Part shown: positions 1 through 64,000 of the stretch, piece after piece
Layout: each line of letters begins with the position of its first letter
Position numbering within the stretch: position 1 is the first letter of the stretch
Origin: Bdellovibrionia bacterium
Lineage (GTDB): Bacteria > Bdellovibrionota > UBA1018
NCBI GenBank assembly: GCA_045805065.1
Contig: JBJMMA010000060.1
Coordinates: forward strand, 15,462 to 79,461
DNA length: 64,000 bases
Direction of reading: 5' to 3'
The notes under the pieces: generated by a model
What the model saw: only the letters and a program-made list of their open reading frames with translations
What the model was told of the DNA's origin: nothing
Database searches by the model: none
Position numbers and translations under genes: made by a program

Positions 1-1
1 C

Positions 2-589
2 GGCCGCCAATGTGTACTCTTCCCGCGTGTCACGCTCTATGAGCTGACCTCCGTTGGAGATCGAGTGCGTTTGCACGCGGGTGTGGTGCTTGGAGCCGAC
101 GGGTTTGGCTATGCTCCTCGTCGTGAGAATGGAAAAGTCGTCGGACACGAAAAGATTTATCATGTCGGTCGCGTGATCGTTGGCAACGACGTTGAAATCG
201 GTGCAAACACTTGTGTCGATCGCGGCACGATGGGTGATACGGTTATTCGAGACATGGCCAAGATCGATGATCAGGTCATGATCGGCCACAATTGCCGCCT
301 CGATGTCGGGGCTGTGATTTGCGGCAACGCGGGGCTTGCAGGTCGCGCGAAAATCGGCAAGTTTACTTATATAGGTGGAATGGCGGGAGTTGGGAATGAC
401 ACCGAGATTGGCGATGGAGCCATGGTCGGTGCGCTCTCTGTTGTTGCTGCTGATGTTGAACCAGGCGTCTCCATGATTGGAAATCCGAGCCGCACGGTAC
501 GCGATCACAACCGGATTCATGTGCTTTTGAACCGGATGCTGAGGGAGAAAGAGAAAAATGATTCATCCAAGCGCAATCGTTCATCCTGA
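2..589 (+). CDS. lpxD: UDP-3-O-acylglucosamine N-acyltransferase LpxD, C-terminal part (5' end lies outside the window)
   Basis: Frame 2 is open from the window edge. The translation shows hexapeptide-repeat beta-helix strings (GDRVRLHAGVVLGADGFGYA..., VGNDVEIGANTCVDRG, IGHNCRLDVGAVICGNAGLAG) typical of the LpxD C-terminus. It overlaps lpxA by 32 nt, as in lpx operons. Confidence 0.8.
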   Translation, partial: GRQCVLFPRVTLYELTSVGDRVRLHAGVVLGADGFGYAPRRENGKVVGHEKIYHVGRVIVGNDVEIGANTCVDRGTMGDTVIRDMAKIDDQVMIGHNCRLDVGAVICGNAGLAGRAKIGKFTYIGGMAGVGNDTEIGDGAMVGALSVVAADVEPGVSMIGNPSRTVRDHNRIHVLLNRMLREKEKNDSSKRNRSS

Positions 590-1331
590 AGCTCAAATTG
601 ACCCTTCGGTTGAAGTGGGCCCAATGTGCATCATTGGACCGAAAGTGAAAATCGGTCGTGGCACCAAGCTGATGGGCCATGTCGTCATCGAAGGTCGCAC
701 GACGATCGGTGAAAACAACACCATCCATGCTTTTGCTGTCCTGGGTGGCGTTCCTCAAGATTTGAAATACAAAGGCGAAGATACCGAGCTGATCATCGGT
801 AACAACAACACCATTCGCGAGTCTGTCACAATGAACCTTGGAACTGTTCAAGGCGGTGGCAAGACGGTTCTCGGTGATCATAATCTGATCATGGCTTATT
901 CCCACTTGGGGCATGATTGCATCGTTGGCAGCCATTGCATCCTCGCTAACTCTGCGGGACTTGCAGGACATGTGATCCTGGAAGACTACGTGACGCTTGC
1001 TGGTCTTTGCGGTGTATCTCAATTTGTTCGTGTTGGTGCGCATTGCTACATTGCGGGCTACACGGGGCTTGAGCGCGATGTGCCTCCCTATTGCCTGGCT
1101 ATGGGTCTTCGCCCAACCTCGATCAAGGGCGCCAATATTGTCGGACTCCGCCGTCGCGGAATGCCGGCAGAAACCATTCAGAAGATCAATGAAGCAATCA
1201 AACTCTGGATGCGTCCGGACATTCAAAAGGATCAATGCCTGCTTGAGATCGAAGCTCAGTATGGCGAGTACCCAGAGATCCAGCGCTTTGTCGCGTTCAT
1301 CCGCGCAAGCGAAGCTGGAGTTTGCCGCTAA
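558..1331 (+). CDS. lpxA: acyl-ACP:UDP-GlcNAc O-acyltransferase LpxA
   Basis: 257 aa. It starts MIHPSAIVHPEAQIDPSVEVGPMCIIGPKVKIG and carries hexapeptide repeats plus a C-terminal helical domain. It sits between lpxD and lpxB. Confidence 0.85.
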   Translation: MIHPSAIVHPEAQIDPSVEVGPMCIIGPKVKIGRGTKLMGHVVIEGRTTIGENNTIHAFAVLGGVPQDLKYKGEDTELIIGNNNTIRESVTMNLGTVQGGGKTVLGDHNLIMAYSHLGHDCIVGSHCILANSAGLAGHVILEDYVTLAGLCGVSQFVRVGAHCYIAGYTGLERDVPPYCLAMGLRPTSIKGANIVGLRRRGMPAETIQKINEAIKLWMRPDIQKDQCLLEIEAQYGEYPEIQRFVAFIRASEAGVCR

Positions 1332-1340
1332 ACTCGATTT

Positions 1341-2567
1341 GTGAAAATCCTGATCTCAGCCGCAGAGACCTCGTCGGATCAACACGGGGCACAGCTATTA
1401 CGTGCGCTTCAGCGCGAATGCGCGCAACGAGGCGAGAGTCTTGAAGCGTTTGGGATTGGCGGGCCAGCACTCCAGCAGGCAGGGCTTCGTATCCTTGTGG
1501 ATGCGCGAAGCCTTTTGGTCATGGGGTTTACGGAGGTTTTAAGCAGGCTGCCGACAATCTTTGCTGCGTTGAAAACCGTGACAAGGTCTGCTGCGCAGGA
1601 GAAGCCTGACGTTGCAGTTGTCATTGATTACCCTGATTTTCATTTTCGTCTGGCCAAGAGACTCAAGCGTCAGGGCGTGCCGGTGATTTATTTCATCCCG
1701 CCAAAAATCTGGGCATGGAGAAAAGGCCGGATCAAAATTCTTCGTGAAAGGTTTGTGCGCGTCTTGAGCATTCTGCCTTTCGAAGTCGACTTTTACAGGC
1801 GCGAGAAAATGCCGGTGTCTTATGTCGGAAATCCGCTTGTCGATGAGTTGCCGTTGAAGCTGACTCGATCCGAGGCAAGGCAGCATCTCGGCCTCACTGA
1901 GAAGTGCCCGGTCTTTGTCATGATGCCCGGAAGCAGGCCAAACGAGCTCAAGTATCATCTGGATTTGATGCTGGGTGCGGCACTGCTGGCATCTCAAAGA
2001 ATTCAAAAGGAGCAGGGTGAGAGGCTTGTCGCGCTTCTTCCTCTTCCACAGACTTCCGAGATCGGCCTGATTGAAAAGCGAATCAACGAGTGGAAGGCAA
2101 GACATCCTGATCATGCATCGACGCTGGATTTGAGGCTTTCTCAAGGAAATGCGCATGAGTGCATGGTCGCGGCAGATGCAGGTTTGATCAAGTCAGGAAC
2201 TTCGACTCTCGAAGCGGGCGTTTTAGGCTGCGTTCACTCGATCATGTATCGAACGAACAAGCTGACGCATTTTATATTCGACCATCTCATTCGCTACAAG
2301 GGCCCGGTGGGACTTGTTAATCTGGTAGCAGGATGGACAGAGGGAAAGCCTCTTCTGATTCGAGAGATTATCCATCATCATCAGACAGAAGAAGAGCTCT
2401 CCGAGGAGCTTTTGTCAATTTATCAGGATCAGGAGCGGCGCGCTCGGATTCAGGAAGGGCTTGCTCGCGTGCGGCAGATCGTAGTGGGTGAGAACGAAGG
2501 AAAAAGTCCAAGCGAAGTGGCAGCGCGGGAGATCATCGAATGGGTTCGCTCGTCACCAGCGCGCTGA
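1341..2567 (+). CDS. lpxB: lipid-A-disaccharide synthase LpxB
   Basis: 408 aa with a GTG start. The N-terminus ILISAAETSSDQHGAQLL and the PGSR..E glycosyltransferase core match LpxB (GT19). Confidence 0.8.
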   Translation: MKILISAAETSSDQHGAQLLRALQRECAQRGESLEAFGIGGPALQQAGLRILVDARSLLVMGFTEVLSRLPTIFAALKTVTRSAAQEKPDVAVVIDYPDFHFRLAKRLKRQGVPVIYFIPPKIWAWRKGRIKILRERFVRVLSILPFEVDFYRREKMPVSYVGNPLVDELPLKLTRSEARQHLGLTEKCPVFVMMPGSRPNELKYHLDLMLGAALLASQRIQKEQGERLVALLPLPQTSEIGLIEKRINEWKARHPDHASTLDLRLSQGNAHECMVAADAGLIKSGTSTLEAGVLGCVHSIMYRTNKLTHFIFDHLIRYKGPVGLVNLVAGWTEGKPLLIREIIHHHQTEEELSEELLSIYQDQERRARIQEGLARVRQIVVGENEGKSPSEVAAREIIEWVRSSPAR

Positions 2568-3508
2568 ATAGTTTTGCCTCTCTGCTTTGGGCTACGGGAA
2601 CGGCTTGCGCACGCTCCCTCTCAAAATCAAAGACTAGGCTTCCGGCAAAAGTCATCAGCATTGGAAATATCCAGGTTGGCGGAGCAGGCAAGACTCCGCT
2701 TGTCGCGTACCTTGCTGGGCAAGCTCATGAGCGGGGCAAGCAGGTCTGTATCTTGACTCGTGGATATGGGGCTCAATGGGAAAAAGCAGGCGGCGTGATC
2801 ACGCCTCAAGAGAGTGATCTGAATCCTGCGGATTGTGGAGACGAAGCGCTTCTCTTGCATGAGCTTGCACCTTACGCATGGATTGGAGTCGGCGCGGATC
2901 GTGCCCGACAGTTTCATGCGGTGGCCGACGCGATCAGGGCTCAAGGCTTGCCTCAGATTGATCTTGTGATTCTGGACGATGGTTTTCAGAATCATCGCCT
3001 GGAGAAGGATCTCGATATTGTCGCTCTGACCTCGGCTCACTGGGGGCAGAAAATCTTCAGGGACTTTCGCAGCGCTTTGAAGAAAGCGCACCTTCTGGTC
3101 TGGACGAAAGGGGATGAGTGTCCTCGCGCTTTGGCCAAATGGGGCAGACCATTTGTCCGGGTTCATATGAAATTGGATCCTCCCTTCTTTGCCTCGCGCT
3201 TTCTTCTGATCACGGGCCTTGCGGATGGAGCGCAGGCGCGCAGATCCATGGAACAAGCAGGATACCGGATCGAAAAGCATCTGACTTTCCCGGATCATGC
3301 TCGTTATGCATCCATTGTAACGCAGACGATTATTGATGATGCTCGGACGCTGGGATTGAAGCTTTTGATGACCGGAAAAGACTGGGTGAAATGGAGAACT
3401 CTTGTAGGAGAGCAACTGAAGGGTTCGATGATCGAAGTGGTTGAACCTCAACTGCGACTTGACCCCGAGGATGAAAAGATTTGGAATCAGGTGATATGGG
3501 AAAGCTGA
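2540..3508 (+). CDS. lpxK: tetraacyldisaccharide 4'-kinase LpxK
   Basis: 322 aa. An N-terminal hydrophobic segment is followed by the P-loop VISIGNIQVGGAGKTPLVAYLA that is diagnostic for LpxK. It overlaps the lpxB stop by 28 nt. Confidence 0.8.
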   Translation: MGSLVTSALNSFASLLWATGTACARSLSKSKTRLPAKVISIGNIQVGGAGKTPLVAYLAGQAHERGKQVCILTRGYGAQWEKAGGVITPQESDLNPADCGDEALLLHELAPYAWIGVGADRARQFHAVADAIRAQGLPQIDLVILDDGFQNHRLEKDLDIVALTSAHWGQKIFRDFRSALKKAHLLVWTKGDECPRALAKWGRPFVRVHMKLDPPFFASRFLLITGLADGAQARRSMEQAGYRIEKHLTFPDHARYASIVTQTIIDDARTLGLKLLMTGKDWVKWRTLVGEQLKGSMIEVVEPQLRLDPEDEKIWNQVIWES

Positions 3509-4407
3509 GCCTGCCTTTATTTTACGCCTTCGGCTGGTTTTTATATCTTTTGCCCGGACGGCTCCGAATTGCGCTTGGGAATGCCTTTGGCGCTGTCTTG
3601 GGCCTGCTGAAGCTTCGTCAAAAAGTTGTGATTCAGAACCTGGTGCTTGCGTATCCGGATAATCCTGAAAAGCAGATTGCCACTCTCAAGGGCTCTTACC
3701 GCCATCTGGGAAATCTGTTCTTAGAGATTCTTCTTCTTTTTGGCCCAATGCGAAGATTTGCAACCCATAAGGTGACGATCACGGGGGGCGAGAACTGGAA
3801 AAAGGCTCATTCTCAAGGCAAAGGGGTTTTCTTTCTCGCAAGCCATGTTGGCAATTGGGAGATCATGTCAGCGGGCGGCGGAGTGCAGCTGGGCATGGAC
3901 CTCATGCTTGTGACCAAGCACTTGAAGCCTGAGTGGCTTCATCAAGCGGTTGAGAAATGTCGCGGTCGCTGTAATGTCCGTGCGACTTATGAGCCCAAGA
4001 CTTTGCGAGATGTCCTGGCTCATCTGAAAAGAGGCGGAACGGTAGGATTTGTTCTGGATCAATATGCCGGGCCTCCGGTGGGAGTCCGAGTTCCTGTTTT
4101 TGGTGTTCCGGTTGGAACGACAACGGCAGTTGCAATGCTGGCCAAGCGGACGGGCGCCCCGGTTCTCCCTGTGGTTAATTACCGGGAGCCGAATGGGCGA
4201 TACCGGATTGAGATCAGGCCGCCCATTCAGTGGGAAGAAGGGGACGCTACTACGGAGGTGGCCGTTAATACCGCTCGCTTTGCGGCGCTCATGGAGAAAG
4301 ATATTCACGCTCATCCTGAGCAGTGGCTCTGGATCCATCGCCGTTTCAAAGGGGATTTGTCTCCTATTCGTGAAGGTGAGTGGGCCGAGGGGCGCGCTCG
4401 CCGGTAA
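3481..4407 (+). CDS. lpxL: lipid A biosynthesis late acyltransferase (LpxL/HtrB/MsbB family)
   Basis: 308 aa. An N-terminal membrane anchor is followed by the acyltransferase motif FLASHVGNWE (the H-x4-E/D box). It follows lpxK. The real start may be M6 (3496). Confidence 0.65.
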   Translation: MESGDMGKLSLPLFYAFGWFLYLLPGRLRIALGNAFGAVLGLLKLRQKVVIQNLVLAYPDNPEKQIATLKGSYRHLGNLFLEILLLFGPMRRFATHKVTITGGENWKKAHSQGKGVFFLASHVGNWEIMSAGGGVQLGMDLMLVTKHLKPEWLHQAVEKCRGRCNVRATYEPKTLRDVLAHLKRGGTVGFVLDQYAGPPVGVRVPVFGVPVGTTTAVAMLAKRTGAPVLPVVNYREPNGRYRIEIRPPIQWEEGDATTEVAVNTARFAALMEKDIHAHPEQWLWIHRRFKGDLSPIREGEWAEGRARR

Positions 4408-4459
4408 GACTTTAAGGGAGCCCTCGACAATCGCGAATCGATCTCCTAATCTTAAATAT

Positions 4460-5554
4460 ATGTTAAGAAAACGCAGCTGGCTTCCTCTTGCGACTTCACT
4501 TTTCTTGAGTGTGGGATGCGCAGGGGGCGCATTCACCAAGATTGAAAAGAACACCGAACTTCCCAAAGAGCTTTCCTCGGATGTGAAGGAAAAGTTCGAA
4601 GTGCGTGATCTCAACCAATTGAAGAGCCAAGGTCCAAGCGTCGCATCGGCGAAAACTCTCTCTTCGTCCGCGCCAGATGCTCACGCGACCGTAGTTGCGC
4701 AAGTCACGGATGCAAAGGCCCCCGAAAAGGTTTCAGCCAAGCCAGCAGAGAAGATTTCCAAAAAGAAGAGAAAAGAAAAGCTGGCTGCAGCAACACCGGC
4801 CCCTGCGTCCGTTGCTCCTTTTGTTTTTCCATCCAGAAGACCGGCAAAGGATCCGATCTGGGTAGGTGAGAAGCTCACCTACGAAGTAACCTATCTGGGA
4901 ATTCCCGCCGGCACATTCACGCTTGAAGCTCTTCCTTATAAAGCCGTGGGTGATAGGAAAGTTTATCACATCATGGCCAAGGCCTGGAATTCGGCTGTAT
5001 TTGGTCTGATGTACAAGCTCGATGACTATATTGAGACGTACATCGATTTTGATGGTTTCTTCTCGCATCGGTTCCATCTTCATCAGGACGAGACCAAGCA
5101 GGTTCGCGATTCACTTGAGCTCTATGATTCAGAGAAAAAGCAGAGCTATTGGTGGAACCGCTGGGATCGCAAAGAACGGGGCTATTCAGAAAACAAAGAC
5201 TTCTATCCGATGGATTCATTTCCGCAGGACACGCTCTCCTCGCTTTACTACTTGAGAACAGTGGCGTTGCCTCCGGGCGGAACGGTGAGCTTTCCGGTGA
5301 TGTCCGAAGGCAAGCCGCTCACGGCCTACGTCACGGTGGTTGGACGCGAAGAGGTGGATACCGCGGCAGGCGTGCTGAGAACCGTGAAGGTCAAACCGGA
5401 AGCAGCGACGCGCGGCGTCCTTGAGCGTAAAGGCGATAGCTATATGTGGCTCACGGACGACGACAGGCGTTTCCTGGTCAAGATTGAAGCAAAAGTCAAA
5501 ATCGGCTACGTTGTGGCTGAACTCAAAAAAATCGAACCTGGTACGGCTCCATAA
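4460..5554 (+). CDS. hypothetical lipoprotein (lipobox LSVGC) with a lysine-rich linker, inside the lpx cluster
   Basis: ATG at 4460 is in frame with the long ORF 4049..5554, whose upstream part overlaps lpxL in another frame. The product starts MLRKRSWLPLATSLFLSVGC with a signal peptide and lipobox, then has a KISKKKRKEK low-complexity tract, then a conserved-looking domain. Confidence 0.6.
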   Translation: MLRKRSWLPLATSLFLSVGCAGGAFTKIEKNTELPKELSSDVKEKFEVRDLNQLKSQGPSVASAKTLSSSAPDAHATVVAQVTDAKAPEKVSAKPAEKISKKKRKEKLAAATPAPASVAPFVFPSRRPAKDPIWVGEKLTYEVTYLGIPAGTFTLEALPYKAVGDRKVYHIMAKAWNSAVFGLMYKLDDYIETYIDFDGFFSHRFHLHQDETKQVRDSLELYDSEKKQSYWWNRWDRKERGYSENKDFYPMDSFPQDTLSSLYYLRTVALPPGGTVSFPVMSEGKPLTAYVTVVGREEVDTAAGVLRTVKVKPEAATRGVLERKGDSYMWLTDDDRRFLVKIEAKVKIGYVVAELKKIEPGTAP

Positions 5555-5570
5555 GTCCTAAACCCATAAG

Positions 5571-6647
5571 ATGAAAAACATCCTCGTCCGCTCCCCGAAC
5601 TGGATCGGCGACCAAATACTCGCATATCCCTTCTTTCATTACTTGAGGAACGCTTATCCTCGGGCAAGGATCGGCGTGACGTGCGTGCCATGGGTGCAGT
5701 CTCTTCAGTTTCGAAATCTGGTGGATGAGGTGATTCCTCTCGAAAAGCCAGAGGACCCTGGGCTCATGGGCAGGTTCAAGAATCTTGAAGAATCTGCAAA
5801 AGCCATTCGCGAGCGCGGCCCATGGGATATGGGAATCATCCTTCCCAATTCGTTTTCAGCGGCATGGATGTTTTTTCGCGCGGGAGTCAGTCATCGTCGC
5901 GGCTACAATACCGATAGCAGAAAACTTCTTTTAAACGATGCAGTCCATTGGCCAACGCAATCCATTGAGCATCGGGCGCAAGCTTATGTGAATCTTTTGC
6001 CTGATGAAGTGAGGCCAAAGCGCCCGGTTTCCGAGTTCTGGGGAATCCCTGCGGAAAATGAACTCGATGATGACATTCCTGGCGAGGTTGAGTTCTTTGA
6101 CGCGAAAAAGGCTTGGCCTGATGCCGAAGTCCTGGAGCCACCCAAAGGCGATTACTGGGTCCTTGCTCCTGGGTCGCAAGCTGAGTCTCGTCGCTGGCCA
6201 ATTGAGAAGTTCGCGGACCTTGCTCGCGAGATCGCACAGACCAAGGGATGGACGGGAGTAGTGGTTGGAGGCCTGGCGGAGTCCAGGCTTGCCGAGACTC
6301 TGTGCGAGGATCCGGAACTGAAGCTCATCGACATGACCGCGCAGGGACCGGTTCCGTCGCTTTGGAAAATTTTCTCCGGCGCCAAATTCTCGGTCTGCAA
6401 CGATAGCGGTCTTGCTCATGTTGCAGCCCTTTGCGGCTCACCTGTGGAGATCGTCTGGGGCGCAGGCGATCCCAAGCGCACGCGTCCGATCGGTCGCAAG
6501 AAAGTTCAGATGATTTTCCAGCCAACTGAATGTTGGCCATGCGAACGCAACACATGTCGCCTTCCTGCTGGAAGACAGCTTGAATGCCTGCGTGGAATTC
6601 AGCCTGAAGCCGTATGGAAGGAGATTCAAAGTGGAATCCGGCCCTAA
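5571..6647 (+). CDS. ADP-heptose:LPS heptosyltransferase (glycosyltransferase family 9, WaaC/WaaF-like)
   Basis: 358 aa. The N-terminus ILVRSPNWIGDQILAYPFFHYL and the C-terminal GNDSGLAHVAAALG-like motif (CNDSGLAHVAALCGSP) are hallmarks of GT9 heptosyltransferases. Confidence 0.75.
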   Translation: MKNILVRSPNWIGDQILAYPFFHYLRNAYPRARIGVTCVPWVQSLQFRNLVDEVIPLEKPEDPGLMGRFKNLEESAKAIRERGPWDMGIILPNSFSAAWMFFRAGVSHRRGYNTDSRKLLLNDAVHWPTQSIEHRAQAYVNLLPDEVRPKRPVSEFWGIPAENELDDDIPGEVEFFDAKKAWPDAEVLEPPKGDYWVLAPGSQAESRRWPIEKFADLAREIAQTKGWTGVVVGGLAESRLAETLCEDPELKLIDMTAQGPVPSLWKIFSGAKFSVCNDSGLAHVAALCGSPVEIVWGAGDPKRTRPIGRKKVQMIFQPTECWPCERNTCRLPAGRQLECLRGIQPEAVWKEIQSGIRP

Positions 6648-6681
6648 GGCTTTGACCGAGCTTTCAGCGCTTGTTGATTCG

Positions 6682-7878
6682 TTGGAAAACAGGCTCAACC
6701 TTACGGTGTTCTGTCTGTCACAATCCTGGGGAGGCCTGGAGCAGGTTGCAGCAAATGATGCTCTGGATGTGGGCTCATTAGGATTAAAGGCGCAGGTCGT
6801 GTGCCTGGAAAATTCTCCCATTCATCGTTTTCTCGCTACCCATAAAGAAGTGAAGGTATTGCCCATTTCTTTCAGGCCAAGAAATTATTTCGATCTTGGA
6901 ATGCGCTCGGAGATGAGGCGCATCGTCAGTGAAGGCTCCAATCTTCTGCATACGCATCAGACGTCGATCCTGGGCTCGATCGTTCCCTGGATTTGGTCCG
7001 AGCCATCCGTTGCGATGATCGCAAGCCGGCACATCATGAATAACCATCGCAAGAAAAGCTTTCTTCACCGCGCGATTTACAGGCGTGTGGACGCTCTTTT
7101 GGTGATGAGCGAGACCTTGCGCCGCAATATCATCGAAACGCACGCGATCGCAGAACGGAAAGTGAAAGTCGTTTCTCTTGGACTGGATTTTGATCGCTTT
7201 GACCCTGAACGCGTGGATCGTAATGGCCCACGTGCTCAATGGGGTGCTGATGCTGACACGACTGTGATCGGACTCGTAGGTCGAATTGATCCTGCCAAGG
7301 GACAGGCAACTTTCATCAAAGCTGCTGCAGGTCTTTTGAAAGGCTCGGACACACAGCAGAAGCTCAAGTTTGTGATCGTAGGGGATGAGACGCGCGGGTC
7401 GAACCTCAATTATTTGAAAGATCTGAAGCAGATGGTGGCTCAGTTCCGCCTGGAAGATCATGTCGTCTTTACTGGTTTTCAAGAGAACATCCCCGAGATC
7501 ATGAGTGCGCTCGATGTTTTTGTCATGCCTTCGCGACAAGAGGCTTTTGGTCTGGTTGCAATCGAGGCCATGGCCATGAGTTGCCCAGTGGTCATTTCTC
7601 AAGGCGGCAGCGCAGAGGAGATCGTCGGCACCGGGGGAGCTTTGATGCGTGCTGCAGACCAGAGTGGTGCAACTTCGGATCGATTGGGTCTCATCATGAG
7701 GCCTGATGATGCATTCGATCTTCAGCAAAAGCTCAAGTACCTGCTCGATCATCCAACAGAGCGAGTGGAAATGGGCAAACGTGCGCGCGCGCACGTGCTG
7801 GGACGCTATGATCGAAAGCTAAGACTCAGGCGGACTCTTGAGATCTATGAGCGTGCGCTACGTCGGCGACGCAACTGA
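6682..7878 (+). CDS. glycosyltransferase family 4 (WaaG/RfaG-like)
   Basis: The GT-B C-terminal signature is present: VGRIDPAKGQ...FVMPSRQEAFGLVAIEAMAMSCPVVIS, an EX7E-type motif. The ORF at 6580 begins inside the upstream gene, so a TTG at 6682 (or the GTG at 6706) is the more plausible start. Confidence 0.65.
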   Translation: MENRLNLTVFCLSQSWGGLEQVAANDALDVGSLGLKAQVVCLENSPIHRFLATHKEVKVLPISFRPRNYFDLGMRSEMRRIVSEGSNLLHTHQTSILGSIVPWIWSEPSVAMIASRHIMNNHRKKSFLHRAIYRRVDALLVMSETLRRNIIETHAIAERKVKVVSLGLDFDRFDPERVDRNGPRAQWGADADTTVIGLVGRIDPAKGQATFIKAAAGLLKGSDTQQKLKFVIVGDETRGSNLNYLKDLKQMVAQFRLEDHVVFTGFQENIPEIMSALDVFVMPSRQEAFGLVAIEAMAMSCPVVISQGGSAEEIVGTGGALMRAADQSGATSDRLGLIMRPDDAFDLQQKLKYLLDHPTERVEMGKRARAHVLGRYDRKLRLRRTLEIYERALRRRRN

Positions 7879-7904
7879 GCATATCCGGTTCAGGCTGGTC
7901 CGGC

Positions 7905-8432
7905 TCAGGCTGGACGCTTTCTCCAGACTTCGCGGAGCGTCGTCACGGATTTCCCAAGGACGCGCACAGCCTCTTGAGTGTCACCGCGGAGGCGCTGGAT
8001 CTGTTCTAGAGGTGCTCGAACAGCCCAAGTGAGCTGGTCGGCATTCATTTGAACTCGGGAATTGATCTGGCTTGCGACCCTCAAGACCGGAGATGAAGTG
8101 GTCTGGCCATACTCATGATCGAGGTAAGCAATGATGGCGTTTGCTCCATAAAGCTTTGTTCCCGTCAGGTGATCGACCAGGAATGGAACTTCGACCCTAC
8201 CGCCAGCTTGAGCAAGCTGTTCATTCTTTAAGGCGTCTCCCATGCGAACATTCCTTAAAAGGTAGTCCAGGCCCAGCTGGGATAGGCGATTCCGGACGGC
8301 ATGAGAACCTGGGTCGCTCTCACGCTGATAGAGTTCCAGCTGTGTTTCCGAGCCCGGGTGAGTCTTTCTAGCGGAAGCTCTTTTCTTTGTTTTTTCAGTG
8401 GTTTGAGATTTTTTAAAGTTGGATTCAGCCAT
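7905..8432 (-). CDS. glutathione S-transferase N-terminal-domain / glutaredoxin-2-like protein
   Basis: The internal ATG at 8432 is preceded by AGGGGA. The product begins MAESNFKK and contains LELYQRESDPGSHAVRNRLSQLGLDYLLRNV...EVPFLVDH...YGANAIIAYLDHEYG, which matches the thioredoxin-fold GST-N pattern. Confidence 0.55.
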   Translation of the reverse strand: MAESNFKKSQTTEKTKKRASARKTHPGSETQLELYQRESDPGSHAVRNRLSQLGLDYLLRNVRMGDALKNEQLAQAGGRVEVPFLVDHLTGTKLYGANAIIAYLDHEYGQTTSSPVLRVASQINSRVQMNADQLTWAVRAPLEQIQRLRGDTQEAVRVLGKSVTTLREVWRKRPA

Positions 8433-8652
8433 GATATTCCCCTGTTCGTAGATCGAAACCTGTCCGGTGGGCTCGACGGCTCGCACAGCGTGCAATAGCA
8501 ATGCCGGACGCTCCGGTTTTCACTTTGACAAACAGGGGGTTGAATCACTATAAGTAGGGGACTTCGAGGGTTCCACGGTGAGTTCCCGTCTGCGCTGCCT
8601 TGCGGCGCTGGGTACCGCTTGGATCTCTCTTAAAGAAAGGCCTATTTATCCA

Positions 8653-17839: not shown

Positions 17840-18101
17840 TTTTTCGCACTCAGGTGCAGCAGTTTCACTGTTTTTCCAGCTCCGCTGACCCCTTGTGTAT
17901 GCGCGCTTCAATGAACGCTCCATGCAAATCTGTTGATCAGCCATGAGCGCTCATCGACAAGTTCGTGCGGACTTTTGATGCGTGCGTTTTCGTCGAGCGT
18001 TGAAGAAGATTCGCTCCGTGAACGACAATTCGCATCGTTCAATCCTTCTCGACAAAAGATCGAAACAAGCGTCTATTCGCACGAACAAGGGGGATTTTTA
18101 A

Positions 18102-18641
18102 ATGCGAAATATTGTTGGTTTAGTGGTTGTAGGATTGTTGACTTCGGTATCTTTTGCGAGCGCAGCTACTCAAACGGGTCCTGCTGCGGCTCCTACTCTG
18201 ACTCCTGTGCCGTATGGCATTCGATACTTTTGTGAGTTCGAGGGTAGGGGCTTGAGTGAGCACGGCCATCAAGATCGTGATGTTCGCTGTAAGGTAGAGG
18301 GAATTCTGTCCGGCATTACCGTATCGGCTGAATCTGTTGCGACCCCGGTGATCCCAGGTGGTCCAATCGAAATCAAATGCTCCAATGGATACAAGCTTGA
18401 GTCAGAGTACACGGCAATCGCTGCTCAAGGCGGCAATCTTTGGATCAACGCTGAAAGGCATGATAGGCTTGCGACCATTCGGGTCGAGGACTTTTATGGT
18501 CCTGCTGCACAGAACGAAGGCAAGCGATTCAAAGCGGACCTTCTTGCTGCAAATTCCGCTGTGATCCACGGTGAAGGAAAGTGCCGCTTTGAATATCCAT
18601 CGGCTCCAGTTGCACCTCCTGCTCCATCGTTCGCGCAATAA
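18102..18641 (+). CDS. small secreted hypothetical protein (179 aa)
   Basis: A strong SD (AAGGGGGA) lies 8 nt upstream of the ATG. Signal peptide MRNIVGLVVVGLLTSVSFASA. Four Cys residues and a terminator immediately downstream. Confidence 0.6.
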   Translation: MRNIVGLVVVGLLTSVSFASAATQTGPAAAPTLTPVPYGIRYFCEFEGRGLSEHGHQDRDVRCKVEGILSGITVSAESVATPVIPGGPIEIKCSNGYKLESEYTAIAAQGGNLWINAERHDRLATIRVEDFYGPAAQNEGKRFKADLLAANSAVIHGEGKCRFEYPSAPVAPPAPSFAQ

Positions 18642-18670
18642 CGAATAAAACCCGGAAACTTAAACGGGGG

Positions 18671-18706
18671 CATAGCGGGGAATCAGAAATGATTCCCCGT
18701 TTTTTT
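18671..18706. terminator. bidirectional Rho-independent terminator between the 18102 gene and oxyR
   Basis: GGGGAATC-AGAAAT-GATTCCCC is a perfect 8-bp stem followed by TTTTTTTT. oxyR on the opposite strand ends at 18706. Confidence 0.7.
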
Positions 18707-19650
18707 TAGATTCGAATGACTTCGATTCCTTTGCCCTTCACCTTTGGAAGCTCCTCAGGAAGGCATTGCTGGATCTCTCCGAACAGAGCATCCATGATCG
18801 GTTGCTTGTACTGAGTTCTTCGATACACGAGACTGACTTCGCGGCTAGGCACTGGGCTTGAGAAAGGCTTCACCAATCTTTTGGATGTGCGCTGCAGGGA
18901 GTGCGTGGCGAGATAGGGAAGAAGCGTGTAGCCATGACCTTGCTCAACGAGCTGGATCACCGTGCTCAGACTTCCGCTTTCAAATACGACGTTTGGAAAT
19001 ACGCCAGGCTTTCCGCGCAGCGAGCAGACTCTGACTACTTGATTGCGCAAGCAATGACCTTCGGCCAGAAGCCAGATGTCTTTGGCATCCAACTTGTCTT
19101 CGTTCACTGTGTCGAGCTTCAATAGAGGATGATTCTCATTTACGAAAAGCAGGAACGGCTCGTAGAAGAGGGGCCTTTCAACCAGGCTTTCGATGTGAAG
19201 CGGCGTGGCTAAAATACCCGCATCAATCCGGTCCTCTTCCAAGGCAGCCATGATGTCTTCCGTCGTCTTTTCTTCGATGGATAGGGTGACGCGTGGATAA
19301 CGCTTGGCGAAATCCCCGATGAAAAGCGGCAAGAGATAAGGCGCAATGGTAGGGATCAGGGCGAGCCGGAATTCACCACTGGGCTCGTCTTTACGGGTTT
19401 TGGCCAGATAATCCAGCTTTCCCATCTCACGCAAAATGGCTTTGGCTTGCTGGATAATGGCTTCGCCTTCTTGGGTCGGAAGAATGGGCTGCTTACTGCG
19501 ATCAAAGAAAGTGATGCCGTACTCGTCCTCCAGCTTCTGCAGCTGCATGCTCAAAGTCGGTTGAGACACATGACAGGCCTTCGCGGCTTTGCCGAAATGT
19601 CTGAATCGATCAACCGCGACCAAGTATTCAAGTTGAGTCAAACTGGCCAT
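18706..19650 (-). CDS. oxyR: LysR-family peroxide-sensing regulator OxyR
   Basis: Start is the ATG at 19650, with AAGGAG 6 nt upstream. The N-terminal HTH reads MASLTQLEYLVAVDRFRHFGKAAKACHVSQPTLSMQLQKLE. The redox-cysteine region LLAEGHCLRNQVVRVC matches E. coli OxyR GHCLRDQ (C199/C208). It lies divergent to ahpCF. Confidence 0.8.
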   Translation of the reverse strand: MASLTQLEYLVAVDRFRHFGKAAKACHVSQPTLSMQLQKLEDEYGITFFDRSKQPILPTQEGEAIIQQAKAILREMGKLDYLAKTRKDEPSGEFRLALIPTIAPYLLPLFIGDFAKRYPRVTLSIEEKTTEDIMAALEEDRIDAGILATPLHIESLVERPLFYEPFLLFVNENHPLLKLDTVNEDKLDAKDIWLLAEGHCLRNQVVRVCSLRGKPGVFPNVVFESGSLSTVIQLVEQGHGYTLLPYLATHSLQRTSKRLVKPFSSPVPSREVSLVYRRTQYKQPIMDALFGEIQQCLPEELPKVKGKGIEVIRI

Positions 19651-19670
19651 TTTACAGCTCCTTGTGGCCG

Positions 19671-19685
19671 ATAGATTAAATCTAT
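19671..19685. promoter_or_regulatory. candidate OxyR operator half-site pair (ATAG-N7-CTAT) in the oxyR/ahpC divergent promoter region
   Basis: GATAGATTAAATCTATTGG at 19670-19688. A second CTAT-N6-ATAG lies at 19740-19753 just upstream of the ahpC RBS. The OxyR consensus is ATAGnt-N7-anCTAT repeated. Confidence 0.4.
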
Positions 19686-19764
19686 TGGAAAATAAAAACA
19701 ATCGATTTTACATTACCGGCTGATTACCCGATTATGGGTCTATAAGCGAATAGGAGAATTTAAA

Positions 19765-20331
19765 ATGAATACTCTGATTAATTCAAAAATCCCTGATTTC
19801 AAAGTTCAAGCCTTCCACAAAGGCGAGTTCAAGGAAATCACCCAAGCTAACCTGAAGGGCAAGTGGTCTGTCTTTTTCTTCTACCCAGCCGACTTCACTT
19901 TTGTTTGCCCAACCGAGCTCGGCGACATGGCAGACAAGTATGACGCTTTCCAGAAGATGGGCGTTGAAATTTACTCGGTCAGCACCGACACGCACTTCAC
20001 CCACAAGGCATGGCACGATACTTCTGAAACCATCAAGAAGATCAACTTCCCAATGCTTGCTGATCCTACGGGATTCTTGTCCCGTGCTTTCGGCGTGCAC
20101 ATCGAAGAAGCAGGTCTCGCATATCGCGGAACCTTCGTTGTGAACCCAGAAGGCCAGATCAAGATCGCTGAAATCCACGACAACGGCATCGGCCGTAACG
20201 CTGACGAGCTCATTCGTAAGGTTCAAGCTGCACAATTCGTAGCTACGCATCCAAACGAAGTTTGCCCAGCTAAGTGGCGTCCAGGTGAGAAGACCTTGAA
20301 GCCAGGTCTCGATCTCGTCGGAAAGATTTAA
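19765..20331 (+). CDS. ahpC: alkyl hydroperoxide reductase subunit C (2-Cys peroxiredoxin)
   Basis: 188 aa. RBS TAGGAGAA. The peroxidatic Cys context FFYPADFTFVCPTEL and the resolving Cys near the C-terminus (EVCPAKW) are present. Confidence 0.9.
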   Translation: MNTLINSKIPDFKVQAFHKGEFKEITQANLKGKWSVFFFYPADFTFVCPTELGDMADKYDAFQKMGVEIYSVSTDTHFTHKAWHDTSETIKKINFPMLADPTGFLSRAFGVHIEEAGLAYRGTFVVNPEGQIKIAEIHDNGIGRNADELIRKVQAAQFVATHPNEVCPAKWRPGEKTLKPGLDLVGKI

Positions 20332-20342
20332 GGCTTTTCGGG

Positions 20343-20372
20343 GCCCAAGGTTCTTGGGCCCCGTTTTTAACC
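20343..20372 (+). terminator. terminator / attenuator hairpin between ahpC and ahpF
   Basis: GGGGCCCAAG-GTTC-TTGGGCCCC followed by GTTTTTAA. Confidence 0.6.
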
Positions 20373-20434
20373 CGTTTGTTTTTAACCATCAACCCTTAAC
20401 CCGAGCTAATCAGGTACAAACTTTAGGAGCAAAT

Positions 20435-21982
20435 ATGTTGGATTCTGGAATGATTGAGCAACTCAAAGGTGCCTTCTCGAAGCTTGAGCAGACAGTGGTT
20501 TTGAAGGTGAAGCAATCGGCGCATCCGGATCAAGCAGAGCTGCTGGAACTGTTGAACGATCTTGCAAGTGCATCCGAGAAAGTACGCGTTGAGCAATCCG
20601 CGGAACTCTCCGAAGCTCCCAGCTTCCAAATTTTCCATCAAGGCAAGCCAAACGGAATTGCGTTCCGCGGTGTTCCTGGCGGCCATGAGTTCACGTCGCT
20701 CATCTTGTCGATTCTTTATAGCGACGGCAAAGGCAAGCAACCTGACGAGGGCATCATCAAGCGCATCAAGGCGTTGAAGGGTCCTGTTCGTCTGAAGACT
20801 TTTATTTCTCTGACCTGTGAGAACTGCCCGGAAGTCATCCAGGCTCTGAACTTGATGGCCACTCATCATCCTGATTTTCAGCATGAGATGGTCGATGGAG
20901 GCGTGGCGCAAGATGAAGTCGATGCGCTCGGAATTCAAGGCGTGCCTGCAGTGATCTGGGACGGGAAGCTTCTCCATTCCGGAAAGATCCAGCTCATTGA
21001 TCTTCTCGCAAAACTTGAAACTACCTTTGGCGCTCATCAGTTGAGTGCGCAAGAAGAGGATTTGGGCGAGTTTGACGTTGCCGTCATTGGCGGCGGCCCT
21101 GCCGGTGCATCCGCTGCGATTTACAGCGTTCGTAAAGGATTGAAGACCGTGATGATCGCCGAGCGTTTTGGCGGTCAGCTCCAGGAAACAAAGGGAATTG
21201 AGAACATGATCTCGGTTCCATACACCGAGGGCGCCAAGCTTGCGGCGCAGCTCAGTCAGCATGTCTCGAGTTATCCAGTTCGCTTGCTCGAACATCGTCG
21301 TGTTCAGAAGATCACGGGTGACGATAAGATGAAGCGGATTCAACTGGAAAGCGGCGAGCATCTGAACGCCAAAGCCGTGATCATTGCAACTGGCGCAAAA
21401 TGGCGTGAACTTGGGATTCCAGGCGAGAAAGAGCATATCGGCCAAGGCGTTGCTTTCTGTGCGCACTGTGATGGTCCATTCTACAAAGGCAAGAAAGTAG
21501 CCGTTGTAGGCGGTGGTAACTCAGGCGTCGAGGCTGCGATCGACCTTGCTGGCATCGCACGAGAAGTCATTCTCCTGGAATACGCTGGCCAGCTCAAAGC
21601 CGATGGTGTTTTGGTTGAGAAACTGAAATCCCTTCCAAATGCCACGATCGTGACCCAAGCCAGGACTTCCCAAGTCATCGGTGATGGCAAGAAGGTGGTC
21701 GGTCTGGAGTACGTCGATCTTGAAACGGGCAATACCCAAAAGGTCGACCTCGATGGCGTCTTTGTTCAAATCGGACTTTTGCCAAACACCCAGTTTGTGA
21801 AAGGCCAGCTTGAACTGACGCGTTATGGTGAGATTGTAGTCGACTCCCATGGACGCACCTCTGTGAAGGGCATTTATGCAGCAGGGGACGTCACGACGAT
21901 TCCTTTCAAACAGATCGTCACGGCCATGGGCGATGGCGCAAAGGTCGCGTTGACTGCTTTTGAAGATCGCTTGAGAGCATAA
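20435..21982 (+). CDS. ahpF: alkyl hydroperoxide reductase subunit F
   Basis: ATG at 20435 is preceded by AGGAGCAAAT. The N-terminus MLDSGMIEQLKGAFSKLEQ resembles the AhpF start. There are two CxxC motifs (CENC and CAHCDG) and FAD/NAD Rossmann motifs (VAVIGGGPAG, VAVVGGGNSG). Confidence 0.85.
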   Translation: MLDSGMIEQLKGAFSKLEQTVVLKVKQSAHPDQAELLELLNDLASASEKVRVEQSAELSEAPSFQIFHQGKPNGIAFRGVPGGHEFTSLILSILYSDGKGKQPDEGIIKRIKALKGPVRLKTFISLTCENCPEVIQALNLMATHHPDFQHEMVDGGVAQDEVDALGIQGVPAVIWDGKLLHSGKIQLIDLLAKLETTFGAHQLSAQEEDLGEFDVAVIGGGPAGASAAIYSVRKGLKTVMIAERFGGQLQETKGIENMISVPYTEGAKLAAQLSQHVSSYPVRLLEHRRVQKITGDDKMKRIQLESGEHLNAKAVIIATGAKWRELGIPGEKEHIGQGVAFCAHCDGPFYKGKKVAVVGGGNSGVEAAIDLAGIAREVILLEYAGQLKADGVLVEKLKSLPNATIVTQARTSQVIGDGKKVVGLEYVDLETGNTQKVDLDGVFVQIGLLPNTQFVKGQLELTRYGEIVVDSHGRTSVKGIYAAGDVTTIPFKQIVTAMGDGAKVALTAFEDRLRA

Positions 21983-22102
21983 AGTTCGCGGAGTCGGCAT
22001 TTTGACGCGGTAGCTCATTGAAATCTCGGACCGGCTCCGCCGTTCCTGGTCATGTTTCCGACGTTTGTGTTTTGATTTCAACAGAGTTAAACTGCTGTAC
22101 AA

Positions 22103-23224
22103 ATGACCGACTCCGATTCGAACTTTCCTACGCCTGAAAATTTACCTGGGAATTCACCTGAAAATTCAAATGAGCCCTCACTGAATTTCTCTCCTGCGGG
22201 CGCTGGATCTCCTCCACCTGGCCGAGGAAGTGCGCAGCATGCGCCACGTAAGTCGGGAATGGGCCCACTGGCTTGGGTTCTTGGCTTGTCTGCGGTCTTT
22301 TTCGCTTTGTTTCTCGTCATTTCGGGTGCGATCTATTTTTCAAAGGGCGGCGCAAAAGGCTCGTCTCACTCCAGTGGCGGAGCTTTCTTGGCTGCTGGAA
22401 AAGGTTCCGTAGGAGTGATCGAACTCAACGGCGTCATCATGGATTCAAAGAAGACGCTCAAGAAGCTCGAAGACTATGAAGAGTCTCCTGGAATCAAGGC
22501 AGTCGTTCTTCGTTTGAACTCCCCCGGAGGAGCGGTCGCTCCTTCTCAAGAAATTTATCAGGCCGTAAAGAACTACAAGAAACCTCTGGTTGTCTCCATG
22601 AGCTCGGTCGCGGCGAGTGGCGCGTATTATGTCGCCATGGGCGCAAAGAAAGTTTACGCAAACCCTGGAACAATCACGGGCTCCATCGGCGTCATCATGG
22701 AGTTCGCGAATTTGGAGAAGCTCTATGAATGGGCCAAGGTTCAGCGCTACGCCATCAAGACGGGCAAGTTCAAGGACGTGGGCGCCGAATACCGGGAGAT
22801 GGGTCCTGAGGAGCGCGCACTTCTTCAGACCATGGTCGATGATGTTTTGTCCCAGTTCAAGCAAGCGGTCTCGGATGGCCGTAAGCTGACGATGGAACAA
22901 GTAACTGAAGTTGCCGATGGTCGCATCTTTTCAGGCAGTCAAGCCAAGGCCGCAAAGCTTGTGGATGAGCTTGGAACGCTTCAAGATGCGGTCAATGAGG
23001 CAGGGAAGCTTGCCGGCATCGAAGGCAAGCCAGATGTTGTTTACCCTGAAAAGTCTCGTTCTCGTTTAATGGATTTGATTTTGGATAATGGCACAGGTGA
23101 AGATCGTTCCGAGAGCTCCAGCAGTTTGGTGGGCGCTCTGACGTCGATTCTCAATGGCCATGTGGAAAAAGCTGTGACCGGGCTTGAGCCTGGTATCTAC
23201 TGGATCTGGACCGGAGCTCGCTAA
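22103..23224 (+). CDS. sppA: signal peptide peptidase SppA (36K type)
   Basis: An N-terminal low-complexity region and TM helix precede the S49 peptidase core: VIELNGVIMD...AVVLRLNSPGGAVAPSQEIY...SMSSVAASGAYYVAMGA...TGSIGVI. Confidence 0.7.
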   Translation: MTDSDSNFPTPENLPGNSPENSNEPSLNFSPAGAGSPPPGRGSAQHAPRKSGMGPLAWVLGLSAVFFALFLVISGAIYFSKGGAKGSSHSSGGAFLAAGKGSVGVIELNGVIMDSKKTLKKLEDYEESPGIKAVVLRLNSPGGAVAPSQEIYQAVKNYKKPLVVSMSSVAASGAYYVAMGAKKVYANPGTITGSIGVIMEFANLEKLYEWAKVQRYAIKTGKFKDVGAEYREMGPEERALLQTMVDDVLSQFKQAVSDGRKLTMEQVTEVADGRIFSGSQAKAAKLVDELGTLQDAVNEAGKLAGIEGKPDVVYPEKSRSRLMDLILDNGTGEDRSESSSSLVGALTSILNGHVEKAVTGLEPGIYWIWTGAR

Positions 23225-23226
23225 AC

Positions 23227-24531
23227 TTGACTGCACCTGCAACGAATTCTGCACCTAATAATAAACCTCGCCCTAGACGTCATCCGCGCGCTGCAGCGGT
23301 TCGAATTATCACGCGCGTCCTTGCGGATCGCGAACCCCTGGATGAAGCTCTTTCACGCGTTGTTGCTGAGCAGAACCTGGATTCCTCAGCACGCGCCTGG
23401 CTTCAGGATGTTTGCGCAGGAACGCTGCGCTGGCGCGGAAGGCTGGATCAGATTCTTGATGCAGCATCTTTCAAGAAGAAGCCAACGGGCTGGCTGAGAA
23501 AAGTTCTCATCGTCGCAATCTATCAGATTGTGGCTCAAGATCGCGTCAACCCGGGTGCTGTGGTTTCTGAAACGGTCGTGGAAATTAAACGCAAGGAAGG
23601 CGAGGCGCCTTCTCGTTTTGCAAACGCTGTCCTGCGAAAGCTCAGTGAGCATGCGCAAGCAGTCAGAACTCAAGCGTTCCCAGAAGGTGCGCCAGCATCA
23701 GAGCAAGCGCTTTGGGCCAGTCTGCCGGATTGGATCTGGAATCGCCTGGTAGCGCAATATGGACTCGATTGGAGCCGTGCCTATGCTCAGGCTAGTCTTG
23801 AGCGTCCAACGGTCTGGATTCGCTCCAGAGAGCCTGATTTTCAAGCAAGCTGGGCTTCCGAAGCGGGATCCGTTCCAGGGTCCTTCCGCCTGACAGAAGG
23901 TGGATCCATTGTGGAGCGTCCTGGCTTTAAAGAAGGCACTTTCTTTGTGCAAGACATCTCAAGCCAGGCCTTGATTGCTGAGATCAGCGCAGAAGTGCGA
24001 AAGGGCCTGGGCGAAGGTCCTCTAAAAGCTCTCGATCTTTGTGCCGCTCCAGGTGGAAAGACTGCAGGCCTTTCCTGGAATGGCTTTGAAGTGATCGCTA
24101 CCGATCGCCCTGAAAAGGGTGGCTCTCGTTTTGCGCTTCTTGAGCAAACAGTTCAACGTGTGGCGCCAACTGCACGCGTGATTCAACGCGGACAAGTTGC
24201 GTCTCTGGAGCCGCTGGATCTGGTTTGGGTGGATTCGCCCTGCACGGGGTCTGGCATTCTAAGACGCCATCCGGATGTGCGCTGGCTCAGGCAGGAGCGC
24301 GAGCTTGCATCGCTTCAGGAAGTGCAGCACAAGCTTCTCAAGGAAGCTTGGGATAAGGTTCGGCCGGGGGGATATCTTGCGTACTCGGTCTGCTCCATTC
24401 TTAAAGAAGAAGGACCCGAGGCGCTTTCCCGTGCTCAGCTCGGTGGCACTTTCGTGCGCGAATGGCTTTTAACGCCGCAATCGCCTCCATCAGGAGATGG
24501 TTTTTACGCAGCTTTGATTCGCAAAGCCTGA
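23227..24531 (+). CDS. rsmB: 16S rRNA (cytosine967-C5)-methyltransferase RsmB/Sun
   Basis: An N-terminal NusB-like region is followed by the SAM-MTase motifs LDLCAAPGGKT and the catalytic DSPCTGSG...PGGYLAYSVCS. Confidence 0.75.
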   Translation: MTAPATNSAPNNKPRPRRHPRAAAVRIITRVLADREPLDEALSRVVAEQNLDSSARAWLQDVCAGTLRWRGRLDQILDAASFKKKPTGWLRKVLIVAIYQIVAQDRVNPGAVVSETVVEIKRKEGEAPSRFANAVLRKLSEHAQAVRTQAFPEGAPASEQALWASLPDWIWNRLVAQYGLDWSRAYAQASLERPTVWIRSREPDFQASWASEAGSVPGSFRLTEGGSIVERPGFKEGTFFVQDISSQALIAEISAEVRKGLGEGPLKALDLCAAPGGKTAGLSWNGFEVIATDRPEKGGSRFALLEQTVQRVAPTARVIQRGQVASLEPLDLVWVDSPCTGSGILRRHPDVRWLRQERELASLQEVQHKLLKEAWDKVRPGGYLAYSVCSILKEEGPEALSRAQLGGTFVREWLLTPQSPPSGDGFYAALIRKA

Positions 24532-24560
24532 GGCTTTTAAGCCTCTTTAGGGTTTGTGTG
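24531..24560 (+). terminator. Rho-independent terminator of rsmB
   Basis: GAGGCT-TTTA-AGCCTC followed by TTTAGGGTTTGTGTG. Confidence 0.5.
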
Positions 24561-25063
24561 CGCTGCGGTTTCACAGTGAGTCAGCGTTTTGCAATCCCGC
24601 TTTTGGCGGAATCTTTGCAAGATGAAACAATACGCCTGTTTTCATGGGTCTCGGTGCAGCATGACTACTAGGGATAGTGTGAAGTGTAAGAATTGACTTC
24701 AGGTGCTGAGATGGCGCATTAAGTGCCCCGTGTCAAAATGACTCTACTGCTCCGAAGTGGCTCTGGGAGCGGAAAGACACGGGTGGTCTTAATTGAGTTC
24801 CGTTGATTGACGCACATGGCGAAAAAGTTCTGTCATCTAGCGGACAAAGAATGATTCTGATGAGGTGCGGAGGTCAGCCGGCCGCTGGCACGCCGGCTGC
24901 AATAACCCCCGCCAGGACCACTGATTCGCGAGTGTGTTGCGGAACGTATGTTGAGGGGGCGGCAGAGGTCATCACAATAAACGGCTACTATTTTACTTTT
25001 CCCAAATTTACCCACCTTTCAGACCGGTGGCTCCCGAAAGGGAGCCACCTGGTATCCCATTCG

Positions 25064-25187
25064 AAAACCAAACAAGAATAGTTGATAAGATAAAAGACCT
25101 CGCTGCGACTTCCTGTCGCATTCCCATTCGGCATCCTGCCTGGGAACGACTCGGTTTTTATCTTATCGACTATTCTTGTTTGGTTTT
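25064..25187 (+). repeat. copy A of the novel hairpin element family: 58-nt conserved core inside a ~30-bp locus-specific inverted repeat
   Basis: The left arm AACCAAACAAGAATAGTTGATAAGATAAAA pairs with the right arm TTTTATCTTATCGACTATTCTTGTTTGGTT, with one G-U wobble. The core is CCTCGCTGCGACTTCCTGTCGCATTCCCATTCGGCATCCTGCCTGGGAACGACTCGG. No downstream box is present. Confidence 0.7.
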
Positions 25188-25287
25188 GCGTGTGTTTGTC
25201 GGTGAGGGCATGTGTGCTCTGGTGGAGAACGGATTGTGCTCTATTAGGCTAGACAGATTGTCGGCAGGGGGATATTCGCTGCCGCAT

Positions 25288-26115
25288 ATGTCAGTTCTGG
25301 AGTTTGATAACTATCGGCTGTACTTGCGCTCCGTACTTGCTGATCGGGCATCGACAAATCCGAGGTACTCTCTTCGGGCATTCGCGAAGAGTCTCGAGCT
25401 GGCTCCCTCCTATTTATCGGCAGTCATGAATGGAAAGAAATCACTTTCTCCTGAGACTGCTTACGCTGTAGCGGAGAAGCTCAGATTAGATGAACAAGAG
25501 GCAACGTATTTCCGCATCCTGGCTCAGATGGAAGCCACGAAAAATCCTGCTTTGAAAGAGAGCTTGCTTCAGCGAGCTCAGACTCTTGCCCCAAGTGTGG
25601 TTGTGAATGATCTCAGCGTTGATCAGTTCAAAATGATCTCTGACTGGCATCACTACGCCATATTTGCGGCGGTCGATCTCTCTGACATTGAGGCGACGCC
25701 AGAACGGATTGCAAAAATCCTTGGACTAAACCTTGCTGAAGTCCAAGTTGCCGTGGAGCGCATGATCCGATTGGAGATGCTCGAGAAGGACGCAGAAGGG
25801 CGCTTAAAACAAACGATCTCACATTCAAGGATTGTTTCGTTGGCGCCCAACAGGGCAGTGAGAAGCCATCACCGTCAGAACTTGGAAAAAGCGATCGAGA
25901 GTATCGGATTGCAGAGGCCGGATGAAAGATTCATGGGGTCTGAGACCTTTTGTATTGATGAATCACAATTTGAGGAGTTTCAGAAGCTCTGCAACCAGTT
26001 CCTCGACAGCGCGCTGGCTCTCGCGAAGAAAGCGAAGACCAAAAACCAGGTGTACCACTTAGGTGTTCAGTTTTTCAGGTTTTCACAAGAAAAACCAAAG
26101 GAAGAAAAAAAATGA
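25288..26115 (+). CDS. TIGR02147-like putative HTH regulator (paralog 1 of 3)
   Basis: The N-terminus MSVLEFDNYRLYLRSVL parallels MKPFEFNDYRLYL (51586) and MLFEYRDYKKYL (53983). The three proteins are similar throughout (LSxxSHF/SPEx helix, conserved C-terminus). The track ORF starts upstream at 25027 and runs through repeat copy A. An alternative start is at 25207. Confidence 0.6.
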   Translation: MSVLEFDNYRLYLRSVLADRASTNPRYSLRAFAKSLELAPSYLSAVMNGKKSLSPETAYAVAEKLRLDEQEATYFRILAQMEATKNPALKESLLQRAQTLAPSVVVNDLSVDQFKMISDWHHYAIFAAVDLSDIEATPERIAKILGLNLAEVQVAVERMIRLEMLEKDAEGRLKQTISHSRIVSLAPNRAVRSHHRQNLEKAIESIGLQRPDERFMGSETFCIDESQFEEFQKLCNQFLDSALALAKKAKTKNQVYHLGVQFFRFSQEKPKEEKK

Positions 26116-27086
26116 GAAGCATGCAATCAGGCTCAGTCCTTGTAAGTTTGACGTGCGGATTATCACTCATGTTTGCAATTAATGCGATGGCAGGTGGAGG
26201 GGGCGTACGCGGCGGCGGCGGCGATATCTGCGAAGATCGCATCCAGCAGATCCGGGATGATATCAAGTCCTGGATCCATCAAGGTGGCGCGCAGGGATTA
26301 TCACTTCCGCAAGGAGTCTCCGCAGATCGGTATGCCGACCTGATGCTAGATCAAATGAAAACCGCACGCGTGAAATGCGTCGGCGCGGCAGACAAAGGTT
26401 ACCCGGTCGCGATCGGAAGCACGCCAAAGGTTTGCAAGTTCTCAATCGATCAATCGGGCTCTCAGATTACTTGTGACTACATCAAGTTTCTCGCGACTAA
26501 CGAATCGGACCAATACGTTTTGATTCATCATGAGTACGCGGGGCTTGCGGGTGTCGAGGTCCCTAACCAGGGCGATTCCCGCTACGACGTTTCCAATCAG
26601 ATCTCCGCCTATCTTGAAGACCAGGTTGTGAAGAAGCTTGCGGTAAAGCCCGTAACCTCCGAGCTCCAGGTGGGTTCGAGAGTTGTCATCGATGACAATC
26701 AATTTGAGACCAAAACCGGCCAGATTACTTCGATCACTTCCGGAAAGTACACCTATTATCAGGTCAGGCTATCCAATAACTCGGGTAGGGCGGGAGATGA
26801 GCAAATCATTGAGAGAAGTTACATCAAGGCGACCGAAGTCGGCAGTCTGAATGGCGTGAGAAAAGGTCAGAAAGCCATCTGCAGGAATATTTACGACATT
26901 TCCGGCAGCGCGTTTGAAGGCAACGTTGCTCATATTTATTCAAACGGTTTCGTCGAAATCACTATTTCGACCAAGAAGGCCACTTCGGTTACGTCCACTT
27001 CTCAGTTATCTGAAGGACCCCTGTTTTTGTCGTCGGTCCCAGGCGCTTGGGAAATTCCTCGCTTTGGATACAACTGCTCTTATTAA
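26112..27086 (+). CDS. secreted GGGGD-I-C family protein (paralog 1 of 3)
   Basis: Signal peptide MRSMQSGSVLVSLTCGLSLMFAINA, then GGGGVRGGGGDICEDRIQQIRDDIKSWIHQGG and QYVLIHHEYAGLAGVE. It is clearly homologous to the 52780..53730 product and more distantly to the 50560..51411 product. Confidence 0.65.
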   Translation: MRSMQSGSVLVSLTCGLSLMFAINAMAGGGGVRGGGGDICEDRIQQIRDDIKSWIHQGGAQGLSLPQGVSADRYADLMLDQMKTARVKCVGAADKGYPVAIGSTPKVCKFSIDQSGSQITCDYIKFLATNESDQYVLIHHEYAGLAGVEVPNQGDSRYDVSNQISAYLEDQVVKKLAVKPVTSELQVGSRVVIDDNQFETKTGQITSITSGKYTYYQVRLSNNSGRAGDEQIIERSYIKATEVGSLNGVRKGQKAICRNIYDISGSAFEGNVAHIYSNGFVEITISTKKATSVTSTSQLSEGPLFLSSVPGAWEIPRFGYNCSY

Positions 27087-27092
27087 AAATTA

Positions 27093-27221
27093 GAACAAAA
27101 CAATACGAGTAAAGAACAAAGATAAAAGTCCTCGTTGTGACATCCTGTCACATTCCCAGTCGTCTTCCTGACTGGGAACGACTCGGCTTTTATCTTTGTT
27201 CTTTACTCGTATTGTTTTGTT
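27093..27221 (+). repeat. copy B of the hairpin element family: perfect 36-bp inverted repeat around the conserved core
   Basis: GAACAAAACAATACGAGTAAAGAACAAAGATAAAAG at 27093-27128 is exactly complementary to 27186-27221. The core is TCCTCGTTGTGACATCCTGTCACATTCCCAGTCGTCTTCCTGACTGGGAACGACTCGG. It lies between the convergent genes 26112(+) and 27278(-). Confidence 0.75.
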
Positions 27222-27235
27222 CACGTTTGTTAGAC

Positions 27236-27277
27236 GTGACGCGTATGCGCTACAAAAAGGAGGCGGCCACCTTTTGG
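27236..27277 (+). other. conserved 42-nt box GTGACGCGTATGCGCTACAAAAAGGAGGCGGCCACCTTTTGG (copy 1 of 3)
   Basis: Identical at 41 of 42 nt to 50455-50496 and sharing GCGCTACAAAAAGGAGGCGACCACCTTTT with 60087-60116. It abuts the stop codon of the minus-strand gene 27278..28885. Confidence 0.55.
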
Positions 27278-28885
27278 TTACTTCGATTTTTTCTTCACGC
27301 GAATGCCGCCGAATTTTCCGCCTGAAGGCTTACCTTCGTTACGGAAGCTTTTTGGCTTGCCGTAGCTTGGTTTGTCGCCAGATGCGGATCGGCCGCCAAA
27401 CGCAGGCTTTTTGCCTCTCGGACGCTCATCGAAATCTTTTGGTGAAGCTTTTGGATAAGCTGCCTTAGCGGTGAAGGACTTTCCTCCGACAGGCTTCGTG
27501 CTTGGAGCGCTGGCTCCATCGGCCGAGCCACCGACTTGAAGAATATCTCCGCGCCAGACTGGGCCAAGATGGGCGGTGTTGATTCGTCCAGGGCGCTCGG
27601 GTTCGCAAATCAGAACATCACCGGCTTTTGTGAGCGGATCACTGATGACGAGTTTGTGTGTTGGATTGCGCTTTGGAGAACGTTGATCGTTGGATGTGAT
27701 CCAAAGGTAGGAGAACTTCAGCCACAGGCGCTCAGAGCCCAGAGCTTTTGAAAACTCTGCGAACCATCTGCCTGGAACGCGCGTTGGAACGGAGAAGTGG
27801 CAATAATCTTTTCCATAAGAAAGAGGGCAAGTCTCAGCGTGAGGGCAGGGGCCCCAGAGCATGGTTGCCGTTTTCTCGATCGTCTCGGTTTGGAAGAGAC
27901 GGTTTCTTAAACGCGACAGAAACTGAGAAGTGGTTTTCGCTGCAGGCTCAACAAAGAGCACGCCGCCGCCTTGGGCTTTTTCAAGAAGGTTTGCCCAGAT
28001 TGTTTCGATCTTTGGCTTCTTCGTTGTTTCGGCTTCAGTTTCTTCGCCGTCGTAATCTTCATTACCAACTGGACCCTCTCCGCTATCTAAAAGATCGAGT
28101 GGTTCTTCATCTTCACGAGCTTTAAAGCGGTTTGGAAGCGTTTTGGCTTCGTTCATGACATGGCCCAGAAGAATGAGCGACATCGGAGCTTTGAGCTGCG
28201 CGGGCGCATCCCACCAGTTTGCTGTCTGAAGATGAACAGTCACTTTGCCGCGAAGACGTGGGAACTGATCGGAGAGCGCTTGCACGAGCGCTTTTCCGTC
28301 TTCCATGATCGTGCGCTGAGTATCGAACCAATAAAGCTCGATCGGAGGAAAGTCTCCGCCGCGCGCCTGAAGAAGGCGCAATAGAAAACCAATCGATGCA
28401 GTGCCGGGGCCTGCGCCAAGATCCGCGATTCTTAAAACGCCCTGCTTGCGGCCATGCTCAAGCGCTGCTTGAACAGCGGCATTGTGCATTTCAAAAAGCG
28501 AGACGAACTTGGCCATTTGAAGAGGGAGGAAATAAAGAAGGTAAGCCGAGCGAAACTTCGGATGCTGAAAGTAGGCAGGAATCTGCTCGGGGCGCTCTTC
28601 GGTGAAAAGCTCAGAAAGATCTTTCACGCCTTTGGAGAAAAAGCGGACGTCCTCCTTGGCGAACGGTTTATCCTTCCAGCTATCGCGAGGGCTGTAGTGC
28701 TCTTTCACGTAGGCTGGAACCATTTCGTCCACAAACCAGGTCCAGGCGGGGGGGAAATCCAGCTGAGGAGATGCCAGTTTTATGACGCTCAACGGGCGAT
28801 CACTCGACTGGTTTGAGGTTGGACGGGGGGATATCGGCTTAGGCAGGGGGGTTTTTGATCGCATGGTGTATCTTACTTGTCGCAT
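27278..28885 (-). CDS. Rsm22-like SAM-dependent methyltransferase with a Cys cluster and lysine-rich tail
   Basis: 535 aa. The SAM motif VLRIADLGAGPGTAS and the Cys cluster GPCPHAETCPLSYGKDYCHFS resemble the Rsm22/mitoribosomal methyltransferase family. The C-terminal ~90 aa are K/G/P-rich. Confidence 0.65.
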   Translation of the reverse strand: MRQVRYTMRSKTPLPKPISPRPTSNQSSDRPLSVIKLASPQLDFPPAWTWFVDEMVPAYVKEHYSPRDSWKDKPFAKEDVRFFSKGVKDLSELFTEERPEQIPAYFQHPKFRSAYLLYFLPLQMAKFVSLFEMHNAAVQAALEHGRKQGVLRIADLGAGPGTASIGFLLRLLQARGGDFPPIELYWFDTQRTIMEDGKALVQALSDQFPRLRGKVTVHLQTANWWDAPAQLKAPMSLILLGHVMNEAKTLPNRFKAREDEEPLDLLDSGEGPVGNEDYDGEETEAETTKKPKIETIWANLLEKAQGGGVLFVEPAAKTTSQFLSRLRNRLFQTETIEKTATMLWGPCPHAETCPLSYGKDYCHFSVPTRVPGRWFAEFSKALGSERLWLKFSYLWITSNDQRSPKRNPTHKLVISDPLTKAGDVLICEPERPGRINTAHLGPVWRGDILQVGGSADGASAPSTKPVGGKSFTAKAAYPKASPKDFDERPRGKKPAFGGRSASGDKPSYGKPKSFRNEGKPSGGKFGGIRVKKKSK

Positions 28886-28937
28886 ACCTCGTGCTGGAGT
28901 GTCTAGCTGACCGGCGAAAACGTGCTACTCTTTATAT

Positions 28938-29450
28938 ATGAGTTTGAAGGGAAGCCTTAAAGATGTTGGACCGATCGAGCTGAATCTTCCCAAAAGAAGT
29001 TTCTGGCGGGATCGGATTCGACAGATTTGGGCATTTTATTGTCCACTTTGTAACGTTCCAAGACGAGTTCCTTACCAACCGCGACCGGGCTTCAAGCACA
29101 TGGCTCAGGTGGGATTAACGGCGGTCGTTTTTATGCTGGCCACCTGGAGCTGGTTTGAGTGGAAGGGGATTGTCAGCTTCTTTCCTCTTTGGTCCGTTTT
29201 TGAGGTGATCTATCGCGCTCGTGTGCGCGCTGCGTTGGCCTGTGATCGTTGCGGATTTGACCCCTATCTCTACCTGATTGACGTGCCTCGAGCGCGCGAA
29301 GTGGTTGAAAATCATTGGCGAAAAAAGTTTGCTGATAAAGGGATTCCTTACCCATCAAAGCCATCATTAAACCCATCTGGGGCACCGGCAAATGCCAAGC
29401 CTGCAGGGGGAGCGGGCACTAAAAGCGGTTCTCCCGAAATGGTCACTTGA
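28938..29450 (+). CDS. hypothetical membrane protein with a CxxC...CxxC zinc-ribbon-like motif
   Basis: 170 aa, containing CPLCN...CDRCG and one TM helix (VGLTAVVFMLATWSWF). It lies upstream of ssb. Confidence 0.45.
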   Translation: MSLKGSLKDVGPIELNLPKRSFWRDRIRQIWAFYCPLCNVPRRVPYQPRPGFKHMAQVGLTAVVFMLATWSWFEWKGIVSFFPLWSVFEVIYRARVRAALACDRCGFDPYLYLIDVPRAREVVENHWRKKFADKGIPYPSKPSLNPSGAPANAKPAGGAGTKSGSPEMVT

Positions 29451-29483
29451 CAGCTGTTGCTGCGCAACGCTAGACCTTCAGGC

Positions 29484-29999
29484 ATGTCTGTCAATAAAGT
29501 TATTTTGGTGGGGCGCTTGGGGCAGAATCCAGAAGTGCGATACACGCCGTCGGGCGCAGCTGTCGCAAACTTCAGTGTTGCAACCAACGAATCATGGTCC
29601 GATAAGAACGGCCAGAAACAGGAACGTACCGAGTGGCACAAGGTTGTCGTTTGGGGCAAGCTCGCCGAGCTTTGCAATCAGTTCCTCGCTAAGGGTCGCC
29701 AGGTTTATCTCGAAGGTCGCTTGCAGACCCGCCAATGGCAGGACAAGGACGGACAGACCAAGTACACGACCGAAATCCAGGCTCAAACCATTCAGTTCTT
29801 GGGCGGCCAAGGCGCTGAGCGTGGTCCCGGAATGGATCAAAGCATGGGCCAAAGCATGGGCGGCGGTAACAGCGGTTACGGCCAAGGCGGCGGTGGCGGT
29901 TATAACCGCGGAGCCCCACAAGGTGCTGGCCCTTCGGGCCCAGGTCCTCAGTTTGGAGCAGAAGAGCCTTCTTTCACTGAAGACGATATTCCGTTCTGA
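29484..29999 (+). CDS. ssb: single-stranded DNA-binding protein
   Basis: [38 protein letters not shown] is the OB-fold N-terminus. The tail is G/Q-rich and ends with the acidic tip DDIPF. The track ORF opens at an upstream TTG (29457). Confidence 0.85.
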
Positions 30000-30001
30000 A
30001 C

Positions 30002-30739
30002 ATGCGCGCGCTCATTGTCGTTCCTACATATAACGAATTAGAAAACATCCAGAATCTTGCACAATCGGTCATGGCGGTCATCCCACCTAACGTGGACCTC
30101 CTGATTGTGGACGACAATTCTCCTGATGGAACTGGAAAGCTTGCCGATCAGCTTGCTGCACAGGATTCGCGGATTCACGTCCTGCATCGCGCCCGTAAAA
30201 TGGGCCTGGGCACGGCTTATGTGAATGGCTTTAACTGGGGACTTGAGCGGGGCTACGAAGCCTTGATCGAGATGGATGCGGACTTCTCGCACGACCCTAA
30301 GTACCTGCCGCGCATGCTCGAGCTTCTTGAGATCAATGATGTGGTGATCGGCTCCCGTTATGTTCCAGGTGGCGGAACCGTGAACTGGGGAATGGGGCGC
30401 AAAGTCCTGAGCCGTGGCGGAAGCATGTACTCGCGTCTGATCTTGGGCGCGGGCATTCGTGACTTTACCGGTGGCTTCAATGGCTGGCGCCGTAAGGTGA
30501 TCGAATCCGTGGATCTGCCATCGCTTCGATCGGACGGCTATTCCTTTCAGATTGAGCTGAAGTACCGCGCATTTCTCAAAGGCTTCAAAATTACCGAGTT
30601 TCCAATTGTTTTCGAAGATCGGAAAGTCGGGAAGTCAAAAATGCATCGCCGGATCGTGATTGAAGCGCTTCTTCGCGTTTGGGAGTTTCGCTTCAAATCC
30701 CCGTTCCGCCAGGCACTCGTTCAAACTCAGCGTCATTGA
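30002..30739 (+). CDS. GT2 polyprenyl-phosphate glycosyltransferase (Dpm1/ArnC-like; polyprenol-P-mannose or similar synthase)
   Basis: 245 aa. The GT-A signatures are present: VVPTYNELENI, the DXD motif IVDDNSPDGT, and DADFSHDP. Confidence 0.7.
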   Translation: MRALIVVPTYNELENIQNLAQSVMAVIPPNVDLLIVDDNSPDGTGKLADQLAAQDSRIHVLHRARKMGLGTAYVNGFNWGLERGYEALIEMDADFSHDPKYLPRMLELLEINDVVIGSRYVPGGGTVNWGMGRKVLSRGGSMYSRLILGAGIRDFTGGFNGWRRKVIESVDLPSLRSDGYSFQIELKYRAFLKGFKITEFPIVFEDRKVGKSKMHRRIVIEALLRVWEFRFKSPFRQALVQTQRH

Positions 30740-30771
30740 CACTTCGAGGTTTACATCCTTAATATTTAAGG

Positions 30772-31689
30772 ATGACCCGAAAACGTTCTGCTGTGTCCGT
30801 CATCTCAAGTGCGAAGTCCCTGTTTTTGGCGTTGGGGGCTTTGGGAGTAACAACGCTTGCGAATGCGGCCACGCCGTTCATTCCGACTGCGATCCTGGTC
30901 GATAAAAACACGAACCAGCTTCATGTGACTCGCTATGAAAACGGCGAGTATCGCATCCTGAAGACCTATCATGCCACTTTGGGAAAAGTGAAAGGCGATA
31001 AGCAGGACGAAGGGGACCTTAAAACCCCTGAAGGGATCTACACGTTCAAAGCGTTTTTGACGCCGCCATCACTGTCCAAAAAGTTTGGGAAGATGGCTTT
31101 TTACGTCAGCTATCCCAATACGTACGATGAGCTTGCCGGTCACACTGGAAACAACATCATGCTTCATGCGACGGACACGCCCGAGCGTCTGAAGCAGGAG
31201 TTCGATAGCCTGGGTTGTGTCGTGGTGAAGGATCAGGAGATTGCGGAGATCAAGCCTTACATCAAGTTAGGCCTGACGCCGATCTTGATCTTCCCTGAGT
31301 TGACTCCTGAGTACATGAAGCCCGGTCAGGACAATACTCTGGTGAGCTTCTTTAAGAGCTGGATCAAGTCCTGGGAGACGAAGAGCCTGGATGACTATAT
31401 CGCTCACTATCATTCGGACTTCTCGGCTCAGGGCAAGGACAAGGCCGCATGGAGAGCTTTTAAAGCGACTTTGAATAAGAAGTACGCCAGCATCGAGATC
31501 AATCCGGAGAGCGTCCTTTATTACCGCCATCCCAAGTACTCGATGATCACTTTCACCCAGAACTATCGCTCCAAGCTGGTGGGCGGAGGCTGGGGACATC
31601 GCTCGCATGGGACGAAGATTCTCTACATCGCGGAAGAAGCGGGTCAGCCTAAGATCATTGCAGAGACTTTCTCGAATCTGAGTTGGTAA
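30772..31689 (+). CDS. secreted L,D-transpeptidase (YkuD) domain protein
   Basis: Signal peptide. The catalytic block reads NIMLHATDTPERLKQEFDSLGCVVV (H...S.GC). There is a C-terminal extension. Confidence 0.6.
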   Translation: MTRKRSAVSVISSAKSLFLALGALGVTTLANAATPFIPTAILVDKNTNQLHVTRYENGEYRILKTYHATLGKVKGDKQDEGDLKTPEGIYTFKAFLTPPSLSKKFGKMAFYVSYPNTYDELAGHTGNNIMLHATDTPERLKQEFDSLGCVVVKDQEIAEIKPYIKLGLTPILIFPELTPEYMKPGQDNTLVSFFKSWIKSWETKSLDDYIAHYHSDFSAQGKDKAAWRAFKATLNKKYASIEINPESVLYYRHPKYSMITFTQNYRSKLVGGGWGHRSHGTKILYIAEEAGQPKIIAETFSNLSW

Positions 31690-31725
31690 GAGTCGTCCCT
31701 GACTCTCGACCTCATTCAGTTCAGA

Positions 31726-32835
31726 TTAGTCTTGCTGGACAGGACCATTGATGCCGGAGACGGATCCAATCGTGCCGCCAATGACGTGCACGCCTCCGTC
31801 GGCATTTGAAACAGAGTCAACGTTTCCATCGATGACAATGATGTGACCGTGAGCTCCTACGATGGATCCTACGTCCATACCGCAGACAAAGATACTGCCA
31901 TGGTTCTCATTGATTTTCTGAATCCGCGGCTGCTGCTCAGAAGAAGGTAATTTTCTTCCAACGAGAACCAAGTGGCCATCGCCGTCTGAGATCGAAACCA
32001 CAGAGTTGGCACTCACAGCAGGTGAGCCATGGACGCTTTGGATCGAAGCGATCTGTTGAGCAATAATCGTGCTATTGCCGCCGATATCATTGATCGTTCC
32101 AACCATGACTGCGTTCAAGTCAGCGCCGCCACTAATATGAGAAACCTCGAGGATGCTGCGGGCAATGGCTTTGACACCGCCATGGATTTGCGAAATGACG
32201 TTGATAGTCTCTCCCGCAGAAATGGATAATGAGCTGTTCGTGCCCACATAGGATGCCGCTGGCATCTGGACGACGGGCTTGTCTTCGTAGACGATTTTTT
32301 GATCACGAAGCTTGATGGCCTTTCTGCATTGTGCGACCGCTTCATTCGCTTCCGGATCGTTTCCGTAGTTAGGTTTACTCGATGGCGATGCGCTAGGCTT
32401 AGGCGAAGGCATGTCAGAAGGCTTAGACGAAGGCTGAGATGAAGGTTGGCCAATCGGCTGCGACGAAGGCATGCCAGAAGGCATCGACGAAGGTTGGCCA
32501 CTAGGCTGCGACGAAGGTTGTGAAGAAGGCATGCCTGATGGCATCGAAGAAGGCTGACCCGAAGGCATTGGCATCGGGTTAGGCAATCCCGGAATCGATG
32601 AAGGCATTGGCATCGGGTTAGGATGACCGCTCGGCATTGATGAAGGCATTGACGATGGAGACGCTGATGGTTCTGGAGCTATGTCTCCAGGAGTGGGAGC
32701 TGCGAGATTTGCTCCGCTATTTGGCTGAACGCCAGGGACGGATTTTACGTCATAGGGCGTCTCGCAAGCCGTGAGAAGGCCGATGCTTGAAAGCGTCGTG
32801 CACATCAACAATGAAAACTTATTGTTCTTCCCCAT
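31726..32835 (-). CDS. lipoprotein with a Pro/Ser-rich tandem-repeat linker and a Gly/Ile/Ser/Val-rich C-terminal beta-repeat domain
   Basis: Lipobox LLTAC. There are about 14 tandem PSSMPSG / QPSSQPS units, and the C-terminus carries IGG/SGG-rich repeats. Confidence 0.6.
   Translation of the reverse strand: MGKNNKFSLLMCTTLSSIGLLTACETPYDVKSVPGVQPNSGANLAAPTPGDIAPEPSASPSSMPSSMPSGHPNPMPMPSSIPGLPNPMPMPSGQPSSMPSGMPSSQPSSQPSGQPSSMPSGMPSSQPIGQPSSQPSSKPSDMPSPKPSASPSSKPNYGNDPEANEAVAQCRKAIKLRDQKIVYEDKPVVQMPAASYVGTNSSLSISAGETINVISQIHGGVKAIARSILEVSHISGGADLNAVMVGTINDIGGNSTIIAQQIASIQSVHGSPAVSANSVVSISDGDGHLVLVGRKLPSSEQQPRIQKINENHGSIFVCGMDVGSIVGAHGHIIVIDGNVDSVSNADGGVHVIGGTIGSVSGINGPVQQD
32380..32700 (-). 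repeat. tandem 21-24 nt coding repeats (GAAGGCATxxx units) encoding the PSSMPSG linker
   Basis: The periodicity is visible in the DNA. Copy number in such tracts is often variable between strains. Confidence 0.5.
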
Positions 32836-32986
32836 GAGTATAGAACCCCCAGGCGCTTATGCAGCAAGCCATATGCCTGGAGGTTCTGTTCAAAAAGCCT
32901 TAGAATTAGAGCGCGTGTACGATTCGACACTTCTCAGAAGAGTCGACACTGCATAATTCTTAAACGCTTAATTTTATTGATTAAGT

Positions 32987-34288
32987 CTATTGTCCAAGCG
33001 CTGAAAGCTGCGCTTGAACCTTGCTTAAAGAGGACTCGATCTTCTTATAATAGGCCTCGTAGAAGCGGGCGAACTCTTTTGAGCGGAGCCGAGGAGGCTG
33101 AATGGCCGAGCCAGTGGCGCGCGCTTGATAGATCTCATCGAGCTCATCAATAGAGAGCTTGGAGCTGAGGGCGCTCTCATACTTGGCTTTGAAGTAGCGC
33201 AGGTTTTCCACGATATCGGAGTAACGAGCCTCGCGATTGATGCGGTTAAAATCAGCGCGCTTTGGGCTTACTCCTGGAACGCTTAAGACAAAGAAATCAC
33301 TGTTCGTGTCATAAAGCGCGTTGTTCTGATGCATGCGGTGATTATCCGTCAAAACTCCTGGCTGGGTCATCATCCAGTCCTGCTCAAGAAGCGCTTTGCG
33401 TTTGTAGGGATCAAGATAGAACGCAACAACATCGTTCAAGTCCACGTCGTTTCCTTGGCTTTCGAGATCAATGTACTCGTTGCCTGGGATCGCAAGGTTA
33501 AAGGCTTGCTTTGCGATATTCTTATCCGTTGCGTAAGGGCGAAGAAGTCCAGGTGCTGCAATCGCGTTGTGGGTCGTGTGCGTGCAGTTGTTGTAGACGC
33601 CGCTCCACTCGTAGTCGTCATTCTTTTGGTAAAAGTCATTGAGCGAGTTGAGATAATCAACCATCGGTTGAAGCATCTTGCGCTCGACTGGAATGCGCGA
33701 GCAATAAACGTTGCGGCCGAGGTTCAAGCCGAACTCGGTCGCAAGCGTGGTGCGTACGATGTACTCATCATCGGACATGCTCTTAGGCTTATCCTTCATG
33801 TACTGAGGATGGATTTTGATTCCCTTGAAGAGATTCAGGGCCTGGACGTGTTGGACGATGCCGTCTTGGGTTGCTTGATCCAGGCGTTGAGCTTCAGAAA
33901 GGTTCGCCGTGATGAGAAGGCTCTTTCCGTCCGAGGCCATCCAATTGGCGTTTTGAAAAATCTGATCCACGCTGATCGAGGTGCCTGCTTCAGGATTGGA
34001 GAGATCGATTGAGCCTTCGTCGCAAAGCTTAAGGCGTGGGTAACTTGCAGAAGTGTCTCGGCAGACGCCCTTCATATAGAGAACGCCGTGGCCGCCGGTG
34101 CCTCCGCCGTTGGTGCCGTCGAGAGGCTTAAGCTGCGTCACTGCGCAGAACTCAGCGTAGTAGGGATAAAGCTGATCATAGGAGGAAGCTGGGGAAGCCA
34201 GGGATGCCTGTCCCGGGACTGCACTGAGAAGCATCAGTGGAAGGGCCCAATTTGAATAGGTTTTATTCAGCTTTTGAGACATTTTCAT
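32987..34288 (-). CDS. secreted hypothetical protein (433 aa)
   Basis: Signal peptide MKMSQKLNKTYSNWALPLMLLSAVPGQASLA. The sequence is Cys-containing and non-repetitive. I did not recognise a family. Confidence 0.55.
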   Translation of the reverse strand: MKMSQKLNKTYSNWALPLMLLSAVPGQASLASPASSYDQLYPYYAEFCAVTQLKPLDGTNGGGTGGHGVLYMKGVCRDTSASYPRLKLCDEGSIDLSNPEAGTSISVDQIFQNANWMASDGKSLLITANLSEAQRLDQATQDGIVQHVQALNLFKGIKIHPQYMKDKPKSMSDDEYIVRTTLATEFGLNLGRNVYCSRIPVERKMLQPMVDYLNSLNDFYQKNDDYEWSGVYNNCTHTTHNAIAAPGLLRPYATDKNIAKQAFNLAIPGNEYIDLESQGNDVDLNDVVAFYLDPYKRKALLEQDWMMTQPGVLTDNHRMHQNNALYDTNSDFFVLSVPGVSPKRADFNRINREARYSDIVENLRYFKAKYESALSSKLSIDELDEIYQARATGSAIQPPRLRSKEFARFYEAYYKKIESSLSKVQAQLSALGQ

Positions 34289-34380
34289 GGGCCGGATTTC
34301 TCATGCTGTACTTAATAAGTCAAATATTGAAAAAGCGATTATCGTTAAGGGCTTAGGTGTGGTATTTCCGTAGGACTCGT

Positions 34381-35667
34381 ATGTCTACTCAAGTCGTTCA
34401 GTCCATTAAAGTGGATACGCTCATTATCGGTGCCGGTGTTATTGGCAGCAGTGTGGCGATGCATCTTGCTGAGCTCTCATCCAAGCAAGGAGGCGAGGCT
34501 CACTCAGGCGAGATTCGCTGCGTGGATTTTGATCTCGAAGGCGGTCTGAGTAGTTCAGAGCTGAACGCAGGCGGAGTACGCGCAACTTGGAATCAGCCCA
34601 TCAATATTCGCATGGCGCAGCATACGATCGATTACTTTGCTGAGAACGCAGAAGCTGTGGGCTACCACGCCTGCGGATATCTCTGGCTTCAAACGCCTGA
34701 AAAACTTCCTGCATCGCTCAAAGCTCGCGAGCGCCAGATTGCCATGGGTTGGCCTGTCGAAGCCTGGGACCTTTCGGAACTTAAGAGACGCATTCCATTC
34801 ATTGATAAGACCGATGATCTGGCAGGCGCTGTCTTTGGATCTCGCGATGGATTGGTCAATCCTAACCGTGTGAAAAATCATTTCCGCGAAAAAGCTCGTG
34901 CAAAGGGCGCGCGCTTTGATGATCGCACGCTGGTGCGCTCGGCTGAATACCAGGCGGATGGAAGCCTGCGCGTGATTTGCGAGCGCTATCCTGCGGCGAT
35001 GGATACGGATCAGAAAATTGAAGCTCTTTCGGATCGCCCCGTTCCGGGCGTCCCTGTTGAGAGAATTGAGTATCATGCGCAACGCGTGGTCAATTGTGCA
35101 GGCCCGTGGGCAAAGCCAATTGCCAAGATTCTGGGTTACGATAGCCCGGTTTATTCGCAACGCCGCCAAATCTGCATCTTTGATTGCCGGGACGTGGATC
35201 TGACCAAGTATGGAATGATGATCGATACGTCGGGCGTGTATTTTCATCCCGAGGCGACCAATGGACTTGCTGGATGGGCCAATCATGACGAGCCTCATGG
35301 CGTGAATTACTCCTATGATGGCGAGTCATTTTTCATGGAGCATATCTGGCCTGCTTTGTATGAGCGCTCCACTGCGTTTGAAAAGCTCAAGCACGTGACG
35401 GGCTGGGCAGGCCTTTATGAGGTATCGCCGGATGAAAGCGCGATCATTGGCGCTGTTGAAACAGGTGACCCTGCGCGCGCTGGTGCTCGGGGTCGGGTTT
35501 TTGAAGCGCATTCTTTCTCTGGTCATGGCGTCATGCACAGCCATAGCGCAGGCTTGGCTGTGGCGGAGCTTATGCTTCAAGGCAAGTATTCGAACATGGA
35601 TGTCTCGGAGTTATCCGCGGCTCGCTTTGCGTTGGGCCGGGAAGTTCGCGAAACAGCGATTATTTAA
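34381..35667 (+). CDS. FAD-dependent oxidoreductase (DAO family; sarcosine / glycine oxidase-like)
   Basis: MSTQVVQSIKVDTLIIGAGVIGSSVAMHLA is the GxGxxG FAD-binding fold. An alternative GTG start lies at 34357. Confidence 0.7.
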   Translation: MSTQVVQSIKVDTLIIGAGVIGSSVAMHLAELSSKQGGEAHSGEIRCVDFDLEGGLSSSELNAGGVRATWNQPINIRMAQHTIDYFAENAEAVGYHACGYLWLQTPEKLPASLKARERQIAMGWPVEAWDLSELKRRIPFIDKTDDLAGAVFGSRDGLVNPNRVKNHFREKARAKGARFDDRTLVRSAEYQADGSLRVICERYPAAMDTDQKIEALSDRPVPGVPVERIEYHAQRVVNCAGPWAKPIAKILGYDSPVYSQRRQICIFDCRDVDLTKYGMMIDTSGVYFHPEATNGLAGWANHDEPHGVNYSYDGESFFMEHIWPALYERSTAFEKLKHVTGWAGLYEVSPDESAIIGAVETGDPARAGARGRVFEAHSFSGHGVMHSHSAGLAVAELMLQGKYSNMDVSELSAARFALGREVRETAII

Positions 35668-35734
35668 TCCCATTCCTGAAGAAGACTCTTCGCTCCGTCT
35701 GAGTTGTTGGGTTAGACTTTGAGCTAACTCATTT

Positions 35735-36877
35735 ATGGGCGCGATCAGCGAACTTCATCCAAGCGAATTCCCAAGAACTCATCAAGTGCTTGAGCAGGGC
35801 CTCAAAGACGGCGTTGCTCCGGGATTTGTCGTTGGAGTTTTGGATATGCGTCGCCCGGATCCATTTTTAGTTACGGCTCGTGGTCAGAGAAGAGTGGAGC
35901 CGTCGCCGCTCCCGATGCGTCCTGACACTATTTTTGACATCGCGTCCGTCTCAAAGGTTTTTGCGACAGCGACTCTGGCTGGTGTCTTAGTCGAGCGGGG
36001 ATGGGTTTCTTGGAATACGCGGCTTTCTTCGATTTTTCCTGATTATCCTTCGCGCAGTATCGAGCTTGAACATTTGCTCTCTCACACGGCAGGATTTCCT
36101 TGGTGGGAGCCGTTCTGGGAAAAGCTAAGAGCCCAGTTCGCGCCTCGATCCCTTTCTGAAATACCGGTCGCCAGCCGGCAGTCCGCCATGAGGAAATGGA
36201 TCATGGCTTGTTCACCTGCGGTATCTCCAGGCGAGCGGGTAGAGTACTCGGATGTCTCGTTTCTTCTTTTAGGATTTGCCCTGGAGGAAGTCACCGGTAT
36301 GCCGTTGGATCGGGCGGTTCGCCGCTTTCTTTGGGAGCCGATGGGACTATTGGATCAGGGCAGGGGGCCATACTATCGGCGCACAATCACGAGCGCCGCT
36401 CAAATCAATGAGGATGTCGCCGCTACTGAGCTCAGTCCTTGGCACCAAACGGTTCTTCAGGGGCAGGTTCACGATGAGAACTGTTGGGCTATGGGGGGCT
36501 ATGGCGGGCACGCTGGCGTGTTTGCCAGGGCGGAGGATCTTCTTCGCTTTTCAAAAGCGCTCTTGGACGGATTTTTGAGCCAGCACACGCTCACGGAGAT
36601 GTGGTCGCGGGTTTCGCGTCCGGCAGGATGCGAGAGGACCCGGGGATGGGATTCTGTGTCCGCCCAGGGATCATCCGCCGGTCGGTATTTTTCAACAAGC
36701 TCAGTTGGACATCTGGGCTTTACCGGGACTTCGCTCTGGATTGATCCCCAGGCACGACTTGCCGTGACGCTGCTGTCCAATCGTGTTCACCCCACAAGAG
36801 AGAACATCAAGATTCGCGCGTTTAGGCCGCTGCTTCATGATGCGGTTCGTGAAGATTTTGCGAATCTCGGTCGTTGA
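35735..36877 (+). CDS. serine hydrolase of the beta-lactamase / transpeptidase fold (class C beta-lactamase-like)
   Basis: The S-x-x-K motif appears in IFDIASVSKVF. Length and overall pattern match AmpC-like esterases. Confidence 0.65.
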   Translation: MGAISELHPSEFPRTHQVLEQGLKDGVAPGFVVGVLDMRRPDPFLVTARGQRRVEPSPLPMRPDTIFDIASVSKVFATATLAGVLVERGWVSWNTRLSSIFPDYPSRSIELEHLLSHTAGFPWWEPFWEKLRAQFAPRSLSEIPVASRQSAMRKWIMACSPAVSPGERVEYSDVSFLLLGFALEEVTGMPLDRAVRRFLWEPMGLLDQGRGPYYRRTITSAAQINEDVAATELSPWHQTVLQGQVHDENCWAMGGYGGHAGVFARAEDLLRFSKALLDGFLSQHTLTEMWSRVSRPAGCERTRGWDSVSAQGSSAGRYFSTSSVGHLGFTGTSLWIDPQARLAVTLLSNRVHPTRENIKIRAFRPLLHDAVREDFANLGR

Positions 36878-36908
36878 CTCTCGCCGCAGGACCAGTTCAA
36901 GATAAGTT

Positions 36909-38351
36909 ATGGAGCTCACACTAAATAATCTTAAAAAAGTCCATATTGTCGGAGTCTGCGGAACTCTCATGGGAGCCTTCGCAGCGTTTCTGAAGCGTAG
37001 CGGGATCGAAGTTACGGGAAGCGATCAGAACGTTTATCCTCCGATGAGCGATGTGCTCCGTGATGCCGGCGTCGTTTTGTTCAACGGCTACAGCGCAGAG
37101 AACATCACGAAGATGGCCCAAAAGCCTGATCTTGTCGTGATCGGGAATGTTATTCAGAGCTCCAATCCTGAAGCGCGCGCGGCCATTGATGGAGGCTATC
37201 GCTATTCGTCTCTTCCTGAAGCGATGGAGCAGCTCATGCTTCCCAAGACGCGCAACCTGGTTGTTTCCGGAACTCACGGAAAGACAACCACCTCAAGTCT
37301 TCTTGCGCACACGTTGAACGTCGTTGGCAAGAAGCCCAGCTATTTTATCGGTGGCGTCTCGCACGACCTTCCTTTCAGTTTCAATGTGGGTAGCGTTGAG
37401 CCTGGAAGTCTTTTCGTTCTGGAAGGCGATGAGTACGATACCGCTTTCTGGGATAAGGTTCCGAAGTTCAATCACTACCTTCCGAACGATGTGATCCTGA
37501 CCTCGGTCGAGTATGATCACGCCGACATCTATCCTGACTTCCAGGCAGTCGTCCGCGCGTTTGAAGGCCTCATGACTCGTATCCGCGAAGGCGGAAGACT
37601 CATTGCCTGTTTTGATTATCCTGTCATCAAGGATCTCGCCAAGATGGCAAAGGTCCCGACCATTAGCTATGGCGCAAACGCAGCCACTGGAGCGCGTTTT
37701 ACGCCAGGTAAGATCACCGTGGATGGTGGCTGGACCCACTTTGAGATTCTTGAAAACGGAAAGAAAGTGGATGAGCTCACGCTCAATCTTCCTGGCACGC
37801 ACAATGTCCTGAATGCTTTGGCGGTCTGGATCGAGTGCCGTGAGCTTGGTATCCCTGCTGATGAGCTTCGTGCCGCGATGAAGTCGTTCCGAGGCGTCAA
37901 GCGCCGTCAGGAAGAGCGTGGAGAAGTGAAGGGCGTTCTGGTGATCGATGATTTCGCTCATCATCCGACGGCCGTGCGCGAAACGCTTCGCGCGCTTCGC
38001 AAAAAATATTCAGGCCGCAGGCTCGTTACCGTGTTCGAACCTCGAAGCGCGACCTCGCGGCGCAAGGTTTTCCAAAAAGACTATGCCGAGGCCTTCGGAG
38101 AGGCTGATGCGATACATATCGCGGTCCCTTATGACCAGACCCGGATCAAGCCAGAAGATCAATTCTCAAGTGATCAACTTGTTGCCGACCTCGTGAACGG
38201 CGGTAAACAGGCTTATCTCTTCAATTCTGTTGAGGAAGGTGTCTCTGAGATTGCTCAAAAGTCGCGCTCGGGCGACGTCGTGGCGGTGCTCTCGAACGGG
38301 GGATTTGGCGGATTTATCCCGAAGCTTCTCGATCTTCTCGCTAAGCGCTAA
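36909..38351 (+). CDS. mpl: UDP-N-acetylmuramate:L-Ala-gamma-D-Glu-meso-DAP ligase (murein peptide ligase Mpl)
   Basis: The N-terminus HIVGVCGTLMGAFAAFLKRSGIEVTGSD and the P-loop VVSGTHGKTTTSSLLAH match Mur-ligase family member Mpl. Confidence 0.75.
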   Translation: MELTLNNLKKVHIVGVCGTLMGAFAAFLKRSGIEVTGSDQNVYPPMSDVLRDAGVVLFNGYSAENITKMAQKPDLVVIGNVIQSSNPEARAAIDGGYRYSSLPEAMEQLMLPKTRNLVVSGTHGKTTTSSLLAHTLNVVGKKPSYFIGGVSHDLPFSFNVGSVEPGSLFVLEGDEYDTAFWDKVPKFNHYLPNDVILTSVEYDHADIYPDFQAVVRAFEGLMTRIREGGRLIACFDYPVIKDLAKMAKVPTISYGANAATGARFTPGKITVDGGWTHFEILENGKKVDELTLNLPGTHNVLNALAVWIECRELGIPADELRAAMKSFRGVKRRQEERGEVKGVLVIDDFAHHPTAVRETLRALRKKYSGRRLVTVFEPRSATSRRKVFQKDYAEAFGEADAIHIAVPYDQTRIKPEDQFSSDQLVADLVNGGKQAYLFNSVEEGVSEIAQKSRSGDVVAVLSNGGFGGFIPKLLDLLAKR

Positions 38352-38415
38352 GTCAGAAAAATGACGCTATAGTTTTAGTGATTTTGCGCCGATAATTTCA
38401 GGGCGAGGGAACTGC

Positions 38416-40443
38416 ATGGCCGACGGCCCGAAGAAATTTGGACGCTATTTTCTGCTAGATCTCCTAGCCCAAGGGGGCATGGCAGAGATCTATCGTGCGC
38501 GTCTTGCTTCGGCGGACGGCGCAGGACGCGTTATTGTCATCAAGAGAATTCAATCGGGACATGGAGCGGACCAGGAGTTCATCCAGATGTTCCGCTCTGA
38601 GATCAAAGTCACTATGGGATTCAATCATCCCAATATCGTGCAGCTTTATGATTTCGGCGAGGAAAACAGCCAGCCCTATATCGCCATGGAGTGGGTGGAT
38701 GGAAAAAACCTTCGCCAGCTCATGGCGCGCTTTCATGAGCTCAAACAAAGATTTCCGGTCGATCTTGCAGTCCAGATCATCGAACAAGCAGCGTGTGGCC
38801 TCAACTACGCGCATCACTTCAAAGATAAGATCACGGGCAATGCGCTGAACATCGTTCATCGGGATATCAGCCCGCAGAATCTCATCATCTCGTTTGAAGG
38901 CTCGGTTAAAGTCATCGACTTTGGTATCGCCAAGGCGAGCGTGAACTCCGAAGCAACTCGCGCAGGCGTCATCAAAGGAAAGCCAAGCTATCTTTCGCCT
39001 GAGCAGATCAACGGCGATGCGCTGGATGGCAGATCCGATATTTTCTCGCTGGGAACGGTACTTTGGGAGCTTCTGGCTGGTAAAAAGCTTTTCTCAGGCG
39101 ATAGCGACCTTGCGATTCTCAAGCAGATTGAGAGCTGCAATACGCACGTGAAGCCTCCATCCACCATCAATCCGGATGTTCCCCCTGAGCTGGATTACAT
39201 CGTTCTCAGGTCTCTCGCAAAACATCGGGACAAACGCTACCAAACGGCAGAAGAATTTCAGCGCGCTTTGCATAAGTTCCTTTACGCGCACACGCCGGAG
39301 TTCAATCCGTCCGATCTGGCGTATTATGCCAAGGATCTCTTCAAGAACGAGATCGTCGAGGACCGCAAGAAGATCCAGAAGCTCAACGATGAAGTTGAGC
39401 GCCTGATGAGCAGCATGATCGTAGCTGAAGCGCCATTGGCAATCGAAGGTTTTGGTTCAGCCATGAATCCATCTTCCTCCAAAGTGGAGAAGGAAGGTGA
39501 TTCGACCATGATTGCCACGAAGGCCAAGCCCGGTCTTAATATTTACGAGGCACCGTTGAACGGCGCGCCGATCGATGTGGTTCCGGACGACTCGATCGCA
39601 ATGACCAGCATTCGTCGTAATTCAACGCCGATGTCCAACGGCTCGTTTACCACGACAGTGAAGTCTCGCTCGGTTCAATTTGAGAAATCCAGGCAGATGC
39701 GCTCGTCGCCCAAGAAGAGTGGGGGAGGGTTTGCCGGCATTGCCGCTGCCCTGGCTCTTGTCGTGGGTGGCGCATTCTTCTTTGGAAAAGATTTGAAGCT
39801 TCCATTCATGGATGGCATCCAAGTCGTCAAGAGCACTCACACGGGTGAGCGCAATCCTGGAAGTTTGGGAAGTTTGGGAAGCTTGGGAAGTGTGGGAAGT
39901 GTGGGAAGTGCGGATGGAAGTCAGACGAGCGCGGACCCTGCGACCAAAGAAGCATCCAACCCGCATCGGGCTAAAGATATCGTCCTGAAATTGAATTTGA
40001 CTCCGGGTGGCGGCAGTCCTCTGATCAAGCTCAATGGACAATCCATTGATCCGGATAGAGCTGCGGTTCGCGTGCCGATGGATACGCTGCTTGAACTTTC
40101 GGTTGAACGAAGGGGTTATAAAGCGGTGAACCGCCAGTTCTTCATCGAGTCCTCAAAAGTAGGGGATCTGGGACAATGGAACATGGACGTGCAGCTTGAG
40201 CCTTCCGAGTTTGGAACGCTCTACATCAGCACCACTCCGAGCGCAGAAGCCATGATTCTTATGGATGGCAAGCCTTGGGTGAAGAACACGCCATTCGACA
40301 AAGAGATCATGCTGCCTGTTGGTACCTACCTGGTCCAAATGACCAATAAAGGGCTAGGAATGGGCAAGACGATCAAGGTCTCCATCGAGCGGAACAAGTC
40401 GCTTCGATTGGAAGACATTCACCTGGATGACCTCGAGAAGTAA
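38416..40443 (+). CDS. Hanks-type Ser/Thr protein kinase with a large C-terminal extracytoplasmic-like domain
   Basis: Kinase subdomains are readable: GGMAEIYRA, VIKRI (VAIK-like), HRDISPQNLII, DFGIAKA and GKPSYLSPEQ. There is a TM segment near residue 440 and a LGSLGSLGSVGSVGS repeat. Confidence 0.8.
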   Translation: MADGPKKFGRYFLLDLLAQGGMAEIYRARLASADGAGRVIVIKRIQSGHGADQEFIQMFRSEIKVTMGFNHPNIVQLYDFGEENSQPYIAMEWVDGKNLRQLMARFHELKQRFPVDLAVQIIEQAACGLNYAHHFKDKITGNALNIVHRDISPQNLIISFEGSVKVIDFGIAKASVNSEATRAGVIKGKPSYLSPEQINGDALDGRSDIFSLGTVLWELLAGKKLFSGDSDLAILKQIESCNTHVKPPSTINPDVPPELDYIVLRSLAKHRDKRYQTAEEFQRALHKFLYAHTPEFNPSDLAYYAKDLFKNEIVEDRKKIQKLNDEVERLMSSMIVAEAPLAIEGFGSAMNPSSSKVEKEGDSTMIATKAKPGLNIYEAPLNGAPIDVVPDDSIAMTSIRRNSTPMSNGSFTTTVKSRSVQFEKSRQMRSSPKKSGGGFAGIAAALALVVGGAFFFGKDLKLPFMDGIQVVKSTHTGERNPGSLGSLGSLGSVGSVGSADGSQTSADPATKEASNPHRAKDIVLKLNLTPGGGSPLIKLNGQSIDPDRAAVRVPMDTLLELSVERRGYKAVNRQFFIESSKVGDLGQWNMDVQLEPSEFGTLYISTTPSAEAMILMDGKPWVKNTPFDKEIMLPVGTYLVQMTNKGLGMGKTIKVSIERNKSLRLEDIHLDDLEK

Positions 40444-40472
40444 AACGGAGAAGTGATCCCGAGAAGCCAGTC

Positions 40473-41150
40473 TTACTTCTCGTATTTATAGCCCACGCCG
40501 TAGATCGAGATGATGTGCTTGGTGAGCGGCGGGATCTTTCGACGAAGCGCACGAATATGTACATCGATCGTGCGATCGTTGGTCTTTTGAGACTCATCAC
40601 GCCAGACATCTTTGAGGATTTCTTCGCGTGAAATCACTGTTCCTGCTTTGGCAGCGAGGAGCTTGAGAATATCAAATTCTGTCAGTGTCAGCTGCGCGCG
40701 TTTTCCGCTGAAGCTGACTTCGCGATTGGTTGGGTCGATTCTCAGATCTCCTACCTGAATAGGCTGAACGACAGTCTCAGTCGATTTGCGAAGACGAGCC
40801 TTGATGCGGGCCAGGAGTTCTTTGTAGTCAAAAGGCTTTGGAATGTAATCGTCCGCGCCAGTTCCCAGACCTTGGGTGATGTCAGGAATGCTGTTCTTGG
40901 CGGACAGAAAAATGATCGGGATATTGCGCGTGCGATCGTCTTTTTTGAGCAGGCTGCAAGCGTCATATCCGCTCAGGATAGGGAGCATGATGTCCAAGAG
41001 AATCAGATCAGGAGCGCGATTGCGCGCATACTCGATGCCGATCACGCCATTTTCCGCGGAAATGATTTCAAACTCGCGGCCCAGCATGGCCTCCAAAAAG
41101 CGACGAGTGTCCGCATTGTCTTCGATGACCAAGATTCTAGGTTTTTCCAT
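40473..41150 (-). CDS. OmpR/PhoB-family response regulator
   Basis: The receiver domain reads ILVIEDNAD...DLILLDIMLP. The C-terminal winged-helix domain reads LTLTEFDILKLL...YGVGYKY. Confidence 0.8.
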   Translation of the reverse strand: MEKPRILVIEDNADTRRFLEAMLGREFEIISAENGVIGIEYARNRAPDLILLDIMLPILSGYDACSLLKKDDRTRNIPIIFLSAKNSIPDITQGLGTGADDYIPKPFDYKELLARIKARLRKSTETVVQPIQVGDLRIDPTNREVSFSGKRAQLTLTEFDILKLLAAKAGTVISREEILKDVWRDESQKTNDRTIDVHIRALRRKIPPLTKHIISIYGVGYKYEK

Positions 41151-41232
41151 ACTGTTAAGAAAAGTATAGCACCAGGATTGTTAAGACGCCAAGTGGGCTA
41201 TCTTAAATTTGTTGAAGAATCAGAGAAGGGAA

Positions 41233-41925
41233 CTAGGCAGATTTTTTCCGAGGGGAGCTCTTTGAGGACTCCATGACAAACTTCTCGGTAATCTCCTCTT
41301 CCATGGCTCCCCAGGTTGGATGGGCTTGAAGGAAGACTTTCACAAGCTGCGTATCGAATTGTCGGCCGGAGAAGAGCTTTAGCTCTTTATAAGCCATCTC
41401 AACCGGCATCCCCTTGCGGTAGCTCCGGGTAGTCGTCATGGCGTCAAAGGTATCTGAAATCAGGATGATTCTTGCGTTGAGAGGAATCTGATCGCCTTTG
41501 ATCCCGTCGGGATAACCGATGCCGTCCACGCGCTCATGATGGTAGCGAATGCCAGGCAAGGTGGCGCTGAAAAAAGGGATATGAGCGAGAGGTTTGATGA
41601 TTTCCATGCTCTTGATCGGATGCTCGCGCATGATCTTCTCTTCTTCCTCATTCAGGCGTCCTTCCTTGAGAAGGATGCTGTCTGGGATTCCGATCTTTCC
41701 GATGTCATGGAACATGGCAGAGAACTCGACTACGCGTTGCTCAAACTCGTTGAGTCCTGCAGCCTGTGCAAGAAGGCGGGCATAACGGCCTACGCGACGG
41801 CAGTGACCGTAAGTATAAGGATCGCGTTCACGCAGCGCCTGCAGCAGGGCGTCCGTTATCGCTTTCCATTCTGGTAGGTCGTTTGATCCCATTCTTTGTG
41901 TCTCTCTGTGTACTTCATCGGACAT
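41233..41925 (-). CDS. HD-GYP domain c-di-GMP phosphodiesterase
   Basis: It carries HDIGKIGIP and HHERVDGIGYP, the HD...GYP signature. Confidence 0.75.
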   Translation of the reverse strand: MSDEVHRETQRMGSNDLPEWKAITDALLQALRERDPYTYGHCRRVGRYARLLAQAAGLNEFEQRVVEFSAMFHDIGKIGIPDSILLKEGRLNEEEEKIMREHPIKSMEIIKPLAHIPFFSATLPGIRYHHERVDGIGYPDGIKGDQIPLNARIILISDTFDAMTTTRSYRKGMPVEMAYKELKLFSGRQFDTQLVKVFLQAHPTWGAMEEEITEKFVMESSKSSPRKKSA

Positions 41926-42060
41926 TCGCGGGAGGGACTTGAGGAAAGGTTTGTCGTCAAAAGCGTGGCGCTCCTGTTGTCACTTTTTTCTACGATTCAG
42001 CGCGGGAGTGCCGATAAAGCTAACATGAGGTCTTATAGACACAGGGAGGTTAAGAGCGGC

Positions 42061-43185
42061 ATGGGATGGCTGCGCGGACTGAGAATCTCAGTCGGTATCG
42101 CGCTGCTTGCCGCATTGATCACCTTTGAAAGCGCTGAAGCTCGCGATGACGTGGTGCCTGGCTCACGTTACATGCCCGCGGCCGCGCAAGCGATGGGAGA
42201 TGCTTATCTTCCGGTCGCGGATGATCCTGCCTCAGCGCTTTTCTACAATCCTGCAGGACTTGGACTGATTCGTGGCGTGCATGCCGATCTGATGAATCTG
42301 CAGCTTTACGGCAACAGCAACTATTTCTCAGGAGTGGACCTGTCCCATACCGACTTCGTTAAGGTGACAAGTCTCAATTCGTATTCGGCGGCCCTTCAGC
42401 GCTCGCCCAATAATTGGCAAGGCGTAGGATACAGTCTTGTTCCCGCATTCTATGTGAAGGGGATTGCCTTTGGCCTGTTGATTCAGGAGCAGGTTCGCGC
42501 AAGGTACAATACCAGCGGAAGCAATCCGGCCATCGATTATAAGAGCAACTATCAGATCATTCCTGCCATGGGTGGCGCGCTCCGCCTGGCTGAAGGAATT
42601 GTTCGCATCGGTTACAGTCTTCAATGGGTCAATCAGGCTTCAGGCGAAGTCGATGGATCATCGCCGACAGGGAGCCTGGGTTACAATCAGGGACTTCAAA
42701 AGGGATCGGCGCTGTCTCACACTCTGGGGATTGCTTTGACGATGCCTTATCAGCACCTGCCTGAGTTGAATATCGTTGGACGCAATCTTTTCATGGCGCG
42801 CTTTTCTGGAGCGGCCATGATGCCCTTTGCGCAAAGTTCGAATGGAACGCCTGGAAATGAAGGAACGTCGTTTGACGTTTCATTGAGCTGGATCGAAAAA
42901 ATCGGTGCAGGCTCCGAGTTTACCTGGGTGATTGAAGATCGCGATGCCGTGAACTCATCACACATCTCGGTATTGGGGCGTCTTGCCATAGGTCTTGAGT
43001 TTAACTTTCGGCATGTATTTTTTCTGCGGGGTGGATGGGGAAGCGGATACCCTAATGTAGGTCTTGGCCTGCGCAGAAAGAAAAGCGAGCTGTCTTTAAC
43101 CTGGTCGAACGCCGAGATTGGCACTGGCTATCACGACGTTCAGGATACGCGTTACATTTTGCAGTACCAAGTCAGAGCCTTCTGA
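42061..43185 (+). CDS. secreted hypothetical protein, possibly an outer-membrane beta-barrel
   Basis: Signal peptide MGWLRGLRISVGIALLAALITFESAEA. Alternating hydrophobic patterns run through the protein, and a C-terminal aromatic residue (F) is terminal. The track ORF opens at 41896. Confidence 0.5.
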   Translation: MGWLRGLRISVGIALLAALITFESAEARDDVVPGSRYMPAAAQAMGDAYLPVADDPASALFYNPAGLGLIRGVHADLMNLQLYGNSNYFSGVDLSHTDFVKVTSLNSYSAALQRSPNNWQGVGYSLVPAFYVKGIAFGLLIQEQVRARYNTSGSNPAIDYKSNYQIIPAMGGALRLAEGIVRIGYSLQWVNQASGEVDGSSPTGSLGYNQGLQKGSALSHTLGIALTMPYQHLPELNIVGRNLFMARFSGAAMMPFAQSSNGTPGNEGTSFDVSLSWIEKIGAGSEFTWVIEDRDAVNSSHISVLGRLAIGLEFNFRHVFFLRGGWGSGYPNVGLGLRRKKSELSLTWSNAEIGTGYHDVQDTRYILQYQVRAF

Positions 43186-43199
43186 GGAAAACACTTCCC

Positions 43200-44375
43200 A
43201 TGAGTACAATGAGTCTGCATGTCACTATCGTTGCCGCTGATGCCTCAGCCGAGATCAAATGGGTTCATCATCTGAAATCCGTTTCTCAGGATCTGTCTGA
43301 AGCCAAGTTCGGGCTCGCTTCTCAGGAGCAGAATCCCTCAAACTTTGGTCAGGTCATTTTTGTCGATGGCCTCACGCCGAACTTGGAAACGGTTTTGGAA
43401 AGACTGGATCGTTCTGGACGCGCGGTGTTCCTGATCGCAAGTGATTCTTCTTCAAACGTTGGTCATGCCACGATATGGTCTGATCTGATTTCAGCTGGAA
43501 AAGTGGATGATGCCCTCATCTATCCTTTTCGCGCGCTAGAGGTTCAAAGCAAGCTCAGGCACTATCAGCAAATTTTAATGTGGGAAGAAGTCTCGCGCCT
43601 CAATGCCTCGTTTTCAGGACTGATTGAGAGACTTCAGGAAGATCTTCGCCTTGCTGAAAGACTTCAGAAGTCCAAATCGCCGATTCGTTTCCCTGAGGTC
43701 AAAGGCTTTCAAGTGACTAGTCGCTATCTGGCCGGAATGAGATCGGGCGGAGATCATCTGGATCTCGCTGAGTCCAAAAGCGGGAATCAGCTTTCGGTCG
43801 TTCTTGCAGACTCGTCGAGCTATGGTCTTTCCAGCTCGCTTCTTTCTGTTCTGATGCGTGTTGCAATGAAGCTCAGTCAGGAAGAGGTGAGGTCTTGCGA
43901 GGATACGGTTCGCCGCATTCATGAAGAGCTTTTGCTGACTCTGAACGATAAGGACAAGCTTTCGCTTTTTTACGGGATCATTTCGAGAAAAGATTATTGC
44001 TTGCGCTATGTGAACCTTGGCACATCGACTGCGTTCTATGCGCAGCCTGGACAAAACTTCAGAGCACTTCCCTCACAGGGCGAACAAATCATGCGCTCTT
44101 CCTCAGGCCTTCCTAAGCAGGAGTTTCAGGCAGAGCTACCACTGGAACCGCAGGGTAGACTTGCGCTCATTTCGGATGGGTTTCTGGAAGTCATGGGGGG
44201 CGAGGCTCAGGTGCTCAAAGCCCTGAATCAATATCGTGATGCTGAGTCAGCTGACTTTTTGAATGAGCTCGTTTTTCAGCTCAAATCCAATTTCAATGAA
44301 CCAGACGATATGCCTGCGCAGGATTGCACGGCGGTGCTTTTAGACGTCGATTCGCGGATTCTCAGAAAGATTTGA
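43200..44375 (+). CDS. PP2C-family (SpoIIE/RsbU-like) protein phosphatase with an N-terminal degenerate receiver-like domain
   Basis: The PPM motifs are GGDHLDL, LADSSSYGLSSS and LISDGF. Confidence 0.7.
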   Translation: MSTMSLHVTIVAADASAEIKWVHHLKSVSQDLSEAKFGLASQEQNPSNFGQVIFVDGLTPNLETVLERLDRSGRAVFLIASDSSSNVGHATIWSDLISAGKVDDALIYPFRALEVQSKLRHYQQILMWEEVSRLNASFSGLIERLQEDLRLAERLQKSKSPIRFPEVKGFQVTSRYLAGMRSGGDHLDLAESKSGNQLSVVLADSSSYGLSSSLLSVLMRVAMKLSQEEVRSCEDTVRRIHEELLLTLNDKDKLSLFYGIISRKDYCLRYVNLGTSTAFYAQPGQNFRALPSQGEQIMRSSSGLPKQEFQAELPLEPQGRLALISDGFLEVMGGEAQVLKALNQYRDAESADFLNELVFQLKSNFNEPDDMPAQDCTAVLLDVDSRILRKI

Positions 44376-44483
44376 GAAATTAAGCGAGCGCAAGGCGCGA
44401 ATTGGACGATGGACGAAGCATGCGCTTCAAAATCTCTTTAAGTTTTCGCATGCTGAAATTACTAAACGATCAAAGTCAGGAAA

Positions 44484-45320
44484 TCAACCAAAAACGATCG
44501 TCCTTTTGCCGTGCACAACTACTCTATCCTCCAAGATCAGCTGTAGAGCACGGGCTAATACGACGCGTTCGACATCACGTCCTGACCTAGCAAGCTCCAA
44601 CGCGCTTTGTGTATGACTCACAGGCAAGACGGATTGCGTAATAATGGGCCCTTCATCGAGCTGATCATTTACAAGGTGCGCTGTGGCCCCAATGATTTTC
44701 ACACCGCGATCATAGGCCTGTTGATAAGGGTTTCTGCCAATAAAGGCCGGCAAAAAAGAGTGGTGGATATTGAGAATCCGATTCTCAAATCGCTCCACAA
44801 AGGCCTTCGTCAGGACACGCATATATTTAGCGAGGACCAGGTAATCCGGATTATAGCTTCGGACCACTTTGAGAATCTCTGCCTCATGTCGCTCGCGGGT
44901 GAAATCCTCCGCGGGCACATGATGAAAGGGAATCTTAAAGCGCTCAGTGAGCTCTTTGAGGTCCGGGTGATTAGCGACAACGCCCAGGATGCGCGCTGGA
45001 AGCTCTCCTGATGCATGTCTTAAGAGAAGGTCTCCTAAGCAATGAGGCTCCTTCGTTGCAAATACCAGAAGCCTGCGGGGGGTCTGCTCATGCAAATCGA
45101 GAAGGTGAATGTTCGGGAGTGACTCGCGAAGTTCGTTTTCGATCTCATAAAGATCGACATCCCCTGTGAACGCGGTGCGAACAAAGAACATCCCGTTCTG
45201 GTGATCGACGAACTCGCCGTTCTCCGTAACGTTTAAATCGCGGCGATAGATCGCGCCTGTGATTTTATGAAGGAGTCCCTTTTGATCACCGCAGCAAATG
45301 CGCAGCACATAGTTTTTCAT
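44484..45320 (-). CDS. purU: formyltetrahydrofolate deformylase
   Basis: The N-terminal ACT domain reads MKNYVLRICCGDQKGLLHKITGAI. The formyltransferase core reads NIHHSFLPAF...GATAHLV. ATG at 45320; the track ORF is extended by 9 codons. Confidence 0.85.
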   Translation of the reverse strand: MKNYVLRICCGDQKGLLHKITGAIYRRDLNVTENGEFVDHQNGMFFVRTAFTGDVDLYEIENELRESLPNIHLLDLHEQTPRRLLVFATKEPHCLGDLLLRHASGELPARILGVVANHPDLKELTERFKIPFHHVPAEDFTRERHEAEILKVVRSYNPDYLVLAKYMRVLTKAFVERFENRILNIHHSFLPAFIGRNPYQQAYDRGVKIIGATAHLVNDQLDEGPIITQSVLPVSHTQSALELARSGRDVERVVLARALQLILEDRVVVHGKRTIVFG

Positions 45321-45360
45321 GACACGCGCCCCCGGCCTTCGGGACAAGCATTTGGCGTGC

Positions 45361-46749
45361 CTAAAAACTTGCCGGGTGTCGTCCTAATCTTCCTGCCGGT
45401 ACGTTCCAAGCTCCTTGCAAGCCTTGAATGCGTCCGGGGTTCCTCACCCGATGGAGTGTTCCCCATTCAGTTTGGGTTGGGATTAAGGTGCTGCTGAAGT
45501 CTGCCATCGTTCCATTTGGATCGCCCGCGCGATATTCTGAACGCAGAAAATTTGATGCACCAACGAGTGAGGCTCTGACTAACTGATTTTCTCCGCATGT
45601 CCAAAGCCCGTGGAGGGCACGGCAGATCCCTGCAGCCAGAGCATATCCAGCTCCATGATCAAGCGCCTGTGCCGGAAGAGGATGGGGTTTTGAAGTCGCC
45701 AATTCTTTCATTCCACGGGCAGCGATACCGGTTTTCATCTGCATCAGGCTATCAAAGCCGCGTTGATTTTTAAGAGGGCCACTCCATCCATACGCGTTCA
45801 GTTGGGCGAGCACGAGATTAGGATTCAAGCTGTAAAGATGATCAGGAGTCAAGTTGAAGCGATCCAGTGCATCGGGTCGATATCCAATGACTAACACGTG
45901 CGCCAGACGTACCAGCTCCTCAAACTTTTGAAGGTCTTGTTGCTCATGGAGAGAAAGCGAGGCGCAGTGTTTTCCTGCGGTAACATCTGGAAGAAGGGCG
46001 GGAACCTCCTGAAAGCCTGGAGGATCGATTCGAAGGACATTTGCACCCCATGCCGCTAGAAATCGAGTGCATTCAGGACCGGCAATCACTCGGGTCAGAT
46101 CCAAGACCCGAACGCCAGAGAGGGGGGCTTCATTCTGCTTCCACGGAGGCGCGATCGCGCGGGTCGTATGCCGCAAGCTCAGTGCGACGATCGGTTCAGA
46201 GAGCGTCGTGGATCCCTCCTGATCCTTGGACCACTCGTCTTCAGTGAGCATTCGGGCCGCGCAGCCTCCTTGTGCCATAATCGTTTTTTCCAGCTCAGCT
46301 GCATTCCATCTTGAAACTGCTTGAGTCACTTGAGCGCGATCAGCGCTTGAAAGCCCTAGTGCAGAAAGAGCGGCATCTCGATGATTTTCATAGTTGGTGT
46401 GGATGCGAATCCATCCATCCTGGGCGCAGTAATCGCCCGCAATGGGATCCCATGGAGGAGGAATTTCCCAACTTACAGGCCGCATGAGCGCCTCCGTGCG
46501 GAAGGCAGCGGATGCTTCCAATCCATCGATTTCGATTTCAGGCAATCGCGCATCGCCTCTCCGCAGCGCAAGTAGCTCTCCTACCGCAAGATGGGCCGCT
46601 GCAATCGTGGATGTTGCCATGCCTGATACATCGTATACAGACGGAAGGTAATGACCTGAATGCGAAATTCGTACGCCGTGGATGCGTTTTGGGTCACTGC
46701 CAAGGCTCTTCCAAAGGGTCATGAGGCCACGACCCTGATCTAACAGCAT
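45361..46749 (-). CDS. family III CoA-transferase (CaiB/BaiF family), apparently with the small domain moved to the N-terminus
   Basis: The canonical N-terminal motif PLSGVRVLDLTRVIAGPECTRFLAAWGANVLRIDPP occurs at residue ~206. A block resembling the CaiB small domain (YCAQDGWIRIHTNYENHRDAALSALGL) lies N-terminal to it. The start is chosen at the ATG with GGGAGA 5 nt upstream (46749), and the track ORF reaches 46836. Confidence 0.6.
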   Translation of the reverse strand: MLLDQGRGLMTLWKSLGSDPKRIHGVRISHSGHYLPSVYDVSGMATSTIAAAHLAVGELLALRRGDARLPEIEIDGLEASAAFRTEALMRPVSWEIPPPWDPIAGDYCAQDGWIRIHTNYENHRDAALSALGLSSADRAQVTQAVSRWNAAELEKTIMAQGGCAARMLTEDEWSKDQEGSTTLSEPIVALSLRHTTRAIAPPWKQNEAPLSGVRVLDLTRVIAGPECTRFLAAWGANVLRIDPPGFQEVPALLPDVTAGKHCASLSLHEQQDLQKFEELVRLAHVLVIGYRPDALDRFNLTPDHLYSLNPNLVLAQLNAYGWSGPLKNQRGFDSLMQMKTGIAARGMKELATSKPHPLPAQALDHGAGYALAAGICRALHGLWTCGENQLVRASLVGASNFLRSEYRAGDPNGTMADFSSTLIPTQTEWGTLHRVRNPGRIQGLQGAWNVPAGRLGRHPASF

Positions 46750-46799
46750 CTGTTTCTCCCATGTTGGTTTAGGCCGAACGATCATGCTAGGTTTAAGGC

Positions 46800-47576
46800 A
46801 TGACGATCGACATTTTGTCTTATAATCGCGAAGCATGGAATCGCAAAGTCACTCAGGGAAACGAATGGACCAAAGCCGTATCCACTGAGGAGGTCGATCA
46901 AGCGCGTCAAGGTAATTGGAAAATCGTTTTGACGCCTTTGAAGCCAGTTCCTCGCGATTGGTTTCCAAATCTGAAAGGCACAAAGGTTCTCGGACTTGCT
47001 TCAGGCGGTGGTCAGCAAGGGCCCATTCTTGCTGCAGCAGGAGCCGAAGTGACGGTATTTGATAATTCACCCGCGCAACTTGCTCAGGATGCACAGGTTG
47101 CCGCGCGCGATGGACTCAGTATTAAAACCGTACAAGGTGATATGAAAGATCTGTCTTCTTTTGAAGACGAGAGCTTTGATCTCATCGTTCATCCTTGTTC
47201 AAACTGCTTTGTTCCGGATGTGAAGCCTGTTTGGAAAGAGGCGTACCGGGTTTTGAAAAACGGCGGGACGCTGATCTCAGGCTTTACCTATCCGATTGTC
47301 TTCACACTTGATCCTGAGCTTGAAGCGAAAGGGATTTTCCAAATTAAGTATAAAATCCCTTACTCGGACCTTGATCTCACCGAAGAAGAGCGCAAGCGCT
47401 ACACCGATAAAGGCGAGCCGCTGGCTTTTGGCCATACTTTGGAAGACCAGATTGGCGGTCAGATTGCGGCAGGATTTTCGATTACTGGCTTTTATGAGGA
47501 CAAATGGAGTCCTGATAAGAGCCCGCTCTCTGCGCTGATGTCTTGCTTTGGCGCCACTCGGGCTCTAAAATCTTGA
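46800..47576 (+). CDS. class I SAM-dependent methyltransferase
   Basis: Motif I reads KVLGLASGGGQQGPILAAAGAEVTVFDNS. An acidic motif II (LIVHPCS) and a GGTLISGF post-II motif are also present. Confidence 0.6.
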   Translation: MTIDILSYNREAWNRKVTQGNEWTKAVSTEEVDQARQGNWKIVLTPLKPVPRDWFPNLKGTKVLGLASGGGQQGPILAAAGAEVTVFDNSPAQLAQDAQVAARDGLSIKTVQGDMKDLSSFEDESFDLIVHPCSNCFVPDVKPVWKEAYRVLKNGGTLISGFTYPIVFTLDPELEAKGIFQIKYKIPYSDLDLTEEERKRYTDKGEPLAFGHTLEDQIGGQIAAGFSITGFYEDKWSPDKSPLSALMSCFGATRALKS

Positions 47577-47647
47577 CTCATAAATAAAAACGCCTCCAAG
47601 CCAAAGGCCAGGAGGCGTTCTAATAAATATCAGCAGTAAAAACCGGA

Positions 47648-48817
47648 TCAGACTTGAGCGAGCGCTTGCTCGAGATCAGCTTTGAGATCCGCAAGATCTT
47701 CAATGCCGACGCTTACGCGCACCAGGTTGTCATGAATGCCAAGCGCTTTGCGGCTTTCTGCCGGAACGCTTGCGTGAGTCATGATCGCTGGATGCTCGAT
47801 GAGCGATTCAACGCCACCTAGGCTTTCAGCCAGGGTGAAAAGCTTCACGTTCTCTAAGAAGGTGCGAGCTTGTGGCAAGCCGCCTTTGATGAAGAAGGTG
47901 ATCATTCCACCAAAGCCCGTCATCTGCTTGCGAGCCAGCTGATGCTGAGGGTGAGACTCGAGGCCTGGGTAGACGACGCTCTCAACTTTAGGATGCTTCT
48001 CCAGATACTTGGCGATTTCCATGGCGTTCTCTGCGTGGCGCTCCATGCGAACATGGAGGGTCTTGAGACCGCGCATGACGAGGAAGCAATCCATCGGAGC
48101 AGGGACTGCGCCGACAGCGTTTTGCAAGAACTTGAGCTGCGTGTAGAGTGCGTCGTTGCTGGTGACCAGAATGCCGCCGACCACATCGCTGTGGCCGTTC
48201 ATGTACTTGGTGATGCTGTGAACGACAACATCAGCGCCCAAGGACAATGGCTTCTGGAAGTAGGAGCTCATGAACGTGTTATCAACAACCGAGATCACAC
48301 CGCGCTTCTTGGCCATCGCTGCAATTGCTGCGATGTCGATGAGCTTGAGCATTGGGTTGGTTGGTGTTTCAACCCAGACCATCTTGGTGTTTGGGCGAAA
48401 CGCGGCTTCTGCCTTGGCGAGATCCGAAAGATCCACAAAGGAGAATTCGATTCCGTAGTTCTTGAACACCTTATCGAAGATGCGGAAAGTGCCGCCGTAG
48501 ACGTCATCCGAGCATACGACATGATCGCCGCTCTTGAGCGTCTGCATGATCGTCGCAGTCGTTGCAAGGCCAGACGAGAAGGCGAGGCCATACTTGCCAC
48601 CTTCAAGAGCTGCCACGCATTGCTGATACGCCGTACGCGTTGGATTGTCCGTACGGGAGTACTCATAGCCACGGTGTTCGCCAGGCGATGCTTGAGCGTA
48701 CGTCGAGGTTTGATAAATCGGGGTCATGACCGCGCCCGTGACCGAGTCCGGTTCCTGACCTGCGTGAATGGCCTTGGTGCCAAAGCCCATCTTTTTCTCT
48801 TCAGTATATTGGCTCAC
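47648..48817 (-). CDS. cystathionine gamma-lyase / gamma-synthase (PLP-dependent Cys/Met metabolism family)
   Basis: AIHAGQ...TPIYQTSTY are present, together with the PLP-lysine region SITKYMNGHSDVVGG. The GTG start overlaps the CBS stop by 4 nt (GTGA), which suggests translational coupling. Confidence 0.8.
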   Translation of the reverse strand: MSQYTEEKKMGFGTKAIHAGQEPDSVTGAVMTPIYQTSTYAQASPGEHRGYEYSRTDNPTRTAYQQCVAALEGGKYGLAFSSGLATTATIMQTLKSGDHVVCSDDVYGGTFRIFDKVFKNYGIEFSFVDLSDLAKAEAAFRPNTKMVWVETPTNPMLKLIDIAAIAAMAKKRGVISVVDNTFMSSYFQKPLSLGADVVVHSITKYMNGHSDVVGGILVTSNDALYTQLKFLQNAVGAVPAPMDCFLVMRGLKTLHVRMERHAENAMEIAKYLEKHPKVESVVYPGLESHPQHQLARKQMTGFGGMITFFIKGGLPQARTFLENVKLFTLAESLGGVESLIEHPAIMTHASVPAESRKALGIHDNLVRVSVGIEDLADLKADLEQALAQV

Positions 48818-50214
48818 GTGCGGTTCCCCATAAAAGTTAACAAGTCGATCTTGGTGATGATTCCCAGGATCTTGCCTTGTTGAGAAGGATCATTGACCAG
48901 CGGGATCTTTCCAGCGGTCACAAGACGAGAGACCTTTTCAACAGGATCGCTTGGCGTGACGAATTCCACGGCAGACATCACAAGGCTTTCGATTGTGTCG
49001 GAGGTCTTGATCTTGCCTTCGTAAAGAGCGGAAAGAAGTCCGCTCTCGGTCACGATTCCCTTGATCCAGCCTGCAGCGTCGGTCACAGGAAGCTGGCTGA
49101 TGCTCTTTTCGCGCATCATTTCGATCACAGCAGAAACTTTCTGAGTTTGCTGGATCATCATGACGTTCTGATCCTTGCTGCTCATGGAGCGGAGGACGTC
49201 AGCCACGGTTCCGATCGAGTTTGCTTCTAAGAAGCCTGCTTCGCGCATCCAATCGTCGTTGTAAACTTTGGACATGTAGCGATTGCCGCTGTCTGGAAGG
49301 ATGACGAGAACCTTCTTGCCCTTGAGCTTATCGCCCTGGCTCTTGATCCAACGGACCGCGCCGCAAACTGCGGAGCCCGAGGAGATGCCGGAGTAGATGC
49401 CTTCTTTGGTGAGAAGCTCACGGGTCATGAGGAAGGATTCTTTATCTTCGACCACAACCATGTCATCCACGACGGAGAAGTCGTAGTTCTTTGGAATGAA
49501 GTCTTCGCCGATTCCTTCGATCTTGTAAGTCTTAGGAAGGGTCTGCATCTTTCCGGTCTTGTAATAGTCGTAAACGATCGAGCCTTTCGGATCGACGGCG
49601 ACCATCTGAACGGATGGCTTCTTCTCCTTGATGAACTTGCCGATGCCGCAGATCGTTCCACCGGTTCCAATGCCTGCGACGATGACGTCGACGTCTGGGA
49701 ACTGGCTCAGGATTTCTGGGCCCGTGGTGTTGTAGTGGGCTTCGCGGTTTGAAAGATTATCGTACTGATTGAGATAGATCGCATTCTCGGTTTCGCGAGC
49801 CAAGCGACGAGACACTTGGTAGTAGCTGCGAGGATCATCTGGCTCGACAGCAGTCGGAGTCACGACGACCTTTGCGCCGAATGCGCGCAGGTTTTGAATC
49901 TTCTCAGAGGACATTTTGTCTGGAAGAACGAAAATGCACTTGTAGCCTTTGATCGCGGAAGCGATTGCGAGGCCCACGCCGGTGTTGCCGCTCGTGCCTT
50001 CAACGATCGTCCCACCTGGCTTGATGATGCCTTTTTTCTCAGCGTCTTGAATCATCCACCAGCCGATACGATCCTTGATCGAGCCGCCTGGATTACAGAA
50101 CTCGAGCTTGGCGTAGACTTCGGCTTGGACGCCTTCGGTGACACGATTGAGACGAACGATCGGCGTATTGCCAATCGCTTGCAGAACATTTTCATAGACT
50201 TGTGAATGAGGCAT
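48814..50214 (-). CDS. cystathionine beta-synthase (PLP domain plus tandem CBS pair)
   Basis: The CysK-like core reads NPGGSIKDRIG...GTSGNTGVGLA...GIGTGGTICG. It is followed by two CBS domains. Together with the downstream lyase it gives a reverse transsulfuration pair. Confidence 0.85.
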   Translation of the reverse strand: MPHSQVYENVLQAIGNTPIVRLNRVTEGVQAEVYAKLEFCNPGGSIKDRIGWWMIQDAEKKGIIKPGGTIVEGTSGNTGVGLAIASAIKGYKCIFVLPDKMSSEKIQNLRAFGAKVVVTPTAVEPDDPRSYYQVSRRLARETENAIYLNQYDNLSNREAHYNTTGPEILSQFPDVDVIVAGIGTGGTICGIGKFIKEKKPSVQMVAVDPKGSIVYDYYKTGKMQTLPKTYKIEGIGEDFIPKNYDFSVVDDMVVVEDKESFLMTRELLTKEGIYSGISSGSAVCGAVRWIKSQGDKLKGKKVLVILPDSGNRYMSKVYNDDWMREAGFLEANSIGTVADVLRSMSSKDQNVMMIQQTQKVSAVIEMMREKSISQLPVTDAAGWIKGIVTESGLLSALYEGKIKTSDTIESLVMSAVEFVTPSDPVEKVSRLVTAGKIPLVNDPSQQGKILGIITKIDLLTFMGNRT

Positions 50215-50310
50215 AGGGGGGATTTATCGCACAATACGCCGCGCGGCGCAACGGAACCAAAAGGTGGTCGCCTACTTTTGGTAGCGATAGTGCGTCAAGG
50301 TTCTTTATCC

Positions 50311-50440
50311 GAGTAAAACAAAGCGAATAGGGCTCTTTAGCTAAAATCCCTCGTTGCGACTTCCTGTCGCATGCCCATTCGGCATCCTGCCTGGGCACGA
50401 CTCGGTTTTTACCTAAAGAGCCCTATTCGCTTTGTTTAAC
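50311..50440 (+). repeat. copy C of the hairpin element family
   Basis: The arms GAGTAAAACAAAGCGAATAGGGCTCTTTAGCTAAAA and TTTTACCTAAAGAGCCCTATTCGCTTTGTTTAAC pair with one mismatch. The core is TCCCTCGTTGCGACTTCCTGTCGCATGCCCATTCGGCATCCTGCCTGGGCACGACTCGG. Relative to copy A it has a compensatory U-A to G-C change (TTCCCA/TGGGAA becomes TGCCCA/TGGGCA). Confidence 0.75.
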
Positions 50441-50454
50441 CAGGTTCGTTAATT

Positions 50455-50496
50455 GTGACGCGTATGCGCTACAAAAAGGAGGCGACCACCTTTTGG
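50455..50496 (+). other. conserved 42-nt box (copy 2 of 3): GTGACGCGTATGCGCTACAAAAAGGAGGCGACCACCTTTTGG
   Basis: It has a one-nucleotide difference from the 27236 copy. Confidence 0.55.
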
Positions 50497-50501
50497 AAAC
50501 G

Positions 50502-50537
50502 AAATGCCCCGCACTTTTGGGGTGCGAGGCATTTTAG
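50502..50537. terminator. GC-rich hairpin terminator (ATGCCCCGCAC-TTTTGGG-GTGCGAGGCAT) downstream of the 50560(-) gene
   Basis: Ten of eleven stem pairs form. There are T-runs on both sides, which is consistent with bidirectional termination. Confidence 0.5.
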
Positions 50538-50559
50538 ACTTGTTTCGGGCAGCCTGCAG

Positions 50560-51411
50560 TTATTTGCAGGTGATGGATTCGAATCGGGAGAGTTTGGAGT
50601 AGTCGACTTCAGTGACTACGATTACGGTGCCCCCGAGGCTTGCGCTATCTTTCGCTTTGAGGCCCTTTAAGTGTCCATTTTCATCAACAGAGGCATAATC
50701 ACTGCCGCTGACTTCGCTCTGTGAGTAGGAGGTCGCATTCTGATATTGAAGGAACTTGCAGATTCCTTGTGCGACTGGCTCCGATCTCTCATTTTCTACG
50801 TGGATGGTATCCACTGGAATCCCTAAGAACAGGGCTTTTGCGTATTTGTTTTCGGTTCCGAAATAGAATTTCTTGCCGTTCACCATGGCAAAAGGACGAA
50901 TGAATGTGACGGAACCGTCGTTGTTTTCCATGACCTGATCCGCGCTCATGCGATTGTTGATCGCTTGGGAGTTCGTACGAGCGATTTTAACCAAGTCTTC
51001 GGAAATGTAGTACTCGCCGTCATTTTCGTAACCCGCGAGGACGGACATTTCGTGAGCAGTGAGGCCGAGCTTTTGGTTCAGGTCCAGCTTTTCCCACTCG
51101 TTGACGAGAAGGTCCGTTTGTCCAGTGGCAGGGTTGGAGCGAGCTTGGCGATCCAGTTGCACTACGGGTAAGCATCTTAAGTTTCTTTTCACTTGAATCA
51201 GATCGTCCAGGCGAACCAGCGGATTGATTGCGTTGATTTTGTCCTGGCCGGCAAGCGCGAGAGTTTTTACGATCTCGCCCATGAGGTTGGCGTATTCGAG
51301 GCAGCGAGCATCGCCACCGCCGCCTGAGCGGGGGCCGGCGTGGGCAGGGCTCACAAGAAGACTTGTGAGAAGAGTGAAGGCAAAGATCGAAGACGAAAGT
51401 TTGCGGGACAT
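50560..51411 (-). CDS. secreted GGGGD-C family protein (paralog 2 of 3, divergent from the TIGR02147-like regulator at 51586)
   Basis: Signal peptide MSRKLSSSIFAFTLLTSLLVSPAHA, then GPRSGGGGDARCLEYANLMGEIVK, with similarity to the 26112 and 52780 products in the central region. Confidence 0.6.
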   Translation of the reverse strand: MSRKLSSSIFAFTLLTSLLVSPAHAGPRSGGGGDARCLEYANLMGEIVKTLALAGQDKINAINPLVRLDDLIQVKRNLRCLPVVQLDRQARSNPATGQTDLLVNEWEKLDLNQKLGLTAHEMSVLAGYENDGEYYISEDLVKIARTNSQAINNRMSADQVMENNDGSVTFIRPFAMVNGKKFYFGTENKYAKALFLGIPVDTIHVENERSEPVAQGICKFLQYQNATSYSQSEVSGSDYASVDENGHLKGLKAKDSASLGGTVIVVTEVDYSKLSRFESITCK

Positions 51412-51585
51412 GGGTACTCCTAATTAACTCAAATAGCCGACCGTTTTTATCATGTTTTATGGGCGTGTTCCAGCGGCTTTTGGAACTGGCCCTCACTGGG
51501 GTCGAGCGGGAAAATAGGGCAAAATGAGCTGACGCGATAGGTCAATATTGTCAATAAATAACGAAAGTCGTGCTATATTGGCACA

Positions 51586-52380
51586 ATGAAGCCCTTTGAG
51601 TTTAATGACTACAGACTCTACCTCGATGCTCGAATCAAAGCGGAGTGGGGCGCGATCACTCGTGTAGCCAAGGCGGCAAATTGCCAGCGATCGTATTTGT
51701 CGAGAGCGCTTAAGGGAGAGGTTCTTCTCACTCCCGATCATCTGCATGGCATCTGTGAGTTTTGGCGTCTCTCAGAAGAGGAGACCGAATATCTCATGCT
51801 GCTTCTTGAAAAAGCGCGCGCCTCCACGCGCTCTTATCGTGAGCGAGTGGAGAGAAAGCTTTCGCTGCTTCTGCGTGAGCAGGAAGATCTCGCAAAGCGA
51901 TTGCATACGCCAAGAATTCCCACGACGGATCGGGAGCTTCTTTACTATTCAGCGTGGCATTGGATCATGATTCACATGAGTACGTCGGTTCCTTCGCTTC
52001 AGACTGAAAAAGCGATGTCTCAGCATCTGAATCTTTCGCCTGAGCTCGTTCGATTCGCGCTGACTCAGCTTGCGGAATGGGGGCTTGTCAAACGGGAAGG
52101 TGATCGATGGAAATTTGCCTCAGGCAATATTCATCTTCCAAAAAACTCGCCCCTCATTGGCCAGCACCACGCGCATTTCAGACAGAAGGCGGTTGAGGAT
52201 TCACTTCTGCCTTATGGAGATGGGCTACATTACTCACAGCTTCAAGCGATGGAAGAGGAGACTTTCCGCGAGATCAAAGCGCTCTTTTTGCGATCCATTG
52301 ATGATTCTTTGAAGCTTGCGGATCCAGCGAAAGAAGATAGGCTTGTTGCCGTGAGTCTGGATGTTTTTCGGGTTTATTGA
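51586..52380 (+). CDS. TIGR02147-like putative HTH regulator (paralog 2 of 3)
   Basis: MKPFEFNDYRLYLDARIKAEWGAITRVAKAANCQRSYLSRALKGEVLLTPDHLHGICEFWRLSEEETEYLMLL parallels the other two paralogs. A -10-like TATATT lies 8 nt upstream of the ATG with no SD (possibly leaderless). A GTCAATA direct repeat lies upstream. Confidence 0.65.
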   Translation: MKPFEFNDYRLYLDARIKAEWGAITRVAKAANCQRSYLSRALKGEVLLTPDHLHGICEFWRLSEEETEYLMLLLEKARASTRSYRERVERKLSLLLREQEDLAKRLHTPRIPTTDRELLYYSAWHWIMIHMSTSVPSLQTEKAMSQHLNLSPELVRFALTQLAEWGLVKREGDRWKFASGNIHLPKNSPLIGQHHAHFRQKAVEDSLLPYGDGLHYSQLQAMEEETFREIKALFLRSIDDSLKLADPAKEDRLVAVSLDVFRVY

Positions 52381-52433
52381 AAACGATAGTCGCCGGAAAC
52401 TTCACAGGAGCTCCCGGCGACTGCTTTTCATTC

Positions 52434-52736
52434 TCAATCAATGCAGGCAAAGCAGACTGCGTATCGTGCTGAAGCTCTGCCAAGATAAGCTTCAAGCGAA
52501 ACTTGGTAACAGCTGTATCCAGCTTCTTGAGCGGCTTTGCGGCAGCCCATCGCGGAGTTCGGACCGTTAGGAAGCAAGTCGCAGTTTCCGTTTGGGTACA
52601 AGTCCTGGATCAGATCGCCAATGAAATTTCGATGTTCCACAAGATGCGTGCTGCGGTTGCAGGATGTGATGACGTCATCTGCGTGTGCGAGGGTTGAGGC
52701 CAGGGTCAAACTAAGAATCATAACTAAGTTTTTCAT
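52434..52736 (-). CDS. small secreted cysteine-rich protein (100 aa, 7 Cys after signal-peptide cleavage)
   Basis: The internal ATG at 52736 gives MKNLVMILSLTLASTLAHA, a signal peptide, followed by a Cys-rich mature part. It is co-transcribed downstream of the 52780..53730 gene. Confidence 0.5.
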   Translation of the reverse strand: MKNLVMILSLTLASTLAHADDVITSCNRSTHLVEHRNFIGDLIQDLYPNGNCDLLPNGPNSAMGCRKAAQEAGYSCYQVSLEAYLGRASARYAVCFACID

Positions 52737-52779
52737 ATCTATTCCTGATTTAAGCTTTGAAAGGTTTTGCAGCGTGAAT

Positions 52780-53730
52780 TTAGTCATTCGCGTAAGCAAT
52801 GCAGCGAACTGAGTTCCGGTCTTCATAAGAAGTCTGGTATATTTTTCCGCTATCACCGCTGAGAACAAGTAAATGCATCCAGGCGCCTGTGTAAGGAGAG
52901 TTGCTCCAAACGTATTCGTTTTCCATATGTGGAAGGACTTCATGGAGGCCGTGGCCTTCGGCGTGTTTAAGATTCTCAGCCGATGGCATGATGCTGCCAA
53001 CCTTGCGGCAAATATCTTCTGCATAAACATAGGAGTCGACTCCCAGTTTATCGCTCCAGATGATCCCGTTTGGATCCTTCCATGCTTCGCCAAAACCCTC
53101 GTAATCGACGCGCTCAAAAATTCCTTGAGCTGAGGTGATGCACTTTGTTCCAACGCGAATCGGTTTTGTGTGATCGAGCTCAGAGCAATCTACAGGCGCT
53201 TGCGGGCGGGGGGCGATCGCGAGTTTCTTCACAAGCTCATCGACAAGAAACGCGGAGAGCTGGTTAGAGACGCTGTAGTCAGAATTCTCTCCCACGTTGA
53301 TCTCAATGCCTGTCAGTCCTGCGTATTCGTGATGAACGAGGACGTACTGTGAGGATTCGTCCGTATCGAGAAATCTTTTTGCGTTACAGGTGATTCTGGA
53401 TGCGCCGCCTGCGACGAAGTTCTTGCAGGTTTTTTCCGCGCCTTCGACCATCACGGGTTGGTCGGTGCAGCTGATTTTGGCTTCTGCGATCGCCTTCAGC
53501 ATCAGCTCATTGTAGCGTTGCGTTCGTGTCCCGGAAGATAGCTCAAGCCCGGACGAGCCGTTCTTATTAATCCAGGATGCGATATCGTCTCGCACCGTTT
53601 TAAAGCGATTTTCACAGATATCTCCTCCGCCACCTGATCCTGCACCGGCAGAGGCGTTGGCCGAGTGGAAAGTGAGCAGAGATACGGCCAGAGTGGCCAA
53701 CAGTGATGAGAATGGCGAGCGTAACACCAT
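52780..53730 (-). CDS. secreted GGGGD-I-C family protein (paralog 3 of 3)
   Basis: Signal peptide, then GAGSGGGGDICENRFKTVRDDIASWINKNGS and QYVLVHHEYAGLTGIE, a close paralog of the 26112..27086 product. Confidence 0.65.
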   Translation of the reverse strand: MVLRSPFSSLLATLAVSLLTFHSANASAGAGSGGGGDICENRFKTVRDDIASWINKNGSSGLELSSGTRTQRYNELMLKAIAEAKISCTDQPVMVEGAEKTCKNFVAGGASRITCNAKRFLDTDESSQYVLVHHEYAGLTGIEINVGENSDYSVSNQLSAFLVDELVKKLAIAPRPQAPVDCSELDHTKPIRVGTKCITSAQGIFERVDYEGFGEAWKDPNGIIWSDKLGVDSYVYAEDICRKVGSIMPSAENLKHAEGHGLHEVLPHMENEYVWSNSPYTGAWMHLLVLSGDSGKIYQTSYEDRNSVRCIAYAND

Positions 53731-53982
53731 AGGGACTCCTATTTATTTTCGCCGCAGCGGTAGGGTTGTATTATTGTTGACTATTGAAGTCAACAAATGG
53801 GTTCTGGTTTAATTTAGCCGTAGTTTTAAAGAGTTAACCTCGCCGTCACCCTCCCTTAGCTTGCTGCGGCTATTTGAGGGTGACGACTTGAGCGGTGTTT
53901 TAACGCGGTGCATGCGTTTGAGATAGATATGTTTTATAAAAATACATTCGAAAAACTGACTATTTACTCAATAATTGAGGAA

Positions 53983-54804
53983 ATGCTCTTTGAATATCGC
54001 GACTATAAAAAATATCTCAATGCGGCTCTCTCAACGGGAGGGGCTTCGCGTGGAAGTCGCACTCGCCTGGCCGAGGCGCTTCGATGTCAGACCGCATTTA
54101 TCTCGCATGTGCTGAATGGCAACTCGCATTTCAGTCTTGAGCATGCGGTGGTGATCTCGCGCTTTCTCAATCACACGCCGGATGAATCGAAGTATTTCAT
54201 TCTCCTCGTTAGCCTGGGGCGTGCCGGATCCAAAGAGCTTGAGGATCATTTCAAGGCGCAGATCGATGAGATGCAGAAAAAGCGTGCGCAGATCAAAGAG
54301 CGCATTACTGTCGATCGCGCGCTGACGGCAGAAGCCCAGATTCGATACTACAGTGCCTGGTATTACTCGGCGATTCACGTGGCGACGTCAATCTCTGCGC
54401 TGCAGACGCGAGATGCGCTTGCCTCAGCGTTGAATCTTTCGCCAGCTCTGGTGAATGAATGCCTGGAGTTTCTGGCTGAACACGGCCTCGTGGTCGCGAA
54501 GAAAGACAGATATGTGATTGGTCCGGTGCGGATGCATCTCGGCGCAGATTCGCCGATGATCTCAAGGCTTCACGCCAACTGGCGCCTGCAAGCCATGCAG
54601 TCGATGGAACGCCCGGTGGCTAGAAATACAAGTGATCTGCATTACTCCACTGTCCTTACGATTTCGCACGAAGATGCAAAGCGGGTGAGAGAAGCGTTGC
54701 TTCGTGCAGTCGATGAAACCGAAAAGATCTTCCGGCCATCACCCGAAGAAGTCGTCTACTGCGTCGGAATGGACTGGTTTCGTGTCTCGCGAGATGGAAG
54801 CTGA
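53983..54804 (+). CDS. TIGR02147-like putative HTH regulator (paralog 3 of 3)
   Basis: The start is chosen at MLFEYRDYKKYL by paralog alignment, with GAGGAA just upstream. The track ORF opens at 53908. Confidence 0.6.
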   Translation: MLFEYRDYKKYLNAALSTGGASRGSRTRLAEALRCQTAFISHVLNGNSHFSLEHAVVISRFLNHTPDESKYFILLVSLGRAGSKELEDHFKAQIDEMQKKRAQIKERITVDRALTAEAQIRYYSAWYYSAIHVATSISALQTRDALASALNLSPALVNECLEFLAEHGLVVAKKDRYVIGPVRMHLGADSPMISRLHANWRLQAMQSMERPVARNTSDLHYSTVLTISHEDAKRVREALLRAVDETEKIFRPSPEEVVYCVGMDWFRVSRDGS

Positions 54805-54805
54805 A

Positions 54806-54868
54806 CCGAACAAATCATAAATAAGAACCTCAGTTAAAAACCGAGGTTCTTATTTATGATTTGTTCGG
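54806..54868. terminator. perfect 26-bp inverted repeat hairpin (bidirectional terminator between convergent genes)
   Basis: CCGAACAAATCATAAATAAGAACCTC, loop AGTTAAAAACC, GAGGTTCTTATTTATGATTTGTTCGG. The stop codons of both flanking genes lie within 6 nt of the stem. Confidence 0.65.
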
Positions 54869-54874
54869 CTCTGG

Positions 54875-55402
54875 TTATTTGCAGGGGCTGACGACAAAAC
54901 CGCCGATGAAGGAGCCGAGTACTTTGCCGTTCTTATCATTTGCTTCGATGATTGCGCTCATTCCGTAAACGGTTGCGGCGCCGACTTGGTAGACGCGAAC
55001 GGAGCGCACTGCCTTGAGGTCGATGCCTGCGCTGAAAAATCCGTTCATGGCTGGGTCGTTCACAAGACTGTAAGCATGGACGAGCAGTCTTTCGCCGAGA
55101 TTAAGCTGAGCGAGATACTCATCCGAAGGATCGTTGAGGTCTTGGTCAATAGGGTGAGTGATCAGGTGGAAGGACATTTCAGCGGTGTCTTCGTAGCTCG
55201 ATGTTTTTCCATTCACGGTCTGAGTGACTTGAGCGCGAAGGCCGCCATGGTCCTTGTATACGGTCATCGTCGTTGGAACGATCTCACCGGATCCATCCAT
55301 TTTCTTCAGATCTGAAGAGCACGTCTTCACGGGAAGTGCAGTCGCTCCCAAAGCTTGAACAGACAAAAGGACGCTCAGCGTAGAAATGAGAAAAGTCTTC
55401 AT
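54875..55402 (-). CDS. small secreted protein, member of a 4-paralog family (N-terminal KTC, C-terminal PCK)
   Basis: Signal peptide MKTFLISTLSVLLSVQALGA. It is 55-60% identical by eye to the 58052..58573 product. Confidence 0.6.
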   Translation of the reverse strand: MKTFLISTLSVLLSVQALGATALPVKTCSSDLKKMDGSGEIVPTTMTVYKDHGGLRAQVTQTVNGKTSSYEDTAEMSFHLITHPIDQDLNDPSDEYLAQLNLGERLLVHAYSLVNDPAMNGFFSAGIDLKAVRSVRVYQVGAATVYGMSAIIEANDKNGKVLGSFIGGFVVSPCK

Positions 55403-55504
55403 AGAACCTGCTTTCGTTGCGCGTTCTATCGACAGCCCCCGGGCCTGTCAAATTAATTGAAAGGGGAGACTCGGTCTGGAATGTCCTGTGACCTGTAAGG
55501 AGCG

Positions 55505-56197
55505 CTAATACGGATCGACCACGAACATTCGGCCTGTTTTGGCCTCTACGATTACATTGTCTGGCTTGTGTAAAATCATGAAGCGCTGACCGTTCTCCTG
55601 GTAGGGAGAGTAGCAAGAGTAGAGAGAGTTGCGAGTTCTGTGGAGGGGTCTGATGGAGTGAGGGTCGGCTCTCATGGCGGCGTAGACGCTTTTAACGAAT
55701 TGATTCCATCTTCGAGTAAGTTCGACTCGCTCAGAATGGGAAAGGTTCGGATCTTCAATCGCTTTCTCGAGCGTTTCTCCTTCGATGTTTGGAAGTTTCA
55801 TCGAGCGCTTTCCAAGAAGCTCTGGATGAACGATCTCAATTCCATCTGTGTGAGGCATTAACTTGTGAAGTTTTGAGAATGCCAATGCGTCCCACGTTCG
55901 CTGCCCAGAATCGAAATACTCTTTCAGAACATACGGAGGTTTGCCGTTGGAAGGGTGTACGCGGTAGACAGTGCCGCCATGCTCTCCTTCTCCCAAAAAC
56001 AAATAGCGAGAAGTGGGATCGTAAAGCTCAAGGCCCGAGACCTTGCTACGAGTGGCGACCTTGCCGAGATGAGTTTTAATTTTTAACTGAATGCATTGGA
56101 ACGTTGATCCAAAAACCGAGGCAGGACCTGAGAGCGCAATCAGCACACACAAAAGCTGTAGCAGGGATGAAAAAAGTTTTCGTTCCATATTTCTCAA
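55505..56197 (-). CDS. secreted hypothetical protein with a kinase-catalytic-loop-like motif (LHKPDNVIV...VVDPY)
   Basis: Signal peptide. The motif MILHKPDNVIVEAKTGRMFVVDPY resembles HxDxKPxNhLh...DFG of protein-kinase-like folds. Weak; family not recognised. Confidence 0.5.
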   Translation of the reverse strand: MRNMERKLFSSLLQLLCVLIALSGPASVFGSTFQCIQLKIKTHLGKVATRSKVSGLELYDPTSRYLFLGEGEHGGTVYRVHPSNGKPPYVLKEYFDSGQRTWDALAFSKLHKLMPHTDGIEIVHPELLGKRSMKLPNIEGETLEKAIEDPNLSHSERVELTRRWNQFVKSVYAAMRADPHSIRPLHRTRNSLYSCYSPYQENGQRFMILHKPDNVIVEAKTGRMFVVDPY

Positions 56198-56500
56198 TCA
56201 GGATAACTTACGACTGAGTAAAAAGATCGAGTCAAAGAATTGGCTTTTTGGCACCAGCTGCTGGGTTCATTTGAGCACCAGGAGCAAAACGCATTATCAG
56301 ATCATTGTTTAAGGTCTTTCTGATGATTTGTGCGTGATCTCATCGACATTACTTCTTGCGTCAAGGTGTGTGGCACGTGAGGCACCGGCCTTGCTCAGTG
56401 CCCCAGACACTCGGTGCTGTTTGCCGAAAACCCCTGGGATTAATAATCCGTTCATGGGCGTGAGCCCGTGAGCATTACTTTGACTCGAAGGAGTATGAAA

Positions 56501-57121
56501 ATGAAGAAGCTCAATTTGGCGATGATGGCAGTGTCTGCGATGGCCTCAATGGTTTCTCTCGCGCATGCGGATGATATCAGTCTTGGTATGCCTGGATACG
56601 GCGGAACGGGTTGTCCTGATGGAACTGTTTCAGCCACGCTCAGCCCGGATTCCAAAACATTGAGCCTTATTTTCGACCAGTACGTTGCTGAGGCCGGTGG
56701 CACCACAGGTCGCCGTCTGGATCGCAAGAACTGCCAGATCGCGATCCCTGTGCACGTCCCACAAGGCTACAGCTTCTCCATCATTGATATGGATTATCGC
56801 GGATACAACAGTCTGCCAGCAGGCGCGAGCTCGCAATTTAATGTCGAATATTTCCTGGCTTATCCGGGCTCTCCAGCTCGCGGTTCTCGATACTCGAAGA
56901 GCTTCACTGGTCCGTTGGATCAGGAATACCTCGTTCAAAATCAGCTGGGACTTGAAGCTACGGTCTGGTCTCCTTGTGGAACCGACGTGAACCTGAGAAC
57001 GACCACTTCCATGGTCGCTACATCCAATCGTCGCGGCGATCAGACGATGGCAACCGTGGACAGCATCGATGCCAAGGCAGGGGTGATCTACTCGCTGCAG
57101 TGGCGTAAGTGCAGCCGGTAA
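56501..57121 (+). CDS. secreted protein, tandem paralog 1 of a GTGCPxGTVSATLSPD family
   Basis: AAGGAG lies 8 nt upstream of ATG 56501. Signal peptide MKKLNLAMMAVSAMASMVSLAHA, then GTGCPDGTVSATLSPDSKTLSLIFDQY. Confidence 0.6.
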   Translation: MKKLNLAMMAVSAMASMVSLAHADDISLGMPGYGGTGCPDGTVSATLSPDSKTLSLIFDQYVAEAGGTTGRRLDRKNCQIAIPVHVPQGYSFSIIDMDYRGYNSLPAGASSQFNVEYFLAYPGSPARGSRYSKSFTGPLDQEYLVQNQLGLEATVWSPCGTDVNLRTTTSMVATSNRRGDQTMATVDSIDAKAGVIYSLQWRKCSR

Positions 57122-57209
57122 TTCGCAAACACAATTAACGAACCGATCACGATCCCAAAGCCTGGTGCATAGGGAAGCTTGAGTTTGGCTTGAGTTTGAA
57201 GGAGGAATA

Positions 57210-58031
57210 ATGAAACGAGCTTTAGAGATGGCGAATGCGGCAGTCATGATTCTTCTCACTCAAGTTTCCCTTGCCTGGGCGGATGATCCAGTCGTGCAAC
57301 TCAGTACTCCCACATACGATGGTACGGGATGTCCCTCTGGCACTGTTTCGGCGACGCTCTCGCCAGATGCCACAGCTTTAAGTTTAATTTTTGATAAGTT
57401 TTCAGTGGAGACGGGCAAGGGCGCAAGCAATATGCCCGTGGATCAGAAGAGCTGTACCTTCCAAGTTCCGATGACTGTTCCTGCTGGCTACGCCGTCACG
57501 GTCATGCGTGTGGATTATCGCGGATATCATTCTTTGCCTGCAGGATCAGTTGCAACTTTTCGATCCTCTTTCGGGTTCTTAGACGGTGCGCGTGATCACC
57601 GGCTCGGAAACAACCTTCTTCAACTTTTCCGTGGACCAACGGATGGAGACTTTTTATTTTCTCAAAACGCTACTTTCAGTGAATGGTCCGCGTGTGGTGG
57701 TAGTGTCCAGTTGCGACTCAACACGGCTCTGGGGCTGCAAGGCAGCCCGCGCGGAGAGCTTGCCACGGTGTCTATTGACTCGGCTGATATGACGGGTGAG
57801 CGCCAGTTGCAGTATGTCCTGGCGTGGAGAAAATGCGACGGAACTGTCTTGCGTCCGGGGCAACCAGGACATCCAGTCGGTCCTCTCGGACCAGGACACC
57901 CGATCGGTCCGCATGGTGGTCCACATGGAGATGGAAGGCCAGGATTGGGCGGACATGGCCCTGACCAAATGTCAGGTCGAGGCGCGCCAGACCGAGGCGG
58001 AATGGGCCGCGGCGGGCCGATACGCAGATGA
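57210..58031 (+). CDS. secreted protein, tandem paralog 2 of the GTGCPxGTVSATLSPD family, with a Gly/Pro/His-rich C-terminal tail
   Basis: RBS GGAGGAATA. GTGCPSGTVSATLSPDATALSLIFDKF is present. The C-terminal PGHPVGPLGPGHPIGPHGGPHGDG is low-complexity. Confidence 0.6.
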   Translation: MKRALEMANAAVMILLTQVSLAWADDPVVQLSTPTYDGTGCPSGTVSATLSPDATALSLIFDKFSVETGKGASNMPVDQKSCTFQVPMTVPAGYAVTVMRVDYRGYHSLPAGSVATFRSSFGFLDGARDHRLGNNLLQLFRGPTDGDFLFSQNATFSEWSACGGSVQLRLNTALGLQGSPRGELATVSIDSADMTGERQLQYVLAWRKCDGTVLRPGQPGHPVGPLGPGHPIGPHGGPHGDGRPGLGGHGPDQMSGRGAPDRGGMGRGGPIRR

Positions 58032-58051
58032 TCCAATCGGTTGCTGTAAAA

Positions 58052-58573
58052 TTATTTACAAGGGCTGACGATCAAGCCGCCGATGAAGGATCCCATGACA
58101 GCGCCCGAATCGTTCATTGCTTCGATGATGGCGGTGGTGCCGAATTCGGAGAATGCGCCGATTTGAAAGACCCGGACGGATTGAACTGCTTTGAGATCCA
58201 GACCCGCGCTGAAAACGCCTTTGAGTTCAGGATCGGTAGTGACTGCATAAGCATGAACGAGAAGTTCTTCACCCAAGTTGAGTTTTGCTCGATCTGCTGG
58301 GGTGATTCGATCAATGCGATGGTTGATCAAGTAGAAGGATTCCTGAGCTTCGTCTTCGTACGAGGTCGTTTGCCCATGGATCGTCTGGGTGACTTTTCCA
58401 CGAACTTCGCCTTGTTCTGAATAAACTGTCATTGTGGTGGGAATGACTTCGCCCGATCCGTCGAGCTTCTTGAAATCAGAGGAGCAGGACTTGAGCGGAA
58501 ATGAAGTCGCTCCCATGGCTTGAGCCGAGAGAAGAACTCCGAGTAACGACACGGTAAACGACTTCATATTCAA
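58052..58573 (-). CDS. small secreted protein, KTC...PCK family paralog
   Basis: Signal peptide SLLGVLLSAQAMGA. The C-terminus is GGLIVSPCK. Confidence 0.6.
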   Translation of the reverse strand: MNMKSFTVSLLGVLLSAQAMGATSFPLKSCSSDFKKLDGSGEVIPTTMTVYSEQGEVRGKVTQTIHGQTTSYEDEAQESFYLINHRIDRITPADRAKLNLGEELLVHAYAVTTDPELKGVFSAGLDLKAVQSVRVFQIGAFSEFGTTAIIEAMNDSGAVMGSFIGGLIVSPCK

Positions 58574-58591
58574 CCTGCTTATTGACTGGGA

Positions 58592-59128
58592 TTATTTACA
58601 AGGGGCGAGTGACAACATGACCATGAAGTAAGATCCGAGGCTCTTTCCCTTTTTATTGTAAGCTTCAAAAATCGCCGTTCCATCATCGTCACCGAATTTG
58701 TAGACCGTGACAGAGCGTACATCGTTCACGTCATAGCTGAGCTCGGACTTAACAACGGAGAGTTCCGCATCTTTAAGCTCTGAGGCCATGAAGAGCAGCA
58801 TTTCGCCTTCATTATATTTGCTTTCGATATCCTCTGCTGACTCAGCGTCTGTGTCCGAAGACGAAGACATTTCTTTGAGTAGATTTGGCCTGACCTTAAA
58901 TTTCTGAATTTTCACTTTCTCTTCTTCGGGGGCCACGGGCTTTCCATCATTCATCCCCGATACTTTGGCGATGACTGAGCCATTGTTTTTATAAACTTCG
59001 GCCTGAAGCAAGTACGGGGCTTTGCCGTCCTCGAGTTTGAATTCAGCCGTACACGTCTTAATTGGAGTCGCTGCCATGGCTTGAGCGGAGAGGAGAAGGG
59101 ATAGAATCGAAAAAGATAGAGTCTTCAT
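58592..59128 (-). CDS. small secreted protein, KTC...PCK family paralog (divergent, acidic insert)
   Basis: Signal peptide ILSLLLSAQAMA. The C-terminus is LSLAPCK. Confidence 0.6.
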   Translation of the reverse strand: MKTLSFSILSLLLSAQAMAATPIKTCTAEFKLEDGKAPYLLQAEVYKNNGSVIAKVSGMNDGKPVAPEEEKVKIQKFKVRPNLLKEMSSSSDTDAESAEDIESKYNEGEMLLFMASELKDAELSVVKSELSYDVNDVRSVTVYKFGDDDGTAIFEAYNKKGKSLGSYFMVMLSLAPCK

Positions 59129-59161
59129 AAATGCATTTCCTACTTTTGTACGCGTTAAACC

Positions 59162-59701
59162 TTATTTGCAGGGGACGGCGACATCTCCGCCTACGAAAGT
59201 TCCAAGGAGCTTGCCGGACTCATCATACGCGTCGATGATCGAGACAATTCCCAGCTGAGTCATTGGTCCGATGCGATAGGCCTTCACGGAGCGAATCGCA
59301 TTCAGGTCCACGCCGGCGCCAGGGCTGAGTCCCTTGTCCACTTCGCTCCTCAACATGGCTTTCGCAATGAGCTCTTCTCCCTTGTTCAGGTGGAGCTTGT
59401 CCGCGCCTTCGCGCTCGCTATCGTCTGCGTCGTATCCATTCTCAGTCAGCAATGCCAGGCCGGCTCTAATTTCATACTTGGAGATGCTGACATAATCCTC
59501 ACTGCTCGTTGTTTGCCCGCGAACGGTTTCGGTAATGATCACCGAGCCGTCCTCGTCCTTTAGTATTTCAAACTTTACCGAGGCATACGAACTGGAGCCT
59601 TCGTCCACCGAAGCAGTGCAAGTTTTGAACGGCGCTGGAAAGGCTGCCATTGCCTGAGCGGAGAGGAGAAGAGTCAGTGCGGAAAGAGATAGAGCTTTCA
59701 T
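59162..59701 (-). CDS. small secreted protein, KTC...PCK family paralog
   Basis: Signal peptide LTLLLSAQAMA. The C-terminus is GGDVAVPCK. Confidence 0.6.
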   Translation of the reverse strand: MKALSLSALTLLLSAQAMAAFPAPFKTCTASVDEGSSSYASVKFEILKDEDGSVIITETVRGQTTSSEDYVSISKYEIRAGLALLTENGYDADDSEREGADKLHLNKGEELIAKAMLRSEVDKGLSPGAGVDLNAIRSVKAYRIGPMTQLGIVSIIDAYDESGKLLGTFVGGDVAVPCK

Positions 59702-59939
59702 AATTTCACGGCCTACTTTCTAAGCGGCTTTATATAGGCGCCATGGAATATAGTCAACTAAATTAGTAAGGTATTATGAGAGCACGAAGTGGGTAGGCCG
59801 ACAGTGCCAGGTTTAACTTTTTTTACAGGTACTTAAGTTGAGCTGAACGATGCGGGAGGAGTCCGTGTGACCAACGGCAGGCTCCACTGGCGCCTCTCGG
59901 TTTGGTAGTTCAAACAACAGTAAATATCGAGAATGAGGA

Positions 59940-60059
59940 AAGCAAAGAGAGCTGAGAAAAGAGATAAAAACCGAGTCCTTCCCAGGCAGGATGCCGTATG
60001 GGAAGGTGACAGGATGTCACAACGAGGGCTTTTATCTCTTTTCTCAGCTCTCTTTGCTT
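59940..60059 (+). repeat. copy D of the hairpin element family, with the core inverted relative to copies A-C
   Basis: The arms AAGCAAAGAGAGCTGAGAAAAGAGATAAAAA and TTTTTATCTCTTTTCTCAGCTCTCTTTGCTT form a perfect 31-bp stem. The core CCGAGTCCTTCCCAGGCAGGATGCCGTATGGGAAGGTGACAGGATGTCACAACGAGGG is the reverse complement of the A/B/C core consensus. The downstream box is still in + orientation. Confidence 0.75.
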
Positions 60060-60086
60060 TGTTCGGATTTCAGACTTTGCTGCGGG

Positions 60087-60116
60087 TGCGCTACAAAAAG
60101 GAGGCGACCACCTTTT
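60087..60116 (+). other. conserved box (copy 3 of 3): GCGCTACAAAAAGGAGGCGACCACCTTTT, abutting the stop of the minus-strand gene 60121..60783
   Basis: A 29-nt core is shared with the 27236 and 50455 boxes. The 5' GTGACGCGTAT part is replaced here. Confidence 0.5.
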
Positions 60117-60120
60117 ACTT

Positions 60121-60783
60121 TTAGGGCTTTTTGGTCCAATTACCGTCGGAGTCCTGAACCCAAGTGCCTGATGGCGAAAGCGATTGGAAGGAGCGGGCAA
60201 AGCTCTTTTGAACGGTGGAGACGCCGCTGCTACCTAATCCGTTGAGGGTTGCCACCTCCTTATATAGGTCCATCCGGTCGGAGTTGTCTTCGTCGACCAG
60301 GGTTTTGACCTTCTTCATTAGAAGAGGAGGAAGACCGGTGGCTTTCACGACAAGTCTGCCGTCGTTGGATTCGCCGACGTTGCCGGAACGCTTTTGCGAG
60401 ATCAGATCATCGAGGCGGCTTTTGAGGCGCGCTTTGATTTCATCTGCTTTGGCGCTCTGGACTTTGAAATCATCGGCGTAGGCGCTTTCGATCAGGATCG
60501 AAGAAAAGAATGAAGTGAGTTTGCTGGTAGGAGCGGTACCTTGCTCAGAGCCTGGAGCTTTGCCTTTTTCTTTGGCGCGATAAAGATCGCGAACGTAGTC
60601 ATCGGTCGCCTTTTGAACGGCGTTCTCGGGGAAGTTCACGTTCACCGTCACACACGCGGTTTGCGTGAGGACAGTAGCTGTCGCGATACTCAGTACAACG
60701 ACAGGCGAAAAATTAAAGGCGAGACAAGTCTGAAGGGATGCAATCAGCGGGTAGCTTGTCTTCTTCTGGGTTTTCTTCTTCAT
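60121..60783 (-). CDS. YdbL-like (DUF1318-type) periplasmic protein with an N-terminal lipoprotein-like / YnbE-like region
   Basis: The start is chosen at MKKKTQKK (60783), with a signal / lipoprotein-like N-terminus (LTQTAC). The C-terminal GESNDGRLVVKATGLPPLLMKKVKTLVDEDNSDRMDLYKEVATLNGL resembles the YdbL motif (GE..DG.L......L....V.aEN.DR..LY..iA..NG). It sits downstream of the YdbH-like gene. Confidence 0.5.
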   Translation of the reverse strand: MKKKTQKKTSYPLIASLQTCLAFNFSPVVVLSIATATVLTQTACVTVNVNFPENAVQKATDDYVRDLYRAKEKGKAPGSEQGTAPTSKLTSFFSSILIESAYADDFKVQSAKADEIKARLKSRLDDLISQKRSGNVGESNDGRLVVKATGLPPLLMKKVKTLVDEDNSDRMDLYKEVATLNGLGSSGVSTVQKSFARSFQSLSPSGTWVQDSDGNWTKKP

Positions 60784-63100
60784 GAATGGTTTCTCCCTTT
60801 TTATTCTTCGCAAGATTCTCAATCTGGCCAATCATATAATGCACGTAATTTCCCATGGCGGGTGCATCTAAGATCAGCGGATATCGAGAGCTCTTCAGAG
60901 GTATCTTAAACCTCCTGCCATAGAGGATGAAATGTTTTTGATGAGAATTGTAGGGGTCGGCATCTGTTACCGGGTCCAAAGTCTCCAGATGGATATAGCC
61001 GTCCTCTGAACGGATATGCACGCCCGCGTAGTCGATGTCATAGCCCCCTAAAAGGCGAGACGGCCATCCAAAGGCCAGCCATTGTGCGTAGCCTGGAATG
61101 TTATCGATTCCTTCCTTGGTGAAAAGTCGGGCAAAGTTCTTCATCGCAATAGGGGAGAAAACCACGTCGCTATGGTGAAGCGGGTTCACTTTGATTTCAA
61201 AATCGTACTGAGTCGGGAGCCAGGATTGGAAAACGACGTCGTGAGCGTAGGCTGAGAGTGTTCCATCCATCTCGCCAAAATTCACCCAGTCGCCCAGCTG
61301 ATGAAGATCGATTTCGTTCATCGTGAGATTGAAATCAAACTCAGGCACGGGCGTGAGGAAATTGAACATTCCCATTTCGTCCAGCTGAATAGTTCCTCCA
61401 AAAAGATCGGCGCGCACATAACCTGTCAGATCGGCTACGGCAGGTGCGAGCTCGATCTTTGGAAGACTGAGTTGGATTTTCGCGGGAGGAATTCGAGTCG
61501 CTGGCTTGAAAACACAGAGCGGCCTGAAGATCTCTTCAGCTGAAGTGGGCTCAAGCGATGCGCGGGTTTCAAGATTATATTGAAACGGTGAGAGCTGCGC
61601 AGTGCCGCCGATGGAATCGATTCTTAAAAGCAGGCCATCGAGATCGAGTGGAATCCGGCTTCCTTTTTCGCCGATGCGAAAAGCGGAGTGCTTTGGATTC
61701 TTGGAATTTTCCTGAAAGGAGAGGCGCGTGGGTAAAAGTCTTCCGCGGAGCTTGCGATAGCCCAAGCGGCTGATCGCGAGTTCTCCTTCAAAGCCCTGAT
61801 GAGCAACGTAGGGAATGCTCAAGTTCAGGTTTTTGATCGCAAGCTGGTGCGCAGGCCAGAGAAAGCTGAGGCCCTCCAGCTGAAGATTTGCTTTCTTTAT
61901 CGCTCCATCTGAGCTTGCGCGAGAAAAGTCGGGAAGCGAGAAGGTAGCTTGGTTTTCATGCGCGTGGTTCTGAAGCGGAAGCGATCCTTCTGCCGAGAAA
62001 GAAAGCTTTCCGTTTTGCAGCTTGAAGTCCTGCAGAAAGCTCAAGCTTGTGAACGGCGCGCCCGCGTTGGCAGTGGATTTCAATAGAGATGGAATGGCGG
62101 TTTTGAGCTCAAGAGGATCAAGCTGCACGCTGACCTGGGCCACGTCTTTTTGTGGAATGGCTTTCAGATGGAGTTGATGACCATGTGACTTTCCAATCAA
62201 CACTTGAAGCTTTGACCAATTGGAGTTGGCTAAAGTGATTTCGGCTTGGCCATGCAATGGATTATTGCTGTTATCTGGACCATCTGGGCTTACAGAGAAA
62301 TATCGGTCACCCAAAAGCGCTTCACCGCTCTCGGCTTTCCATTGGATTTGAAGATGCGGGCCAAGAGTAAAGGGCTTGAGCTGAAGCGGGACTTGCAGCG
62401 CAAGGTTGGGCCGCACTACGCGAACGTTGTCTTTATAAGCAAATGAGGATGCTTCAAAACCCAGGGTCAGTGGGGTGGCGCCGGAGTTTTTGCTTTCTTT
62501 CCAGGCAAGCTTCAGTGTGGGCTTTTGAATGGCTATTCCCAAGGCTTTCCAATTCCAGATGGGATCTTTGGGAAGAGAGGTGAGCGTGATGCGGGTTTCC
62601 TGAAGTTCGTTAATCTCACCCGAGAGGTTCACGTGAAGCTCAGCCGCGAGTCCGTCAGGAAGCTGAGTTCGCCCAGCGGAGGTCAGGCTTTCAAAAGTGA
62701 CGAGCGGGGAGTAATCGAGCTCAATTTCTTCAGCGGCATGCTCAATCGGCAGGCCACGAAGCTTTCGATAGAGCTGCTTGAATGTCTCCAGTCGAATGGC
62801 CGGAAATTGAAGGGGGCCGTCGAGATGGATTCTCCAATCGTCTTTTCTTAATGTGATGACCACGTGATCAAGTCTTCCCACGACGAGATCGCTCCAGTTG
62901 CGCTGGTACTCGACTTTCTCGATTTGAAAGGGAAGATGATCGCGAAGCTTTTCCTGATAGACCTGAACGATGGCGTTTTCGGCCCGGCTCAGAAGCCAGC
63001 CCTGAATCACGCCGTGACGCCAAAGTCCGAAAGCCACCAATGCGGCGGTCAGGGTGCAGACACTGGAGATGAGGAAAAATCGCCGCAGGATCACGCTCAT
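60713..63100 (-). CDS. large membrane-anchored YdbH/AsmA-like protein (795 aa)
   Basis: The N-terminal TM helix is MSVILRRFFLISSVCTLTAALVAFGLW. The rest is a long beta-rich sequence. The synteny with a YdbL-like gene mirrors the E. coli ydbH-ynbE-ydbL operon. The family assignment rests on architecture and context only. Confidence 0.5.
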   Translation of the reverse strand: MSVILRRFFLISSVCTLTAALVAFGLWRHGVIQGWLLSRAENAIVQVYQEKLRDHLPFQIEKVEYQRNWSDLVVGRLDHVVITLRKDDWRIHLDGPLQFPAIRLETFKQLYRKLRGLPIEHAAEEIELDYSPLVTFESLTSAGRTQLPDGLAAELHVNLSGEINELQETRITLTSLPKDPIWNWKALGIAIQKPTLKLAWKESKNSGATPLTLGFEASSFAYKDNVRVVRPNLALQVPLQLKPFTLGPHLQIQWKAESGEALLGDRYFSVSPDGPDNSNNPLHGQAEITLANSNWSKLQVLIGKSHGHQLHLKAIPQKDVAQVSVQLDPLELKTAIPSLLKSTANAGAPFTSLSFLQDFKLQNGKLSFSAEGSLPLQNHAHENQATFSLPDFSRASSDGAIKKANLQLEGLSFLWPAHQLAIKNLNLSIPYVAHQGFEGELAISRLGYRKLRGRLLPTRLSFQENSKNPKHSAFRIGEKGSRIPLDLDGLLLRIDSIGGTAQLSPFQYNLETRASLEPTSAEEIFRPLCVFKPATRIPPAKIQLSLPKIELAPAVADLTGYVRADLFGGTIQLDEMGMFNFLTPVPEFDFNLTMNEIDLHQLGDWVNFGEMDGTLSAYAHDVVFQSWLPTQYDFEIKVNPLHHSDVVFSPIAMKNFARLFTKEGIDNIPGYAQWLAFGWPSRLLGGYDIDYAGVHIRSEDGYIHLETLDPVTDADPYNSHQKHFILYGRRFKIPLKSSRYPLILDAPAMGNYVHYMIGQIENLAKNKKGETIHEEENPEEDKLPADCIPSDLSRL

Positions 63101-63191
63101 GTGAGTTTGAGACAGTCTAAACTAAATTGAGTCCGGGAAAAAGGGCAGGGACCAGGCAGGCGACTGAGTTATCGTTCAGTCGCAGGGCCCC

Positions 63192-64000: not shown

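Follow-up and report, generated by a model that had tools for sequence, protein, structure and literature searches.

The window, a 64,000-nt stretch of a Bdellovibrionia genome, contains four copies (A–D) of a palindromic repeat, all of them intergenic, as a preliminary description had reported with limits that differed by at most 1 nt from those measured here. A 24-nt degenerate pattern for the core matched four times, exactly at copies A–D, against 0.00 matches expected in shuffled sequences. Copy A (25064–25187, + strand; 123.5 bits with model R1) consists of arms at 25064–25096 and 25156–25187 around a 57-nt core at 25098–25154; it is preceded by a conserved non-coding block, 13 nt from that block's terminal hairpin, and the ATG of a DUF4423 gene (25288) follows 100 nt after its end. 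The stretch upstream of this copy, previously taken for part of a 750-bp leader, is that separately conserved non-coding block. Copy B (27093–27222, + strand, extending to 27275 with its flanking hairpin; core 27130–27186; 145.6 bits) has perfect arms of 36 nt each (27093–27128 and 27187–27222) and begins 6 nt past the stop codon of a 324-aa gene; its flanking hairpin, of a second motif termed m2 (27247–27275), lies 2 nt from the stop codon of the convergent Rsm22 gene. Copy C (50311–50440, + strand; arms 50311–50347 and 50407–50440, core 50349–50405) is flanked by m2 hairpins on both sides (50259–50287, in reverse, and 50466–50494) and represents a complete composite palindrome of ~240 bp (50257–50496) with 93-nt arms that are 78% complementary; including m2, it ends ~43 nt upstream of the start codon of the cystathionine beta-synthase (CBS) gene. 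Copy D (59939–60060, − strand, extending to 60116 with m2; arms 59939–59972 and 60027–60060, core 59971–60027; 138.4 bits) carries its m2 hairpin at 60088–60116, 5 nt past the DUF1318 stop codon. The m2 hairpins begin 2–5 nt past stop codons, and copy A is without them.

A relative of the family that lacks the core, a ~28-bp hairpin with a 7-nt loop (54798–54876, strand not assigned; 41.8 bits with model R1), occupies exactly the gap separating two convergent stop codons, and its arms, CCGAACAAATCA...AATAAGAACCTC, are of the family type. In the related lineage L033, a full element, E1, comes after the orthologous DUF4423 gene (92.6% identity). Copies B, D and E1 and the core-less hairpin lie closely 3′ of stop codons, at the 3′ ends of transcription units; copy C, in addition, immediately precedes a gene start. 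Orientation relative to genes was mixed and without bias (A, B and D sense; C and E antisense), with A and B in direct and C and D in inverted orientation. At every copy site the gene content changes between close relatives, and copies border both sides of two variable islands, rsmB..Rsm22 and DUF1318..CBS, whose cargo differs between close relatives.

The central unit of the family spans ~125–135 bp and comprises AT-rich arms of 32–38 bp, which are exact Watson-Crick inverted repeats, around an asymmetric 57-nt centre; in window copies A–D the arms are 32–36 nt and 97–100% complementary. The unit is larger than had been described, with a palindrome of up to ~240 bp whose full layout is a small flanking hairpin, a 32–38-bp arm, the Y-shaped asymmetric centre and the mirror image of arm and hairpin. 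The flanking m2 motif, a small A-tract/U-tract hairpin that brackets many copies, reads CCAAAAGG-TGGTCGCCT-CCTTTTGG plus TAGCGCAYRCGCGTCA and flanks B, C (both sides) and D. The arms had been called locus-specific, which holds for ~14 bp of mid-arm that differ completely between loci but not for an outer box of ~14 nt, (C)GAGCAAAACAAAG, or an inner box of 9 nt, AGATAAAAG/CTTTTATCT, both of which are common to the copies. The proposal that the arms were copied from flanking DNA was not supported either: they had no other match in the 350 kb compared and are homologous among copies and between orthologues. The predicted fold of every copy is a long stem that opens into a three-way junction bearing two hairpins; z was −12 to −19 for either strand, and the two strands folded about equally well. 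The variants of hairpin 1 (GCGAC/GTCGC and GTGAC/GTCAC) and the sequence of hairpin 2 were as first given. The loops of the centre read TCCT or AGGA, depending on the strand, and nearly all copies keep them. The divergent L033 variant does so too, and its Y-shaped fold persists despite a rebuilt hairpin 2; the two core hairpins share G.C.TCCTG.C in direct orientation.

Related Bdellovibrionia genomes contained four further full copies and several decayed ones, in line with the expectation that the family would extend beyond this genome. Model R1 scored 123–146 bits on 8 distinct full copies (four in the window and two each in L033 and L036); decayed copies were found in L032 and L040–L042. Copy C has the orthologues C1 (L033:9771–9906) and C2 (L036:8006–8137), and copy D has D2 (L036:4712–4845), so that sites C and D are kept in the window and L036, and site C in all three lineages. 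Copy B occurs in the window only, among the lineages compared, and the 3′ half of site A is deleted in two lineages. The losses observed were ordinary deletions whose junctions share a short TGT repeat. Presence varies among lineages, absences coincide with partial deletions or different neighbouring genes, and no clean empty orthologous site was present among the relatives compared; at the D site of relative L035, an ordinary bidirectional terminator-like hairpin stands in place of the element. No copy was detected in compared relatives at 81%–89% protein identity or below, and the element had no plasmid or phage match. In support of the earlier label of an undescribed family, Rfam gave no hit, either above the gathering scores or, over copies A and B, with E ≤ 5.

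Statistical covariation in the family was overwhelming, with double changes at 25 of 52 pairs, and 95.4% of cells in the alignment were paired, a value reached in 0 of 500 shuffles and compared with 39%–48% in slid controls. The preliminary description had read this covariation as selection on RNA structure, a reading that the rates and types of change do not bear out. Arm cells comprised 230 Watson-Crick pairs, 3 G-U pairs and 6 mismatches; G-U pairs therefore made up one third of the exceptions, which is our own estimate of their share without a preference for wobble, and were not enriched. Between the orthologues C/C1/C2 and D/D2, both sides had changed at 6–9 of 34 arm pairs (18%–26%) and one side only at 2–7 pairs. 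Four-fold-degenerate sites of the adjacent CBS gene had diverged by 0.21–0.25, so the rate of mirrored change equals the neutral rate, with the proviso that three close lineages supplied the 8 distinct full copies behind all rate arguments here, so that the numbers are small. Mirrored change at the neutral rate without an excess of wobble pairs fits arm-to-arm copying at the DNA level, not selection at the RNA level. Inverted repeats are known to be perfected by template switching, which also yields apparent compensatory changes (PMC5941160, PMC8794818, PMC8604942), and the arms showed the pattern expected of it: mirrored changes that build up close to the neutral rate, with no wobble intermediates. 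On these rates and pair types, a mutation arising in one arm is erased or else transferred to the opposite arm within the DNA, probably by template switching during replication or by gene conversion within the palindrome; under such copying, an unconstrained mid-stem drifts at the neutral rate yet stays perfectly paired. The same process may also create or perfect small hairpins, and the centre could be lost when an arm folds back on itself, a case that the core-less hairpin at 54798–54876 appears to represent.

The centre behaved differently. Between the window and L036, centres differed at 9 of 116 positions, compared with 47 of 220 at neutral sites (p about 0.001), and the pairs C/C2 and D/D2 diverged 2–4 times more slowly in the centre than at neutral sites. 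The inner and outer boxes are likewise conserved among paralogues despite mid-arms saturated with change. The outer arm box, the inner box and the centre are therefore under sequence constraint. Some factor probably binds at the conserved centre. Within L033, the centres of C1 and E1, which have unrelated arms, differ at 2 of 58 positions, compared with 14 of 58 between the orthologous centres of C and C1; the centre can thus be copied independently of the arms.

Taken together, the element is best described as a lineage-restricted composite palindromic intergenic repeat of the REP/ERIC/Correia-like kind, most likely a strand-symmetric terminator or insulator in cis (probability roughly 0.55). 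Such a repeat would act on both strands alike, as a hairpin at gene and island boundaries. A transcript of either strand would run from an A-rich arm through a GC-rich branched hairpin into a U-rich run, a layout expected of a bidirectional terminator, an insulator or a 3′-end protector; among the roles suggested beforehand, terminator/insulator best fits the anatomy. In a terminator scan, the core-less hairpin was flagged, as was, in each of A–D, the TCCT-strand 3′ hairpin of the core together with its T-run. On the opposite strand, CUUUUAUCU follows the branched stem and was not flagged. Against a terminator, the U-run is interrupted and the stem branched, both of which are atypical. At copy C, ~43 nt before the CBS start codon, a strong terminator would require a promoter within the unit or immediately downstream, where none was detected. 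A plain terminator also leaves unexplained the conservation of a specific 57-nt centre and the near-identity of C1 and E1 relative to C and C1. A palindrome of this length may in addition be fragile as a side effect, which would agree with its location at synteny breakpoints and with how often it is partly deleted.

An unlikely alternative is a non-autonomous mobile or recombinogenic DNA element. A transposase or recombinase (IS200/IS605-, RAYT- or integron-like) encoded elsewhere would recognize its centre as folded single-stranded DNA, and the result would be either transfer of the centre from one hairpin to another or a swap of gene cargo in the bordered islands. The copies at both borders of the rsmB..Rsm22 and DUF1318..CBS islands, the closely similar centres within unrelated arms in L033, the lineage-dependent presence and the G.C.TCCTG.C shared by the core hairpins are consistent with this view. 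However, the islands also vary in element-free relatives (L018, L025 and L035), the losses are ordinary deletions with TGT at their junctions, and a clean empty site was lacking among the relatives compared. Neither target-site duplications nor defined termini were found for the arms or the 240-bp unit in the 8 copies, and attC-type R boxes are absent. A scan of 20 ORFs within and adjoining the islands gave no transposase or recombinase domain. The direct orientation of A and B and inverted orientation of C and D leave no consistent end polarity.

Distinctly improbable is a structured small-RNA family acting through its two apical loops, with the long stem as an RNase III processing signal. 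In one version the AGGA-loop strand binds and titrates CsrA, as a miniature CsrB/RsmZ, and in another the UCCU-loop strand pairs with Shine-Dalgarno sequences. This reading accords with the retention of the TCCT/AGGA loops and of the Y-shaped fold in the rebuilt L033 variant, with purifying selection on the centre, and with the reverse strand, where GACAGGAWGUC and GGCAGGAUGCC place GGA in hairpin loops. A functional CsrA, with targets unknown, exists in B. bacteriovorus (PMC13443453). The idea of a CsrA sponge draws on two GGA loops on one strand; these are the only two such sites per element, no sigma-70-like promoter adjoins any copy, orientation to neighbouring genes is inconsistent while both strands fold equally well, and CsrB/Rsm models were among the Rfam families that gave no match at the thresholds stated above. 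It is only a resemblance. Copies are, moreover, easily lost (site A half-deleted in two lineages, B confined to the window), the G-U pairs found in the centre speak weakly for the UCCU strand, not for the GGA strand, and DNA-level copying explains the covariation, which is therefore no argument for RNA.

It is similarly doubtful that the Y-shaped centre is a module recognized as a single strand, either as an RNA that would bind CsrA or ribosome-binding sites or as a folded DNA site for a recombinase that swaps DUF4423-regulator gene cassettes where the islands end. If the RNA version were true, the element would be the first Csr-type decoy outside Gammaproteobacteria; if the module reading were true, the module would ride on a self-repairing palindrome whose stem is free to drift. 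Functionless palindromic DNA, sustained and diversified by template-switch repair and with centres alike through gene conversion between copies, is very unlikely: loss and decay are frequent, the taxonomic range is narrow (no copy at 81%–89% protein identity or below in the relatives compared) and the L033 centres appear homogenized within the genome, but conversion between copies does not slow divergence between species, and yet centres diverged 2–4 times more slowly (p = 0.001), the boxes are conserved among paralogues with saturated mid-arms, and site D persists in two lineages (window and L036) and site C in all three.

Several known systems were compared with the element. It does not conform to a classical MITE: only the ~14-nt outer and 9-nt inner boxes are shared in place of identical terminal inverted repeats, and none of the 8 copies has flanking direct repeats, whether around the arms or around the 240-bp unit. 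Nor does it conform to an integron attC site, as the ends read GAGCAAAAC...GTTTTGCTC and not RYYYAAC / GTTRRRY, the centre rather than the ends is conserved, and no integrase was found among the 20 ORFs scanned. Like CsrB and RsmX/Y/Z, the element has, on one strand, short hairpins with GGA in their loops, and its host phylum encodes CsrA; unlike them, it has two sites rather than 5–20, no own promoter, defined terminator or model match was found, and it is strand-symmetric and occurs in either orientation. Inverted repeats maintained by template switching share with it exact Watson-Crick arms and mirrored changes spanning several bases at once, and one fold-back event here appears to have removed a spacer; template switching is, however, a mutational process and not an element family, and accounts for the arms but not for the constrained centre or the shared boxes.

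Bidirectional intrinsic terminators appear similar in their A-tract, GC-rich structure and U-tract on both strands and are likewise sited at gene 3′ ends or between convergent genes. The present element differs by its branched stem, by A- and U-rich arms that pair over at least 30 bp more than needed, and by a specific 57-nt sequence that is conserved and repeated. REP/BIME and REPIN sequences are likewise intergenic mosaics of small palindromes and hairpin-forming doublets, with compensated stem changes and lineage-specific families. Their hallmarks are a cognate RAYT (Y1 transposase) gene and hundreds of copies. REP arms are conserved and the spacer variable, the reverse of the pattern here, and the core hairpins of the present element are direct, not inverted. 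Correia (CREE/NEMIS, Neisseria) and ERIC/IRU (enterobacteria) repeats are intergenic palindromic units of ~100–160 bp with an asymmetric central segment, which are co-transcribed within neighbouring mRNAs, fold into long hairpins, affect termination, processing and stability, and are found at variable loci. Their terminal inverted repeats are uniform, unlike the hypervariable mid-arms here, where the centre is most conserved, the TA target duplication is absent and the taxonomic range is very narrow. What the present family shares with them, in kind only and by description rather than by sequence, is a repeated intergenic unit of ~100–160 bp that folds into a long hairpin.

The four elements of the window, at 25064-25187 (copy A), 27093-27222 (copy B), 50311-50440 (copy C) and 59939-60060 (copy D, on the minus strand), read as the preliminary description gave them, and all are intergenic. 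A 24-nt degenerate pattern for the 5′ half of the core (the conserved asymmetric 57-nt centre between two perfect arms) matched exactly these four copies, three on the plus and one on the minus strand, where 100 shuffles gave an expectation of 0. In an inverted-repeat search, the longest hairpins in the window were the arms of the element copies, which measured 32 nt in A (97% complementary), 36 nt in B (100%) and 34 nt in D (97%), with an extended 93-nt palindrome arm in C (78%). Every copy was predicted to fold into a long stem closed by a three-way junction and two small hairpins (hairpins 1 and 2), with z-scores of -12 to -19 and about equally good folds on both strands. Rfam returned 0 matches for the whole window at gathering scores, and the stretch with copies A and B, searched permissively (E ≤ 5), matched only a plant miRNA precursor model, which is a generic long-hairpin similarity. 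The window contained no tRNA or tmRNA genes. GC skew was positive in all of its 4-kb bins, so the whole window lies on one replichore, with the plus strand leading; on this replichore the core is oriented one way three times and the opposite way once.

Orthologous loci of close relatives were fetched via members of 90%-identity protein clusters, as were more distant loci from relatives with 69-89% RsmB or 81% cystathionine beta-synthase (CBS) identity. The covariance-model scan proposed in the preliminary description was run with the family model R1, together with a profile search, on 288 kb of these loci. Four distinct full copies beyond the window were found, with identical copies in other samples: C1 (L033:9771-9906) and E1 (L033:5661-5794) in one relative's locus, and C2 (L036:8006-8137) and D2 (L036:4712-4845) in another. 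Half-deleted remnants of copy A were present in L032 and L040-L042, and none of the more distant loci (69-89% RsmB, 81% CBS) held a copy. The family is real and, as far as the searched loci show, restricted to one narrow clade. Two core patterns scanned against GTDB species genomes, JGI metagenome contigs and IMG/VR gave 17 matches, all by chance; these negatives are weak because the JGI contigs L036-L038 carry pattern-matching copies yet were not returned, and evidently lay outside the scanned sets. The 240-bp unit had no BLAST match in plasmids and phages. To detect further copies through spurious ORFs that overlap them, the core was translated in its open frame in 8 copies and the aligned translations were searched against 5.8 billion proteins, with no match at E ≤ 10. 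A literature search found nothing on TIGR02147 or on Bdellovibrio palindromic repeats. The same element in L033:5700-5757 and L034:6-63 differs by one base in hairpin 1, GCGCC (pair broken) versus GCGAC, which is either an unmirrored population polymorphism or an assembly error.

The eight full copies align with almost no gaps (alignment A2). The arms, which are not wholly locus-specific, have an outer box, (C)GAGCAAAACAAAG, and an inner box, AGATAAAAG/CTTTTATCT, common to the copies, and only the middle (~14 bp) is hypervariable. Outside the arms, most copies have a second conserved module, consisting of a ~12-nt variable spacer, TAGCGCAYRCGCGTCA and the small hairpin m2, CCAAAAGG-TGGTCGCCT-CCTTTTGG. 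C, C1, C2 and D2 carry this module on each side, and B, D and E1 on one side only. Because it brackets most copies, the full unit is a ~240-bp palindrome, with perfect complementarity confined to the central 32-38 bp per arm. TCCTG occurs twice in the centre, 24 nt apart, once per hairpin loop, and all variants, the divergent L033 type and D2 among them, were predicted to fold into the same Y shape. At 54798-54876 lies a core-less hairpin whose arms are of the family type, which scored 41.8 bits against R1; its apex, CCTCAG-TTAAAAA-CCGAGG, looks like the arm and first core bases folded back on themselves. The m2 hairpin also forms a repeat of its own; in most cases it brackets the main element and begins 2-5 nt past stop codons. 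It lies in the window at 27247-27275, 50259-50287, 50466-50494 and 60088-60116, and stands alone at L033:1020-1042, where it follows a small Cys-rich ORF. The variant at L032:14946-14961 has gained an additional GC-rich hairpin by insertion, and the m2-related sequence GGCAGGCTCCACTGGCGCCTCTCGGTTTGGTAG is found at window 59879-59912.

The consensus structure of A2 is 95.4% paired, with double-sided change in 25 of 52 pairs. None of 500 shuffles reached any of five covariation measures, and sliding the partner columns lowered pairing to 39-48%. The covariation is thus statistically real, as first noticed, and taken at face value would be strong evidence of a functional RNA. Its reading as selection on RNA structure is not supported for the arms, whose pair types and rates of change point to arm-to-arm copying at the DNA level. 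Arm columns 9-39 contain 230 Watson-Crick, 3 G-U and 6 mismatch cells; the G-U share of non-Watson-Crick cells, one third, is by our estimate about that of random single substitutions. Tolerance of wobble pairs is typical of RNA helices, and the arms show no sign of it.

Site-specific outer arms are common to the orthologous pairs (among C, C1 and C2, and between D and D2), which are therefore true orthologues. Within these pairs, both sides had changed at 6-9 of 34 arm pairs (18-26%) and one side at 2-7 of 34. Four-fold-degenerate sites of the adjacent CBS gene, used as a neutral yardstick, differ by 0.21-0.25 in the same genomes. That mirrored changes arise at the neutral per-site rate fits the prediction of arm-to-arm copying, by which a new mutation in one arm would quickly be erased or, just as often, copied to the other. 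Under selection, compensatory changes should accumulate far more slowly or leave many mismatched intermediates, and independent drift would yield less than one complementary double change per comparison. Several mirrored changes span runs of bases, as where AAAG/CTTT in D is TTTA/TAAA in D2. The copying would occur by template switching during replication, which perfects inverted repeats in proteobacteria and makes or maintains hairpins with apparent compensatory substitutions (PMC5941160, PMC8794818, PMC8604942); the pattern in the arms matches this model. By rates and pair types, template switching keeps the stem perfect.

The small core hairpins, too, could be shaped by template switching; B and D, for example, both have the perfect hairpin GTGACA-TCC-TGTCAC. 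The C-G to T-A double change first noticed in hairpin 1 is therefore not independent evidence for RNA. Compensations in hairpin 2 of the L033 variant were counted conservatively: four were considered, and alignment by homology leaves one clear compensation and a one-position helix shift. Arms of different loci, like those of orthologues, are homologous to one another, contrary to the proposal that they were copied from local flanks. A guide or target role was rejected, as the arms match only themselves in ~350 kb of collected sequence.

Between the window and L036, centres differ at 3/58 positions for C/C2 and 6/58 for D/D2. The total of 9/116, compared with 47/220 at neutral sites (Fisher's exact test, p = 0.001), indicates that the centre diverges more slowly than neutral sites. 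Among paralogues, inner and outer boxes are kept and the mid-arms are saturated with changes. The two L033 centres, C1 and E1, differ at only 2/58 positions and have unrelated arms, yet 14/58 positions separate C1 from its orthologue C. Homogenisation or copying of the centre from one locus to another can apparently proceed without the arms.

Copy B lies 6 nt past a stop codon, and 2 nt separate its m2 hairpin from the stop of Rsm22, the convergent gene; the m2 of copy D begins 5 nt past the DUF1318 stop. The core-less hairpin bridges the stop codons of two convergent genes, E1 is located after a DUF4423 gene, and copy A comes after the hairpin that ends a conserved non-coding block. Copy C is placed between a terminated gene and the start of CBS, and its m2 is only ~43 nt away from the ATG. 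The copies have no uniform orientation relative to neighbouring genes: A, B and D are sense, C and the E1 site antisense.

The non-coding block beside copy A (~500 nt, 3′ of rsmB, window 24560-25060) is also found at L018:11300-11810, at L031:2170-2650 and in L032, L040 and L025; its conservation extends over six lineages, one of them a relative with only 69% RsmB identity. A sigma-54-type box, CTGGCACGccggCTGCAAT, is invariant and lies at about 24884-24902; the next ~150 nt hardly vary and finish with the hairpin GGTGGCTCCC-GAAA-GGGAGCCACC (25027-25050). The block had no Rfam match even at E ≤ 5 and is too conserved to show covariation. It may represent a small RNA that depends on sigma-54 and has enhancer sites upstream.

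Comparison of close relatives revealed a synteny breakpoint at every element site. The interval from rsmB to Rsm22 contains one DUF4423 gene and a 324-aa gene in the window, two DUF4423-type pairs and a beta-lactamase in L032, two DUF4423-type pairs in L040, a beta-lactamase only in L018, apparently the same in L031 (judged from the start of the downstream gene, as the contig ends early), and TetR, MMPL and DUF1302 genes in L025. The interval from DUF1318 to CBS also varies among relatives. Relatives without the element vary at these intervals too, so the variability does not depend on it. In L035 the D site is occupied by an ordinary hairpin between convergent genes. The islands consist of pairs of a DUF4423 gene (TIGR02147-type, helix-turn-helix) and a gene for an uncharacterised 280-330-aa protein, located at window 25288-27086, 51586-52380 and 53908-54804, L032:11485-14944, L040:11816-15590 and L033:5867-8698. 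These pairs are diverged paralogues (55-80% identity) that differ in number between close relatives, and resemble a cassette-like expanding family.

The element is most likely a strand-symmetric, cis-acting palindromic repeat. On either strand, its conserved parts would run from an A-rich arm through a GC-rich branched hairpin to a U-rich run, which would be the layout of a bidirectional terminator, insulator or 3′-end protector. We infer such a role from this anatomy, the position at gene ends, the lack of orientation bias, terminator-like flags and the plain hairpin that replaces the element in L035; the specific centre is probably a binding site for some factor. A palindrome of this length would be fragile, which fits the breakpoints and deletions. 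Three points weaken the terminator reading: C lies immediately upstream of CBS, the U-run is interrupted, and the reading does not account for a centre with a specific sequence.

One rival is a trans-acting sRNA, either a CsrA decoy via AGGA loops or an anti-Shine-Dalgarno RNA via UCCU loops, which is kept alive by three facts: the loops are conserved, the centre is constrained and B. bacteriovorus has a functional CsrA (PMC13443453). However, neither a promoter scan nor inspection by eye found a convincing sigma-70 or sigma-54 promoter inside the unit, orientation is not consistent, multiple sites are lacking and no model matches. The copies at island borders and the nearly identical centres of C1 and E1 suggest a mobile or recombinogenic single-stranded-DNA element, but it has neither target duplications nor defined ends and lacks a partner enzyme, with no transposase or recombinase domain in 20 scanned ORFs in and beside the islands. 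Constraint on the centre argues against functionless, self-repairing DNA.

Twenty-five doubly substituted pairs, at a level that none of the shuffles reached, would ordinarily count as proof of a functional RNA. The palindrome described here is a clear natural example of overwhelming covariation that does not demonstrate one, and palindromes of this kind will mislead screens in which covariation decides the ranking of candidates (R-scape-style logic). The family is a marker of island borders in an uncultured, predator-related Bdellovibrionia lineage and could serve as a natural system for palindrome maintenance, fragility and boundary function.

Among known systems, integron attC sites, classical MITEs and REPINs were each rejected, the element lacking their defining features. 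The nearest in kind are Correia, ERIC and REP/BIME elements, a likeness of kind and not a claim of sequence homology. Compared with REPINs the layout is reversed, the element having a conserved centre and a drifting stem. The family is a new, narrowly distributed intergenic repeat with this unusual layout.

Follow-up and report, generated by a model that had tools for sequence, protein, structure and literature searches.

The question raised by this 64,000-nt stretch of Bdellovibrionia DNA (the window) is whether three regulator genes, each lying beside a gene for an exported protein, are chance neighbours or copies of one cassette. All seven open reading frames named in the original prediction were found at their coordinates:

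25288..26115, plus strand: reg1, TIGR02147 family protein (XRE-type HTH and DUF4423, by profile matches), 275 aa
26112..27086, plus strand: sec1, exported protein, 324 aa, signal peptide at about residues 1-27, then GGGGDICE
50560..51411, minus strand: sec2, exported protein with its own C-terminal domain, 283 aa, GGGGDARC..., LTAHEMSVLAGYENDGEYYIS
51586..52380, plus strand: reg2, DUF4423/TIGR02147-like regulator, 264 aa
52434..52736, minus strand: small exported six-cysteine protein, 100 aa, 43 nt downstream of sec3
52780..53730, minus strand: sec3, exported protein, 316 aa, signal peptide, GGGGDICE, HHEYAG
53983..54804, plus strand: reg3, TIGR02147 family regulator, 273 aa

Their arrangement was also as described, with reg1 and sec1 in tandem (the sec1 ATG overlaps the reg1 TGA as ATGA) and sec2/reg2 and sec3/reg3 divergent. 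Against the Pfam gathering score for DUF4423 (30 bits) and the NCBIfam cutoff for TIGR02147 (50 bits), reg1 scored 108 and 164.5 bits (HTH_3, 29.9 bits), reg3 63 and 65.3 bits, and reg2 49.9 and 34.3 bits; all three regulators passed the former and only reg1 and reg3 the latter. An NCBI protein of 275 aa annotated 'TIGR02147 family protein' was 100% identical to reg1, and reg2 and reg3 were each 93% identical to their orthologues in the locus L083, reg3 with the same start Met. These DUF4423 matches and the pairwise E-values (7e-45 for reg2/reg3, 1e-12 and 5e-8 for reg1 against the other two) place the three regulators in one paralogous family, as had been proposed.

Sec1 and sec3 were 47% identical over 143 aa (E 4e-44) and have in common an N-terminal domain of about 145 aa (the N-domain), which spans about residues 34-180 in sec1 (nt 26211-26651; HHEYAG at residues 139-144) and about residues 31-176 in sec3 (nt 53203-53640, HHEYAG inside), together with the pattern GGGGDICE...HHEYAGL. 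A glycine run with D-I/A-C and an HHEYAGLxG block had been expected in each secreted protein; this held for sec1 and sec3, but sec2 carries GGGGDARC and AHEMSVLAGYE. BLAST, phmmer and the family HMM detected no similarity between sec2 and sec1/sec3 (E 0.2-9), while hhalign gave 72% (E 3.4e-5), collinear over 133 columns; an iterative HMM search seeded with the sec2 family converged on the entire sec1/sec3 family, and a bridging sequence between the two types was found (L054 7134-8150). Sec2 is thus a divergent member of the sec1/sec3 superfamily, seen by profile methods alone.

The N-domain gave at least 224 matches in one search; among 1.84e9 proteins it was present in 1,199 representative clusters at E<=1e-3, always at the N-terminal position. 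It matched no Pfam or NCBIfam model in any of 119 members and no PDB sequence, and FGE-sulfatase was the only Pfam family found among the 119 members scanned. G-G-D-x-C, four Cys and H-H-E-x-x-G are among the residues that never vary, and 115 of 117 members have a hydrophobic N-terminal segment. The N-domain proteins are a new domain family, restricted to predatory Bdellovibrionota as far as labels show, and no known curated enzyme family includes the secreted proteins.

Is the neighbourhood of the two genes more than coincidence? Among 78 Bdellovibrionota loci from other genomes, a TIGR02147 ORF lay <=600 bp from 69 of the 83 N-domain genes, co-directionally in 52 pairs (tandem, often with overlapping stop and start) and divergently in 17, against a background of about one non-adjacent regulator per 48 kb in the same flanks. 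This adjacency is far above chance. Only four N-domain genes had no regulator in the locus, three of them at contig ends, and every sec2-type gene examined had a divergent DUF4423 gene adjoining. The adjacency therefore recurs across Bdellovibrionota for both the sec1/sec3 and the sec2 type, which bears out the idea of a lineage-specific, multi-copy regulator and exported-protein cassette; the suggested role of the exported proteins in prey interaction is conjecture. The LIHHEYAGL motif served as the seed of the genome scan, so the reverse statistic was only sampled: most, not all, of the 23 flank regulators with no N-domain neighbour adjoined other signal-peptide proteins. Neither a third conserved gene nor any other neighbouring family was found across the 78 loci. 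The 100-aa protein, which had been assigned seven cysteines and a place in the sec3 module, has six by our count; it had no homologue in the 78 loci, so its gene, followed by a terminator with a 14-bp stem at 52388-52422, is accessory and not a conserved part of the module.

The C-terminal parts of the exported proteins behave differently from the N-domain. That of sec1 appears to be a Tudor/SH3-like beta-barrel (tandem-Tudor matches were weak), and that of sec3 is the commonest type in the family, falling in the largest C-terminal cluster (17 members); one cluster mate gave Lcl_C at E 0.12 and FGE-sulfatase at E 0.025, both below threshold, and the sec3 domain is possibly C-type-lectin-like (Lcl_C/FGE). 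Altogether 199 C-terminal regions fell into 117 clusters, and where the regulators were 60-80% identical the C-terminal regions were similar in only 4 of 19 pairs. At L083 the secreted cassette was swapped while the regulators remained 93% and one intergenic region 89% identical, so that another secreted gene stands opposite the reg3 orthologue; L085 has a tandem duplication. Close relatives exchange these hypervariable C-terminal domains beside regulators about 93% identical, which indicates that the pairing is positional and not a co-evolution of two proteins, and argues against a protein-protein partnership between regulator and exported protein.

What the N-domain might do was approached through its predicted structure. 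AF2 models had pLDDT of 90-97 (about 97 for sec1), and the top Foldseek matches in two libraries were almost all zincins, including selecase, jannalysin, HtpX, BlaR1, MMP-11 and SPRTN in the PDB, and SprT-like (probability 0.96), metallopeptidase (probability 0.99, TM 0.71), IrrE-like and phage metallopeptidase domains in BFVD; the structural E-values were not significant, and the modelled N-domain resembles minimal zincin metallopeptidases weakly but consistently. The active-site helix carries a degenerate motif, HExxxxxGxE (HHEYAGLAGxE in sec1/sec3, AHEMSVLAGYE in sec2). Catalysis by the N-domains of the window is doubtful because the second canonical zinc-binding His is missing in sec1, sec2 and sec3, while some other TIGR02147 partners keep a canonical HExxH (HELSH, HEAMH, HELTH). 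Possibly, although we hold it the less probable case, the N-domain is a non-catalytic pseudo-protease scaffold of exported adhesins or lectin-like binders with specificity only in the C-terminal domain, which would leave the regulator link unchanged. The loss of the second ligand across both clades favours this, as do C-terminal domains that look like binding modules (Tudor/SH3-like and Lcl_C/FGE-like), apparent ankyrin-type repeats in C-terminal regions (judged by eye) and a GLUG motif carried by another regulator partner; however, the H, E, G and downstream E of the N-domain are invariant or nearly so and polar residues (D5, E8, K73, Y102, S123, Y125, S128 and Q130, A5 numbering) are conserved, which suggests that an active or ligand site is retained.

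Whether the regulators could act locally was judged from the repeats and promoter-like elements around the three modules:

25214..25241, plus strand: candidate operator of module 1 with three half-sites, GTGCTC-TGGTG-GAGAAC-GGATT-GTGCTC (a, a', a), in a-a'-N5-a architecture
25271..25276, plus strand: -10-like GATATT, 11 nt before the reg1 start, no Shine-Dalgarno between
51467..51486, no strand: palindrome GTTCCA-N8-TGGAAC, sec2/reg2 intergenic region, conserved in the L083 orthologue of this region
51541..51556, plus strand: direct repeat GTCAATA-TT-GTCAATA with the 8-nt palindrome CAATATTG, upstream of the reg2 promoter
51574..51579, plus strand: -10-like TATATT of reg2, leaderless-type start without Shine-Dalgarno
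53774..53796, no strand: perfect palindrome TTGTTGACT-ATTGA-AGTCAACAA, 9-bp arms around a 5-nt spacer, 44-66 nt ahead of the sec3 start
53845..53884, no strand: inverted repeat GTCACCCTC-N22-GAGGGTGAC, reg3-proximal intergenic, conserved in L083 but for a single compensatory change

Of 42 tandem modules, 23 have an a'-N5-a palindrome whose centre falls 45-70 nt ahead of the start, versus 5.4 in shuffled sequences; its spacer is ACTTT or AGTTT, its arms differ between loci, and it lies about 52 nt (51-53) before a leaderless-type start. Of the regulator segments compared, the HTH region gave the strongest correlation with arm distance (Mantel r 0.60, p<0.0005; 0.01-0.42 for other segments), in a test with n=17 from which shared ancestry is not fully removed. 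Family-wide, a -35 TTG lies at 35-37 nt and a TATA-like box at 11-15 nt ahead of the start, with almost no Shine-Dalgarno. Only about half of the tandem modules have a clear ACTTT-type operator; the module 1 copy, whose second palindrome is centred about 55 nt before the reg1 ATG, is degenerate (5/6 pairing, spacer GGATT not ACTTT), and GATATT was not called by a consensus promoter scan. Divergent modules, including those of reg2 and reg3, have only idiosyncratic repeats. Upstream of reg2 the predicted GTCAATA repeat is present and conserved in L083 apart from one change, and the guess of a leaderless transcript fits the family-wide start pattern; TATATT lies 6 nt and not 8 nt before the ATG; the reg3 start is preceded by the Shine-Dalgarno GAGGAA and is not of the leaderless type. 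The 53774..53796 palindrome is not conserved in L083 and therefore appears to travel with the sec3 cassette. An operator-like architecture is thus recognised from sequence, with palindromes particular to each locus and arms that vary with the HTH region of the neighbouring regulator, in line with the local transcriptional control first suggested, and the regulators presumably bind at these candidate sites. That the a-a'-a repeats are instead RNA or DNA hairpins (for instance attenuator-like alternative stems, or terminators belonging to the gene upstream) seems unlikely to us: the arms do co-vary like a stem around a conserved loop, either outer arm can pair with the middle one, and the variable distance between first and second arm (4 to 9 nt) is unusual for a protein-spaced site, but the -35/-10 pair at the start codon lies downstream of the element, which is hence probably outside the regulator transcript, the element keeps a fixed distance of 51-53 nt to the start, the T-run after it is short, and arm sequence correlates best with the regulator HTH region.

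We therefore favour, with some confidence, a self-contained, autoregulated two-gene cassette of Bdellovibrionota that expresses an exported zincin-like modular protein and is present three times in the window. Gene A would encode a cytoplasmic TIGR02147 transcription factor with an N-terminal XRE-type HTH and a DUF4423 domain holding a second winged-helix-like region; gene B would encode a Sec-exported modular protein, its signal peptide cleaved at AxA|G, whose mature form would begin with the glycine run and D-x-C-E, continue with the disulfide-containing minimal zincin-fold domain and end in a fast-evolving, often swapped domain that presumably binds a target. The regulator would bind a paralogue-specific palindromic operator beside its own promoter and so control the synthesis of both itself and the exported protein encoded next to it, from a single, often leaderless and translationally coupled transcript in tandem modules and from a common intergenic control region in divergent ones. 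Paralogue-specific operators would let a single genome hold many orthogonal cassettes, each of which turns on one exported protein. What we infer here concerns regulator binding to the candidate sites, the sign of regulation, the inducing signal and the catalytic or scaffold state of the N-domain. Copies of such a cassette, pairing a dedicated regulator with an exported protein of protease-like head and swapped tail, are numerous in predatory Bdellovibrio-type bacteria.

An ImmR/ImmA- or DdrO/IrrE-type switch, in which the zincin-like partner cleaves the adjacent XRE-type repressor and derepresses the operon, is very improbable. The gene order is identical (HTH first, zincin-like second, overlapping stop and start), IrrE-like and SprT-like folds are among the structural matches, some sister partners keep HExxH, and XRE and COG2856 protease pairs are well documented (PMC6868357, PMC12828697). 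However, signal peptides in 115 of 117 partners and four invariant cysteines imply action outside the cytoplasm, away from the regulator, HExxH is gone in all window copies, neither Peptidase_M78 nor another Pfam family was found in the window proteins (E<=0.01) or the 119 members (E<=0.001), and the swapping beside unchanged regulators is unexpected for a specific protease-substrate pair; cleavage of the regulator by its exported partner is topologically implausible. We give next to no credence to a type II toxin-antitoxin or polymorphic toxin/immunity pair with the exported protein as toxin and the HTH protein as antitoxin or immunity factor, for despite HigA-type HTH similarity (TIGR02607, E 5e-4 and 8e-5; PDB 2icp, E 0.0025), a constant N-terminus with variable C-terminus as in polymorphic toxins and the precedent of a metalloprotease/Xre toxin-antitoxin pair (PMC10538038), an exported partner is beyond neutralisation by a cytoplasmic HTH protein, a conserved third (immunity) gene and a known toxin domain are absent, PADLOC gave no match for the exported proteins and only sub-threshold traces for the regulators, and the C-terminal domains resemble binding folds.

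Among known systems, reg1, reg2 and reg3 are members of TIGR02147/DUF4423 (PF14394), for which the literature searched gave no function, target or partner, nor the exported zincin-like partner and operator architecture; the exported family and its regulator pairing were likewise found in neither the databases nor the literature searched. A single paper naming the family was found, with Bd3700 upregulated (value 2.67) in its growth-phase table (PMC12546842).

The minimal zincins (the minigluzincins selecase and jannalysin, HtpX/M48, SprT/Spartan), which gave the top structural matches in PDB and BFVD, appear to share with the modelled N-domain the order of backing helix, three-stranded sheet, active-site helix and C-terminal helix, as well as HE in the central helix, a conserved Gly at His+7 and an acidic residue at His+9. 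The extended metzincin motif is HExxHxxGxxH/D. The N-domain differs from zincins in having G, V, S or I in place of the second His ligand and no identifiable Met-turn or glutamate helix, and the relationship was not found by sequence searches.

ImmR/ImmA of ICEBs1 and DdrO/IrrE of Deinococcus (PMC6868357, PMC12828697) likewise have an XRE-type HTH gene directly upstream of, and co-transcribed with, a gene for a small zincin-fold protein, and form autoregulated self-contained units; IrrE-like folds are near the N-domain in structure. In contrast, the cassette partner has a signal peptide, conserved disulfide cysteines and a hypervariable C-terminal domain, lacks HExxH and a Peptidase_M78 match, and stands beside a regulator with an extra DUF4423 domain. 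Polymorphic effector and toxin architectures resemble the cassette in their conserved N-terminal domain, extremely diverse C-terminal domains exchanged between relatives, and many paralogues per genome; however, the cassette has no immunity gene, recognised toxin domain or dedicated secretion-system marker, and its conserved neighbour is a transcription factor.

The pairing of a regulator with an exported protein proved to be real and more general than could be seen from the window sequence alone, and every ORF named in the original prediction was present in the window. Three TIGR02147/DUF4423 HTH regulators (reg1, reg2 and reg3) each adjoin a gene for a signal-peptide protein (sec1, sec2 and sec3), in tandem in module 1 (reg1/sec1) and divergently in sec2/reg2 and sec3/reg3:

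25288-26115: reg1, regulator (DUF4423 108.4 bits, TIGR02147 164.5 bits)
26112-27086: sec1, signal peptide, then N-terminal domain, motif HHEYAG
50560-51411: sec2, signal peptide, GGGGD-x-x-C, motif AHEMSV
51586-52380: reg2, regulator (DUF4423 49.9 bits, TIGR02147 34.3 bits)
52780-53730: sec3, signal peptide, then N-terminal domain, motif HHEYAG
53983-54804: reg3, regulator (DUF4423 63.0 bits, TIGR02147 65.3 bits)

The regulators are paralogues of one another, and no additional copies of either family were found within the 64-kb window. All three exceeded the gathering threshold of Pfam DUF4423 (PF14394, 30 bits); reg1 and reg3 passed the curated TIGR02147 cutoff (NCBIfam Fsuc_second, whole-protein score of 50 bits) and reg2 fell under it, being strictly 'TIGR02147-like'. 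Each had N-terminal XRE/HigA-like HTH and weak mid-protein winged-helix matches, with HTH_3 at 29.9 bits in reg1 (above the Pfam gathering score of 23), HTH_31 at 24.4 bits in reg2 (below the gathering score of 27) and sub-threshold matches only at the reg3 N-terminus (YdaS 19.6, HigA 22.4); HTH_3 is assigned to many regulator homologues in the precomputed Pfam listing. The reg1, sec1 and sec2 products each had a 100% identical NCBI counterpart, carrying an ACJ763_ locus tag, on an 80-kb contig of a Bdellovibrionia MAG. Public annotation places the sec1 start at Met20 (305 aa), losing most of the signal peptide (26112-26171), and the ATG at 26112, which overlaps the reg1 stop (ATGA), yields a normal signal peptide as in homologues. 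The libraries and papers searched assign no function to either the regulator or the exported protein, the sole literature trace of the regulator family being the DUF4423 protein Bd3700, upregulated during B. bacteriovorus intraperiplasmic growth in a proteome table (PMC12546842).

The N-terminal domains of sec1 and sec3 (N-domain, ~145 aa after the signal peptide) shared 47% identity (E 4e-44), and their C-terminal halves were unrelated. A HHEYAGLxG block had been claimed in all three exported proteins, which holds as HHEYAG for sec1 and sec3 and was too strong for sec2, where AHEMSV stands and where similarity to the other two was undetectable by BLAST, phmmer or family HMM. Linking sec2 to them required profile-profile comparison and iteration. 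Its own small family of 10 proteins (signal peptide, GGGGD-x-x-C, ...AHE[LM]xVLAxYENDGEYYIS) aligned collinearly with the sec1/sec3 family over 133 columns in hhalign (72% probability, E 3.4e-5), its HMM run unfiltered on ~6,000 ORFs matched N-domain genes almost exclusively, with one bridging sequence at 2e-14, and an iterative search from this family without the signal peptide converged at 220 sequences that included the whole sec1/sec3 family and no unrelated sequences. Therefore, we place sec1, sec2 and sec3 in one superfamily, with the core GGG[GS][DN] after the signal peptide, h-h-H-E-x5-G-x-E and [DS]-x-Y-x-[IV]-S. The 100-aa exported protein encoded downstream of sec3 (52434-52736, minus strand) contains six cysteines, one fewer than the seven claimed; it had no Pfam/NCBIfam match and no homologue in 78 related loci, and appears specific to the sec3 cassette of the window.

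A search with sec1 retrieved at least 224 proteins, all 'hypothetical' or unnamed and without a Pfam domain on the N-terminal part, and no Pfam/NCBIfam model matched the N-domain in any of 119 members. Profile search of 1.84 billion representatives yielded 1,199 clusters at an E cutoff of 1e-3 and 676 at one of 1e-30, and in this exhaustive search the N-domain always started 20-90 residues from the N-terminus. Named sources were all Bdellovibrionota (Bdellovibrio, Peredibacter, Bacteriovoracaceae, Pseudobdellovibrionaceae, 'Oligoflexia') with one exception binned Flavobacteriaceae, whose 115-kb contig CAXPDR010000037.1 carries one complete tandem module and reflects either mis-binning or the sole occurrence outside Bdellovibrionota. 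Judging by the labels, the N-domain defines a family of ~1,200 representative clusters that is uncurated and limited to predatory Bdellovibrionota. Its invariant residues are G-G-D-x-C-E, W, two Tyr, four Cys, K, H-H-E-x-x-G and S-x-Y-x-x-S, and a hydrophobic signal-like segment before the G-G-D motif in 115/117 members (heuristic), together with the invariant cysteines, argues for predicted export.

The AF2 N-domain had a pLDDT of ~97 as part of the full-length model and of 90 on its own (pTM 0.84), with a predicted order of long N-terminal helix, second helix, three-stranded sheet, HHE helix and short C-terminal helix. It was modelled alone because the full-length model gave only weak Tudor-like C-terminal matches in Foldseek. 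The N-domain model had no significant Foldseek match in PDB or BFVD; the ranking was strikingly one-sided toward zincins. The PDB top matches (E 0.26-4) were the minigluzincins selecase and jannalysin, HtpX, BlaR1, MATCAP, MMP-11, SPRTN and a Bacteroides putative zinc metallopeptidase, and those in BFVD comprised a SprT-like protein (E 0.021 at probability 0.96) and a 'metallopeptidase domain protein' (TM 0.71 and rmsd 3.1 at probability 0.99), along with a phage metallopeptidase, an IrrE N-terminal-like protein, lethal factor and a Zn-dependent protease. In addition, a trace match to Pfam PhageMetallopep fell on the HE region of one sec2-type protein (E 0.049), and neither family profile (sec1/sec3 or sec2) had a PDB sequence match. 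With moderate confidence, we take the modelled N-domain to be a minimal zincin-like fold. The second zinc-binding His of HExxH is absent or replaced in both the sec1/sec3 and sec2 clades (HHEYAG, AHEMSV) and present only in some other TIGR02147 partners, and a Gly 7 residues and a Glu 9 residues after the His are conserved, an arrangement that recalls the metzincin signature HExxHxxGxxH/D. The N-domain, with a confident predicted fold and no solved relative, may illustrate reuse of the zincin fold after loss of canonical HExxH.

Scanning one genome per species yielded 78 loci, in whose six-frame ORFs both families were located by purpose-built HMMs. A TIGR02147-like ORF lay within 600 bp of 69 of the 83 N-domain ORFs; 52 of these 69 pairs were co-directional with the regulator upstream and stop and start mostly overlapping, as in the ATGA of reg1/sec1, and 17 were divergent. 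Just four N-domain genes lacked a regulator in the locus, three of them cut by a contig end. In the same flanks, regulators without an N-domain neighbour numbered about one per 48 kb; at this density, chance adjacency would be expected in just a few per cent. Within 4 kb in the related loci, no further gene family recurred, and the unit consists of two genes. All sec2-type genes examined had a divergent DUF4423 gene 140-290 bp upstream. One MAG contributed 14 loci and others 5-6, which indicates a multi-copy paralogous system, and copy number reached 14 or more per genome. No relatives were found on viral contigs in the scan, so the cassette is not phage-borne, and the genes around it in the window have housekeeping roles (RsmB, an Rsm22-like methyltransferase, cystathionine beta-synthase, gamma-lyase-type enzymes).

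The 23 flank regulators without an N-domain neighbour mostly adjoin other signal-peptide proteins with a post-signal glycine run: four of these neighbours are divergent superfamily members, and others have one hhhHE motif, similarly placed, which in two proteins takes the canonical zincin HExxH form (HELSH in locus L018, HEAMH in L069). Distant metagenomic TIGR02147 loci show the same arrangement, and in one of them (L079) the neighbour contains GGND... and MHELLIFVGLE..DYTYS. In another (L081, 4001-6869), two exported-protein genes that overlap each other lie downstream of the distant TIGR02147-like gene (MarR_2 + DUF4423); the first product has no HE motif and the second carries canonical HELTH.

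The C-terminal regions after the N-domain had a median length of 155 aa, and 199 of them formed 117 BLAST clusters. The commonest type is that of sec3 (17 members), which gave a sub-threshold Pfam match to Lcl_C (E 0.12, 13 bits vs a threshold of 34.9) and, in a cluster mate, a sub-threshold one to FGE-sulfatase (E 0.025); among the 119 members scanned, P0094 had a clear FGE-sulfatase domain (1.8e-38) and no other Pfam family appeared at E<=0.001. The sec1 type (7 members) models as beta-barrels with weak tandem-Tudor matches. Where regulators were 60-80% identical, partner N-domains averaged 56% and C-terminal regions were detectably similar in 4 of 19 pairs. In the close relative L083, the orthologues of reg2 and reg3 share 93% identity with them, and the intergenic region on the reg2 side shares 89%; there the reg2 orthologue faces a sec2-like N-domain protein (56%) with a different C-terminus, and the reg3 orthologue faces the sec2 orthologue (73%) and not the sec3/Cys-protein pair. 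L085 (5001-8460), syntenic with module 1 between RsmB and the Rsm22-like gene, holds two regulator-secreted modules in tandem, of which the second has a regulator truncated to 192 aa, and a Beta-lactamase2-domain gene absent from the window. From the L083 and L085 comparisons, the exported gene is fast-moving and the regulator with its control region is stable.

In the 200 nt upstream of each of 86 regulators, tandem modules showed a recurrent element of a 6-bp arm, its reverse complement, a 5-nt spacer (ACTTT in 12 cases, AGTTT in 4) and the arm again, for example GTGTTCC-N7-GGAACAC-TTT-GTTCC. The spacer is fixed and so is the position, centred 51-53 nt ahead of the start codon, and the arms vary by locus yet remain complementary, with 3-4 Watson-Crick pair types per position in sites that were selected for complementarity. 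A palindrome in the 45-70 nt window was present in 23 of 42 tandem modules vs 5.4 expected from shuffles. Arm Hamming distance correlated with divergence of the regulator HTH segment (Mantel r 0.60, p<0.0005, n=17) and more weakly with all other regulator segments (0.01-0.42). The corresponding sites in the window are:

25214-25241: degenerate arm element of reg1, GTGCTC-TGGTG-GAGAAC-GGATT-GTGCTC
53774-53796: perfect palindrome near sec3, 9-bp arms, 5-nt spacer
53845-53884: conserved inverted repeat, reg3-proximal

By comparison with L083, the 53774-53796 palindrome travels with the sec3 cassette, and the GTTCCA-N8-TGGAAC and GTCAATA repeats of the sec2/reg2 region are both conserved; no common motif was found among divergent-module intergenic regions. 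Downstream of the arm element in tandem modules, TTG was enriched 35-37 nt and a TATA-like box ([TG]ATA) 11-15 nt before the start codon, a Shine-Dalgarno-like 4-mer preceded only 4 of 42 tandem-type regulators, and in reg2 TATATT (51574-51579) stands 6 nt before the ATG at 51586. Such spacing would fit leaderless or near-leaderless transcripts for reg2, as originally guessed, and for tandem-type regulators. A sigma-70 consensus scan did not call the proposed promoters, and a strict TANNNT search for the -10 failed there, since the boxes resemble TATAAG/TATATC. Interpreting the 'GGxxC-ACTTT-G' element as a sigma-54 site was rejected, the GG-to-GC spacing being wrong and the arms variable.

No Rfam match was found in 24500-55500. 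The following repeats and hairpin were observed in the window:

25069-25183 (plus), ~27089-27225 (plus), 50306-50436 (plus), ~59920-60062 (minus): four copies of a structured repeat
27236-27277, 50455-50496: 42-nt repeat (GTGACGCGTATGCGCTACAAAAAGGAGGCGRCCACCTTTTGG) adjoining two structured repeats
54815-54859 (minus): 20-bp-stem hairpin (TCATAAATAAGAACCTCGG...CTGAGGTTCTTATTTATGA) directly after the reg3 stop codon

The structured repeat has a conserved ~75-nt core (…GACWTCCTGTCRCATKCCCA…CTGGGMACGACTCGG…) forming two internal hairpins and closed by a 28-35-bp stem whose sequence differs by copy, with 11 pairs showing compensatory changes; it had no Rfam match and may represent an ncRNA, the core of a MITE or a terminator acting in both directions. 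Two same-orientation copies flank the reg1-sec1 module, another lies just beyond the sec2 stop, and a degenerate copy stands upstream of the reg1 orthologue in L085, where the repeat could have mediated the tandem duplication. Inverted CCAAAAGGTGGTCGCC copies at 50257-50272 (plus) and 50481-50496 (minus) enclose a structured core, making 50257-50496 a ~240-bp MITE-like unit with terminal inverted repeats. The 54815-54859 hairpin is probably a bidirectional terminator between reg3 and the convergent gene 54875-55402.

The best-supported model is a self-contained regulator/exported-protein cassette, in which the TIGR02147 factor would bind a paralogue-specific operator adjoining its own promoter and would control itself and the adjacent gene, whose product is an exported zincin-like protein carrying an exchangeable C-terminal domain. 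This layout resembles the XRE-repressor/COG2856-protease pairs ImmR/ImmA and DdrO/IrrE (PMC6868357, PMC12828697), a likeness that would suit cleavage of the adjacent repressor by the partner protease. Against such cleavage, and unlike the cytoplasmic ImmA/IrrE partners (COG2856 / Peptidase_M78), the exported proteins carry a signal-peptide-like segment and four invariant cysteines, sec1-3 lack HExxH and have no match to Peptidase_M78 (PF06114) or other Pfam families at E<=0.01, and partners are swapped beside unchanged regulators. On these grounds, simple positional cis-regulation is favoured. Toxin-antitoxin and toxin-immunity readings were rejected since an immunity gene and a toxin domain are absent; no toxin or defence family matched, and PADLOC defence models gave no meaningful match.

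We conclude that the finding is real: predatory bacteria have a conserved cassette of regulator and target, together with an exported domain family that is uncurated, and there is evidence that cargo is exchanged rapidly and that the operator-like sites are orthogonal. As a strictly conserved one-regulator, one-exported-protein unit with hypervariable, swappable cargo domains and paralogue-specific operator-like sites, the cassette offers a testable handle on how predators tune their secreted repertoire and a first functional context for TIGR02147/DUF4423, and could provide sets of orthogonal regulator-operator pairs. It is a speculative and rather unlikely extension that the cassettes form a library of orthogonal switches of ImmR/ImmA-type descent redeployed outside the cell, in which a paralogue-specific operator code (variable 6-bp arms, fixed ACTTT spacer) gates one exported non-canonical zincin with an exchangeable C-terminal targeting domain, giving an individually inducible, fast-evolving prey/surface-effector repertoire. 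Among known systems, polymorphic toxins share the conserved N-terminal region with variable C-terminal domains seen here in the clusters and the L083 swap, but they have a downstream immunity gene and a toxin domain, neither of which was found beside or within this unit, which has no conserved third gene. In kind, the cassette falls under 'local HTH regulator plus adjacent zincin-like gene' as a variant and does not form a new category.

What the first reader, a model, noticed from the sequence alone, without database searches (positions are those of the whole stretch)
27236..60116. Conserved 42-nt AAGGAGG-containing box after three of the four hairpin elements; core orientation flipped in one copy
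GTGACGCGTATGCGCTACAAAAAGGAGGCG(G/A)CCACCTTTTGG occurs at 27236-27277 and 50455-50496 with 41 of 42 nt identical. A 29-nt version, GCGCTACAAAAAGGAGGCGACCACCTTTT, occurs at 60087-60116. In each case it lies 15-30 nt 3' of the long hairpin on the + strand. In each case it also lies immediately 3' of the stop codon of a minus-strand gene: it abuts TAA at 27278 and at 60121, and is 63 nt from the stop at 50560. The box contains a perfect Shine-Dalgarno (AAGGAGG), but no conserved start codon or ORF follows. The short ORFs that cover it share only the box-encoded peptide RMRYKKEATTFW and diverge immediately after, so the conservation is at the nucleotide level. In copy D the hairpin core is inverted while the box keeps its orientation. 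The combination of element plus box therefore exists in two relative orientations. That is what an invertible segment or a palindromic insertion would produce. The box could be an sRNA 3' or 5' module, a CsrA-type site (ACA...GGA), or a recombination/target site.
Basis: seen in the sequence. Interest (0 to 1): 0.7.

Follow-up and report, generated by a model that had tools for sequence, protein, structure and literature searches.

The report
Gene-end palindromic repeat flanking hairpin RNAs
The conserved "box" is a copy of a short palindromic repeat that sits at gene ends in an uncultured group of Bdellovibrio-like bacteria; it is not a ribosome-binding site or a flip-switch, and it lies next to, but is separate from, long hairpins that look like CsrA-binding RNAs.

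Summary
The box is real and non-random, but the window has four copies, not three. A missed inverted copy (50255-50300) lies left of hairpin C, so C is bracketed by two boxes head-to-head.

Each box is a ~45-nt bipartite unit. Its head is T(G/A)ACGC-N4-5-GCGCTAC. Its palindrome is AAAAG(G/T)AGG-CGA-CCACCTTTT.

In relatives, mostly from uncultured Bdellovibrionota, the same unit occurs without the long hairpin. It appears as singletons, tandem arrays and inverted doublets. In 10 of 22 copies the palindrome end touches the TAA stop of an unrelated gene, and the head faces another hairpin 9-18 nt away.

The usual variant is AAGTAGG, so the "perfect SD" is a lineage quirk.

The long hairpins are separate elements resembling TwoAYGGAY RNA (below the Rfam threshold), with GGA loops on the opposite strand. 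The "flipped core" arises because B and D each keep one box of a symmetric arrangement. Two ortholog pairs keep the same orientation, so inversion is not needed.

Best reading: a REP/BIME-like extragenic repeat family. Its mobility and 3'-UTR role are inferred. It is a new variant of a known kind, of moderate interest.

The parts
27234..27278 (+). Box B. The head GTGACGCGTATGCGCTAC is followed by the palindrome AAAAAGGAGG-CGG-CCACCTTTTGG. The head lies 13 nt from hairpin B. The palindrome end touches the TAA stop of the Rsm22-family gene (27278-28885, minus strand).
50451..50496 (+). Box C-right. Its head lies 17 nt from hairpin C. A terminator-like hairpin and then the stop of gene 50560-51411 (minus strand) follow.
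50255..50300 (-). Its head faces hairpin C, 17-18 nt away. Its palindrome end lies 41 nt upstream of the start of the PALP/CBS-domain gene (48814-50214, minus strand). It is nearly identical in the L027 ortholog.
   Evidence: (I2, I7)
60074..60118 (+). Box D. The head is degenerate (TTGCTGCGGGTGCGCTAC) and lies 15 nt from hairpin D. The palindrome end lies about 2-4 nt from the stop of the DUF1318 gene (60121-60831, minus strand). It is absent at the orthologous sites in L027 and L032.
25064..25187 (-). Hairpin A. It has a 32-bp variable stem and a roughly 57-nt core, with no box. The strand given is the one carrying the GGA loops. In L009 the same site holds a solo box instead, and in L014 a truncated hairpin.
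27093..27222 (-). Hairpin B. It has a 36-bp perfect stem and a core with CAGGAA and CAGGAU loops on the minus strand. L015 has an orthologous hairpin; L014 and L016 lack it.
50316..50437 (-). Hairpin C. It scores 35.0 bits against TwoAYGGAY (RF01731, threshold 43) on the minus strand. Its ortholog is at L027 12811-12933.
59939..60060 (+). Hairpin D. Its core is inverted relative to A-C. It scores 35.7 bits against TwoAYGGAY on the plus strand only.
50502..50535 (-). GC-rich terminator-like hairpin (AAATGCCCCGCAC-TTTT-GGGGTGCGAGGCATTT). It lies between the stop of gene 50560-51411 and box C-right.
   Evidence: sequence read directly

Best explanation
**What the box is.** The box is one unit of a lineage-restricted family of short extragenic palindromic repeats, REP/BIME-like, in an uncultured Bdellovibrionota clade. 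The window comes from an NCBI MAG named 'Bdellovibrionia bacterium'.

**Anatomy (shown).** A unit is about 45 nt and has two parts:
- a nearly invariant palindrome, (CC)AAAAG(G/T)AGG-CGA-CCACCTTTT(GG);
- a head, T(G/A)ACGC-N4-5-GCGCTAC, that can form a second small hairpin with a variable loop.

Units occur singly, in tandem arrays with diverged members, and as head-to-head inverted pairs.

**Placement (shown).** The palindrome end points at the neighbouring ORF and often touches its TAA stop. The head points into the intergenic space, where another hairpin lies 9-18 nt away. In some lineages that hairpin is an ordinary terminator. In the window's lineage it is the long hairpin.

**The long hairpins (shown).** They are a separate kind of element that resembles TwoAYGGAY RNA. 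Each has a long variable stem that encloses two small hairpins with GGA loops. Locus C shows the full arrangement, box / hairpin / inverted box. B and D each carry only one box, on opposite sides of the asymmetric core. That is why the core looks flipped while the box does not.

**Mechanism (inferred).**
- The units were spread or rearranged as non-autonomous DNA repeats in gene-end niches.
- Hairpin elements inserted beside or between them, or were lost from them.
- When a unit is transcribed as the 3' UTR of the abutting gene, it folds into two modest stem-loops on that strand only, using G-U pairs. These could buffer the mRNA 3' end.
- The unit does not act as a Shine-Dalgarno sequence.
For: - **Non-random copies.** Four copies in the window, with 0 expected by chance.
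- **The same unit without the long hairpin.** It is found in a related MAG (L005, L007, L008), in a close relative (L009) and in metagenome contigs L017-L026.
- **Taxon.** Those contigs that were checked are Bdellovibrionota, and L032 from the CAZCBS MAG is syntenic with the window.
- **Arrangements typical of REP clusters.** An inverted doublet in L017; tandem arrays in L007, L020, L024 and L025; four units arranged as two leftward then two rightward in L021.
- **Placement.** In 10 of 22 distinct copies the palindrome end is within about 6 nt of a TAA stop. The genes concerned are functionally unrelated: flagellin, IF-3, glutamine synthetase III, two pyridine-nucleotide-disulphide oxidoreductases, cytochrome c peroxidase, a hydrolase, Rsm22 and DUF1318.
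- **Gain and loss at orthologous sites.**
  - A box follows the glutamine synthetase III gene in L023 but not in L033-L035.
  - Box D is absent in L027 and L032.
  - Site A holds a box in L009, a hairpin in the window and nothing in L012.
  - L015 carries a 177-nt indel relative to L014 and L016.
- **Repeat behaviour in assemblies.** Contigs break inside a hairpin (start of L028) and inside a box (end of L029).
- **Strand asymmetry.** 20 of 23 copies fold more stably on the strand that is sense to the abutting gene.
- **Symmetric architecture is conserved.** It is present at C and at its ortholog in L027.
- **Hairpin identity.** TwoAYGGAY hits of 35.0, 35.7 and 29.9 bits occur only on the GGA strand.
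Against: - **No mobilising enzyme found.** No transposase appears among the 25 most frequent Pfam families of the window's genes. A crude HUH/Y1 motif search of about 400 kb found nothing.
- **No target-site duplication** is evident at C, L017 or L015.
- **Copy number per genome is unknown.** The one species-representative genome with real matches has only 3 exact copies.
- **No covariation** supports an RNA structure. The unit is conserved as sequence, and its fold is weak, -8 to -18 kcal/mol per 48 nt.
- **Sequence conservation this strict** suggests a specific protein or nucleic-acid partner that I could not identify.
- **The tight association in the window's lineage** (7 of 8 strong boxes within 18 nt of a long hairpin) hints at a functional or mechanistic coupling that 'independent elements' does not explain.
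- **Six copies do not fit a 3'-UTR role.** They lie upstream of a gene start in the same orientation.
Confidence: 0.5

Rival explanations
1. The box and the long hairpin form one composite mobile element, like a MITE. The boxes are its terminal inverted repeats, bound by a transposase, and the hairpin RNA is its cargo. B, D and A are decayed copies that lost one or both ends.
For: - C and its ortholog in L027 have the full structure, box / hairpin / inverted box.
- In the window's lineage 7 of 8 strong boxes lie within 18 nt of a hairpin.
- The 177-nt indel in L015 covers the hairpin plus a possibly degenerate box.
- Site A holds either a box or a hairpin, which could be partial deletions of one composite.
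Against: - Boxes occur without long hairpins in L005, L007, L008, L009 and nine of the ten metagenome loci; L023 has such a hairpin 64 nt away. They also form tandem arrays, which terminal repeats do not.
- The spacer between box and hairpin is not conserved across copies.
- Between the C orthologs, the inner stem and core differ as a block while the boxes are identical.
- No target-site duplication and no transposase were found.
Confidence: 0.15
2. The box is a protein operator or promoter module that controls transcription of the adjacent hairpin RNA. The analogy is the palindromic GacA box upstream of the CsrA-sponge RNAs RsmY and RsmZ.
For: - It is a strictly conserved palindrome at a fixed 13-18 nt from the hairpin foot, centred about 45 nt from the hairpin start, on one or both sides.
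- The hairpin has CsrA-type GGA loops, and Bdellovibrionota have a functional CsrA (PMC13443453).
Against: - No sigma-70-like promoter was found at any copy, and the candidate -10 hexamers in the spacers lack the key A2 and T6 positions.
- The same box sits on both sides of C, pointing inward.
- Most copies elsewhere face a plain terminator, another box, or nothing, and touch stop codons of unrelated genes.
Confidence: 0.15
3. The box is simply a bidirectional intrinsic terminator (A-tract, stem-loop, T-tract) shared by many genes.
For: - It has the A4 / stem / T4 shape, lies directly after stop codons, and sits between convergent or tandem genes.
Against: - The terminator scan finds no site at any box.
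- In L018, L019, L022, L023 and L025, and at C-right, a canonical GC-rich terminator stands beside the box.
- Terminators are not conserved base for base across unrelated genes and species.
Confidence: 0.08
4. The hairpin core is an invertible segment, a phase-variation switch flipped between its perfect inverted-repeat arms, and the box is a fixed flanking signal read in one of two states.
For: - Perfect inverted arms of 31-36 bp flank an asymmetric core, and both relative orientations of core and box exist.
Against: - Both ortholog pairs keep the same core orientation: B with L015, and C with L027/L028.
- The context is itself symmetric, with a box on either or both sides, so two orientations are expected without any inversion.
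- No recombinase appears among the 25 most frequent Pfam families of the window's genes.
- Reads could not be examined.
Confidence: 0.03

Closest known systems
REP / BIME / REPIN elements (repetitive extragenic palindromes, mobilised by RAYT transposases)
   Same: - It is a short, imperfect, extragenic palindrome conserved as sequence.
- It occurs as singletons, clusters and inverted doublets, sometimes with other DNA inserted between the two partners of a doublet.
- It is often just 3' of genes and is gained and lost between relatives (features per PMC3733652).
- REPs within about 15 nt of a stop codon are known to affect translation of the upstream gene (Liang, Rudd and Deutscher 2015, recalled from memory and not checked here).
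   Different: - It is bipartite, with two adjacent hairpins.
- Its stem is A/T-rich rather than GC-rich.
- GTAG lies between the two hairpins and CGTC inside the head, not as an unpaired tag at one end.
- No RAYT gene was found and the copy number is unknown.
- It touches the stop codon more tightly than is usual for REPs.
Correia-type MITEs of Neisseria and similar miniature inverted-repeat elements
   Same: - A 100-250-nt near-palindrome with terminal inverted repeats (locus C).
- Intergenic, next to gene ends, and present or absent between strains.
   Different: - No TA or other target-site duplication was seen.
- The terminal unit also lives alone and in tandem arrays.
- The interior is a structured RNA-like module whose stem sequence differs in every copy.
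TwoAYGGAY RNA (Rfam RF01731; proposed CsrA-binding sRNA, PMC4333381). This comparison is for the neighbouring long hairpin, not the box.
   Same: - A long basal stem encloses two hairpins whose loops carry (A/C)(A/U/C)GGA(U/A).
- The match is strand-specific and spans the full model: 35.0, 35.7 and 29.9 bits.
   Different: - All scores are below the 43-bit threshold, and copies A and B give no hit.
- The loops are CAGGAU and CAGGAA rather than AYGGAY in the window.
- The phylum is new: the family is known from human gut samples, Clostridiales and gamma-proteobacteria.
- The basal stem is 31-36 bp, nearly perfect, and different in every copy.
GacA box (upstream activating sequence) of rsmY and rsmZ
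   Same: A conserved palindrome at a fixed distance from a GGA-loop RNA gene.
   Different: - It occurs on both sides of the RNA.
- It is mostly found away from any such RNA.
- It touches stop codons and forms tandem arrays.
DNA uptake sequences (DUS/USS) paired as terminators
   Same: A sequence-conserved motif, often as inverted pairs just downstream of genes.
   Different: - It is far longer (about 45 nt against 9-12 nt).
- It is far rarer (about 1 per 16 kb here against about 1 per kb).
- Competence in this clade is unknown.

Membership tests
REP / REPIN-RAYT | Short (20-40 nt) imperfect palindrome located outside genes | tested here: met
   The palindrome is 25 nt within a 45-nt unit, and all 22 distinct copies are intergenic.
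REP / REPIN-RAYT | Tens to hundreds of copies per genome | tested here: inconclusive
   There are 4 copies in 64 kb, and contigs break in boxes and hairpins. The only species-representative genome with real matches has 3 exact copies. No complete genome was available.
REP / REPIN-RAYT | Unpaired GTAG (or CGTC) tag at one end of the stem-loop (PMC3733652) | tested here: inconclusive
   GTAG is conserved at alignment columns 26-29, between the two hairpins. CGTC lies inside the head, GCGTCA. Neither is a terminal tag in the canonical position.
REP / REPIN-RAYT | Inverted doublets (REPINs) and mixed clusters (BIMEs) | tested here: met
   Doublets are in L017, window C and L027. Clusters are in L021 (4 units), L024 (3), L025, L020 and L007.
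REP / REPIN-RAYT | A RAYT (Y1/HUH transposase) gene flanked by the repeats | not testable with these tools
   None was seen among the 25 most frequent Pfam families of the window's genes. A crude HUH-Y motif search over about 400 kb of loci also found none. Whole genomes could not be searched.
MITE (Correia-like) | Terminal inverted repeats plus a target-site duplication | tested here: not met
   Inverted boxes flank C (I2). No consistent direct repeat flanks C, L027 C, the L017 doublet or the L015 indel.
MITE (Correia-like) | Presence/absence polymorphism between close relatives | tested here: met
   L015 against L014 and L016; L023 against L033-L035; site D against L027 and L032. Deletion explains these as well as insertion does.
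Intrinsic terminator | GC-rich stem followed by a free U-tract | tested here: not met
   The scan reports no terminator at any box. The T-tract is paired within the stem and the fold is weak.
Shine-Dalgarno / translation start | Conserved AGGAGG with a start codon 5-10 nt downstream and a conserved ORF | tested here: not met
   17 of 22 copies read AAGTAGG or another non-SD variant. No start codon or shared ORF follows.
CsrA binding site (in the box) | GGA presented in a hairpin loop | tested here: not met
   GGA is present only in the window-lineage variant, and there it lies in the stem. GGA loops are in the hairpin core instead.
TwoAYGGAY RNA, RF01731 (for the adjacent hairpin) | Score at or above the Rfam gathering threshold (43 bits) | tested here: not met
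   Scores are 35.0 (C), 35.7 (D) and 29.9 (L023). A and B give no hit at E <= 1-5. Generic miRNA-precursor models score similarly on both strands, so part of the score comes from the long stem alone.
TwoAYGGAY RNA, RF01731 (for the adjacent hairpin) | A basal stem enclosing two hairpins with AYGGAY terminal loops | tested here: inconclusive
   The architecture is the same. The loops are CAGGAU and CAGGAA in the window, and CAUGGAUG and CACGGUG in L023. Compensatory changes in both small hairpins are seen between copies and between orthologs.
Invertible DNA switch | Orientation differs between otherwise identical loci, with a recombinase nearby | tested here: not met
   The orthologs B/L015 and C/L027/L028 have the same orientation. 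No recombinase appears among the 25 most frequent Pfam families of the window's genes. Read-level heterogeneity could not be tested.

The most novel reading that the evidence does not exclude
The box and the TwoAYGGAY-like hairpin form a modular, mobile post-transcriptional cassette specific to predatory Bdellovibrionota. In this reading the box is the recognition or target site, for an unidentified recombinase or RNA-binding protein, that places CsrA-decoy hairpins at a fixed 13-18 nt from itself, directly after stop codons. Many unrelated mRNAs would then acquire CsrA-titrating 3' ends. The perfect but copy-specific stems would be kept complementary by a DNA-level templating process.
Probability: 0.12. 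Interest if true: 0.75.

Novelty: new variant of a known kind. Interest (0 to 1): 0.38.

Why it matters
**Annotation.** The result removes a tempting but wrong reading of a conserved Shine-Dalgarno or a phase switch. It gives annotators of Bdellovibrionota MAGs a defined repeat unit that explains conserved 'ORFlets', contig breaks and odd intergenic palindromes.

**Biology.** The more interesting by-product is the neighbour. Long hairpins with two GGA loops that resemble the proposed CsrA-binding TwoAYGGAY RNA occur at four copies in 64 kb. They are in a phylum where CsrA is functional but no antagonist RNA is known.

**If the coupling is mechanistic.** It would be an example of targeted placement of regulatory RNA modules at gene ends.

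Tried and rejected
- **Rfam at gathering thresholds on the whole window:** no hit. tRNA/tmRNA scan: none.
- **Sigma-70 promoter and terminator scans at all four loci:** nothing at the boxes.
- **Hand-read candidate promoter:** -35 TTTGTA/TTGGTA in the box plus a -10 in the spacer. Rejected because the -10 hexamers lack the A2 and T6 positions.
- **Sigma-54 and dif/Xer readings:** rejected on spacing, by direct reading of the sequence.
- **Mimicry of the 16S 3' end or an extended SD:** holds only for the window-lineage variant, so rejected.
- **Covariation test of a two-hairpin RNA structure for the box:** no signal, because the columns are nearly invariant.
- **Degenerate second boxes left of D, around A and right of L015:** alignment scores of 23-25.5 lie at about the 95th-98th percentile of the window background, so they are not significant.
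- **Exact look-up of the source contig by two window proteins:** failed.
- **Viral contig scans for the box and for the hairpin core:** 0 hits.
- **Literature searches** for Bdellovibrio repeats, REP, RAYT or CsrA sRNAs: nothing describing these elements.
- **Crude HUH/Y1 transposase motif search:** 0 candidates.
- **The 5 matches outside Bdellovibrionota in the genome scan:** unrelated coding sequence.
- **Choosing the hairpin's transcribed strand by folding energy:** ambiguous. Five of 7 copies favour the non-GGA strand by 1-3 kcal/mol, while Rfam hits occur only on the GGA strand.

Full report
**1. Observation**

The 29-mer of the finding matches at 27247-27275, 50466-50494 and 60088-60116 on the plus strand. 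It also matches a fourth time on the minus strand, at 50259-50287. Dinucleotide shuffles give no matches, and the 21-nt core gives the same four sites.

The 42-nt versions at 27236 and 50455 differ at one base. The box touches the ORF ends at 27278 and 60121, and lies 63 nt from the stop at 50560.

Hairpin D's core is inverted relative to A-C, while its box is not.

Its arms are 93 nt and 78% complementary (I2), and it folds at -142.8 kcal/mol, z = -12.5. No further copies exist in the window.

**2. Organism and context**

A window protein is 100% identical to a protein of an NCBI MAG named 'Bdellovibrionia bacterium'. Rsm22 homologues are from Bdellovibrionota/Oligoflexia. The 25 most frequent Pfam families of the window's genes are housekeeping and hypothetical families, and no transposase or recombinase is among them.

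**3. Anatomy of the box**

I aligned 22 distinct copies from the window and from related DNA. The unit is about 45 nt and has two parts:
- a head, T(G/A)ACGC-N4-5-GCGCTAC;
- a nearly invariant palindrome, (CC)AAAAG(G/T)AGG-CGA-CCACCTTTT(GG).

On the reverse strand this reads AAAAGGTGGTCGCCT(A/C)CTTTT-G-GTAG-CGC-NNNN-GCGTCA. That gives two adjacent small hairpins, the second with a variable loop.

Seventeen of the 22 copies lack AAGGAGG; all but one of these read AAGTAGG. The Shine-Dalgarno look, and the GGA, are therefore a minor variant found mostly in the window's own lineage.

The fold is weak. It is more stable on the reverse strand in 20 of 23 copies, because that strand can use G-U pairs. 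Pair counts show no covariation, since the columns hardly vary. The unit is conserved as sequence, not merely as shape.

**4. Where else the box occurs**

*Species-representative genomes.* A scan of 185,579 genomes found real copies in only one, MAG CAZCBS01 (L005, L007, L008). The other five matches are unrelated coding sequence. L032 shows that this MAG is syntenic with the window.

*Metagenomes.* A scan found ten loci, L017-L026. Their glutamine synthetase III is closest to Bdellovibrionales MAG proteins.

*Relatives reached through orthologous proteins.* These added L009 (a solo box) and L027-L029.

Outside the window's lineage the box stands without the long hairpin, with one exception: L023 has such a hairpin 64 nt away. 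The arrangements are:
- singletons;
- tandem arrays with diverged members in L007, L020, L024 and L025;
- a four-unit cluster in L021;
- a head-to-head doublet in L017.

*Position relative to genes.* In 10 of 22 copies the palindrome end lies within about 6 nt of a TAA stop of a gene on the opposite strand. The genes are unrelated in function: flagellin, IF-3, glutamine synthetase III, two pyridine-nucleotide-disulphide oxidoreductases, a cytochrome c peroxidase, a hydrolase, Rsm22 and DUF1318. Six copies instead lie up to 45 nt upstream of a gene start in the same orientation; three of these are the second half of a doublet.

*What the head faces.* The head always points into the intergenic space. 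In L018, L019, L022, L023 and L025 it faces a canonical GC-rich terminator 9-12 nt away. In the window's lineage it faces the long hairpin 13-18 nt away.

**5. Gain and loss**

- The box after the glutamine synthetase III gene in L023 is absent from three relatives, where the next gene overlaps or follows within 28 nt.
- Box D and hairpin D are absent at the orthologous sites of L027 and L032.
- At site A, directly after a conserved hairpin, L009 has a solo box, the window has a solo hairpin, L014 has a truncated hairpin and L012 has nothing.
- After Rsm22, the window has a box and a hairpin. L015 has the hairpin and perhaps a decayed box. L014 and L016, which have the identical Rsm22 protein, lack 177 nt. 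No direct repeats mark this indel, so deletion is as likely as insertion.
- Contigs end inside a hairpin (L028) and inside a box (L029), as expected for repeats.

**6. The long hairpins**

*Structure.* Each has a stem of 31-36 bp that is nearly perfect but different in every copy. The stem encloses a conserved core of about 57 nt with two small hairpins.

*Compensatory change.* Between the orthologous C elements of the window and L027, the boxes and outer stem are nearly identical. Eight to nine inner stem pairs and one core hairpin differ on both sides and stay complementary.

Rfam's TwoAYGGAY model matches that strand only, over its full length:

| Element | Score (bits) |
|---|---|
| Hairpin C | 35.0 |
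| Hairpin D | 35.7 |
| L023 element (loops CAUGGAUG and CACGGUG) | 29.9 |
| Hairpins A and B | no hit |

The threshold is 43 bits. Generic miRNA-precursor models reach similar scores on both strands, so part of the score reflects the long stem alone.

TwoAYGGAY has been proposed to be a CsrA-binding sRNA (PMC4333381), and Bdellovibrionota have a functional CsrA (PMC13443453). I treat the hairpins as resembling TwoAYGGAY, not as members of the family.

**7. Explaining the 'flip'**

The box head faces the hairpin in every case, whichever way the core points:
- B has core then box.
- D and L027b have box then core.
- C and its L027 ortholog have both.

The flanking context is symmetric, so both relative orientations are expected without any inversion. 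The two ortholog pairs have the same orientation. Inversion within a population cannot be excluded without reads.

**8. Interpretation**

*Shown:*
- The box is a member of a repeat family that exists independently of the long hairpin.
- It sits at ORF boundaries and is gained and lost.
- It forms arrays and doublets.
- It is not an SD, a canonical terminator or a CsrA site.

*Inferred:*
- It behaves like REP/BIME-type extragenic palindromes, non-autonomous DNA that settles in gene-end niches.
- When transcribed with the abutting gene, it forms 3'-UTR stem-loops on the strand where it folds better.

*Unexplained:*
- the strict base-for-base conservation, which implies an unidentified partner;
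- the tight contact with TAA stops;
- the near-obligate pairing with long hairpins at fixed spacing in the window's lineage (7 of 8 strong boxes).

These leave room for two rivals. One is a composite mobile element with the boxes as its ends. The other is an operator for the hairpin RNA. A plain terminator and an invertible switch are unlikely.

**9. Novelty and score**

Short extragenic palindromic repeats are a well-known kind. This family fails or leaves open several defining REP features: the position of the tag, RAYT linkage and copy number. It has its own traits: bipartite, A/T-rich stem, touching stop codons, and partnered with hairpins that resemble TwoAYGGAY.

I found no description of it in the searchable literature. 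I rate it a new variant of a known kind, with interest about 0.38. Most of that interest comes from the neighbouring GGA-loop hairpins and the possible coupling.

Noticed in passing
window 54806-54868: A fifth long hairpin. It has a 26-bp perfect A/T-rich stem (CCGAACAAATCATAAATAAGAACCTC) and an 11-nt loop. It fills the 70-nt gap between convergent genes 53908-54804 (+) and 54875-55402 (-). Its stem composition and CCTC...CGAGG apex resemble the hairpin elements, but the two-hairpin core is missing and there is no box. It may be a core-less form or the ancestral terminator type.
   Followed up: partly
window 24540-25060 (also L009 6646-7170, L012 11330-11840, L014 15275-15800): About 500 nt of non-coding sequence between rsmB and hairpin A is conserved across relatives. 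It ends in a GGTGGCTCCC-GAAA-GGGAGCCACC hairpin. There is no Rfam hit at E <= 1. It is a candidate unknown ncRNA or long leader. Boxes and hairpins insert exactly 12 nt beyond its terminal hairpin.
   Followed up: partly
window 25288-27086, 50560-52380, 53908-54804; L014 11366-15140; L027 8901-12703: Long hairpins lie next to gene pairs made of a DUF4423 (TIGR02147-like) protein and a secreted hypothetical protein. The rsmB-rsm22 interval varies like a cassette site between relatives: no cassette in L012, a beta-lactamase-like gene in L009, two DUF4423 pairs in L014 and one pair in the window. In L036 such a pair lies beside an integrase and toxin-antitoxin island.
   Followed up: partly
L023 2909-3020: This is another long hairpin that resembles TwoAYGGAY, from a different Bdellovibrionales-like organism. 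It has a 27-bp stem, a 58-nt core, and CAUGGAUG and CACGGUG loops on the minus strand (29.9 bits). It lies 64 nt from a box, with a terminator between them. My sequence HMM for the window's core missed it, so such hairpins are probably more widespread and diverse than counted here.
   Followed up: partly
window 50316-50437 vs L027 12811-12933 (alignment A3): Between the orthologous hairpins, 8-9 consecutive inner stem pairs are entirely different yet perfectly complementary, while the flanks are about 90-100% identical. Point mutation plus compensation seems too slow for this. It suggests block replacement, or arm-to-arm templating at the DNA level.
   Followed up: no
window 10456-10589: After the S1 (rpsA) gene there are three tandem copies of AAGGACGAGTAATCGTC, each a mini hairpin with a GTAA loop. 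A separate terminator-like hairpin follows at 10538-10589.
   Followed up: no
window 50215-50256 (and the L027 ortholog): The 40 nt between box C-left and the start of the PALP/CBS-domain gene (GGTTCCGTTGCGCCGCGCGGCG...AAATCCCCCCT-ATG on the gene strand) are almost fully conserved between species. They contain no purine-rich ribosome-binding site. This may be a leader element, or the start codon may be mis-set.
   Followed up: no
window 54875-55402 and 58052-59701: This is a cluster of four paralogous small secreted or lipoprotein-like genes, all ending in ...PCK, with conserved 5' and 3' ends (repeat families D2, D4, D8). Hairpin D and box D lie just upstream of this cluster.
   Followed up: no

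What the first reader, a model, noticed from the sequence alone, without database searches (positions are those of the whole stretch)
54875..59701. Array of two small secreted-protein families (4 paralogs of KTC...PCK proteins; 2 tandem GTGCPxGTVSATLSPD proteins)
Four genes of ~175 aa lie at 54875, 58052, 58592 and 59162, all on the minus strand. They share a signal peptide ending SAQAMA/G, an N-terminal KTC, a conserved central L(H)xxK/NxGEEL(L/I) block and a C-terminal S/A/V-PCK. Two cysteines bracket the mature protein, so a disulfide-closed fold is likely. Between them sit two tandem paralogs (56501, 57210) with the block GTGCP(D/S)GTVSATLSPD..LSLIFD. The second carries a PGHPxGP low-complexity tail. 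A secreted kinase-like-motif protein (55505) is also present. Local tandem amplification of exported small proteins is typical of fast-evolving interaction factors, and repeat element copy D immediately follows the array.
Basis: seen in the sequence. Interest (0 to 1): 0.55.

Follow-up and report, generated by a model that had tools for sequence, protein, structure and literature searches.

The report
Variable islet of exported predator proteins
A 5-kb stretch of a predatory-bacterium (Bdellovibrionia) genome carries four old copies of an undescribed family of small exported proteins, two DUF4360 proteins and an exported truncated kinase-like protein. Its copy number changes between close relatives by recombination inside the shared signal-peptide sequence, which is interesting for predator biology but not a new kind of system.

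Summary
Four paralogs of 171-179 aa (35-62% identical) lie on the minus strand. Two DUF4360 genes lie on the plus strand, and a 227-230 aa exported protein sits among them.

The four paralogs belong to a family with no Pfam, NCBIfam or PDB match. It has 246 clusters at 50% identity, and every named source is Bdellovibrionota. Its hallmarks are a Sec signal peptide, Cys28 and Cys174 (both present in 161 of 169 members), invariant Glu104, and a C-terminal PCK. A confident AlphaFold model has no convincing Foldseek match.

The gene is single-copy in 11 other loci and two-copy in one close relative, so four copies is exceptional. In that relative the gene is a chimera of the fam4 promoter and signal peptide joined to the fam2 body. 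This is the footprint of unequal recombination in the conserved signal-peptide-coding segment.

The duplications are ancient (synonymous sites saturated), and orthologs are under purifying selection (dN/dS 0.07-0.12). "Fast-evolving, recently amplified" is therefore only partly right.

The 230-aa protein has a kinase-like fold, but it ends at the DFG-equivalent and lacks the HRD aspartate.

Function is inferred: disulfide-stapled binding proteins of the envelope or prey interface.

The parts
59162..59701 (-). fam4: first gene of the fam4-fam3-fam2 run. A 179-aa exported protein of the KxC...PCK family.
   Evidence: ORF; family HMM E = 4e-48. The nearest relative anywhere is 45% identical. It is absent from the syntenic relatives L009, L006 and L001.
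58592..59128 (-). fam3: the most divergent paralog, 178 aa, 33 nt downstream of fam4.
   Evidence: HMM E = 2e-45. The nearest relative is 36% identical, and it departs from the family consensus at several conserved positions (GGF becomes VML, SAG becomes ELS). Its signal-peptide DNA is 78% identical to that of fam4, against 43% for the rest of the gene.
58052..58567 (-). fam2: 171 aa from the ATG (173 aa from the TTG at 58573). It is convergent with DUF4360b, with a 20-nt gap.
   Evidence: P0001, 171 aa, NCBI ACJ763_04390. The ortholog in L009 is 92% identical, with dN/dS 0.09.
54875..55402 (-). fam1: 175 aa, 102 nt downstream of the kinase-like gene.
   Evidence: Orthologs are 91% identical in L009 and 81% in L006, with dN/dS 0.07 and 0.12. 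The AlphaFold model has pLDDT 85.6.
56501..57121 (+). DUF4360a: an exported 206-aa DUF4360 protein with four conserved Cys. An alternative ATG start lies at 56495.
   Evidence: Pfam PF14273, E = 3.9e-50, 170.6 bits against a cut-off of 27. Orthologs are 94-95% identical, with dN/dS 0.03-0.05.
57210..58031 (+). DUF4360b: a 273-aa DUF4360 protein. The domain covers residues 29-209, followed by a Gly/Pro/His-rich tail at about 57837-58028.
   Evidence: Pfam E = 1.3e-36. The tail is kept in orthologs. Orthologs are only 65-67% identical, with dS about 1.9-2.1 against about 0.5-1.1 for neighbouring genes.
55505..56188 (-). Exported truncated kinase-like protein: 227 aa from the ATG, 230 aa from the TTG at 56197.
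   Evidence: Only 6 homologs were found. Conserved motifs are LGxGxxGG(T/S)V(Y/F)RV, LK(E/Q)Y, LKPDN and a C-terminal DP(Y/F). The AlphaFold model has pLDDT 82.6. The Foldseek top 50 are protein kinases, pseudokinases and one aminoglycoside phosphotransferase, at probability 0.99-1.0.
59729..59757 (-). Candidate sigma-70-type promoter of the fam4-fam3-fam2 run: TTGACT, 17 nt, TATAAA.
   Evidence: Read directly from the sequence. The scan did not report it, because that scan requires T at the last position of the second hexamer. The segment is 83% conserved upstream of the chimeric gene in L009.
54815..54859 (.). A 20-bp-stem hairpin between the convergent genes fam1 and TIGR02147b. It is a likely bidirectional terminator.
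59934..60118 (-). Palindromic repeat element copy D, at the border between the DUF1318 gene and the islet.
50255..50496 (.). Palindromic repeat element copy C (a double, inverted copy), at the border between the islet and the cbs gene.
53908..54804 (+). TIGR02147/DUF4423 family HTH regulator b. It is convergent with fam1 and divergent from the 316-aa exported protein.
   Evidence: NCBIfam TIGR02147, 65.3 bits against a cut-off of 50; Pfam DUF4423, E = 4.7e-17.

Best explanation
**What it is.** The region is part of a roughly 9.5-kb gene-content-variable islet in a Bdellovibrionia (predatory bacteria) genome. The islet lies between a conserved DUF1318 gene and the cbs/cgl operon, and is bordered by copies of a structured palindromic repeat.

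**The four paralogs.**
- They are ancient duplicates of one gene from an undescribed family. Every named source of that family is Bdellovibrionota.
- Each encodes a protein of about 150 aa (mature length).
- The signal peptide predicts export through Sec and cleavage by signal peptidase I.
- The model folds as a seven- to eight-stranded antiparallel sheet with a helical hairpin.
- A near-invariant Cys pair (KxC and PCK) is inferred to staple the first strand to the C-terminus.

**Their neighbours.** These are a tandem pair of DUF4360 beta-sandwich proteins and an exported, C-lobe-less kinase-like protein. DUF4360 is the family that includes B. bacteriovorus Bd2850 and Bd2851, and to which the crystal structure of the predation-linked Bd1399 is related.

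**How copy number changes (shown).** Unequal homologous recombination occurs inside the conserved signal-peptide-coding 5' ends of the tandem copies.

**Selection (shown).** Every retained copy is under purifying selection.

**Function (inferred, not shown).** The proteins are non-enzymatic, protease-resistant binding modules acting in the predator periplasm, at its surface or in the prey. The four copies offer diverged binding surfaces. The strongest differences are in the N-terminal sheet and in an acidic loop of 17-29 residues.
For: **Family and range**
- There is no Pfam or NCBIfam hit, no PDB sequence hit, and no Foldseek hit in the PDB or BFVD (best E = 0.02, TM about 0.2-0.4).
- The family has 246 cluster representatives at E <= 1e-3.
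- All named sources are Bdellovibrionota.

**Conserved features**
- C28 and C174 are both present in 161 of 169 members. E104 is present in 169 of 169, and G163 in 167 of 167.
- The model has pLDDT 85.6, with residues 1-19 unstructured, as expected of a signal peptide.

**DUF4360**
- Pfam scores are far above threshold, and four Cys are conserved.
- For Bd1399, Bd2850 and Bd2851, see PMC10792529.

**Kinase-like protein**.

**Islet variability**
- Synteny with L009, L006, L001, L017 and L019 shows different gene content between the same flanking genes.
- Repeat copies lie at the borders in the window, L009 and L006.

**Copy number**: 4, against 2 in L009/L010 and 1 in 11 other loci.

**Recombination footprint**
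- The L009 gene consists of the fam4 promoter and signal peptide joined to the fam2 body. The switch lies in the segment coding LLLSAQAMA.
- The 5' ends are homogenised: 78% against 43% nucleotide identity for fam3 and fam4.

**Selection**: dN/dS is 0.07-0.12, and paralog pS is 0.68-0.80.
Against: - No experiment or homology links the KxC...PCK family to any function.
- Export, the disulfide and the binding role are all inferred from sequence and a predicted model. I could not obtain the model's coordinates, so the Cys-Cys distance was not measured.
- An invariant Glu together with conserved Asn, Asp and Arg could equally mark an active site.
- The association with DUF4360 is seen only in three closely related genomes and is absent from all more distant loci. 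It may simply be shared ancestry.
- The direction of the recombination event (deletion in L009 or gain in the window lineage) rests on parsimony.
Confidence: 0.6

Rival explanations
1. One reading: a recently and locally amplified array of fast-evolving interaction or effector proteins, under diversifying selection in an arms race with prey.
For: - Copy number differs among close relatives.
- fam3 and fam4 have no relative above 36% and 45% identity in 15 billion proteins.
- The loop between strand 4 and helix 1 varies from 13 to 33 residues across the family.
- DUF4360b is strongly diverged between relatives.
Against: - Paralog synonymous sites are saturated, so the duplications are old.
- Ortholog dN/dS is 0.07-0.12, within or just above the range of neighbouring genes.
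- DUF4360b has high dS as well, about 2, with dN/dS 0.11. This points to an old divergent allele, not rapid adaptive change.
- The family is single-copy elsewhere.
Confidence: 0.2
2. Immunity or partner model: the KxC...PCK proteins are periplasmic neutralisers or chaperones of the adjacent DUF4360 proteins or the kinase-like protein. The extra copies would then be an orphan-immunity-type array.
For: - A family gene lies tightly convergent with DUF4360b (gaps of 13-25 nt) in the window, L009 and L006.
- The kinase-like gene directly precedes fam1 in both the window and L006.
- Small exported paralogs in tandem resemble immunity-gene arrays (from general knowledge).
Against: - Eleven more distant loci carry the family gene alone, with unrelated neighbours and no DUF4360 or kinase-like gene within 6-8 kb.
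- L001 keeps the family gene but has no DUF4360.
- L017 and L019 have the kinase-like gene next to DUF1318 with no family gene on the contig.
- DUF4360 is not known to be toxic.
Confidence: 0.1
3. A housekeeping envelope protein: a small periplasmic enzyme or ligand or metal carrier unrelated to predation. The extra copies would be neutral leftovers in a recombination-prone region.
For: - The gene is single-copy with strong purifying selection and invariant polar residues (E104, N101, D128, R133, E153, D156).
- Its neighbourhoods in other genomes are varied and of a housekeeping type.
- One JGI record calls a member 'azurin'.
- One member has a sub-threshold HasA hit, E = 0.06.
Against: - No member reaches any Pfam threshold, and no cupredoxin hit is found even at E <= 1.
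- The family appears restricted to a predatory phylum.
- All four copies keep intact reading frames and the core motifs.
Confidence: 0.1

Closest known systems
DUF4360 (PF14273) proteins of Bdellovibrio: the tandem pair Bd2850/Bd2851 and the structurally related Bd1399 (PDB 8OKH)
   Same: The two plus-strand genes are clear DUF4360 members. They are exported, lie in tandem like Bd2850/Bd2851, and carry four Cys at conserved positions. This matches the two disulfides described for Bd1399.
   Different: They are not detectably similar in sequence to any PDB chain, including 8OKH. Orthology to Bd2850/Bd2851 could not be tested. DUF4360b carries an extra Gly/Pro/His-rich tail of about 64 residues. 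The function of DUF4360 itself is unknown.
Eukaryotic-like Ser/Thr protein kinases (e.g. PknA, PknB, ERK2) and pseudokinases
   Same: The 230-aa protein has a Gly-rich loop, a VAIK-type Lys, a KPDN catalytic-loop remnant and a DFG-type Asp. Its model matches kinase structures at Foldseek probability 0.99-1.0.
   Different: It has a signal peptide and ends at the DFG-equivalent, so there is no activation segment or C-lobe. The HRD Asp is replaced by Leu or His. It has no Pfam Pkinase hit. TM-scores are only 0.37-0.47. Only 6 homologs are known.
Fibrobacter succinogenes-type paralogous cassettes (a TIGR02147 regulator next to an exported paralogous-family protein)
   Same: Two TIGR02147/DUF4423 regulators in the islet, and a third at about 25.2-26.1 kb, each sit beside a gene for an exported protein. 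The pairing of TIGR02147 with secreted paralogous families in F. succinogenes is recalled from the TIGRFAMs description, not tested here.
   Different: The KxC...PCK genes are not the divergent partners of the regulators; fam1 is merely convergent with one. No regulatory link was tested.
Tandem arrays of exported paralogs that expand and contract by unequal crossing-over (e.g. orphan immunity gene arrays, surface-protein families)
   Same: The genes are direct tandem copies whose 5' ends are kept similar, and there is a chimeric gene at the deletion junction in a relative.
   Different: The copies are ancient and highly diverged outside the signal peptide. There is no toxin partner, and no evidence of phase or antigenic variation.

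Membership tests
DUF4360 (Pfam PF14273) | Score above the Pfam gathering threshold over the whole domain. | tested here: met
   170.6 and 126.5 bits against a cut-off of 27, covering profile positions 5-178 and 3-178 of 178.
DUF4360 (Pfam PF14273) | Four conserved Cys forming two disulfides, as in Bd1399 (N-terminal loop to beta5; beta11-12 loop to the C-terminus). | tested here: met
   Cys at four invariant alignment positions in all six orthologs and paralogs (C38, C78, C159 and C204 of DUF4360a). Actual disulfide formation cannot be tested here. The feature is taken from PMC10792529.
DUF4360 (Pfam PF14273) | Elongated beta-sandwich fold. | not tested
Protein kinase-like superfamily (230-aa ORF) | Kinase fold: an N-lobe sheet with the C helix, a hinge and a catalytic loop. 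| tested here: met
   The Foldseek PDB top 50 are protein kinases, pseudokinases and APH(3'), at probability 0.99-1.0, E = 3.5e-4 to 1.7e-3, with 172-250 aligned columns. TM-scores are modest (0.36-0.47).
Protein kinase-like superfamily (230-aa ORF) | Catalytic HRD aspartate. | tested here: not met
   The position two residues before the conserved Lys of LKPDN is Leu in all six homologs; the residue between them is Leu in five and His in the window protein. This rests on my alignment to the HRDLKPEN consensus.
Protein kinase-like superfamily (230-aa ORF) | Complete C-lobe with an activation segment. | tested here: not met
   All six homologs end 0-1 residue after the DP(Y/F) motif.
Protein kinase-like superfamily (230-aa ORF) | Match to a Pfam or NCBIfam kinase model. 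| tested here: not met
   No kinase family at E <= 0.1 in Pfam. The only NCBIfam hit is a 13.9-bit match to MAD6 kinase, against a cut-off of 460.
Any described protein family (KxC...PCK paralogs) | Sequence match to Pfam-A, NCBIfam or a PDB chain. | tested here: not met
   None of the four proteins reaches a curated cut-off. Across 31 diverse members, 12 different Pfam families are each hit by one member only, all below threshold. A profile search against PDB sequences gave 0 hits at E <= 10.
Any described protein family (KxC...PCK paralogs) | Structural match to a solved or viral predicted structure. | tested here: inconclusive
Cupredoxin/azurin (a JGI label on one member) | Match to a copper-binding domain model, and the Cu ligands. 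| tested here: not met
   No cupredoxin family among the hits at E <= 1 for 31 members, including P0014. The label appears.
TIGR02147 / DUF4423 regulators | Score above the curated cut-off. | tested here: met
   Regulator b: TIGR02147 65.3 bits against 50, and DUF4423 62.7 against 30. Regulator a: DUF4423 49.9 against 30, but TIGR02147 only 34.3 against 50.

The most novel reading that the evidence does not exclude
The KxC...PCK proteins represent a new fold family specific to predatory Bdellovibrionota. They act together with DUF4360 proteins and an exported minimal kinase-like protein as a prey-directed toolkit. The islet, bordered by a structured palindromic repeat and reshuffled by recombination in the signal-peptide sequences, would then be a dedicated cassette-exchange site for diversifying this toolkit.
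Probability: 0.15. Interest if true: 0.65.

Novelty: new variant of a known kind. Interest (0 to 1): 0.42.

Why it matters
Most proteins that predatory bacteria use on prey are still hypothetical.

- This locus defines a compact protein family that appears specific to the phylum. It has 246 clusters, no Pfam entry, a confident model and no structural match in the libraries I could search.
- The family sits beside DUF4360 proteins. That family is structurally tied to Bd1399, which the CASP15 paper describes as the only protein common to a predation-upregulation study and a predation-fitness study.
- The locus also gives a concrete, sequence-level example of how such gene arrays grow and shrink: crossover within the conserved signal-peptide-coding segment.
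- It flags an unusual exported kinase-like protein that lacks a C-lobe.

All of these can be tested in cultured Bdellovibrio relatives by deletion, secretome proteomics and crystallography.

Tried and rejected
- **Locus scans.** The genome scan with the broad alignment A4 failed for lack of a conserved stretch. The scan with A3 gave 5 loci. The metagenome scan gave only 2 loci, one of which duplicates L002.
- **Second homolog search.** It was limited by its candidate cap and added few names.
- **Remote homology between the two families.** Rejected: hhalign probability 0.1%.
- **Mobile-element cargo.** No tblastn hit for fam1 in 72,556 plasmids or 50,697 phage records. GC and GC3 of the islet genes resemble those of their neighbours.
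- **Homology between the 283-aa and 316-aa exported proteins.** They share a GGGGD..C motif, but BLASTP does not support homology (E = 0.38).
- **'Azurin' and HasA hints.** Rejected.
- **One dN/dS value discarded.** The value for TIGR02147b against L006 (0.93) is an artefact of a gapped tblastn segment used for codon extraction, and should be ignored.
- **dN/dS between paralogs.** Uninformative, because dS is saturated.
- **Rfam.** No family in the window reaches its gathering score.

Full report
**1. Observation**

ORF listing confirms four minus-strand genes:
- fam1 at 54875-55402, 175 aa
- fam2 at 58052-58573, 171 aa from the ATG at 58567
- fam3 at 58592-59128, 178 aa
- fam4 at 59162-59701, 179 aa

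They align end to end at 62, 37 and 37% identity to fam1. Each gene scores E = 1e-45 to 1e-70 against a family HMM, and no other ORF in the 64-kb window matches.

The two genes between them are on the plus strand (56501-57121 and 57210-58031). They are 42% identical to each other. The second carries a Gly/Pro/His-rich tail of about 64 residues.

**2. Source and the known parts**

The window is from a MAG labelled Bdellovibrionia bacterium (locus tags ACJ763_04375 to ACJ763_04400, contig of 80,438 bp).

*DUF4360 pair*
- The plus-strand pair are unambiguous DUF4360 proteins (PF14273; 170.6 and 126.5 bits against a cut-off of 27).
- Four Cys are invariant across orthologs and paralogs.
- The only substantive literature on bacterial DUF4360 that I found is the CASP15 target paper (PMC10792529).
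  - The crystal structure of B. bacteriovorus Bd1399 (PDB 8OKH) is an elongated beta-sandwich locked by two conserved disulfides.
  - Its structure is related to DUF4360, and to the HD100 DUF4360 proteins Bd2850 and Bd2851.
- By sequence, DUF4360a hits no PDB chain.

*Regulators*
- Two regulators in the islet (51586-52380 and 53908-54804) belong to the TIGR02147/DUF4423 family.
- A DUF4423 protein, Bd3700, is reported as up-regulated during growth inside prey (PMC12546842).

**3. The four-paralog family**

*No described relatives*
- None of the four proteins reaches any Pfam-A or NCBIfam cut-off.
- A scan of 31 diverse members gave only scattered sub-threshold hits, each from a single member.
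- A profile search of all PDB sequences found nothing at E <= 10.
- A word-seeded search of 5.8 billion clusters found 13 close relatives.
- The exhaustive HMM search of 1.84 billion representatives found 246 at E <= 1e-3 and 95 at E <= 1e-30. Nearly all are 155-225 aa.

*Taxonomic range*
- Every hit that carries an organism name is Bdellovibrionota: Bdellovibrionia, Bacteriovoracaceae, Pseudobdellovibrionaceae or Bdellovibrionales.
- One JGI record is labelled 'azurin'. No cupredoxin model matches, so I regard the label as spurious.

*Conserved features across 169 aligned members*
- Cys28 and Cys174 are both present in 161 sequences. Most exceptions are fragments.
- Glu104 is invariant (169/169), as is Gly163 (167/167).
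- N101, A110, G126, D128, L129, R133, E153, A154, D156 and F165 are conserved at 82% or more.
- The commonest C-terminus is SPCK.
- Lys two residues before the first Cys, together with an AxA site 6-10 residues upstream, argues for signal peptidase I rather than a lipobox. This is my reading of the sequence.

*Structure*
- AlphaFold2 on a 14-sequence alignment gives pLDDT 85.6 and pTM 0.79. Residues 1-19 are unstructured.
- The model has four meander strands (24-80), a variable loop, two helices (94-98 and 102-114, the second carrying N101 and E104), then three to four strands. The last residues form a bridge.
- Foldseek against the PDB and BFVD returned nothing at E <= 0.001. The best TM-scores were 0.2-0.4.
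- I could not access the coordinates, so the disulfide is inferred from co-conservation and from the position of the Cys on the terminal strands.

**4. Context and copy number**

In more distant members the gene is single-copy, apparently monocistronic, and has unrelated neighbours. An HMM scan of all fetched loci found one copy in 11 independent loci, two in L009/L010 and four in the window.

Four close relatives are syntenic with the window. The gene orders below are written in the orientation of the fetched loci, starting from the conserved 795-aa and DUF1318 genes and running towards cbs-cgl.

| Genome | Similarity to window | Order between the DUF1318 gene and cbs-cgl |
|---|---|---|
| Window | - | repeat, fam4, fam3, fam2, DUF4360b, DUF4360a, kinase-like, fam1, TIGR02147b, 316-aa, about-100-aa ORF, TIGR02147a, 283-aa, repeat |
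| L009/L010 | CBS 97% aa | repeat, fam2, DUF4360b, DUF4360a, fam1, repeat |
| L006 | CBS 96.6% aa | 83-aa, MEDS histidine kinase, kinase-like, fam1, DUF4360b, DUF4360a, repeat, TIGR02147b, 283-aa, TIGR02147a, 266-aa, repeat |
| L001 | 795-aa protein 66% aa | MFS transporter, one family gene, PAP2, TIGR02147b, 284-aa, ATPase, TIGR02147a (contig ends before cbs) |

L017 and L019 have one or two kinase-like genes directly after DUF1318.

The site is thus a gene-content hotspot.

**5. Mechanism of copy-number change**

- A blastn comparison of L009 with the window shows a split in the first family gene of L009.
  - Its upstream region and first 50 nt or so match the window's fam4 upstream region and 5' end. 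L009:4994-5109 aligns to window 59758-59643 at 82.8% identity.
  - From L009:5082 onward it matches fam2 (window 58536 downward).
- The four-way alignment places the switch inside the conserved segment coding LLLSAQAMA.
- Relative to the window, about 1.1 kb is missing in L009: the fam4 body, all of fam3 and the head of fam2. The missing segment is bounded by homologous 5' ends.
- This is the expected product of unequal homologous recombination between tandem paralogs.
- Consistent with this, the signal-peptide DNA of fam3 and fam4 is 78% identical (60% at third positions), against 43% (28%) for the rest of the genes. The 84-nt repeat family D4 is this same segment.
- Because the fam3 and fam4 bodies are ancient, deletion in the L009 lineage is the parsimonious direction. 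That direction is an inference.

**6. Selection**

Nei-Gojobori estimates:

| Gene | dN/dS | Comparison |
|---|---|---|
| fam1 | 0.07 / 0.12 | L009 / L006 |
| fam2 | 0.09 | L009 |
| DUF4360a | 0.05 / 0.03 | L009 / L006 |
| DUF4360b | 0.12 / 0.11 | L009 / L006 |
| CBS | 0.06 / 0.05 | L009 / L006 |
| CGL | 0.03 / 0.03 | L009 / L006 |
| 795-aa protein | 0.10 / 0.08 | L009 / L006 |
| DUF1318 | 0.08 / 0.15 | L009 / L006 |
| kinase-like | 0.26 | L006 (dS saturated) |

- The family genes are under ordinary purifying selection.
- DUF4360b stands out for a different reason. Its dS is about 1.9-2.1, against about 0.5-0.6 for adjacent genes in L009. This suggests an old, divergent allele brought in by recombination rather than rapid change in place.
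- Between paralogs pS is 0.68-0.80, which is saturated. The duplications are old and paralog dN/dS is meaningless.
- GC and GC3 are like those of the neighbouring genes, and there are no plasmid or phage hits.

**7. The kinase-like protein**

- The ORF at 55505-56197 has only six homologs.
- They share LGxGxxGG(T/S)V(Y/F)RV, LK(E/Q)Y, I.LKPDN.(I/V)V and TGRMF..DP(Y/F), and they end there.
- The model has pLDDT 82.6, with an N-terminal signal helix.
- It matches protein kinases, pseudokinases and APH(3') in all top-50 Foldseek hits. Probability is 0.99-1.0, E is from 3.5e-4, and TM normalised to the query is 0.36-0.47.
- The HRD aspartate position is Leu, and there is no activation segment or C-lobe.
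- It is therefore kinase-like in fold but fails the defining features of an active canonical kinase. It may bind nucleotide or act as a pseudokinase; this was not tested.

**8. Interpretation**

*Shown*
- The genes are real, conserved and bear export signals.
- The family is undescribed, and its named sources are all from one phylum.
- The four-copy array is exceptional.
- The array changes by recombination in its 5' ends.
- Each copy is constrained.

*Inferred*
- A Cys staple tying the N- and C-termini, which would protect against proteases.
- An extracytoplasmic binding role, with the diverged N-terminal sheet and an acidic loop of 17-29 residues as the specificity-bearing parts.
- A link to predation, through taxonomy and the DUF4360 neighbours.

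*Rivals* are recent diversifying amplification, an immunity or partner role for the neighbouring genes, and a housekeeping enzyme or carrier. They are weighed in the rival explanations. None is excluded, but each has specific evidence against it.

**9. Verdict**

This is a correct and useful observation. The locus is best described as a variable islet of exported-protein genes in a predatory bacterium. It contains new members of DUF4360, an undescribed family with a possibly new fold, and an odd truncated kinase-like protein. It is a new variant of a familiar kind of locus rather than a new kind of system. Interest is moderate.

Noticed in passing
window 25064-25190 (+), 27096-27222 (+), 50255-50496 (double, inverted), 59934-60118 (-); also L009 4645-4888 and 7950-8208; L006 12290-12482 and 16406-16666: A palindromic repeat element of about 125-240 nt. 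It has a conserved core of about 75 nt with two inner hairpins, and an outer stem of about 20 bp whose sequence differs between copies but is always self-complementary. RNAalifold predicts 48 pairs, 22 of them with compensatory double changes. An A-run precedes the stem and a T-run follows it, as in a bidirectional terminator, or a REP- or MITE-like element. No Rfam family reaches its gathering score. Copies mark the borders of the variable islet in three genomes.
   Followed up: partly
window ~25200-27086 (+): A second unit bracketed by two copies of the same repeat. It contains a TIGR02147-like regulator followed by a 324-aa exported protein whose N-terminus (GGGGDICEDRIQQIRDDIKSWI) is clearly paralogous to the 316-aa ORF at 52780-53730. 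That ORF is itself divergently paired with TIGR02147b. This suggests modular cassettes of a regulator plus an exported protein.
   Followed up: no
window 57210-58031 compared with L009 5592-6431 and L006 10557-11351: DUF4360b is 65-67% identical between genomes whose adjacent DUF4360a is 94-95% identical. Its dS is about 2, against about 0.5-0.8 for neighbouring genes, and its dN/dS is about 0.11. This looks like replacement by an old divergent allele rather than fast evolution in place.
   Followed up: partly
window 52434-52736 (-): A small ORF of about 100 aa, 44 nt downstream of the 316-aa gene. It has a signal peptide (MKNLVMILSLTLASTLAHA) and eight Cys, and no Pfam match.
   Followed up: no
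window 50560-51411 (-); L001 11132-11986: A 283-aa exported protein of unknown family also ends in Cys-Lys (ITCK; VTCK in the L001 homolog), like the PCK end of the four paralogs. It does not match the family HMM and has no Pfam hit.
   Followed up: partly
L006 9248-12047 compared with window 54875-58573: Gene order around the DUF4360 pair differs. In L006 the kinase-like gene and a fam1-type gene sit where fam2 sits in the window, upstream of and convergent with DUF4360b. This implies a further rearrangement that I did not reconstruct.
   Followed up: no
protein P0014 (JGI), a family member: It is annotated 'azurin' by its source, although neither it nor 30 other members match any cupredoxin model. 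This is a likely annotation error that could propagate.
   Followed up: yes
window 32417-32584 and 11234-11679: Short in-frame-looking tandem repeats: units of 24 and 36 nt rich in GAAGGC at about 32.4 kb, and repeats of 141-285 nt at about 11.3-11.7 kb. They appeared in the repeat scan and were not examined.
   Followed up: no
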